Below are positions 1-35,888 of a stretch of DNA of 35,888 bases, piece by piece. The stretch comes from Chrysochromulina tobinii (taxonomy: Eukaryota): NCBI GenBank assembly GCA_001275005.1, contig JWZX01002573.1:1-35888 (forward strand), given 5' to 3'. Every line of letters begins with the position of its first letter. The stretch's first letter is position 1. The notes beneath the pieces were generated by a model. It was given only the letters and a program-made list of their open reading frames with translations. It made no database searches and had not been told where the DNA came from. The position numbers and the translations under genes are program-made.

Positions 1-212
1 TCACCGGCGACGTTATAGGAGGAACCAACGCACGGGGGCCACGTACTGAGCGCCAGCTGCAGCGCCGTCGTGGCCGCCTCGAGGTCCGCGCCTTCGCGTT
101 TGAACCACGCCTCCACCAGCGCCCGGTGCTCGCGTAGCTCGAGATCGACACGCGGACCGGTAAGTAAACGCTCTCGACTCTGGCTGGCGGCTTGACGTAA
201 CTCTACGTGCAT
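1..212 (-). CDS. Possible 5' part of an unidentified gene running off the left edge
   Basis: ATG at 212 (minus) opens a stop-free frame to base 1 (MHVELRQAASQSRERLLTGPRVDLELREHRALVEAWFKREGADLEAATTALQLALS...). It is divergent from UAP56. No family motif recognised. Confidence 0.35.
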   Translation of the reverse strand, partial: MHVELRQAASQSRERLLTGPRVDLELREHRALVEAWFKREGADLEAATTALQLALSTWPPCVGSSYNVAG

Positions 213-253
213 GCGACCGGGACGTCCCGGAACCGGTTTACCGACTCGCAGCT

Positions 254-333
254 AAGGCCGTAAAAACTAGAGCGTTTTTGCTTTTTCGGTTACCTAGCAA
301 GTCCGTAAACTAGAGCGTTTTTCGCATGGTTAC
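254..333. repeat. Imperfect tandem duplication (~45-nt period) in the divergent promoter region
   Basis: aaggccgtaaaaactagagcgttttt...ggttac (from 254) and aagtccgtaaactagagcgttttt...ggttac (from 299). Confidence 0.7.
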
Positions 334-804
334 TTTTTCGCGACAAGCTTGTTACGATCCGAACTCTATCATCCGAAGTCACCACGACACCACCTTTACG
401 ACACGTATGTCGTATCCTGTGAATCGAATGCGAACAGCGCGCCTGATTATATTGCTCGGGACTACTCACTCTCGCTATCACCAAAACAAACCTCATGTTT
501 CCGGGCACGCCCCGGTGGCGTCGGGTGCTCGACACCACGCGCGCGATGCATGCATTTCCCTTTCAGATACCCACTTTTGGGTTGTGTCTTTTTTGTAACC
601 CTTTTGTCCAATATGGTGACCTCTACCCTCGTTATCCCGTTTCTTGCGACCGTTATCGCTTCCCCCCGTACGAAAATCGTACGCCCGGCGCGTCCCCGGA
701 GGGGGGGGGAAACCTCGTGCGTAGGGTCCAGGCTCGATACTAAAAAAATCCCTTGCGCGAGTTGTCAAAGCGACGCGGCCAGCCTCCCGTCGACACTGCA
801 AAGA

Positions 805-2824
805 ATGGCCGAGTTGAACGATGATGATCTGGTCGACTACGAAGAGGTGCCTTCGATGCACATGCACAAACCGAGGAACGAACACACCCACTCTGGAGTT
901 GTAGCGTTCCCCACGTCACTCACGCCGTGTGCCTCACAGGACGAGGCTGCCGAGGAGAGCAAGCCGCAGGACGAAGTCAAAAAGTGAGGATCCTTTCTCG
1001 ACCCATATATGCGTGTGGCTGTCCTCGCGCGAAGCCCCGCATCCCGAAACCCATCTCTGTATCGTGGCATGACGCCACCGCGTCGAATCTTGCATTTAGG
1101 GGAGGAACGTACTCGGGCATTCATGCCTCTGGCTTTCGGTGTGCCTATGCTCGACCTTTAACTTCATGCCATGTCTATCGTGCACGAGTGACGAGGGCCC
1201 ACCCGCTCCCACCACTTTACGCAGCGACTTCCTCCTCAAACCCGAGTTGCTGCGTGCTGTCGTCGATTGTGGCTTCGAGCACCCCTCCGAGGTTCAGTCC
1301 GAGTGCATCCCGCAGGCCATTCTGGGCATGGACGTACTATGCCAGGCCAAGTCGGGCATGGGCAAGACGGCGGTCTTCGTCTTATCGACGCTGCACCAGC
1401 TGGAAGCCAAGGAGGAGGCTGTCGGCGCCCTGGTACGCCCGTGCGTTTGCCATACCACACACGCTCGGAGCGCGCGATCATCGGCGCATTAACGCGCGCG
1501 ACACCGCATGGAGTGCAAGAGTTCCCGGAAAACTCTTTTAAGTTTGGACGCGTCCTCGCGCAGGTACTTTGCCACACGCGTGAGCTCGCCTTCCAAATCT
1601 GCAACGAGTTTGAACGCTTCTCGCGCTACTTGCCTGACATCAAGACCAAGGTCTTTTACGGCGGCGTGCCGGTGGCCGAGCACAAGCGCATCCTCAAGTC
1701 CGAGTGCCCGCACATCATCGTCGGCACCCCGGGCCGGGTGCTTCAGCTCGTCCGCGAAAAGGAGCTTGCGACCAAGGGGATCAGTGCGTGCTCCGCCAAT
1801 GATCCCTGTCTTGCTTTTGCGCCCGAAGATAGATGAGGCGGCGCCACGGGAGGGAGTGCGACGACCCCAGTTAAGCCTGCCTTAAAGTGCTGTCCCCTCT
1901 TCCGCCCCTCGTCTGCCCCTGCCCAGAGCACTTCATCTTGGACGAGTGCGACCAGATGCTGCAAGCGCTGGACATGCGCAGGGACGTGCAGGAGATCTTC
2001 AAGAACACGCCACACGAGAAGCAGGTTAGCTCGGACGCCCACCTTCCGTCGGACTTCAGATGTCTAGTATGAGTCGCTCTTCCCGGCCTGCTTCCCGAAA
2101 TGTGTGCAGGTGATGATGTTTTCCGCGACACTCGCCGAGGAGATGCGCACGGTGTGCAAAAAGTTTATGCAGGACCCCATGGAGATTTACGTCGACGACT
2201 CGAAACTCACTCTGCACGGCCTGCAGCAGCACTATGTCAAGCTCGCAGAGAATGAGAAGAATCGTAAGCTCAACGAGCTGCTCGATGCTCTCGAGTTCAA
2301 TCAAGTGGTTGTGTTCGTCAAGTCGGTGCAGCGTGCAATCCAGGTGTCGATGGACCGCTTGGAACTTGGGCGGATGTCCTGGCGTGTCGCACTCTCACCT
2401 GGACGGGAACGCCCACATGCCGTTCCCCCCCTCCGTATTCCGCGCGCAGCTCGACAAGCTACTGCAAGAGTGCAACTTTCCGTCCGTGGCCATCCATGCT
2501 AACATGAAGCAGGAGGATCGCATCAAGATGTACCAAAGTTTCAAGGATTTCAAGCACCGTATCCTCGTATCGACCGACATCTGGGGGCGCGGCATCGACA
2601 TTGAGCGCGTCAACATCGTCGTCAACTACGACATGCCCGACAGCCCCGACTCGTATCTGCACCGCGTCGGCCGCGCGGGGCGCTTTGGCACCAAAGGGCT
2701 AGCTATCACCTTCGCCTCGTCGGACGAGGACGCCAAGGTGCTCGAGTCCGTGCAGTCACGCTTCGAGGTGTCCATCACGCAGCTGCCTGAGAGCATCGAT
2801 GTGTCGTCGTACATGACGGCCTGA
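805..2824 (+). CDS. UAP56: DECD-box RNA helicase UAP56/SUB2/DDX39, 8 exons (805-846, 940-983, 1100-1138, 1225-1432, 1564-1783, 1927-2024, 2110-2343, 2450-2824)
   Basis: Spliced product has [81 protein letters not shown] and [15 protein letters not shown]. Seven GT-AG introns join the frames exactly. Confidence 0.97.
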
Positions 2825-2869
2825 TGTCTCGTTGTCGGGTTTGGCAATGTCTCGATGTCGCGTTTGGCA
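2824..2869. repeat. 23-nt tandem duplication at the UAP56 stop/3'UTR
   Basis: atgtctcgttgtcgggtttggca followed by atgtctcgatgtcgcgtttggca (21/23 identical). Confidence 0.75.
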
Positions 2870-3748
2870 ATAGGTGATCACCGGAACGTTTCTACGGCTT
2901 TAGCGCCCGCATCATTGAGATCATTGAGAGTACTACGTCGCCACGCCACGGGATGCTGAACAAGTGAGAGTCCTCCCTTGGGACTCCAGTCCTCGGTTGC
3001 TCCGGGAGTACGGTGCGGTGCGGGGCGACTCTGGGGAGCGGGGTGCCGACATGATGGTTGAACTCCGTAGAGGCAGTGACGTTTACCGTCTGTGCGCGGG
3101 TCTGGGGCGCGCCCGTAGGCGTAACGCCCACGCGGTAAACCAACAGTTTGTGGTCGAATTCTATAATTTTGATCTATTGAAGCGCACGCGGAGCGTCCGC
3201 GATGCCGAGCGCCGCACCGAGCGCCGTACGGAGCGCATGCCACGATATCGTGGCCCCCCCGTCAATTCTCAATATCGCACAAACCGACGAGTGGTCACGG
3301 CATTGTACGAAAAGGATTTTAGTTCCCGCTGTTTCGCCCCTCTCCGCCCCTCGGCGCCCCTCGCCCTCGCCCCTCGTTTTCGGTTTGAGCGTTCCTCACC
3401 GGCTGTCGTCGTGCTGCCACCGCGCGCCCAGATCTCGATAAAATAGACACGTAGTCGAGCCGCTGCTCATAGAAGATGTGTTCGTATGTTGCACCCGCTT
3501 CCTAAGAATGTATATTCATTGTGTCTCGTCTCGACATTGCCATTGGCTATCACCACTCACCCACCAAGATGGTTGCTGCGAGGGGGAGCCTACGAAAAAG
3601 ATGGTTGTGAGGTTCGTCTTTGTGATCCGTGTAAAATACAAAACCCTACAATGTATCAGCATGTGTGCGTGTTAACGTTCACACTCCTTCAAGTTTTCCC
3701 ACGAGGGGTGCGCGGCGGGGTGGGTCCAGGATTCCAGTCGCGACGAAG

Positions 3749-4951
3749 ATGCGCCCCGATGAAGCGAGGCTGCTCCAGCTGCGGGAGCGCTACGGCGAAG
3801 ACAGCAAGACCAGTTTGCCGAGCCATAAATCGGCAGTGCCGCTGTGGATGATCATGGCCACATACGTTGGCACCGCCCTGATGCAGCCCACGTTCACCGA
3901 CCGGATTCGATATTCTGGCGGCGCGGGACACATTGGTTGGCCACCCACGGTGCTCAACCAGCTTGCAAACGTCTTGTCCATGACCTTTGTGGGGCTGTTC
4001 GTCTGTGGTCGCTTACTCTCCACATTCTTCGGCGGCAGCACCACAGAGGGCGCCATGTCAGCCATGCTCATGACGGCTTTTATCGACTTAATCTCGGGAG
4101 TTTTGGTCACGACGGGGTTGCTCAGCGAGTAGCACCGGGCTCGAACCTCCTACGCCCCTCCCCCTTCCCGTGGCCACTGTTTCTCACCAGCCCATCCCTC
4201 GAGTCCGCCTTGAGCAGTCCTGGGCAGCGGGCTGTTCGTGGTCATCTACAGCTCGACTACCGTCTGGACGGCGCTTTGGGCCTCTTGGAACGGCGAGCGC
4301 CTGTCGGCAGGTCGCTGGCTCGGCGTGCTCCTCATCTTTCTGGGCATGCTCCTCAACACAGGCGGGAGCTTTGCCCAGGTCAAGGGAGACGCCACGGCCA
4401 CTTCCACGATGATTGTGGGCGTCATCGCCTGCCTGTGCGGGACGATTCTGCATGCGGCCATGTTTGTGTACTCGGAGGTGGCCATTAAGCGCGTGGGCAT
4501 CGAGCCGCTCGTGCTGAGCGCCAGCATGGGCATTGTGGAGACGAGCTGTCTCGCCGCGTGGAACTTGGGCCTTCTCGCGACCGAGGGTCCCGAGCTCTAC
4601 GTCGACCCGAGGCACACAGGGGATGTGGACGGGACGTACATCCTCACGCTCTACGGCGGGCTCATTCTCGTGAACGCGGCGCACGCTTGGTCTTTCTTCA
4701 ACATGCTCGACCAGGTGGGCGCCGTCTCGTCTGCCGTTATGAAGGGCGCGCAGGTCGTGCTTGTCTTCGCCAGCTCTGTGGTCTTCTTTTGCCAATTCCA
4801 AGCGTCGCAGTGCTTCTCGTGGTCAAAGGCGATCGCCGTGGCCGTCGTCGTCGCTGGCCTCCTCATCTACGCATACAGCACCTCGCAGGACAAAGCTTCG
4901 CCGCCCAAGCCACCTGCCGCGACGAAGCTACCGAAGCCGGAGCTGGTGTGA
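3749..4951 (+). CDS. Drug/metabolite transporter (DMT/EamA, SLC35F-like) multi-pass membrane protein, 2 exons (3749-4124, 4218-4951)
   Basis: About 10 hydrophobic segments. DMT-like signatures GLL-ILGSGLFVVIYSSTTVWTALW...ERLSAGRWLGVLLIFLG and VGAVSSAVMKGAQVVLVF. The two ORFs share a frame across a 93-nt intron. Confidence 0.8.
4125..4217 (+). other. GC-AG intron (93 nt)
   Basis: Donor CA|GCGAGT, acceptor TGAGCAG|TC. Removal deletes the in-frame TAG (4130-4132) and gives ...GLL-I-LGSG. Confidence 0.7.
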
Positions 4952-5315
4952 AGCACCGCCGATTGGTGGTGTGAACTGGACTTCGGTGTTTGTCGCGTTG
5001 GTGGTACGCATTCATCCATTGTCAAGGTGACTACAATCGATGTATCCTACACGACAGCGTAGGTGAGTCGCACTTTGAGTCGCCGAAGCGTGCGCACTTC
5101 GAGAGGTGGTGTGTAACCGGGCAGTCTGTGTGAGAACGTCCTCGTGCTTTGTGAACGAATGAGAGAGCGGTCTGCGAGTTCTTGTGTAGGGTTCTCGTGA
5201 AGTACTTGACATCGAACGGCGGGCTAAGGTGCTTTCTCGATTCACATGAATGAAAAAGTAATGGAGCAGTTCGCCCCGACCGAAACGGGCGGAGCGGTAC
5301 GCCGTCCCGCATCAT

Positions 5316-7490
5316 ATGGGCGACGAGCAGCACAACAAGTTCGTACTCAAGGAGCGCGAGAAGCTGCAGGCGCGCGAGAAGGCGCTCGAGAAGCGCGAGG
5401 CTGAGGCGGCGGCGGCATTCGAGTCCAACGCTCAGCTCCAGGCGGAGCTCAAGGCCAAGGCGGGCCAGCTCGAGCAGGCTGCAGTGCAGCTGCGCAAGCG
5501 CGACGAAGAGCGCGACGCACTGCGTCGCGAGAATGACGCCGCGCGGCGCGAGCTTGCAGCCGCGCAGGCCGAGGCGGCCAAGGCCAAGCAGGCTGCCGGC
5601 TCGGGCGCAGTCGCCAAGGCGGAGGCGGCGGCGGCGGCGCACCGTCTAGAGGGGGCACAGTACGAGAACTCACGGCTGCGAACGGAGGCGACGACGGCGA
5701 AGCATGATGCCGCCTCGGCGCGCAAGACGCTCGAGGAGTCGATCGAACGTCTTCGCGACACGGTGGCGGCACTGGCAGAGCAAGAGGCGGTGCTCCTCGC
5801 TCTGCAGCGGAATGCCAAGCAAGACGAGCAAGCGCTCGCGCAGGCGCGGGCGGAGCTGGCGGCGCAGCGCGCCCAGATGGAGCAGACGGCCTCCTCCGCC
5901 GAGTCGCTCCGCCACGTCGTCCAGCTCGCCCTGGCCAGGCTGATCCGTTTACTCCAGCAGCTACGGCAGCAGCGCGACGCGCTGGTGCAGACGCAGACCG
6001 ATCTGAGGCAGCTCGAGGAGCTGCGCTGCGCGGACGCGGATCGGATGGCGGAGCTGAGATTGCAGCTCGAGGACGAGCAGCGGAGGCGCGCCGCGGCGGC
6101 GCAGGAATCGTCCGCGCTCGAGGCGGCGCTCCAAAAGGAGATTGCGAAGCTCGCGGCGGCGAACGAGGTGAAGCGCGAGGTCATCGAGCGGCTGACCAAG
6201 ACGGCGCTCGAAGGCGAGCGCCACGTGGCCGAGACGCAGAGCCAGCTCGAGCAGTCGCAGAGCCAGCTCGAAGCTATGCAGGCCCAGTGCGGCGGCATGC
6301 GAGAGCAGCTCGTGGATCAGGCGACTCAGCTGGCGCGCGATGAGGAGCGCATCGCGCAGCTCGAAGCGGCGCTCGTCGAGCGCATGCGATGGATTGAATC
6401 GCTCGAGACGACGCAGACGATGCACCGCAAACGGATCGCGGAGCTCTATGAGCATCTACGTCTCTTCCTCTCGCTGAGCGGCGCCGAATGGCGAGCCGGC
6501 GTGGGCGCCGGCGTGGGCGGCGACGGCATGATGGAGGTGGCGGAGAGCTCTGCGGCGGCCGCCGCGAACGAGCTCGAGATCACGCTGATGCAGGCGGAGC
6601 TCGCAGGGCTGGGCGAGCGCGTCAAGGTCCTGTCAAGGACCCCTGATGACGACCTCTGAGGATGACCTCTGAGGATGACCTCTGATGATGACCTCTGATG
6701 ATGACCTCTGATGATGACCTCTGATTGGCTCCCGCATCAGGTCCTGACCAACGAGCGACAAGCTCTCCTCTCCAAGGTGCCGCCTTATGACCTGACCATC
6801 GAAGCGCCCGCGGCCTTCGCTCCGGGCGGCAGCGGCGGAGTGGGCGGGGGCGGCGGCGATGGCGGTGGCGGCGGGTGTTGCGGCGACGAGACCGCGATGA
6901 CGACCGGCGGCGAGCACGAGGGCAAAAGGAGTCCGAAGGTCAGGACGAAGGACGCTAAGCGCGCGGAGAAGGCACGTGCGGATGCGGATCAGGAGATCGA
7001 GAGCTTACGAGCCCGGGCCGTCCAGGCGGAGGCCCACGTGGCCGAGCTACAGCGGCAGCTACGCGCCAAGGCGAGCCGGCTACGCCAGCTCGGAGGTGGA
7101 GCTCATGCCGGAGGTGTCGCAGGCGAGGCGCCGTCGCTCAAGATAGCAGCCCCGTCGGCGGGGCGCGCGGGCGGCGGCGCGGGCGGCGATCGGGCAAGCG
7201 ATGCGGCAGGGGGCAGCGGCGGAGGCACAGCGGAGGAGGGGCGCGCTGTCGTGGGGCTGCAGCGCGAGCTCGAGGCGAAGAATGCCGAGATCGCCGAGAT
7301 GAAGACGCAACTCGCCGTGCTCAAGGATATGGTGCGCGCGCGCCAAGCGGACGCACGCACCATGGAGATGCAGAATGCGCGGCTGCGGCGCAAGGTGCAA
7401 GGAGGTGGAGGTGGAGGTGGAGGCAGCGGTGGTGGTCCCAACTCGCCTGCCCGGCCAACCAACGTCATGGAACAGCTGCCGAGCGAATGA
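5316..7490 (+). CDS. Long coiled-coil protein of unknown function, 2 exons (5316-6626, 6741-7490)
   Basis: A/E/Q/L/R-rich heptad sequence with Gly-rich linkers. ORFs 5316 and 6711 share a frame across a 114-nt GT-AG intron (ERVK|VLTNERQ). Confidence 0.8.
6627..6740 (+). repeat. Repeat-filled intron: ~7 x 13-nt GACCTCTGA(G/T)GAT
   Basis: AAG|GTCCTG...CCCGCATCAG|GTCCTG. Units run 6638-6728. Contains the in-frame stop at 6657-6659. Confidence 0.85.
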
Positions 7491-7859
7491 GTATCGTGCG
7501 CACTGTGGCCGTCCCGTGTTGCGCAGGCGAACCACACGATGACACGAACACTCGCGACTGAGTGCCCGACTCGGCGGTGCAGCCGCTGCGCGCGATACGC
7601 GATAGAGAGATCGCTGACGATGAGATGCTGATCTTCGACGCAACATGATGATTGCATGAAGCGATGAACGATGTATGTTGTATCAAGCGGGTGGAAGGGA
7701 GCGAAATTCGCAAAATCTATTGTTCAGTGGACACTGCTTTTTGAAAGCACACCGCGGGACATACACGCCGCAGCCTCGGGCGAGACCCGCCGGTGTCCCG
7801 CTGGTGCCTGGTCTCCCTGGTCGGGTCGGAATCGAGATGAGCCGCGACAAGCGCAGGGC

Positions 7860-8834
7860 TCAGGAGGCCTCCTGCCCCAGGCACGAGGCCTGCCCAATGC
7901 ACGACTTGGCCTCCTCCACCGGCCCCAGGTGCGAAGGTGGCCAGTAGACCACGGTGGCGTGCCCGATGATGTTCTTCATCGGCAAGAAGCCCCAGTAATG
8001 CGAGTCGAAGGAGTGGTTGCGGTTGTCGCCGAGTACGAAGACGGAGCCCGCGGGCACGGTCAGGGTGTCCAGGTCGTACTCCGCCAGCTCGTTCGTGTAC
8101 GGCTCGTTGAGCGTGTTGCCGTTGAGAATCAGCCTCCCGCCGCGCACCGCGACAGTGTCCCCGGGCACGGCGACCACGCGCTTGATGACGGCCTCGCCGT
8201 CGGGTTTACGAGCCGTCAGGTCCCAGAAGAGGGGCGGCGGGTCGAACACCACCACCTCGCCGCGCAGCGGCTGCCGGTACCATTTGGTCACCTTCTCGAC
8301 GGCGAGCTGGTCGTTCACGTCAAACGTGGGGTACATGCTGAGCGACGGGATGTAGCGCGGCTCGACGATCAGGAAGCGGATCGCGAGGAAGAAGGCAAAG
8401 GTCGGGATGAACTCGCGCGCGAAGTCAAAGGTCTCGCCCTCGCCACGCCGCAGCAGCGCCCACTCGTTCGCGAGCGACTGCGCCAACGTGCGCTGCTCCA
8501 CGATGTCTCCCTCTGGCGGCTGGAGCGGCGCCGGCGGCGGCGCGGCTGGGCTGACGCCTTCCGCCACGCCAAACTTGCGCAGAATCTGGTCGATGCGATT
8601 CGACGAGCCTCCGCTGCTGCTGCTGCCGCCGCCGCCGCTGCCGCCGCTGCTGCCGGTGCTGCTGCTGCCCCTCTCCTCGGTGAGGGTGAGGAGCGCCGAG
8701 CGCCTTCGCTGCAGCTGCTGCGGCTGAGAAGGCGCGCCGCATGATAGCAGGCTGCTGCGTGCGAGTCGTGTCGTACCGGCGAGCGACGACACCAGGGCCA
8801 ACGAGGGCAACAGGAGGCACAGCATTAGGGTCAT
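7860..8834 (-). CDS. lepB: Type I signal peptidase (S26), plastid/thylakoid processing peptidase-like, with bipartite presequence
   Basis: IRFLIVEPRYIPSLSMYPT (catalytic Ser), VIKRVVAVPGD (catalytic Lys), VFVLGDNRNHSFDSHYWG. N-terminal hydrophobic signal peptide followed by a Ser/Arg-rich transit-like region. Confidence 0.92.
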   Translation of the reverse strand: MTLMLCLLLPSLALVSSLAGTTRLARSSLLSCGAPSQPQQLQRRRSALLTLTEERGSSSTGSSGGSGGGGSSSSGGSSNRIDQILRKFGVAEGVSPAAPPPAPLQPPEGDIVEQRTLAQSLANEWALLRRGEGETFDFAREFIPTFAFFLAIRFLIVEPRYIPSLSMYPTFDVNDQLAVEKVTKWYRQPLRGEVVVFDPPPLFWDLTARKPDGEAVIKRVVAVPGDTVAVRGGRLILNGNTLNEPYTNELAEYDLDTLTVPAGSVFVLGDNRNHSFDSHYWGFLPMKNIIGHATVVYWPPSHLGPVEEAKSCIGQASCLGQEAS

Positions 8835-9169
8835 GAGGTCCACGAGCTCTCACCCCGCGGTGATGAAGGACTATTATAAATAGTGCGGATTTCTCCCCCG
8901 CGATTTGATGCATGGTCACCACGGGAAGCCCCATGTTTTGATCTCGCTACTTCTCGCCGAACTTGAAGGAAACGCAGTTACGCGCTGAGTGCAGTTCTGA
9001 GGACTTGATTGCTCATTAGGTGCGCAGCGAAGCCCATGGGCAACGCGGTCTGCCTAGGTCGCGGCTTTTAGTGCCGCCTCCCTAGGGAATAGGGCGGGCG
9101 AAGCGCGCCTGAGCCAGGCGTGTGCCTGTAGGAGGGAGCGACCGCCCCAGCCGGCATCCAGAAAGTGCG

Positions 9170-10620
9170 ATGCTGGCGACTAGCTCACTCGCCGATGATG
9201 CCGCTTTCACGCTGGTCAGCGGCAGCGCAGGCAGGAAGGTGGATGCGACAGAGATGGGCAAGGTCTTCGTCGGTGGCCTGTCACGCGAGACAACGACCGA
9301 TGGCCTGCGCCTGTACTTTGAGCGCTTCGGAGAAATATGCGACTGCGTCGTCATGAAGGATCGCTCAACGGGTGCCCCCCGTGGCTTTGGCTTCGTCACT
9401 TACACTTCGCAAACAGTGGCCGACCGCGTGGTGCACCACCGGCATGTCATCGACGGCAAGGAGGTAGAGGCGAAGCCGGCGGTGCCTCGCGAATCGGAGA
9501 CGCTCGCCACGCAGCGGTCCGTCCTGCCGCCGCCGCTGCAGCCCGGCATGGGGCGTACAATGCCCGGCTTCGCGCCGCCGAACCTCGCGTCGCAAAACGG
9601 TGGGGCGCAGGGGACGACACCATCGTTTGGTGGCGGCCAGGGCAGCTTCGGCGCGCCGCCACAGCGCACCGGCGCGCCCCCGAACGGCGGCGGCGGCGGC
9701 TTGCTAGGCGGTTCGGGTGGCGGGCGCGGTGGGGGGCGCGGCAGCGGCGCCATGCACGGCTCGTCTCAGTTCGGCGGCTCGGGTGGCGGCGCCAATGCTG
9801 AGTTCCCGACGAACAAGATCTTCGTGGGCGGCCTCTCGCACGACACGAGCGAGAACGACTTCGTCGGCTACTTTTCGCTCTTCGGGCCTGTCATCGACTG
9901 CGTCATCATGTGCGACCCGCACACGCGCAAGCCACGTGGCTTTGGCTTCATCACCTTTGACAACACGGCGGCTGTGGATCGTGCGTGCGTCAACAAGTTC
10001 CACGAGCTCAACGGCAAGTTTGTCGAGGTCAAGCGCGCCATCCCACAGGAGCGCATGAACGAGGCTGAGGGTGTCGGCGACGGCATGAGCCTGAGCGGCT
10101 TCGCAGTGGGAAAGGGGAGCGGCGGCCGCGGCCGTGGCGGACCGATGGGCGGATTCCCAAGCGGTGGCGGGGTGCCGATGGGCGCCTCGCCGACGGGTGC
10201 GGCCTTCTCCAACGGCGGGCGTGGCGGCGGCTTGCGCGCCGTCGACTACTCGCAGAGTGGCCTCGACGCAGCTCTCTCAACGGCCAATTCGGTCCTCGCC
10301 TCCCTGGCGGAGCCTCCTCAGGACGTGCCTCACCGTTCCGAGACACAGGTACCCTCGAGCCTCCTCTCGGCCTTCTCGAACCCGAGCAACTTCTCGTCGG
10401 CCACCGAGTCCCTTCGCAGCGGCTCGCGGGCTGGCTACGGCGCCATCGAGCAGGCCTTCGCGGGCGCCGACGATCCGAGCACGCAACGGCCCTCGGTGGC
10501 GGCGGGAGTGGGCGGCGCCGCCCAACACGGCGTCCTTTCGGGGGTCGCGCAGGAGCAGATGAGCGCGCTGCAAGCCGACCAGCAGCGCCAGCTGGATCAG
10601 TACCAGATGCAGCAGCAGCT

Positions 10621-10659
<39 letters not shown>

Positions 10660-11089
10660 CTTCCAGTTCCAGCAGCAGCTCCTCAAGCAGCACAAGCAGT
10701 CGCAGGCGCAGCTCATGCAGTTGCAGCACCAGCACGAGCAGCAGGCGTTGCTGCAGCAGCAGGCGCAGCAGCTCCAGATCCTCCAGCAGGCGCAGCTGCA
10801 GCAGCAGCAGCTGATGCAGCGCAACCTGCTCGAAGGCCAAGGGGACGGCGACGACACCCTGAGCGCCGCCGATGCCACGATGCAGCGTCTTTCGTCCCTC
10901 GGAATAGACGACGGGCTCCCCCTGCCTGCGTCCGCCGCGTCCTCGCTGCAGTCCACCACGCTGCCGTCGGCCTCGCTGCCGGTGGCGCTTCCAGCGGCAC
11001 AGCTGCCGGGGGCACAACTCCCGGGCGCGCAGCTACCAATCAACTCGCTGCCCTCGAGTGGAGCGCTCCTTCCGGGCTTCTTCCATTAG
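9170..11089 (+). CDS. Two-RRM RNA-binding protein (hnRNP A/B/D, Musashi/DAZAP1-like) with Gly/RGG-rich and poly-Q regions
   Basis: RRM1 KVFVGGLS...PRGFGFVTY and RRM2 KIFVGGLS...PRGFGFITF...GKFVEVKRAIP. Appears intronless. Start could be 9170 or 9253. Confidence 0.9.
10580..10820 (+). repeat. Coding CAG/poly-Gln tract
   Basis: Dense CAG runs in frame with the RRM protein. Confidence 0.85.
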
Positions 11090-12827
11090 ACACCGACGGA
11101 GTCTCCCCCCCCCCGCGCGCCTGGGCACGCGGGGGCAGTGCAAGAACGAGGCAGGGGCAGGTGGGGCAGGGCACAGCGGCAGGGCACAGCGGCAAGGCAC
11201 AGCCCAGGCGCAGTTGACTGGGCCACTCTCGGCCAATAGTAGTTCATCGGCGGAGAGCAGCAGAGAGAAGAAGCACAGTCCAGGTTTATCGAGCACGTCC
11301 TTCCCAGAAGGGGGAGGCGCGGCTGTCAGGGCACGAGGGAGTACAAGGGCACATACACAGGGACAAGATCTTGTAGCATCCGGGAACAGGAGGCGAGACG
11401 GGCATCCTGTCTCGTTGCACCTTAGATTCAGACGCCAGCTTCGGTGCTGCTGAGGCCGAGTGCCGCCAACAGTGCCGCGCAACAGGAGATAGGGGGGGGC
11501 TCCCGTCGGCAGTGACCGCGACGACGCGAGTGAGTTGACATGGAGTTAGGGTGGGGGGAGCGCCGCGACCGAACATTCGCGATGATGATCATCATGCATT
11601 GCTTAGTCCGCCCGAGGCTCAGCTAAGTGGTGTCAGCGCATAGCGTATGCGGCGAGCGGCTGTGTGGCTCGATTGCCCCGCGGTTAGCCGACTTGTCGTC
11701 CGCGGAGCCGGAGGGAGGTATCCATAGGCGGTGGCGCGCACCGCCGCACTTGTTTGCGCGCTACCTTCGTCGCGGTAACGTACAAGTGTATCGGTAATAG
11801 TGTATCATGGTAAGTCACACCAGGTCCGATAGTGCAGTGTAGTTGCCGGGGGGGCGCGCGTGTGCATCGGGGAGATGCATCGGGGTTACTTTCGCACAAT
11901 CACAAGTATGTTTCTGATCGGTCCGGAGATCGCCCCACTCGCCACTGGCCACTGCATTCCCAGCGGCAGCGCCCCCGCCGGAGCCGCCGTTCCCAGATCC
12001 CACGGCAGGCACTGTTCCGCGCTGCACTGTAGACTGTTCACCCACGACCCAGTTCGGACTTCGGTCCCGCACGGCGCCACGGGGCGCACGGGCGCATGTT
12101 AGGCGCATGAAGATGTAGATGATGCGATCCCACCCGCACCGCCGTTACCCCGGTGGGGACTGGGGTTCAGCCTTAACCCCCCGCGGCCCCCGGCGCCCCG
12201 CCCCCGGGCCCCCGGCCCCGCGCGTGCGGCCGCGTGCCGCGCGAATGGAGTGCCCGGCGCGATCGCCGGAATCCTGGAATGGCGCGAATGCAGTCGCACC
12301 CGCGGTCTACGGTCTTCGTTAATGTTGTATATATTGATAACTGAACACCGTCGACTCGGAACACCGAAGACCGTGCTAGATGTACGGTACCGACCGACGG
12401 ACCGCAATGATCAATGTAGAATGATGTCAACAGCTCAAAAGCCTCAACGACTGGCACAACTGCTTCATCCGATCGCATGACGCGAGCGGACACGTGACCG
12501 CGTGCACGCGGTAGAACGGCAAGCAAGGACTGTATGTGTATCCATACGATCGGTAAAGTAGCGGGTAGATCAGCAATCGCACCGGTTGACCCTCTCATAC
12601 ATCTTAGGCTCTGGACAGCGGAAGGCGGATGGTCGTACATGTAGGCCACGCTTCGTTCGGCCTGGGCCCTCCGCTTGGCCGCCTAGGTAGCATGGTAGCA
12701 TGCGTGCGTCTCTCCTCTCTTGGCTGCTGGCTGCCTATCAAGCGGACGCCAAGTGCAGCTGCCCAGGTACCCTAAGGTGCCCGGTACGGCGCCACGGCGC
12801 AGGCGCCCAAAGGTGCCCAAGTCTCCT

Positions 12828-15459
12828 TCACGCACGCATCGTCGCGGGGGGCGAGAGCTCGAGCGAGAGCAGGCCCGCCGACGCAGACGCCGCCAAGCCG
12901 CCGCTGCTACCACTCCCTCCAAGTCGCGCTTTGCTCGACTGCGGCCTCTGGCGCTGCAGCTGATGCTTGACAAGATTCTGCTCCCCGGGGGTGAGTGGCC
13001 CGGCGGAACGGTGTGCTTGGAAGGCATACCGGCGAGGGTCCACCTGCGGCGCCTCGGTGGCACCTGATGAGGGACGCAATTGAGAGTCATCAGCGGTCAT
13101 CAGCGGCACTCCCCACCTGAGGCGCTTCGGCAGCACCTGTCAAGAAGACCGTTGTAGGCAGCACCCCCTTCCCCATCGGCGGGAATTCCTTGTCGCGATG
13201 GCTGTAACGAACCCCGGCGGAGGCAGGCCGACGAAGATTCGATCGCGCTCCAGGGATCGCCTCGATGGTGAAGGGTGCGCTTGAAGGCGCCGAGTTGAGC
13301 TCCTCGCGTGTGGGGGTGGCCCATGCGCCCGTGACGGCGCCTCCGTCCGCCCCTCCATTCGCATGGCCAGCGCCGCCACCAACGATGGCCGCGGGATTCG
13401 TCGCGCGAGTGGTCTCGGCGGCGGCGTGAGCGGAGGTCTCCATCAGGCGCATGATGGCCTGCTGTAGGTCTCCCTGGACAGTCGATTGGGTCTTCTCCTC
13501 CAAATCTCCTAATTGGCGGCCCACCTGCATTCCGATGCCATCAACAGCCATCAACAGCCATCAACAGCCATCAACAGCCATCAACAGCCATCAACAGCCA
13601 TCAACAGCCATCAACAGCCATCAATACCATACGAATCCATCGGAGGCAATCAGAGAGCAATCACCTCGACCGCAAAGTTGGCTAGGATGGACTCGCAGAA
13701 AGCTCGATCTGCCTTCGTGGCGAGCAGCCAGCGCTCAGCCTTGGTCTCGAGCGCGCGCTCGACCTTCTCGGCGTCTGCCTTCGTCTCTTTGAGGGTGATC
13801 ACCTGCGCCCGCAATCCGAGGTCATCAGAGGCAATCCGAGGGGCAATTCGTCGCAATCAGTGGCCATCAGAGGCGCAATCCGTGGCCATCAGAGGCAATC
13901 CGAGGGGCAATTCGTCGCAATCAGTGGCCATCAGAGGCGCAATCCGTGGCCATCAGAGGCAATCCGAGGGGCAATTCGTCGCAATCGGTGGCCATCAGAG
14001 GCGCAATCAGAGGTCATCAGAGGCAATCCGAGGGGCAATTCGTCGCAATCAGTGGCCATCAGAGGCGCAATCAGAGGTCATCAGTGGCAATCCGAGGGGC
14101 AATTCGTCGCAATCAGAGGTCTCATTGCGAGTAAACACCTGCCCGTGTAGCTCGGAGAGCGCCGCCTGCACCTCGCCCTTCATGTCATCGAGCATCGCCT
14201 TGTCCACGCCTTGCGCCCCTTGCCCGCGCTCTACCTCAGCTTTTCGGAGCAGAGCACGCAGGTGCGTCTGTAAAGCGAGCACCTGCCCCTGCGTCGCCTG
14301 CTGGGTAGCCTGGAGGGTCTCGACGAGCTCGGCTGACGCCCCCGCGCCCCCGCCCAGCTGCGGGGCGAGCAGAGGTACTCAGAGGCACTCAGCGGCACGC
14401 AGTGGCACTCAGAGGCACTCAGTGGCACTCAGCGGCACTCGAGAGGCACTCGAGAGGCACTCCGAGCCAATCAGTGGCGCCGCCGACCATTTGCTGAGCC
14501 AGAACGCTCGTACGCAGCTCGCTCAAGGCGCCTGTGAGCGCGCCAAATTCAAACTTGGTAGTGAAGTCGGTTTCGAGTTTGGTGCGCAGCTCGCTGAGCT
14601 CGCGCATCTGACTCATCTCCGCGTGCGAGGCTCGCAGCTCGGCGGCTGCTGATTGGAGCTCTCGCATCTGGGCGAGGATCCTGTGCTCGAGATCTCTGAG
14701 CTGGGCGGCCGACGCCCCCGCGCTGCTCTGGAGCACGAGCCCGTGGAGCAGCGAGGTGCGACCGACGAGACGCGAGGGGCGCCTTCGTTCATCACTCGTG
14801 GGAGAGCCGCTGATGCTGGCGGCAGCGGCAGCTGCTGATGAAGACGCCGCGGCAGCTTTGGTGGCCAGGGCGGCCGTTCCCTCTGCTGCTGCGGCTGCTG
14901 CTGCGGCTGCGGCTGCAGTCGGATACCCGGAGCCGCTGCTGCTGCTGCTGTCGGAAAAGTCGAGCGGTCGGTAGCCGTCTGGCATGGTCGCGTGGCCCAC
15001 GGGCTTACCATCCTTGCCGACGGACGGCGATGCGCTGACAGCAGCGGGCGGCAGCTTACCGCCGGTCGGCTCGCACACCATCTCGATGAGCTGGCCTACC
15101 TCCTCGTCCATGCGGTCGATGAGCGCTTGGTGCCGCTCGGCGGCATCGCCAAGCGCCGCAATCTCGGCGAGAAGTGCCTCGTCGACCTTACCCTTCTTGT
15201 CGCCCATCATGGCGACGATCGCCGACGATGCGTTCGATCCCCATCTGCTGCTCAGCTTCTTCTCAAGCTCAGCATTGCGCGCCTCTAGAGCAGCCAAACG
15301 GGCCTCGAGGGCCTCCGCCCGTGCGTCACTGGCCTCCACACGCTCGACGAGCGCGCGCGTCTCCTCCACGTGTACCTCGCGTGCCAGTGCACGGATGAAC
15401 TCGCGCTGCGCATCGATGTAGGTGGATCGTGGCGATGCAGATGAAGGGTCGGACGCCAT
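12828..15459 (-). CDS. Coiled-coil protein with a DUF4795/QRICH2-like segment, 5 exons (15459-14488, 14357-14139, 13802-13665, 13524-13137, 13063-12828)
   Basis: Five ORF pieces join in frame through four GT-AG introns: VLAQQM|LGGGAG...ELHGQ|VITLKETKADAEKVERALETKAERWLLATKADRAFCESILANFAVE|VGRQLG...VFLTG|ATEAPQVDPRR. The DUF4795 resemblance is by eye only. Start could be 15498. Confidence 0.75.
13064..13136 (-). repeat. 73-nt intron with CGCTGATGAC units, bracketed by a 27-nt degenerate direct repeat
   Basis: ACAG|GTGCTG...GCCGCTGATGACCGCTGATGAC...CCCTCATCAG|GTGCC. An alternative register (13044-13116) has the same length and gives the same frame. Confidence 0.75.
13525..13664 (-). repeat. 140-nt intron containing 8 x 10-nt TGGCTGTTGA
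   Basis: GAG|GTGATTGC...GGAATGCAG|GTG. Plus strand reads tcaacagcca x8 at 13541-13620. Confidence 0.85.
13803..14138 (-). repeat. 336-nt intron containing ~5 copies of a 64-nt higher-order repeat
   Basis: CAG|GTGTTT...GGCGCAG|GTG. The anchor gcaatccgagggg recurs at 13831, 13895, 13959, 14023 and 14087. Confidence 0.85.
14358..14487 (-). repeat. 130-nt intron containing ~9 x 10-11-nt GAGTGCC(T/A/G)CT
   Basis: ATG|GTCGGC...GCCCCGCAG|CTG. A phase-0 join restores the frame. Confidence 0.8.
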
Positions 15460-15655
15460 TGACGGTTGCGTTAGTTTGGCCCCCTTACGCACCAACATGC
15501 CCGCGGACAACTCAACACGACAACACAAAGCCGAACTTCGCACGTCAATTCATCCCCCTGTCAAAATCACCATTCTGAGACTGTTGCCAATTTGGGATAA
15601 CTTTTGTCAGCGTCTTATCGCGAGAGATCGCGTGAGGCTTACTGGCACACGCGGG

Positions 15656-17026
15656 ATGTCGCCGCCACGCGACGTTTCGGCCGGCCGACCGAAGATCTAC
15701 CTGCCTACAGGCCCGGCGCGCTACTCGGGCCTCGAGGTGGACACGCCGCTCCTTTTCCTCTTCTACCACGTCGAAAAGACGGCTGGTTCGGCCGTCATGA
15801 AGTGGCTCCATAAGCTGGTGAGTGCGCACGACAGGGATCTGGGCAACCTTACGCCGCGGCTCACCTCGCTCTACGACTTCACTCACACGAGCTGCCTGCT
15901 CTCGCAACACGGCGACCTGTTCCCCGGCTATGCCAAGCTGTGGGACGAACGCCGGTGCTCCGTTCCGCACCCGCCGCCCTGGCAGCGATCAGCGACTGCC
16001 GCCGAGTTCCATGCCTATACGAAGAAGCGCTACTGGGAAGACTTTGTGCCCGTGCTGCCCCAGCTGCGCGCTAAGTACGCGGCGGCGAATGGCACGGTGA
16101 TCACCGTCACGCTGCTGCGTGAACCCATCAGCCACATTATGTCGGCGTACAAGATGTGGCCGCCGTCGCAGCGGTGCAAGGCGGGCGGCAGTTGCGACGC
16201 GTCGTTCTGCAGCGCGGTCGATGCAGCGCGGCCGAAGCGAGGTGCCCGATGCAGCGCGGTCCAGCCCTGTTCGCCTGCCGACTGCCCAACCGCGGGCAAG
16301 CATGCCCTTCCGCTGCCCTGGTGGCTTCCACGCGCCATCGGGCTCCAGGCAGGCTCACTCACTCTCGACAGCTGGCCGAATAAGCACATTGGCTTCCACA
16401 ACCTGCGGGGCTGCCAGGTGACTGCCGCTGATCGCCCGTGAGATTTCCATTTCATCTGCCACTGAGTGAGGCTTGCGCGTTCCGCTGGGTTCATCATCGG
16501 GGTTCGTCAGGTCCTCGAGCTCAGCCAGCAACGGTTGCAGACCTTCGACGTGGTGGGCGTGACCGACTGCCTCGAAGCCTTGCTTGCTCGATTGTGCACC
16601 TTCTTCAATTGGCCTTGCGCAGCGGACCGTGAACGGACGGAGCTTGCCATCTCCCAAGCGCTCCACATGAAGCCGCACGGGGTCAAGCCGGGCGGACTGA
16701 TGGCTCGCGAAGGGCTCGCCTTCTTTGAGGCCGCTCGTCAGAATGCGAGCGTGCAGCGCGATGTCGCTGTCGCCGCGCGATGCGATCGGCAGCTCTACGA
16801 GTACGCCATCCGGCGCGTTGGATTACCGTCGCTTGCCCCCCCCGAGATCAAGGTCGATCGCGCCTTGTGCGAGCGCGCGCCCTTTCTGGGCTTGAATGGG
16901 AAAGGGCTCCTTGAGCAAAGCCACTCGGGCGCGCTCCTCCCGTACCCAATATCGATCAACCAACAGGCTAGATTCTTCACAGACGTTCGATACCTTAAAT
17001 CGGCCCTGGCGGGTCGTTTGGTTTGA
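15656..17026 (+). CDS. PAPS-dependent sulfotransferase-like protein, 2 exons (15656-16417, 16511-17026)
   Basis: 5'-PSB-like LFYHVEKTAGSAV, 3'-PB-like TLLREPISHIMSAY, then FDVVGVTD and D.QLYEYA motifs typical of carbohydrate sulfotransferase families. Start codon uncertain. Confidence 0.75.
16418..16510 (+). other. 93-nt GT-AG intron, a degenerate member of the CTGA-repeat intron family
   Basis: CAG|GTGACTGCCGCTGATC...TGCCACTGAGTG...GTTCGTCAG|GTC. Removes the in-frame TGA at 16439-16441. Confidence 0.75.
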
Positions 17027-17764
17027 GAACTTTTGAGGCGTTTACACGATTGAGTTCTCACGGAGAGGTGTCGTCCGTCGCGGCACCGCAGTCGCGCGAT
17101 ACGCGACGGCCGCCCGGCCGGGCGGATCGGGATCGGATGGTCTTCTTTGTATGCTTCACACACTTAGGGATGTTTAGATAGAACAGCCCCGAGAGCTGGC
17201 CGAAGGCCGAGCTCTGACATCGCGGCGCGGTCCGGTGCGGTGACATCGACGCGACGTGGCAAGTTGCGCGCGGCGCGCCCTCCGGCGTTGCGGCTTGCGC
17301 GCCTTGCGGGATCATGTGCGGGATCGACCGAGTACGATTTCCTATTTTAAACATGCTGTTAGATGTGCCCTGTAGCGTAGTATACAGCCCAAGAGTACCG
17401 TGCCCCTATCCCTCTCCGCACACACAGTTCGCGCGCCCCAAGCACCGCCTCTAAAGACGGGAACACGGAACTCCAGACTGCAGATACCCCGCACCGGGCG
17501 CCCCCTGAGGTCCCCCCTTTCCGCACACACGACCAAACGAGGCCGAAAGGGTCACGATGTTCCAAGAGCCACGGCTGCTCCACACTGAGTCCGCTGGCTG
17601 GCTGTAGACTGATCTAAGTTGCGTCGTGTCGGAGCACATCCCCCGCGCTCAATGCTCCTGACGCACATGCTGCTACGCACATGCTGCCAACCTCCATGGC
17701 CTCAGACGGTTTGCATCGTTCCCCTTTCTGCGCGCGTTGCGCCGTCGTTGGCACCTCCGCCGCC

Positions 17765-19693
17765 TCAGAAGAGCAATGACATCGAGTCGGTCTCGATGAT
17801 GGCGGCGAGGTCGACGAGGAACTTGGCCGCATCGGCGCCATAGATGTGCCGGTGGTCGCACGTGAGCGTCACGGTCATCATCTTCTTCATCCCCATCTTG
17901 CCGTCCTTGTCGAGCACAGCGGTCGGTGTGGAAGCGGCAACGGCGAGGATGGCGCCCTGGCCGGGCGGCAGGATCGAGACGAACGACGAGACGCCGAACA
18001 TGCCCAGGTTGGAGATGGTGAAGGTGCCTGTCGAGTACTCATCGGGCTTGAGCTTGCCCTCGAGAGCACGAGGCACGAGGTCCTTCCACTGCTTGGAGAG
18101 CGTAGCCAGGTCGGTCTGATCCGCCTTCTGCAGCACGGGCGTGATCAGGCCGCCGTCGGGCATGGCCACCGCCATGGCCACGTTGATGTTCGCATTGTAC
18201 TTGATGCCGTCCGGCACGTAGCCGGCGTTCATGATCGGGTGCTTGGCGAGAGCCATCGCGCAGGCCTTCGCGAGGAGCGCCGACATGGTCACGCCCTTGG
18301 CCTTGACCATGCCGTAGAGCTTGTCGAGCTCATCGGTCGCGATCTGGCGCGACACCTGGTACGTGGGCACATCGTTGGCCCAGGCCATGTTCTTGACCAC
18401 GGCCTTCTGCATGCCATTCATCGCAACCGTGCCCACCGGCGCCGCAGCGGGCGCCTTGTCGGCTTTCTTGTCACCCGCGGGCGCGGCCTTTGCAGGCGCG
18501 GCGGCGGCGGCGGCGGGTGCAGCGGCCACAGCCATGCCCGGCACCTTCTTGGGCACCGGCTGCTCGCCCGCGGCGAGCAGCACGTCGTCAGGCATGATGC
18601 GGCCGAAGTTGCCGGTGCCCTTGACAGTCGCCAGGTCGATGTTCTTCGACTTCGCCAGCTTCTTGGCCGCAGGCGTCGCCATCAGGAGCTTGGAGACGAA
18701 GGCCGCCGCCGGGGCGGAGGCGCCACCGTTCTTGACGGCCGCCTCGACGTCCTCCGCTGATATGCGGCCCTCGGGGCCCGTTCCCGTCACGCGCGTCAGG
18801 TCAATACCCTTCTCCTCTGCCAGCTTCTTAGCAAAGGGGCTCGCGACAACACGGCCCGTCGTGGGCGCCGCCGCCGACGCCATCGCAACCGGGGCAGACG
18901 TGGAGGGCGCCGCCGCCGCGGGCGCCGCCGCCATCGCAGGCGCCGAGCCGCCGCCCACACCAGCCGCCGCCACCTTGGCAATCTCGTCCTTGGTCTTCGC
19001 AATGAGAGCGACCGGAGCGCCAACGGCGGCGCTCGAGCCCTCAGGCACGAGGATCTTGGCTAGGTAGCCCTCCTCGTACGACTCGACGTCCATGTCCGCC
19101 TTGTCCGACTCGACCACGAGCACCATGTCGCCAATGTTGACCTTGTCGCCGACGTTGATCAGCCACTGCGAGATCTTACCCTCCGTCATCGTCGACGAGA
19201 GCGCGGGCATCATGATCGCCAACGAGTCGACCATGGGGCCCGCGGGAGCGGCGGCCGGCGCGGGCGCAGCGGGTGCGGGCGCGGCCTTGGCCGCCGGTGC
19301 AGCGCCGCCCGCCTTGACGGCCGCAATGTCGGCCTTGTTGGCCACAAGCAGGGCGACGGGAGCGCCGACTGCGGCAGTCTCGCCCTCACCAACGAGGATC
19401 TTCGCGATGAAACCCTCCTCGTACGACTCAACGTCCATGTCTGCCTTGTCCGACTCGACCACGAGCACCATATCGCCCGGAGACACCTTGTCGCCCTCGC
19501 TAAGCAGCCACGACGAGATCTTCCCCTCGGTCATGGTGGACGAGAGAGCAGGCATGAGGATCTCGGTGACGTCAGCCATCGAGAGCGCGGCAACGCGCGC
19601 TGGGCGCGTGGCGTGGAGACGGCCGACGGCCGTGCGGCCGACATTGGCGCTCTGCAGAGCGCTCGCTGACGCAAGAAGAAGGCCGATAAGCAT
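17765..19693 (-). CDS. pdhC: Plastid pyruvate dehydrogenase E2 (dihydrolipoamide acetyltransferase)
   Basis: Signal peptide MLIGLLLASASAL plus transit peptide. Two lipoyl domains (MPALSSTMTEGKI...VESDKADMDVE), two subunit-binding domains, GTFTISNLGMFG and the plastid/cyanobacterial-type DHRHIYGA active site. Confidence 0.95.
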   Translation of the reverse strand: MLIGLLLASASALQSANVGRTAVGRLHATRPARVAALSMADVTEILMPALSSTMTEGKISSWLLSEGDKVSPGDMVLVVESDKADMDVESYEEGFIAKILVGEGETAAVGAPVALLVANKADIAAVKAGGAAPAAKAAPAPAAPAPAAAPAGPMVDSLAIMMPALSSTMTEGKISQWLINVGDKVNIGDMVLVVESDKADMDVESYEEGYLAKILVPEGSSAAVGAPVALIAKTKDEIAKVAAAGVGGGSAPAMAAAPAAAAPSTSAPVAMASAAAPTTGRVVASPFAKKLAEEKGIDLTRVTGTGPEGRISAEDVEAAVKNGGASAPAAAFVSKLLMATPAAKKLAKSKNIDLATVKGTGNFGRIMPDDVLLAAGEQPVPKKVPGMAVAAAPAAAAAAPAKAAPAGDKKADKAPAAAPVGTVAMNGMQKAVVKNMAWANDVPTYQVSRQIATDELDKLYGMVKAKGVTMSALLAKACAMALAKHPIMNAGYVPDGIKYNANINVAMAVAMPDGGLITPVLQKADQTDLATLSKQWKDLVPRALEGKLKPDEYSTGTFTISNLGMFGVSSFVSILPPGQGAILAVAASTPTAVLDKDGKMGMKKMMTVTLTCDHRHIYGADAAKFLVDLAAIIETDSMSLLF

Positions 19694-19920
19694 CTCCAAT
19701 GCTCGGCTCGCTCGCAGATTCACGCGAGCTCGCCGCAGAGCACACTTTTACACTTTGCGTTCACACGTTTCCGCAGATTCTCATGATGCGCGATACGCTT
19801 TTGCGCAAAACTTTGGGAGCGTCTTCTTTTCGTCGAGAGAATGCGGAAAAGCTGCGCTGTGGGAAAGCACGGCCGGCCGAAAATTGAGTCAACGCGAGCG
19901 ATCGGTCGCCCCCTTCGATT

Positions 19921-21896
19921 ATGGCTGACTATGACCGTCCGCCACCTACTCCCGCGCTAAAGCGGACGTCCAAGCCTGTGGCGCGGCCGCTACAATCGGC
20001 GACGGGATCACCGCCGCCAGGCAAGAGCTTGCTCGCCGCCTCGCCGCCGCAGGGCAAGAGCCTGCTCGCCAACTCGCCGCGGCCGCAGGCTGCGAAAGAA
20101 AACGCACCCTTGGCCAACTCGCAAAAATTCAACCCTGCATCCGCGCCGCCAGCAGGCAAGAGCCTCCTCGCCGAGTCACCGCGCAACGTGGCGCCGCCTC
20201 CGCCGCCTGACCCGAGCCTGCATCAGGATGCGAAGCCCATGGATCGCGAGGGGCTTTGCTGGGCCCTGAAGCAGCTGCGCGGCCGGCAGATTCCTTCGGC
20301 ACAGGTAGCCGAGATGGCGCTCGCTGTGCAGGCCGCCGACCCCGAAGGACCCAAGGCACCGACTGTCCTCGCGCAGCGTCGCACGTACATCGAGGACTGG
20401 GCTGCGAATCATCAGGACGAGATCGCGAACGCCACTCCGCCGTCGCCACCGCCTGCCCAGCAGCGCCAACAGTACCAGCAGCAGCAGCACTACCAGAAGG
20501 ATCAGCCGACGGGCGATGACGGCGAGGAGGAGGAGGAGGAGAACGACGACGACGACGACGAGTGGGAGCGGCAGCAGCAGCAAAAGGTTCAGCAGCGGCA
20601 GCAGCAAATGATGCAGCAGCGGCAGCAGCAGCAGCAGCAGCCTTCGGCGCCATCTGCGGGCGGCTCGTCCCAATCGACCACGGCGCTCCTGCACGAGGTG
20701 CGACGAATCTGGACGGCAGGTGCGACCGAGCAGCAGCTGCACGCGCTCGCCGCGGCGGTGGCGGTCAGCCACGGGTTCAATCTGCCGGCGGGAGGCGCGA
20801 CGGTTCACGCGACGTTCATCATCGACTTCCATAATTGGGCGCGCTACGCACTCAGCCCAGTGCCGCCGCCCATCCCTCGGCCTGGCGAGAAGGCAGCGCC
20901 GCCCGCTGCCGCCGCGCCCGCACTGAGCGCCCAGAAGAGTGCGGAGCTTGAGGAGGGGCAGCTGCAGCTGCAGCAGCAGATGAAGGTCTTGCAGCAGCAG
21001 ATGCAGCAGCAGCTGCAGCAGCAGCAGGCGGCTCATCAGCGCCAGATCCAGCAGATGGCCCAGCAACTGCAGGAGCAGGTGGAGCAGGTGCAGCGCCAGC
21101 AGCAGCAGGCGCAGCAGCAGCAGGCACAGCAGCAGGCGCAGCAGCGCGCGCAGATGCAGCAGCAGATGCAGCAGCAGCAACAGCAGCAGCAACAGCAGCA
21201 ACAGCAGATGCAGATGCAGCAGCAGCAGCGCATGAACATGCAGCAGCAGCAGCAACGGCAGCAGCAGCAGCAGCAGCAGTATGAGCCGCCCTCGCCTCCA
21301 CCACCGAACGACTTTGGTGGCGACGTGGGAGGCGGCGGCTTCGGAGGAGGTGGATCGAGCAGTCGCTCGGGCGGCGGCAACTCCGCGCGCGAGCGGCAGC
21401 GCATAGCAGACGGCGGCAGCGTATTGCAGACGCCTCGCGACACCCGCCACTGCCTGCAGATGCTCGAGAACGTGATGAATGGTGACCCTGAGACGCACGT
21501 GCCCCTCACAGTGCTCAACGACCTGACCCGCCACGTGGCCTTGATGAGCAAGCGGAAGGCACCTCAACTGGCCGTGCAGAAGCGCATCTTCGTCAAGACG
21601 TACTATGAGGAGCTCCGGCGGGATATCGGCGGCGGGCGGCGGGCGGCGGGCGGGCGGGCGGCGGCGGCGCGAAGCTGTCCGTCGAGTCAGTCTATCAGGA
21701 GGTGAACAATCGCATCGAGCAGGCGAACCGCTCGGTGAAATTGCAAGGCGTACTGACCGATGTACACGTGGACAGCCTCGCCGAGAAGATCTGCCAGGTG
21801 CTCGGGAGGGAGATGCCCGTGCAGAAGCGCGAGCGGCGCCACCTCGTCGAGAGCTGGCACAAGCACATGAAACAGCATGTAAGCGGGCGCGGCTAG
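19921..21896 (+). CDS. Poly-Q/Pro-rich protein with four ~55-aa helical modules; apparent frameshift at 21628-21668
   Basis: ORF 19921-21705 shifts inside a GGC/GGGC run into the frame reading AKLSVESVYQEVNNRIEQ...SGRG* (stop 21896). Confidence 0.7.
20958..21280 (+). repeat. Coding CAG/poly-Gln tract
   Basis: About 100 codons dominated by CAG. Confidence 0.85.
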
Positions 21897-22833
21897 TGGC
21901 GCGAAGCCGTCGTCGAGGCGAGGTGAGTCGCTCCGAGGCTTCGAGCTTCGTTTCGGGGAGGCTGACTGAAGATCAGGCTGTAGCCTACACTCAGGCAGTT
22001 CGCTGTGGACGGCCGGCCCTTGCCGCCTGCCGTGCGGCGCGCCGGCGCGACCTGCGTGATGCACCCCGCAAAGCTCACATGAGACATGTGACCGCGACAT
22101 TTAGTATCGAACGTGAGAGCATGACGCGCGGATCCCGAATGCGGATTGGTTTTCCGAGTCTTCGGGGCCCGACCCGGAGACTGAGGGTGAGGCGGAGTCA
22201 GTCGCCGCGCACCGCGGAGAATGTTCGAAATTAACGTTACACCTCTGCCGGCGCTGTCCGACCTGCGCGAGTCGCGACCGCCGATCACCTGCCGGCCGCG
22301 GTCCCGGTCCGCCACCGCCGCACGTGGACCGTGCCCACGTGGCCACGCGCCAGCACGCCGCGAAGCGTAACGCTAACGGACGCCGGAGCCGCGAGCGCCG
22401 AGCCACCACGGGGTGTGTGGGACAACATGATTTCTGAGATGCAGTAGCGCTTCTCGAAATCAAAGTGTTCCATGCTAACTTGACATGCTTACTCTCGACG
22501 AGCCCGCAGGCACGAACCGTTAATAAACGGGCCATGCCCCGTGCGCATGTGTGGCCGGCCGGCCGTTTACGGTCGTCGAAACCACCGAGATGGCCGCGCG
22601 TGTGGATGCACACCTCAGACGCACACAACATGAATGGGATGCTCACCTGACCCGCGTCCTCTCGTTCCGGTGGTCCTCTCCTCCAACGGCACGCTCCTCC
22701 ACCTCGCCTTGTCCGCTGCGAGGCACGCCGCTCAACCTCTCTCGGCTAATCATCTCATCGCTCACTCCTCGGCTTCTGCTGCGCCTGCTGCTGCTCTGGG
22801 TCGTCGTATCACTCTGAGGCGTTCACGTCACGC

Positions 22834-23986
22834 TTACTTGAAGTACATGAAGCCGTCCTCCTCCTTCTGCACCGAGACGGTCGTCTTGAGGCAGATCCAA
22901 AGGTCGCGCATGTAGCCCAAGTAGGTCGAGCCGAGCACCGGCTTGGGCATCACGGCCTTGTAGTACTTGCCAAGGTGAGCCTTGACGTACGGGGTGGCGG
23001 CCTGTGCGCCATAGTAGGGCATGTCGGAGAAGATGTGGTGGCACACGTGCGACGAGACGATGTAGTGCGTCAGGTAGTCGCCGACGGGGCCCATGGAGCG
23101 ATCAATGGTCGAGAGGGCGCCGCGGAGCCACGTCCACTGCTCGTCCTCGAAGTGAGGCACGTCCTTGTGCGTGTGCTGGAGCAGCGTGATGATGGCGAGG
23201 TAAAAGTTGGCCTCCATCTGCGGGATGAGGTACGAGCGGCACACGGCCCAGAAGCCGAAGACATACACGCCGTAGGCGATCGCCGCGCCCGGCCAGCAGC
23301 ATGCCGACGTTCGAGGCGCGCACGTAGTTCTTGTCCTTCTTCTTGAAGAGAGACTTCGCGTTCGGGTCGAAGTGCGACTGGCCGAGGTTCTGGCGCGCGC
23401 CCGTGTTGTTGTTGATGAGGTACGCCCACCAGCCCACCGTCGCGATGATCACGAGGCGCTGGATGATGCCCAGCGGCGTCTTAGCGAACTTGACTGATTT
23501 CTTCTCTGGGTTGGCCGTCGAGGGCACCCACGTCTCGCCCATCGTCATGTGGTTGGTGTAGTGGTGGTGCTTGGCGTGGGTGATGGCCCACGAGAAGTAG
23601 GGCGCGAGCAGCGCCGAGTGCACCACGAAGCCCACGGTGTCGTTGACGACGCGCGAGTCGGTGAAGCCGCCATGGCCGCACTCATGACCGATGACCCACA
23701 GGCCGGTGAAGATCAGGCCCTGGACCCACCAGTAGGCGAGCCAAGCGACCGGCACCGCGTACGCAGGCAGGTTGTCGTTGCACCAGTGCACCGCGGCGTA
23801 GGCCATGCCCGCCATCACCAGATCCCAGCACAGCGCACCGAGCGAGTGCGTGTATGAGCGGACGAAGTACTCCGCTGGGATGCAGTCGCGGAGGGTCTTC
23901 TTGGTGATAGCCTCGTACGGCTGCGGGATGGTCTCAGCCAGGTAGGAGCGCTTCTCGGCCACGGACGCGGAGCCACCCTTGCCCAT
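22834..23986 (-). CDS. FAD2: FAD2-like (delta-12/omega-6 family) membrane fatty acid desaturase; 1-nt frameshift at ~23289
   Basis: MGKGG start, His boxes HECGH, HAKHH and HVCHH, plus PYFSW, SHFDP, ITLLQHTH and WTWLRGALSTIDR. Removing one C from plus-strand ccc 23288-23290 fuses both ORFs (MLLAGAAIAYGVYVFG). Confidence 0.9.
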
Positions 23987-24173
23987 GTTGGATTTAGGAT
24001 GGATCCAGGGTCCGCTTCGGAGGTCGCCGCAAAAGATTCGCTCTCGCGTTTCAGATTTTTCGCTGCATCCCTCTCGACAAATCGGTACAGTTGTAACTGG
24101 GCGGATGCGTCTTGCGTGCGCTGCGACAGCTCGTCGGCATCACATCCTCTCACCCCAAGTATCTTGCCTGTCC

Positions 24174-26369
24174 CTAAAATTTTACGTATCCGCCGCCTCG
24201 TTCACCCTCTTCTCGACCACTCGACGTCATCGCACGGTCCGTACGCGCAGATGGTGATGGTGGTCCAGGCGGTGGTGTCACCTGCACAAAGTTGCCTCCC
24301 GGCAGCGCCATGGGCCACCAGCGAAGCGCCGAGGTGACATTGGCGGCAGTGAGGCCGATGCGCCCCGTGGTCGGGGGAATGTCGATGGCCATAAAGACGT
24401 AGTCCTTGACGTAGAACTCGACCATGTCACGACGGTAGAGTAGGCGGATGGGCACCCGCTCACCCGGCGCTCCGAGGGTGAGATCCCGTGTCCAGCGCTC
24501 TGTGACGCCGACGCCCGGGACAGCGCTCGGCTGGTAGGGCTGCGGCTGTACGGCACCCCACGCAACGCTCGCGTTCATCGTCCTCATCGGCAGCTGGAGA
24601 TTGCAATCGTTATTCGCGAAGCGAAGGCCGAGCTGCAGCTGACGCGAGTGCGCCACTGCCAGGCCATCGGCGCCGCCGCAGATAGGTGGTGACTCGCCAG
24701 TGAAGACGTCGTACGAATAGTTATTGAGCGCATCGCTCGTCCACACGTCCGCCACTCTGGAGCCGTTGACCGCGTCGAGGAGCGTCAGCGTCACCGTCGA
24801 GCCTTTCTTCTCCGGCGCTTGCGGACCGCACCCGTAGCCAGCGACGTACTGGAAGCACACGTGCACGGAGGCGAGGTAATGGCCTTGAGAGTCTAGTGGG
24901 TGGGCAAGCTTGGCGACGCTCGTCTGCCCTGGGCCGCCGCTACGGATGTCGGAGCCGCCGAGGGCCGCATCCCTCGAAGGCATGCGACTCGCGCCGTCGT
25001 CAAAGAGCCAATCGGTGGTGGGGAGCGCGACCGCAGAGGGCGAGTAGGGGATGGGCGATTGCGGCAGAAAGTCGCCGATGGCTACCTCTTCTCCGCCCGG
25101 CGTGAGCACAATCGCAAGTGGCGCCAGATCACCGCTCAGCTCGAGCACGAACCCAGGCCAGTCAGGCTCGTGGGCTGTAGGGATTGTGACCACCGCCTCG
25201 AGCACCACTCCCTTTGAGCGCTCCTCCATAGTCAGGTTCTTGTTGAGGTAGGGCAACTTCTGAACGACCGGGTCGAGAGTGGGGGTAGGCTGCAGCTCAG
25301 TGTCCTTGAGCTGCTCGTTGCCCGACCAGTAGGTAAGGCGTAGGGTACCTTCGTCGTCCATCTCGACGCCCTTGTAAGGCGCAATGTACCTGATGAGGGC
25401 CCCACTCAGAGGTCATCAGAGGGGTCATCAGATTTCAATCAAGGCCCATCAGACTGCAATCGAGGGCGGCAGTTACGCGTTGTGAGTGCCCAAGTTCGTC
25501 CACGACTGGTGCGTGACGAGCAACTCATTCTTCAGCCCGCGGAAGAAGCGCAGGAAATAGCACGAGCCGTTGAGCAGGTTCACGTTCTTGGGCGCTCTCC
25601 ACCACGGACCGTACGCCGTCGGCGCCGAGTACGTGAGCATCGTACGCGGCCAGCCATAGCCGAGCATCGCAAACCAAGCGCCGCCGGCCTTGCCCGAGGC
25701 ATATGGAATCCACTCGACGGCCCCGATCTCGGCCCCGATGGGTTGGGGGAGCATCGTCGGCGAGGGCAGCGCCTCCCAATGATAGCCGTCCTGCGTGATG
25801 CCGAAGCCAAACGTGCCCTTCCCGCCGATGGGGCTGGCAGTCCAGTACCCGAGGCGCGGGTAGCCGTCGCGCTCGCCTGGCTGCAGCTGCGGCACCGAGT
25901 AAATGGTGTCCCAGCGACCCGGGTCGGTATAATAGGTGGTGTTGATGTAAAAGTAGAAGTCAAATTGTTCCGGGCGCGTCCAATTCAAAAGGTTGAACGA
26001 CTGCGCGAAAGTAATCCTCTGTGTGTTGTTTGGCAGATACTCGCTGTAGTTGATGAGATAACGGCCGGTCTTGTCAAAGTCGGCGGCCCTCCATACGGAC
26101 GACGTGCCCTGCCAATACTTGTTCTGCTCCCAGGCCGGCCCATGCCACACGTAGCCATGGTCGGTCCAGTTGGACGCACCATTTGGAGATGTGGCCACTC
26201 CGAAGCCCTCGCCGGGAGACTCCTCAGTGATCAGGTAATACGCATAGTAAGTGCCGTTCTCGACAAACGCCCACGTGTCCCACTGCTTGGTGACTTCGTC
26301 GCTCTTGAACATAAGCCCGTCGGCTGAGGCGGCGAGTAGCAGGAAGAGGTTTCTGAACCTCCATGACAT
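24174..26369 (-). CDS. Secreted five-bladed beta-propeller glycoside hydrolase-like protein (clan GH-J, GH32/GH68-like), 2 exons (26369-25477, 25389-24174)
   Basis: Signal peptide MSWRFRNLFLLLAASADG, QWDTW...YYAYYL first blade, Asp-box-like ATSPNG..W, AQSFNLLNW and ITQDGYHW, YSAPTAYGPW, and GH32 C-terminal-like IRLLYRRDMVEFYVKD. 3' end uncertain (possible extra donor near 24281). Confidence 0.7.
25390..25476 (-). repeat. 87-nt intron with CTGATGAC/CTCTGA units
   Basis: GC|GTAACTGCCGC...TCTGATGACCCCTCTGATGACCTCTGAGTGGGGCCCTCATCAG|GTAC. A phase-2 join gives GTHNA-YIAPYKG. Confidence 0.85.
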
Positions 26370-26586
26370 GCGTGAACGCGGAAATCAATACAAATTTCAC
26401 GCGCGTGAGTTTGTTTGAAGGATTTCCCCTGGATCTGGGTTGGGTCAGCTGGGTGTTACGTCGACGTGAGGTTGGTGCGTCCTCTTAGAAAACGTGTCAA
26501 GTTTGATCCAAATAAGGCAGGAGCGACGCGATGACCCGAGCACCGGGCGTCGAGAGACGCCACCGTCTGTGTCGACCATCCAACGG

Positions 26587-27255
26587 ATGTGGCTCATGGC
26601 CTGCATGGTCGCATTCTATCACCAAACTGCGCGATCAAGCTCCTCCTTAGAACTATTTCGGCACATGTCCACGAAGGCCAAGGCGATGGCGAGCCCTGTG
26701 AATGCGCCGCCCGCAAGGCTCCTCATCCACTGCGGCGATGCTGATTGGGTCGTCGAGACCTTTCCGGGGCAACAGGCTTCGGTCGCTACTTGCGGCAACG
26801 CAGGCCGCACTGACGATCGATGCAGCAGTCTGACCTCGGAGGGCGTCGAGATCACAGTTGCTCCAGATGCTCTCAAGCTTATTCTGCAGCACAAACTTTC
26901 GCCGATTTCGGCCGTGATGCAAAAGAAGTTGACCATCGAAGGCAACCGAGCGCTGCTAAGCTCGGAATCGCTCCGCTACCTTTGGGACATCTGGCACATA
27001 CCGACGGAATCAAAAGTTGGGGTTGCACGCTCGTCGAGCGCCATTGACATCTTGAAGGACATGTTGCATGCACTCGTCAAGTCGCTCGTCAAGTCCGGCA
27101 AAGGGCTGCTGACGAAGATTCTGCAGATCTGTAGAATCGCCGCCCAGGGCGTGAAGCGAGGCCGTGCGATGAACAAGTACTTGCCACATCCGCTGAAGAT
27201 AGTGCACATTTGGATGTGGGAGGGGCCGCGAGCGCTACGTGTGTCAAGACTGTAA
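26587..27255 (+). CDS. SCP2 (sterol carrier protein-2) domain-containing protein, divergent
   Basis: VEITVAPDALKLILQHKLSPISAVMQKKLTIEGN matches the SCP2 C-terminal pattern. Codon bias is weaker than in neighbouring genes. Start uncertain. Confidence 0.6.
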   Translation: MWLMACMVAFYHQTARSSSSLELFRHMSTKAKAMASPVNAPPARLLIHCGDADWVVETFPGQQASVATCGNAGRTDDRCSSLTSEGVEITVAPDALKLILQHKLSPISAVMQKKLTIEGNRALLSSESLRYLWDIWHIPTESKVGVARSSSAIDILKDMLHALVKSLVKSGKGLLTKILQICRIAAQGVKRGRAMNKYLPHPLKIVHIWMWEGPRALRVSRL

Positions 27256-27438
27256 AAAGGCCGCAATGACCAATGAGGCCTACGAAGTACGAACGCTTTA
27301 TAAAGCGTGCAGTAGTGCAGTCGTATGGCGTGGCTAGCTGGCTACGTAGCTGGATGGGGCCCTGTATGGGATCTGCTGTTGGCAACACCTTTCGGTGAAT
27401 ATTATCATGTGGAGATCGCAGAGACTCTGATCACTGAT

Positions 27439-27514
27439 GATACTGCACTCGCTCGCACACGGCCCCCTAAAGTCGCAGAATCGGATACTGCACTCTCACA
27501 CACGGCCTAAGTCG
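27439..27514. repeat. Imperfect direct repeat (45-nt spacing) near convergent gene ends
   Basis: gatactgcactcgctcgcacacggccccctaaagtcg and gatactgcactctcacacacggcctaagtcg. Confidence 0.7.
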
Positions 27515-27517
27515 AGT

Positions 27518-29507
27518 TCAAGCGAGTCCAATATTTAGGCTCGGGCCCGGCACACGCGCGTTGCGCAGCTCGCGCCCTGCTGCGGTGAAGGGACCTTTGT
27601 ACGGTGGGTGCAGCCAGCCCTCGCGCCTTGCCCTGCCGAGTGCGTTGGCAAATCCCTGCCGGTCGCTGAGCTTTGTGACACCTGCGTCGCGTAGATCAGC
27701 GAGGAACTGCGTGCGGTCGCGCCCGACGGCTTCGGCACAGGTGGCGAGCGTCAGCCCCGTCCGACCGAGCGTGCTGCCCATGGCACCGAGCCCAACCGCC
27801 TGCAGGAAGTCGTACAGCTGCACGTCAGGCGCTGATGCGCTGTGTTTGCCCTTGCAGATGGCGAGTTGCAGAGCTGCACTGCTCATCACGGCGCCTATCG
27901 CCACGCGGTCGTCCACGAGTTCGTCAAAAGTGCCATCCTCCTCCTCGGCGTGCAGGTCGAAGACCACGTGCCTCTCGGCGCTCGCGTGCCGCGCCGGCCG
28001 CTCGCGGCTTGAGAGCAGGGAAGCGTACGCCTCGGCTGCCTCGAGGCATTCGGGTGCCCACGACCGCGCTGCCGCCTGGCGCAACCCCTCCACCTCTCGC
28101 CATGTAAGCCGCGCGACGGCAGTTGGGGTGCTGGGGCTGTCGCCCCTGCCCCCGCCGCCCTCAGCCTTGGATGGCGAGGATGGCACCAAGCCGCCGGCAG
28201 TGGCGGTGGGACTGCTCGCCTCAATCACGTCTTCAACGAGGGCTCGGAGATAGGCAATTGCGGTGAGTCCACAAACGTCGGCAGCATGCTGTGCTGGCGC
28301 GGCCATGCGCCACACCTCGATGCGATCGGCATCGACCTGCCTGATCTCCGAGAGCCGTTCCGTAAGAGAAGAAGCAAGCTGCTGAGCGGCGTCGCAATTG
28401 AGCTCGTGGTCGCCAGACGGATCATAATGCTCGAGCCTGCACACGCCGCCACGCCAAGCCTCGCGCCGCATGGCTACCGCGGACCAGTGACGACCGCCAT
28501 CCATGAGCTCAGGATCGTCATTATCGTTGATGAGCGCCAGGATCAGCCGCGCATTTGCCATGCGCCGCCGCATGCTCGCGCACTGCGGCCCGTCGATGAC
28601 GGCCTCGCATTGCTGATCGGCATCCGCGAGCTTGAGCAGCTGCGCCGTCGGAATGTCGATCACCACGACCCCGAGTGCCTCGAGCTCGGCTTCGGAAGGC
28701 ATGACCGCCGTCAGCAACGGCATGAGCAGCTCGCAGTTCGCCCATTCGCCCACCACCACACCTGTGCGCACCGCGCCGCCACCGCCGCTGCCGCCGAGGG
28801 AGGCAGGTAGACGGGCGAGAGCCTCGGCCAGCGAGTCGACACTTGCCCACGTCGCTGATACATCACTCGACGCCGCGGCTGGCCCTCCCGTCTCAAGCTG
28901 ATGCGGCGGCGGCGGCGGCGGCGGCGGCTGCTGCTGCTGCCTCACCTTCTCCTCATCAGCGCGTTTGCGCTCATTGACGGCGGAGCGTTCCCGTAGCGCG
29001 GCCATCTCGAGCGCCTTACGCTCCTTCTCTTGACGCTCGAGGAGCTTGAGAGCTGCCTCGAGCGTCTTCTCCTCCTCGAGCTGTCGCTGGCGCTCTGCCC
29101 TCTGTTCGTCCTGGATGCTCTGCTGTATCGCACGCTCGAGCTCCCGCGCCTCCTGCGCTCCCCAGTCGACCCTCGCCAGCTGTGGCGGCGGTGCAGTTGG
29201 CCCCGAGTGGCGCAACTGCTCGGTCGTTCTGCGTGCAGACCTCTCCTCGGGCCTCCTGCAGCTGCAGCGCCAGAGTTCGATCGCGCGCCTCGGCTTCAGC
29301 GCGCGCGTCGGCCTCAGCCTTGACTGCAGCGACGGCGCCTGCTGGCTTGTTGGCCGCACGCAGTGGCGCAGTGCGCCCTCCCGATTCGAAGTAAGTGGTC
29401 ACCTCATCGATCGTCCACGAGCACATGGCTTCCGTGAGGGGCACGTCCTCCGCAAAGAACTCCGCCTGGATGTCCAACAGCTCAGCCCGGCTCAGCTTGC
29501 CAGGCAT
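27518..29507 (-). CDS. Multidomain SENP8/NEDP1-like C48 cysteine protease with UIM-like motifs and a C-terminal SAM-like domain, 2 exons (intron 29180-29240 GT-AG, or 29180-29252 GC-AG)
   Basis: LALINDNDD...GGRHWS (His), EHYDPS (Asp) and APAQHAADVCGL (Gln-x5-Cys) parallel SENP8 INDNS...GGTHWS/HYDS/APAQQNSYDCG. EARELERAIQQS is UIM-like. Confidence 0.8.
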
Positions 29508-29873
29508 TGCCCGATGCGCTCGTATTCGCTCGATGCGTTCGTGTGAATGATGGCTTTCCCGAGATCGAATCTGAGGTGTGAAGCGCCACCTGCACGACAG
29601 GAAGAGTCGATATGGCAGTGTGCGCGCCGCTTGTACCTGTCAACGATCGACGAAACGTCGATGAAACAGTACCACCTGTATTATGTGGCCGTATTTTGGG
29701 GCACACATCATCCAAACCACTCCCAAACCTGACATTCGATAAATGTGTCGATGAAGTTAAGTCAAGTCAAGTCAACAGGGTGTCTTCACACCAGTTTTCA
29801 CACCTCTCTCGACGGAAGTTGAACCACATGGGACCTTCGCCTCTCGCTCCACAGCCAGGCCAGTGCTCTTCAC

Positions 29874-30809
29874 ATGAGGACCCTATCACGCCAAGCAACA
29901 ATTCTGCACTCCACGCTCGCACTCAGCAGCGTGTTTCTACCTCCGCTACCTTCCTCGGCTCAAGAGCCAACTGCTGAGCAAGTAGCCGTGGCGAAACGTG
30001 CCTTTCAGGCCTTTGACGCGAAGCAGCTGCCCTTGGCCGATGCTCTCTTCACACAAACGATCGATGCATGGCGAGAGCTCGACCGCGGCGTCGAGGAGAT
30101 GACGGCGCTGCTCGTAGCCAGAGCAGGTGTGCGAACAGACCTCACGGCATTTGTTGACGCGAAGCGCGACCTTGACGAGGCCATCTTGCTCATGTCGCGG
30201 AGTGGCGAGGCCTTCAACGGCATGGCCCGATACCGTGAATACCCGGACGCGTTCGTTCAGCGCGGGCTGGCGAGGGAGGGCCTGCGCGACTGGGCCGGTG
30301 CCGTGGCCGACTACGATAAGGCGGTGCAGCTTTGGGGCGGTACTGGCGATGGCGTCAACCCGTTCGCTCTTTCGTATCGTGGCCGAGCGCGGGCGGAGAC
30401 GGGCGACTACGAAGGCGCGCTCGAAGATTTCAGCACCGCCGCCAACGTGTTTGCGCGCGTGGACAAGAATGATAACCAGGCGGCCGCGGCGCGCGCGAAC
30501 ATGGCAGTGACGCTGTACGGCCTGGGCCGCAAGGACGAGGCGGTGAAGATCGCCAAGCAGGTGATCACTCGCACGCCTGGCTTTACAGACCTGCACGTAA
30601 TGCTAGCCGCCGACTCGTGGGACCGCGGCGATCGCACCTATGCGCTCCAGCGGTGGGAGTTTGCGTGCTCCAATATCTCGAGCGGCTGCAAGGCTTATCG
30701 GGACGTAGCACCAGGCGGTTGGCTCGAGGAAGTGAGGCGATGGCCACCCAACCTGGTGCAGCTGCAACGGAATTTCCTGGCGAAGACGCCGGCCGTACCA
30801 GTCGAATGA
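29874..30809 (+). CDS. TPR-repeat protein of cyanobacterial/plastid type, probably lumen-targeted; 5' exon may be missing
   Basis: Successive TPRs (AFVQRGLAREGLRDWAGAVADYDKAV; ALSYRGRARAETGDYEGALEDF), C-terminal WLEEVRRWPP, and hydrophobic N-terminus ending PSSA. Confidence 0.8.
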   Translation: MRTLSRQATILHSTLALSSVFLPPLPSSAQEPTAEQVAVAKRAFQAFDAKQLPLADALFTQTIDAWRELDRGVEEMTALLVARAGVRTDLTAFVDAKRDLDEAILLMSRSGEAFNGMARYREYPDAFVQRGLAREGLRDWAGAVADYDKAVQLWGGTGDGVNPFALSYRGRARAETGDYEGALEDFSTAANVFARVDKNDNQAAAARANMAVTLYGLGRKDEAVKIAKQVITRTPGFTDLHVMLAADSWDRGDRTYALQRWEFACSNISSGCKAYRDVAPGGWLEEVRRWPPNLVQLQRNFLAKTPAVPVE

Positions 30810-31044
30810 GAGTGCGCCTCGTGCCTTCAGCAGTTCTTGTTAGAGATTGCGTTGTGCAGGGCGGCATCCGGCCTTTGTGCGCCTCTGGTCGGTTCGGTGC
30901 TGAAGATCGAATAAAATTGGTAAGTCGTGAAGACACATGTATCATGCAGATAGCTCATTCGCGTCTTCTCCCGCCGCTAAAACCCCGCTATCGCCTATCC
31001 GGTCCTGTAGGTGTAGCGCTGTACGGTACTTGTACGGCGCCGAC

Positions 31045-31142
31045 GCCCATCTCACGTCACACGTGCGCGTTGTGTTGAACAGCACCAGCAGCCCATCTCG
31101 TGCGCGTTGTGTTGAACAGCAGCAGCAGCCCATCTCACGTCA
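31045..31142. repeat. Two ~37-nt tandem copies flanked by gcccatctcacgtca
   Basis: gtgcgcgttgtgttgaacagca(c/g)cagcagcccatctc x2 between convergent genes. Confidence 0.75.
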
Positions 31143-31372
31143 GTACCAGTACTCAAAGAGTCTTCTCCTCGTGTATCTATCCCAAGCCCACACGCGGCGC
31201 ATGCCAACATCCGCTCCTGCACGCTGCCGCGTCCCCGAGCAGCGCCACGTCATACCATTGAAGCCAGGTGGGGCATCGTACCATTGAAGCCCTGTACAAG
31301 CTTCTATGCGGCCCTCTGTCATCTTAGGAGTGGCCGCCTCTTGATGTGGCTCAGTTAGACCCATGCTTTCTT

Positions 31373-34300
31373 TCAGCTCCTCATTGATTTGGCGAGCTCG
31401 CTAAGGATCGCAAACAGGAGCGAGAGCGACTCGACGATGGCCTCGCCGCAGCAGGTGGCGCAATATGCGCTCGCGAATAGCATGGGTAGTCCCTTATTTG
31501 CGAGGATGAGTGTCGGCTCAAACAATACAAACCGTTGGAAGCAGGAGAGGAGCCACGCAAAGATGAGCGCGTCCGGATTGCCAGCTTGCCTCACCAGCGT
31601 GATCGTGCGCCCGCCAGCACCGCCATCTTCCTCACCCTGATCCTCGTCGTTATTCTCATCACCCGGCCGAACGCGCTTCTGCGTGAGACGCCGGCCCGAC
31701 TCGCCGCCTCCCTCGCCCTCATATATATATGGCTCGAAGAGCTGACAGCCGTACAAGAAGATGGTGAAGCACATGGCCCCGAACAGCGTGAACGACAGGG
31801 TCCAGCCGAGGAGGATTTTCCTCACGATGGCCCAATTCTTCATCTTCCAGTTGTACGTGAGCGACGCCTTGAGCAGCCCGTCGCTGAGGCTCGCATAAGA
31901 GAATGTCCTCGGCTGCGTGGCCAGGCGAGTCTGGCTGGAAGCGGATGAAGAGACCAACGAAAGCACCTTCGGAGGCCTGTGCATGGAGACGGTTTGCGGT
32001 GGCGACGGGGGCGGCGACAGGGGTACGTCACCTTGTGGCATGCCCGTAGGCGACGGAGACGAGATGGGCTCGGGGAGAATCGGAGGCGAGGGCGGTGGCG
32101 AGACCATAGATGGCCCCATCCTCATTTGCTCGGCGGTGAGGGTGGCTGGGTGAACGATCGCCAACACGGCAATCTCGATGCCAGTGACCTTCATGAGCAT
32201 TTCGCTCGCGCTGCTCGCGCTGCTCGTCGCGTCGGCCATCTTCGACAGCACTGAGGTCGCGGTCGCCGTGGGCGTGCGGATCTTGGCGTCGACGATGACG
32301 CTGCCTGACGTGACGGTCACCTCCACCGCCGATGGCTGGACACCCGCCTGGGCGGCGATTGCAGAAGCTATCTCGGTTTGCACGCTCGAGGCGAACGTGG
32401 AGATGTCGCCGGCACATTTGAGGGTGAATGAGATGACCCTCATCGCTGGCGGAGGTGGGGAGGCGAGAGCGCTGTCCTCGACCTTGAGCACCCGCTCGGA
32501 TGTAGTGGCAGTGTCGTGGTCGAAAACGAGCACATAATCGGACGTGTTGGCCTCGGGCACGATGGCCTTGGGCACGATGGCCTCGACTATGGTACTGCTG
32601 CCCTGATGCTCCTCATCGGCGCGCGTGGTCTTCGCGAGCTCGCGAGGAGCAGCTCCTCGAATCTCGTCAGCAGCCTCGACGATGGCGCCCTTGACGCTCT
32701 CTTGACGAGTGCCGGCGCGTTGGCGGCGTGGGAGCCAGCTTCGCGTCGCGTCCACTTTGAGTTTCATCGGCCCGTGGCCAGCCTTTGCGATGCACTCGGA
32801 TGCCAGCTTCGCATCCTGCACAGGGACCCCGTCGACACCGACGATGCGCATTCCGGCGACTAGCGGCGGCACACTGCGTGCGGCCGGCGTGTCGGGCCGG
32901 ACGCGGACGACGCTGATACGGTGTCCTCTGGATTGTTGCAGGTCGAGCCCGATAGGCCCTTCGCCCTCCTTGACAATGATGCAAGTATCGACAGCGACGC
33001 TTGGGCGATTGCAGAGGTGCACCAAGAAGCGCTTCCAGATGAGCCAATACGGCCAGCACAAGATCAGCCACAGCAGATTTTTGCCCACGTTCACTAGGAT
33101 GATTGGGTCAAAGACCCATCCGAAGATGAGACCCATCGGAATGCAGATGATGGCCGCCACGGTGGCCGAGATGATGATGGCCACCGGGTTGATCACGACG
33201 GCAGGTCCCGCCTCCTCCATCGGGAGACCGGTGATGTTGTCCACGGGGGGCGTCGGCGGCGACTCGTAAAAGAGGCTTAGCATGACGAGCTCGAAGGCGA
33301 AGCCGTTGAACAGCATCATCATCGTCTGGGCGCGTGTGAAGCCCGCTACACCCCGCGTGAGAAAGCCAGCGCAGAGCGAATGGTTAGCCATGCATGCGAT
33401 GCATACACGCTTCCACATCGCGTTGACGTCCTGGTGCCAGCGCTTCGTGATCACCTCGACCTGCAGATGAGCGTGCTGCTTGGCCTGAGCTCGCTTCCAA
33501 CGCCGCTGAATGGCCGTGGCAGCATGGCTTTCGTCGATGGTGGTGCGCGTGTTCCTGGCGCCCGTGCTGCTCGGGATCGCGTCGAAGACCGCATCTGGGC
33601 CCTCGAGCACCGACAAGCTGTCGCCGCCGCCGCGTTCGCCGCCGCTGCTGCCCTCTGTTTGACCTTGCTCCTGGATTGAAGTGTGCGAGTGAGTAAAGGG
33701 TTGGATTGGGATCCGCGAGTTTATGAAGGTGGCCTCCGCCGCAGCACGTCGCGCCTCCCTGACCTCCTCCCTGACCTCTTCCATGGTCCTCGTGAACGTT
33801 GTCGTCTGGGTCGTCACATCATCCATGGCCGTCGTCAGCATGGCCACATCACCCGCGGGTCGCAACGGCGGTGGCGAGGCGTTTGCGGACGAAGGCCGAG
33901 CGGCATATGTATGGTGTACAAGTATCTGTACTGGCATCACCCTGGACGAGCTCATCTTAGGCAAGAGCCGTCGGCACATCTGAGAGAAGAGTCGTCGGCA
34001 CATCTGAGACAAGAGCGGTCGAGCGGACCAGGCCTCGGCTCGCTGCTGCTGCTGCTGCTGCTTCTGACCCGCGAGGAGTGCGAGCGTCTTGTGCGCCTCG
34101 CGCCGGTCGTTGCGCACCGCGTAGATTAGCGTCACGATGAGCATGGTCATCAGACCAATGAAGCAGTCCCAGATGGGGCGCACCGTGCGCCACGACCTCG
34201 CTGGGTCAATCGCGCACTCAAGGGCACGCGATTCGAGCCTGTTGAACGCGACCGCCGACAGCGCGGTCTCGCGCAACTGCTCAACCGTCGTCGGAAACTC

Positions 34301-35888
34301 GAAGGCGATGAACTCGGTCAGGTGCAAGCACGAGCAGCCTATGGAGCCCTCGTCGTCCATCGTCGTCATGCAGCCGTCGGTCGACCAGCTGCTGTTGGTC
34401 TCATTCCAGAAGCGGCACTCGACGGTCGTGGCGCACGCCCTCGCCGCGTCCGACGACGGGTCGGGTGCGCCCACGCACGGCGGTCGGCCCCTGACCGCGG
34501 CTAGCGACTGGTACGCCAAGCTGATGTTGATCGGCATGGCTAGGTCCTCCACGACAAGTTCAATGCCCTGCTGCATGAGCTTGAAGGAGATGGACGGGCC
34601 GGCCGCCATGCCGTTGCCCACATTGCCGTCAAGATCGCCGCCACCACCGCTAGCGGCGCGCGGGCCGCAGTCCTCGCAGTCGGTGCCGTAGGTGCAGTCC
34701 AGAAAATACTCGGCGCCGGCGCCGCCGTCGTCGCACTCGGCGTCGGATGCGAAGGTGCACGTGTCCGAGCAGAGCGGAGGCTCTGTGGGCGCGCTCTCGC
34801 TCATGAGCCGACGGCGGAGGCTTCGGCGGCGGCCCTCAGCGGCACCGTTTCCGAACAACCCGCCGTGCAGGTTGACCCGCGAGGCGTAGAGGACGGCCAC
34901 CACCGGGTGAGATGCATCCATCCCAGGAATGCCGCTCATCAGGTCGGCGGGCATCGTGACAGAGGCAGCGACGCCCGTGCTGGCGTCGCACTCGATTGGC
35001 ATCGTTGCGAGGGCGACTGACGTTGCGCAGGTTGATGCTCATGTTCAGGTTGGGCGAGGAAAGCAGCACGGGCTCCGCGATGCCATAAGAGCCATTCGAA
35101 ATGACATCGGACGGCGCTGCCGCCAGGGCGCCCACGGTGGCGGCGCGCGCCATTTGATCGACGGCGGTGCTGATGCTCTCGGCGGCGCCTGCAGAAGAGG
35201 GGGAGCCGTCGGAGGCAGACATCAACTCCAAGAGCGAGGAGATGCCACTCGTGACCGCCTGGGCGGCGCTGGTGTCGAGCTGCTGCATGGTCGCAAGTAC
35301 CGCCCCCAGCTCGGTGGCCGCTGTCGCCGTCGCCGCTGCCAGATCCTCGGCGGCCTCGTCACTGACATCGTCGCCACCCAGGGGCAAGCTGTTGCTTCTT
35401 ACTGGCGCGAGGGTGATCGCGGTCACGATGGCCGCGTACGAGCTGGTGTTGAGAAGTGCACTTGCCAACGCTGCGTTGGCAAGGCGCGGGCTGAGCGCGT
35501 CTAATATCTGGGCGGCATGCCGAGGATCGGCCGACGTGATGGCGATCGTAAAGGTCAGCTCGACTGTGCTGCCGGAGCCCACGTCGAGCATGACGGCACT
35601 CTCGGCCACGCTTGCTGCGGTTGCGAGGCTGCTGCGCAGCTCGACACGGACCGTCGGCGTGAAGTCGGACGCGCTGCCGGCCACTTGGACGGCCGTCCTG
35701 ACGATGCTGCCGCCGCCAATGCCGACGGTGAGGGAGGCGAGCACCTCCATCAAAGGCCGCAAGGGGGGCGGCGGCAGCGAGGGAGGAGGCGGGGGCATGA
35801 CTGGAGGCGGAGGCCGAGGCGGCGGCGAGGGCGGCGGCGGCGGGCGCTGCGGACCACCCAACGGTGCGCTGGGAGGCGCCCGGGGTCT
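31373..35888 (-). CDS. 3' part of a large GPS/GAIN-domain, polycystin-1-like multi-pass membrane protein; apparent +1 frameshift at ~35015
   Basis: GPS motif CRFWNETNSSWSTDGC...CSCLHLTEF followed by a TM helix, PKD1-like FTRAQ...LFY, an IQ-like motif, a PDZ-like domain, two SEA-like modules, poly-Pro linkers and a Cys-rich CDDGG...GTDCEDCG module. The upstream frame is open to the right edge. Confidence 0.8.

Follow-up and report, generated by a model that had tools for sequence, protein, structure and literature searches.

The window analysed here, a stretch of 35,888 nt from Chrysochromulina tobinii, contains seven introns that carry variants of a short repeat, which we number i1 to i7, and the ordinary introns of the UAP56 gene, which carry u-numbers. 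The repeat introns lie in four unrelated host genes, for which Pfam returned nothing above cut-off; they range from 73 to 336 nt and total 973 nt. The genes, the introns and one further candidate are as follows.

5316-7490: coiled-coil gene, host of i1
6627..6740, plus strand: i1, 114 nt, phase 0, with the 13-nt unit GACCTCTGATGAT and the end CCCGCATCAG
8977..9019, plus strand: candidate eighth member, absent from the initial annotation, 43 nt, with three units within GT...TCATTAG|GT, upstream of an RRM gene
12828-15459: host gene of i3 to i6
13064..13136, minus strand: i3, 73 nt, phase 1, with two CGCTGATGAC units followed by the family end ATTGCGTCCCTCATCAG
13525..13664, minus strand: i4, 140 nt, phase 0, with a CTCTGATTGC unit followed by 8.8 copies of the 10-nt TGTTGATGGC
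13803..14138, minus strand: i5, 336 nt, phase 0, with a higher-order 32/64-nt array of 24 units
14358..14487, minus strand: i6, 130 nt, phase 0, with a 10-nt array of the CTCTGAGTGC type and no AG|GT repeat
15656-17026: unknown gene, host of i2
16418..16510, plus strand: i2, 93 nt, phase 0, degenerate, with two units and no tandem array
24174-26369: GH32-like glycosidase gene ("gene 4"), host of i7
25390..25476, minus strand: i7, 87 nt, phase 2, with six mixed units, the start GTAACTGCCGC and the end CCCTCATCAG

All seven introns start with GT and end with AG at the coordinates assigned to them in the initial annotation of this sequence. Motif counts over the window show that the 10-nt unit CWCTGATKRC is almost confined to them and faces the sense direction. 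The pattern CNCTGAKKRC matches 27 times, with 25 matches inside six of the seven introns, all 25 in the sense orientation; i2 has none, and the only matches elsewhere are at 8983 (plus strand) and 34841 (minus strand). For the core CTGA[GT] we counted 37 sense and 4 antisense copies over the 973 nt that the seven introns comprise, 0 and 0 in eight comparison introns totalling 849 nt (seven from UAP56 and one at ~4130, the boundary of the latter being misplaced and u6 one base too long in this count), and 70 and 58 in the remaining 34,915 nt. These counts bear out the annotated rule that the orientation of the unit follows transcription. The description of the unit as ~10 nt long fits three arrays with a period of 10, but not i1 (13), i5 (32/64) or i2, which has no array. 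Two weak clusters lie outside the seven (8983-9012 and 27425-27441), no more than the 0-4 obtained per shuffle.

The ends of the introns are also shared, exactly as annotated: i1, i3 and i7 end in CCC(G/T)CATCAG, i2, i4 and i7 begin with GTRAYTGC (extended to GTRACTGCCGC in i2 and i7), and i1 and i6 have CTGATTGGCTC in common. Over the last 10 nt before the AG, i1, i3, i7 and L005, a contig from outside the window described below, match one another at 7-9 of 10 positions; in the same comparison among the UAP56 introns, the best pair reaches 8 and the next 6. Each shared end is present only in subsets of the family, the CATCAG 3' end being absent from i4, i5 and i6, and a multiple alignment of the introns revealed no end-to-end homology, with interiors that do not align. 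The membership of i2 rests on its 5' end GTGACTGCCGC, in common with i7, with a match of 8/10 after the GT. The candidate at 8977..9019 scored best of 4,610 windows against i1, i3, i6 and i7, by a margin of just 34 vs 32; it may be a 5' UTR intron or a relic.

Homologous proteins back six of the seven, all but i2, as GT-AG introns, and the size of an RNA contig adds to this for i3 to i6. The homolog P0082 (58%) is colinear over the i1 junction, and homologs are likewise colinear over i4 (FAVE|VGRQ at the junction) and i5, and roughly so over i6, where the junction falls within a Gly-rich linker. At i3, they are colinear with the donor at 13136 only; the alternative donor at 13116 was ruled out by a frameshift. 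At i7, 40 homologous proteins align over the intron site, and in the homologous contigs L003 and L004 precisely 25390..25476 is missing. A metagenome scan with gene 4 yielded four loci, two of which (L001 and L002) are identical to the window over the gene and so not independent of it, the other two being homologous contigs of transcript size. For i2, the sole support for splicing is that its removal leaves one open frame. In each case, then, removal of a GT...AG segment restores a conserved frame, as in U2-type introns, by the open frame only for i2.

The RNA contig in question, X15 record 18, is 1,504 nt long, which is 1,474 nt for four exons joined at the sites given above plus 30 nt, the overlap expected from a 31-mer assembly; its listed piece ends at 13059, matching the junction predicted for i3. 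Among the 15 rows listed out of 63, there was no RNA joint for any of the seven introns, and X13 record 10 is unspliced over 12335 to 13148, reflecting either retention or DNA. Our data support placing i1 to i7 in a single family of spliceosomal introns, whose units run in the sense orientation and whose ends recur among its members; i2 is a weak member.

The unit itself contains the U2 branch-site consensus: CTRAY lies within CWCTGATKRC, and the adenine of the last YTRAY is 17-27 nt from the 3' end in five of the seven introns, a position at which the repeat could act as the branch site. Every intron also carries stop codons in frame with its host, between 2 and 6 in each of the seven: each unit contains TGA, and none of the periods (10, 13, 32) is divisible by three. 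A retained copy would thus introduce stops and may be removed by nonsense-mediated decay.

The junctions were said to be enriched for AG|GT. The counts stand, with AG|GT at both junctions in 5/7 repeat introns vs 1/7 UAP56 introns (u6, 2025-2109), but the enrichment is borderline by Fisher's exact test (p=0.10 two-sided, 0.051 one-sided); the donors of i6 and i7 lack AG|GT. Direct repeats at the junctions measure 8, 5, 7, 5, 7, 1 and 3 nt in i1 to i7, that of i1 being AG|GTCCTG, and 3, 1, 1, 5, 0, 6 and 3 nt in the UAP56 introns (Mann-Whitney one-sided p=0.046). With lengths of 1-8 nt, including a single nucleotide at i6, there is no target-site duplication of fixed length across the seven introns, as would mark MITE-like introners, nor did we find a consistent terminal inverted repeat in the family; a 6-nt TGATGA/TCATCA terminal pairing occurs in L005 only. 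The CATCAG end is able to pair with internal units in i1, i3 and i7, and RNA folding, run without a shuffle control, gave hairpins of this kind and no common structure.

The family extends beyond the window. In run X7, 17 DNA contigs align over 13060-13080, the 3' end of i3, and then diverge behind it; the shared end is 17 nt long and non-repetitive. One DNA contig has the family 3' end directly followed by more units (14092 to 13060). Summed depth reaches 2,941 in the bin 14008-14674 vs ~45 in unique bins, a figure that is not a copy number. L005, a stray contig of 66% GC in a GTDB MAG, has the arrangement AG|GT...(CTCTGATGAC)n...CCCTCATCAG|GT inside a radical-SAM gene, and the motif occurs on this contig only within that MAG. 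Like introners, then, the members reside in non-paralogous genes, the four unrelated hosts plus that of L005. Motif scans of viral contigs returned 4, 2, 2 and 10 stretches, with no family-type intron in the nearby sequence examined; these are phage or giant-virus sequences, some with 10-bp arrays, and we treated them as unrelated.

Occupancy of the sites in relatives was judged from a protein collection in which a gene call terminates where an intron brings a stop, also when the contig is as long as 12 kb (P0100, P0081, P0001). A word-indexed search with a 46-aa exon found nothing and an HMMER search found 20 proteins; P0010 and P0017, which are repeat matches, were left out of the alignment, and P0001, P0018 and P0021 out of the tree. 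In P0089, the nearest relative of gene 4 (77% identical, contig of 16.5 kb), the protein continues across the i7 site, and P0022, P0024 and P0025 (41%, on 27-37-kb contigs) read through i3 to i6. Read-through in relatives on long contigs thus covers i3 to i7, but the i4 site is interrupted in two other relatives, P0006 and P0015. The tree needs three changes at this site, and its resolution is too weak to separate parallel gain from an old gain followed by losses. At i1, we detected no presence/absence polymorphism, as all 12 of the alleles that reach the junction carry the intron. Judged from protein calls and contig sizes, these patterns suggest that most positions may be lineage-specific gains. 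The proposal that the repeats generate introns gains from this and from the spread of the family beyond the window; the shared i4 site and the lack of polymorphism at i1 speak against it.

Alleles at the same site differ in their units. At i1 there are two versions of the array, reading VLPMTSDDDL* in 9/12 alleles and VLSRTPDDDL* in 3/12, and P0001 and P0021 have a different 3' array at the i5 site; these differences are derived from translations, and misassembly of repeats could contribute to them. What looked like a copy of the target at the beginning of i1 was dismissed: in the commoner allele this stretch reads as unit sequence, which makes it a unit that has diverged. Because alleles at one site already differ, expansion and reshuffling after insertion can explain the diversity of units more simply than the fresh assembly of each insertion from a motif vocabulary, which the initial annotation had put forward.

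How might such introns have arisen? The reading that we favor, with about even confidence, is that of a mobile intron resembling introners, with an interior made of a minisatellite. It would enter sites similar to AG|GT in the sense orientation, and its internal unit would then expand, contract and recombine. The ancestral element would have opened with a sequence resembling GTRAYTGC(CGC) and closed with ATTGCGTCCCTCATCAG, with a small number of CWCTGATKRC units in between. Its insertion would either duplicate a short stretch of variable length or use AG|GT sites already present, which would make an RNA-templated or break-repair copying route more likely than a cut-and-paste transposase. Only sense copies would persist in genes, because CTRAY is present in the unit and the two ends bring the GT and the AG, and slippage, unequal exchange and gene conversion would afterwards erase similarity over the whole length. 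A different reading, which we consider doubtful, is that active intron-making with no fixed element has left the strand-biased 10-11-bp repeats in haptophyte introns as its trace; each new site would receive a variable number of branch-site units, written between a GT and an AG.

The repeat may instead make no introns at all, older ordinary introns having been colonised and homogenised by a minisatellite favored in the sense direction for the branch site it gives. The CTRAY in the unit, with its last copy at branch-point distance in 5/7, would fit this idea, as would the site of i4 in common with two relatives and the fixation of i1; the high repeat content reported for E. huxleyi introns (10.1101/283549) also accords with it. 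Such colonisation would have to be patchy, since the seven UAP56 introns of the same window have no units, and it predicts unique ends, whereas the family sequence continues right to the splice sites and 17 other contigs carry the same 3' end of 17 nt. It also sits poorly with the read-through of i7 in the closest relative of gene 4 and of i3 to i6 in the relatives on long contigs, and we give it a limited chance of being right. The variety of the introns, with lengths of 73-336 nt, different mixes of units and junction repeats of 1-8 nt, could alternatively mean that no fixed element exists and that each one is written de novo where the DNA breaks, by an enzyme copying units from a short template, either telomerase-like or in slippage-prone repair synthesis. 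Several 5' ends look like a target GT with a unit joined to it (GTGATTGC, GTGATGAC), the 3' CATCAG equals CTGATG in reverse complement, which would fit extension of both broken ends by the same motif, and the DNA contig that passes directly from the family 3' end into more units points the same way. A non-repetitive 17-nt end in many copies, however, points to a fixed template that was copied, and the differences among same-site alleles imply that diversity arises after insertion; we therefore think this explanation unlikely. Tandem duplication of exon segments containing AG|GT, with the repeat entering during or afterwards, draws on the first 24 nt of i3, which match the downstream exon at 20/24 positions. 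But a long duplication is seen in i3 alone, the target copy at i1 is a diverged unit, and the donors of i6 and i7 have no AG|GT, so that this origin seems improbable.

Introners are already known from haptophytes: the two largest surveys (Gozashti et al. 2022, 2025) list 653 copies in E. huxleyi, 827 in a Chrysochromulina MAG, 230 in a Prymnesium MAG and 58 in a Phaeocystis MAG, as well as introners in Pavlovales, and state that repeat-rich families are discarded (PMC9860276, PMC12130899). They also include a Chrysochromulina example with a 4-bp TSD and no TIR, and an E. huxleyi family with 10-bp terminal direct repeats. Compared with these by description, i1 to i7 are similarly short GT-AG introns in unrelated genes with similarity that reaches the splice sites, but they differ in that they show no whole-length similarity, range from 73 to 336 nt, are built internally from a minisatellite and have junction repeats of varying size. 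They lack the high similarity of whole introns up to both splice boundaries by which the 2022 survey recognised introners, and its exclusion of repeats would remove them, since tandem arrays dominate. In the parts of the supplements that were searched, CTGATGAC had no match. Given that introners have been reported in many haptophytes, calling these introns a distinct system was an overstatement.

Other known cases resemble the family in part. New introns in Daphnia are said to carry short direct repeats and to arise by double-strand-break repair, and the Rogers model reportedly explains intron gain by tandem genomic duplication. The variable short junction repeats and the exon-like start of i3 recall both, but inserts in those cases are mutually unrelated, unlike i1 to i7 with their one unit and common ends. 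Read et al. 2013 reportedly described strand-biased 10-11-bp intronic tandem repeats in Emiliania huxleyi, suggesting a role in intron processing, and is not known to have linked them to intron gain or to shared terminal motifs. Our introns are likewise from a haptophyte, intronic, strand-biased and of period ~10, a likeness in general features. Our literature search, outside of which Read et al. 2013 and the introner family sequences lay, found no paper tying haptophyte intronic minisatellites to intron gain. The motif description was absent from the available portions of PMC12480563, PMC8379373, PMC11347835, PMC4580454, PMC4028052, PMC6387519, PMC3887541 and 10.1101/2022.10.25.513657. Within the literature searched, then, we did not find the link between introners and intronic 10-11-bp repeats.

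The origin of new spliceosomal introns is a long-standing question. Under the reading without a fixed element, the family would represent a mode of intron gain that introner surveys remove by design. Should haptophytes be gaining repeat-built introns at new sites, these surveys would miss part of the intron gain in an important group of algae, and the unexplained strand-biased repeats reported from Emiliania introns would acquire both an origin, as a mobile intron, and a function, as tandem branch sites with built-in stops.

The seven introns begin with GT and end with AG, and their shared motifs are as the initial annotation described them.

Repeat-bearing introns, with array period where one was found
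6627-6740, plus strand: i1, in a coiled-coil gene; period 13
16418-16510, plus strand: i2, in gene 15656-17026
13064-13136, minus strand: i3, in gene 12828-15459; period 10
13525-13664, minus strand: i4, same gene; period 10
13803-14138, minus strand: i5, same gene; period 32/64
14358-14487, minus strand: i6, same gene; period 10
25390-25476, minus strand: i7, in a GH32-like glycosidase gene (gene 4)

The consensus CNCTGAKKRC has 27 matches in the window, 25 of them inside six of these introns; all 25 are in the sense orientation, bearing out the claim that the unit keeps one orientation relative to transcription. For the shorter CTGA[GT], the seven introns (973 nt) hold 37 sense and 4 antisense copies, eight comparison introns (849 nt) hold none, and the remaining 34,915 nt of the window hold 70/58. 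A profile scan of the window finds unit clusters in i1, i3, i4, i5, i6, and i7 and none in i2; two weak clusters outside the seven introns fall within the range of 0-4 that 20 shuffles give. The repeat-intron pattern is genuine and far exceeds what chance would give. AG/GT at both junctions was also proposed to set these introns apart; the counts hold (five of seven versus one of the seven ordinary UAP56 introns), but the difference is borderline (two-sided p = 0.10, one-sided p = 0.051). Compared with the UAP56 introns, this family has longer junction repeats (8, 5, 7, 5, 7, 1, 3 versus 3, 1, 1, 5, 0, 6, 3; p = 0.046).

Three further features lie in the window. Upstream of an RRM gene, 8977-9019 (plus strand) holds three units with a GT start and a TCATTAG/GT end, resembling i7, and is a possible eighth family member in a 5' UTR. 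A GGCG-type repeat at 21627-21669 (plus strand), just short of where the long ORF 19888-21705 terminates, is possibly a different kind of repeat-filled intron. At 22834-24139 (minus strand), a putative fatty-acid-desaturase-like gene lies in two overlapping minus-strand ORFs, with an apparent frameshift near 23290.

The stretch is contained in 17 public runs, 6 of them RNA. Among the 15 of 63 joints listed, none falls at the seven introns; RNA joints confirm at least five of the seven UAP56 introns. Support for splicing of the family, good but indirect, comes from contigs and homologues. RNA record 18 of run X15 is 1,504 nt long, 30 nt more than the four exons joined at the i3-i6 sites (1,474 nt), an excess that equals the overlap a 31-mer assembly should leave at a branch. 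Its listed piece, 12335-13059, ends where it does consistent with four bases common to both sides of the i3 junction. Record 10 of run X13, from either a retained intron or DNA, crosses i3 unspliced. Against homologues, the 650-aa product of the spliced exons shows no gap at i5, i4, and i3 and aligns roughly at i6; an alternative i3 donor causes a frameshift and was rejected. The 87 nt of i7 are absent from contigs L003 and L004, and alignments of 40 homologous proteins span the site. The homologue P0082 is colinear across the i1 junction; for the putative intron i2, removal restores the reading frame. The first 24 nt of i3 (13113-13136, minus strand) copy the downstream exon (13040-13063) at 20 of 24 positions, and of the four mismatches, three would leave the amino acid unchanged when read in the exon frame (not significant).

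The DNA is eukaryotic and GC-rich (57-69% GC per kb); homologues of its genes labelled Prymnesium sp. (31% identity) and Prymnesium parvum (62% identity) place it in a haptophyte. We judged intron absence in relatives from proteins, not DNA. Unspliced gene calls are frequent in this collection: P0001, P0021, and 12 of 15 members of the P0081 cluster enter the intron and terminate there, including one whose contig measures 12.4 kb. Given this behaviour, a full-length call on a long contig implies that the intron is absent. P0089 (703 aa, encoded on a 16.5-kb contig and 77% identical to gene 4) continues across i7; P0022, P0024, and P0025 (41%, 27-37 kb contigs) and P0012, P0034, and P0036 (37%, 9-12 kb contigs) read through i3-i6. 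Absence would accordingly hold for i3-i7 in these long-contig relatives. Against it, a 38-aa insert in P0015 falls precisely on the i4 site, where P0006 diverges. P0002 and P0013 cross the i4 site and break elsewhere; in P0002, P0006, P0013, and P0015, which come from other haptophytes, gene 12828-15459 is apparently interrupted at different sites, and one of the four bears a repeat-like tail. At i1, all 12 alleles that reach the junction carry the intron. On a 17-row tree with only two well-supported branches, the i4 label requires three changes.

Copies also occur beyond the window. In the DNA run X7, 17 contigs, some of which may be alleles, share 13060-13080 (the end ATTGCGTCCCTCATCAG and the GT after it) with the window and differ from it behind that stretch; the alignment favours contigs with GT after the end, so this count is no test of AG/GT preference. 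Joints in X7 connect the i3-type 3' end to unit arrays, with other letters in between. One X7 contig (joint 14092 to 13060) carries the family 3' end followed immediately by GT and further units; it represents an insertion in tandem, a nested one, or an error of assembly. Scanning GTDB genomes produced a single match, L005 (66% GC), a eukaryote-like contig within a bacterial MAG. Here a radical-SAM gene, presumably CofG-like, is broken by AG/GT...(CTCTGATGAC)n...CCCTCATCAG/GT. In the 3' flank (L005:1098-1440) the protein does not appear to continue, and another array, also in sense, begins at the contig end; L005 may be a chimera or contain neighbouring introns. Among i1, i3, i7, and L005, 7-9 of the ten bases before the AG match. 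An AT-rich giant-virus contig (L012:2940-3046) has a 10-nt GCTGAGTGYY array whose likeness to the i6 unit is probably coincidence. Several phage contigs (L015-L024, near position 2001) carry direct repeats with a 10-bp period that include CTGAT, most of them in sequence that appears to be non-coding; these may serve as arrays for protein binding and seem to have no relation to the introns.

CTRAY is the U2 branch-site consensus, and the unit CTCTGAT contains it. The last CTRAY-type adenine lies 17-27 nt from the 3' end in five of the seven introns, and all seven contain in-frame stops; branch-site content and stops together explain the sense orientation with no need for insertion itself to be strand-specific. 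That many copies share a fixed, non-repetitive 3' end points to a copied element; a cut-and-paste transposase fits poorly with the variable junction repeats and the absence of consistent inverted repeats. We give about an even chance to an introner-like element that would be copied to new sites, its interior then turning over as a minisatellite.

Older introns colonised by the repeat, which the interrupted i4 site favours and the read-through at i3-i7 opposes, are a distinctly less probable source. The initial annotation held that each insertion is a different build of a short motif vocabulary. This claim, and with it de novo synthesis of each intron, which we consider unlikely, is weakened by differences between alleles: translated into the intron, i1 reads VLPMTSDDDL then stop in 9 of 12 alleles and VLSRTPDDDL then stop in 3 of 12, as in the window, and at i5 P0001 and P0021 reach the exon via MATDGHGLRAQ, a peptide not encoded at the end of the window's array. 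Either arrays change at fixed sites or they are misassembled. An origin by exon duplication is the least probable of these.

Introners and intronic repeats are each already known in haptophytes; Read and colleagues reportedly described intronic repeats of 10-11 bp with a strand bias in E. huxleyi in 2013. Two further sources give high intronic repeat content (10.1101/283549) and frequent intron retention as well as GC donors (PMC4028052) for this species. The whole-length-similarity and low-complexity criteria of Gozashti et al. (2022; PMC9860276) exclude our family, which would therefore work like an introner without being filed as one. Our literature search found no paper connecting haptophyte intronic minisatellites with intron gain, and both this combination and the unit's identity as a branch site appear to be undescribed. 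The different break sites in P0002, P0006, P0013, and P0015 suggest that introns turn over fast across the haptophyte group.
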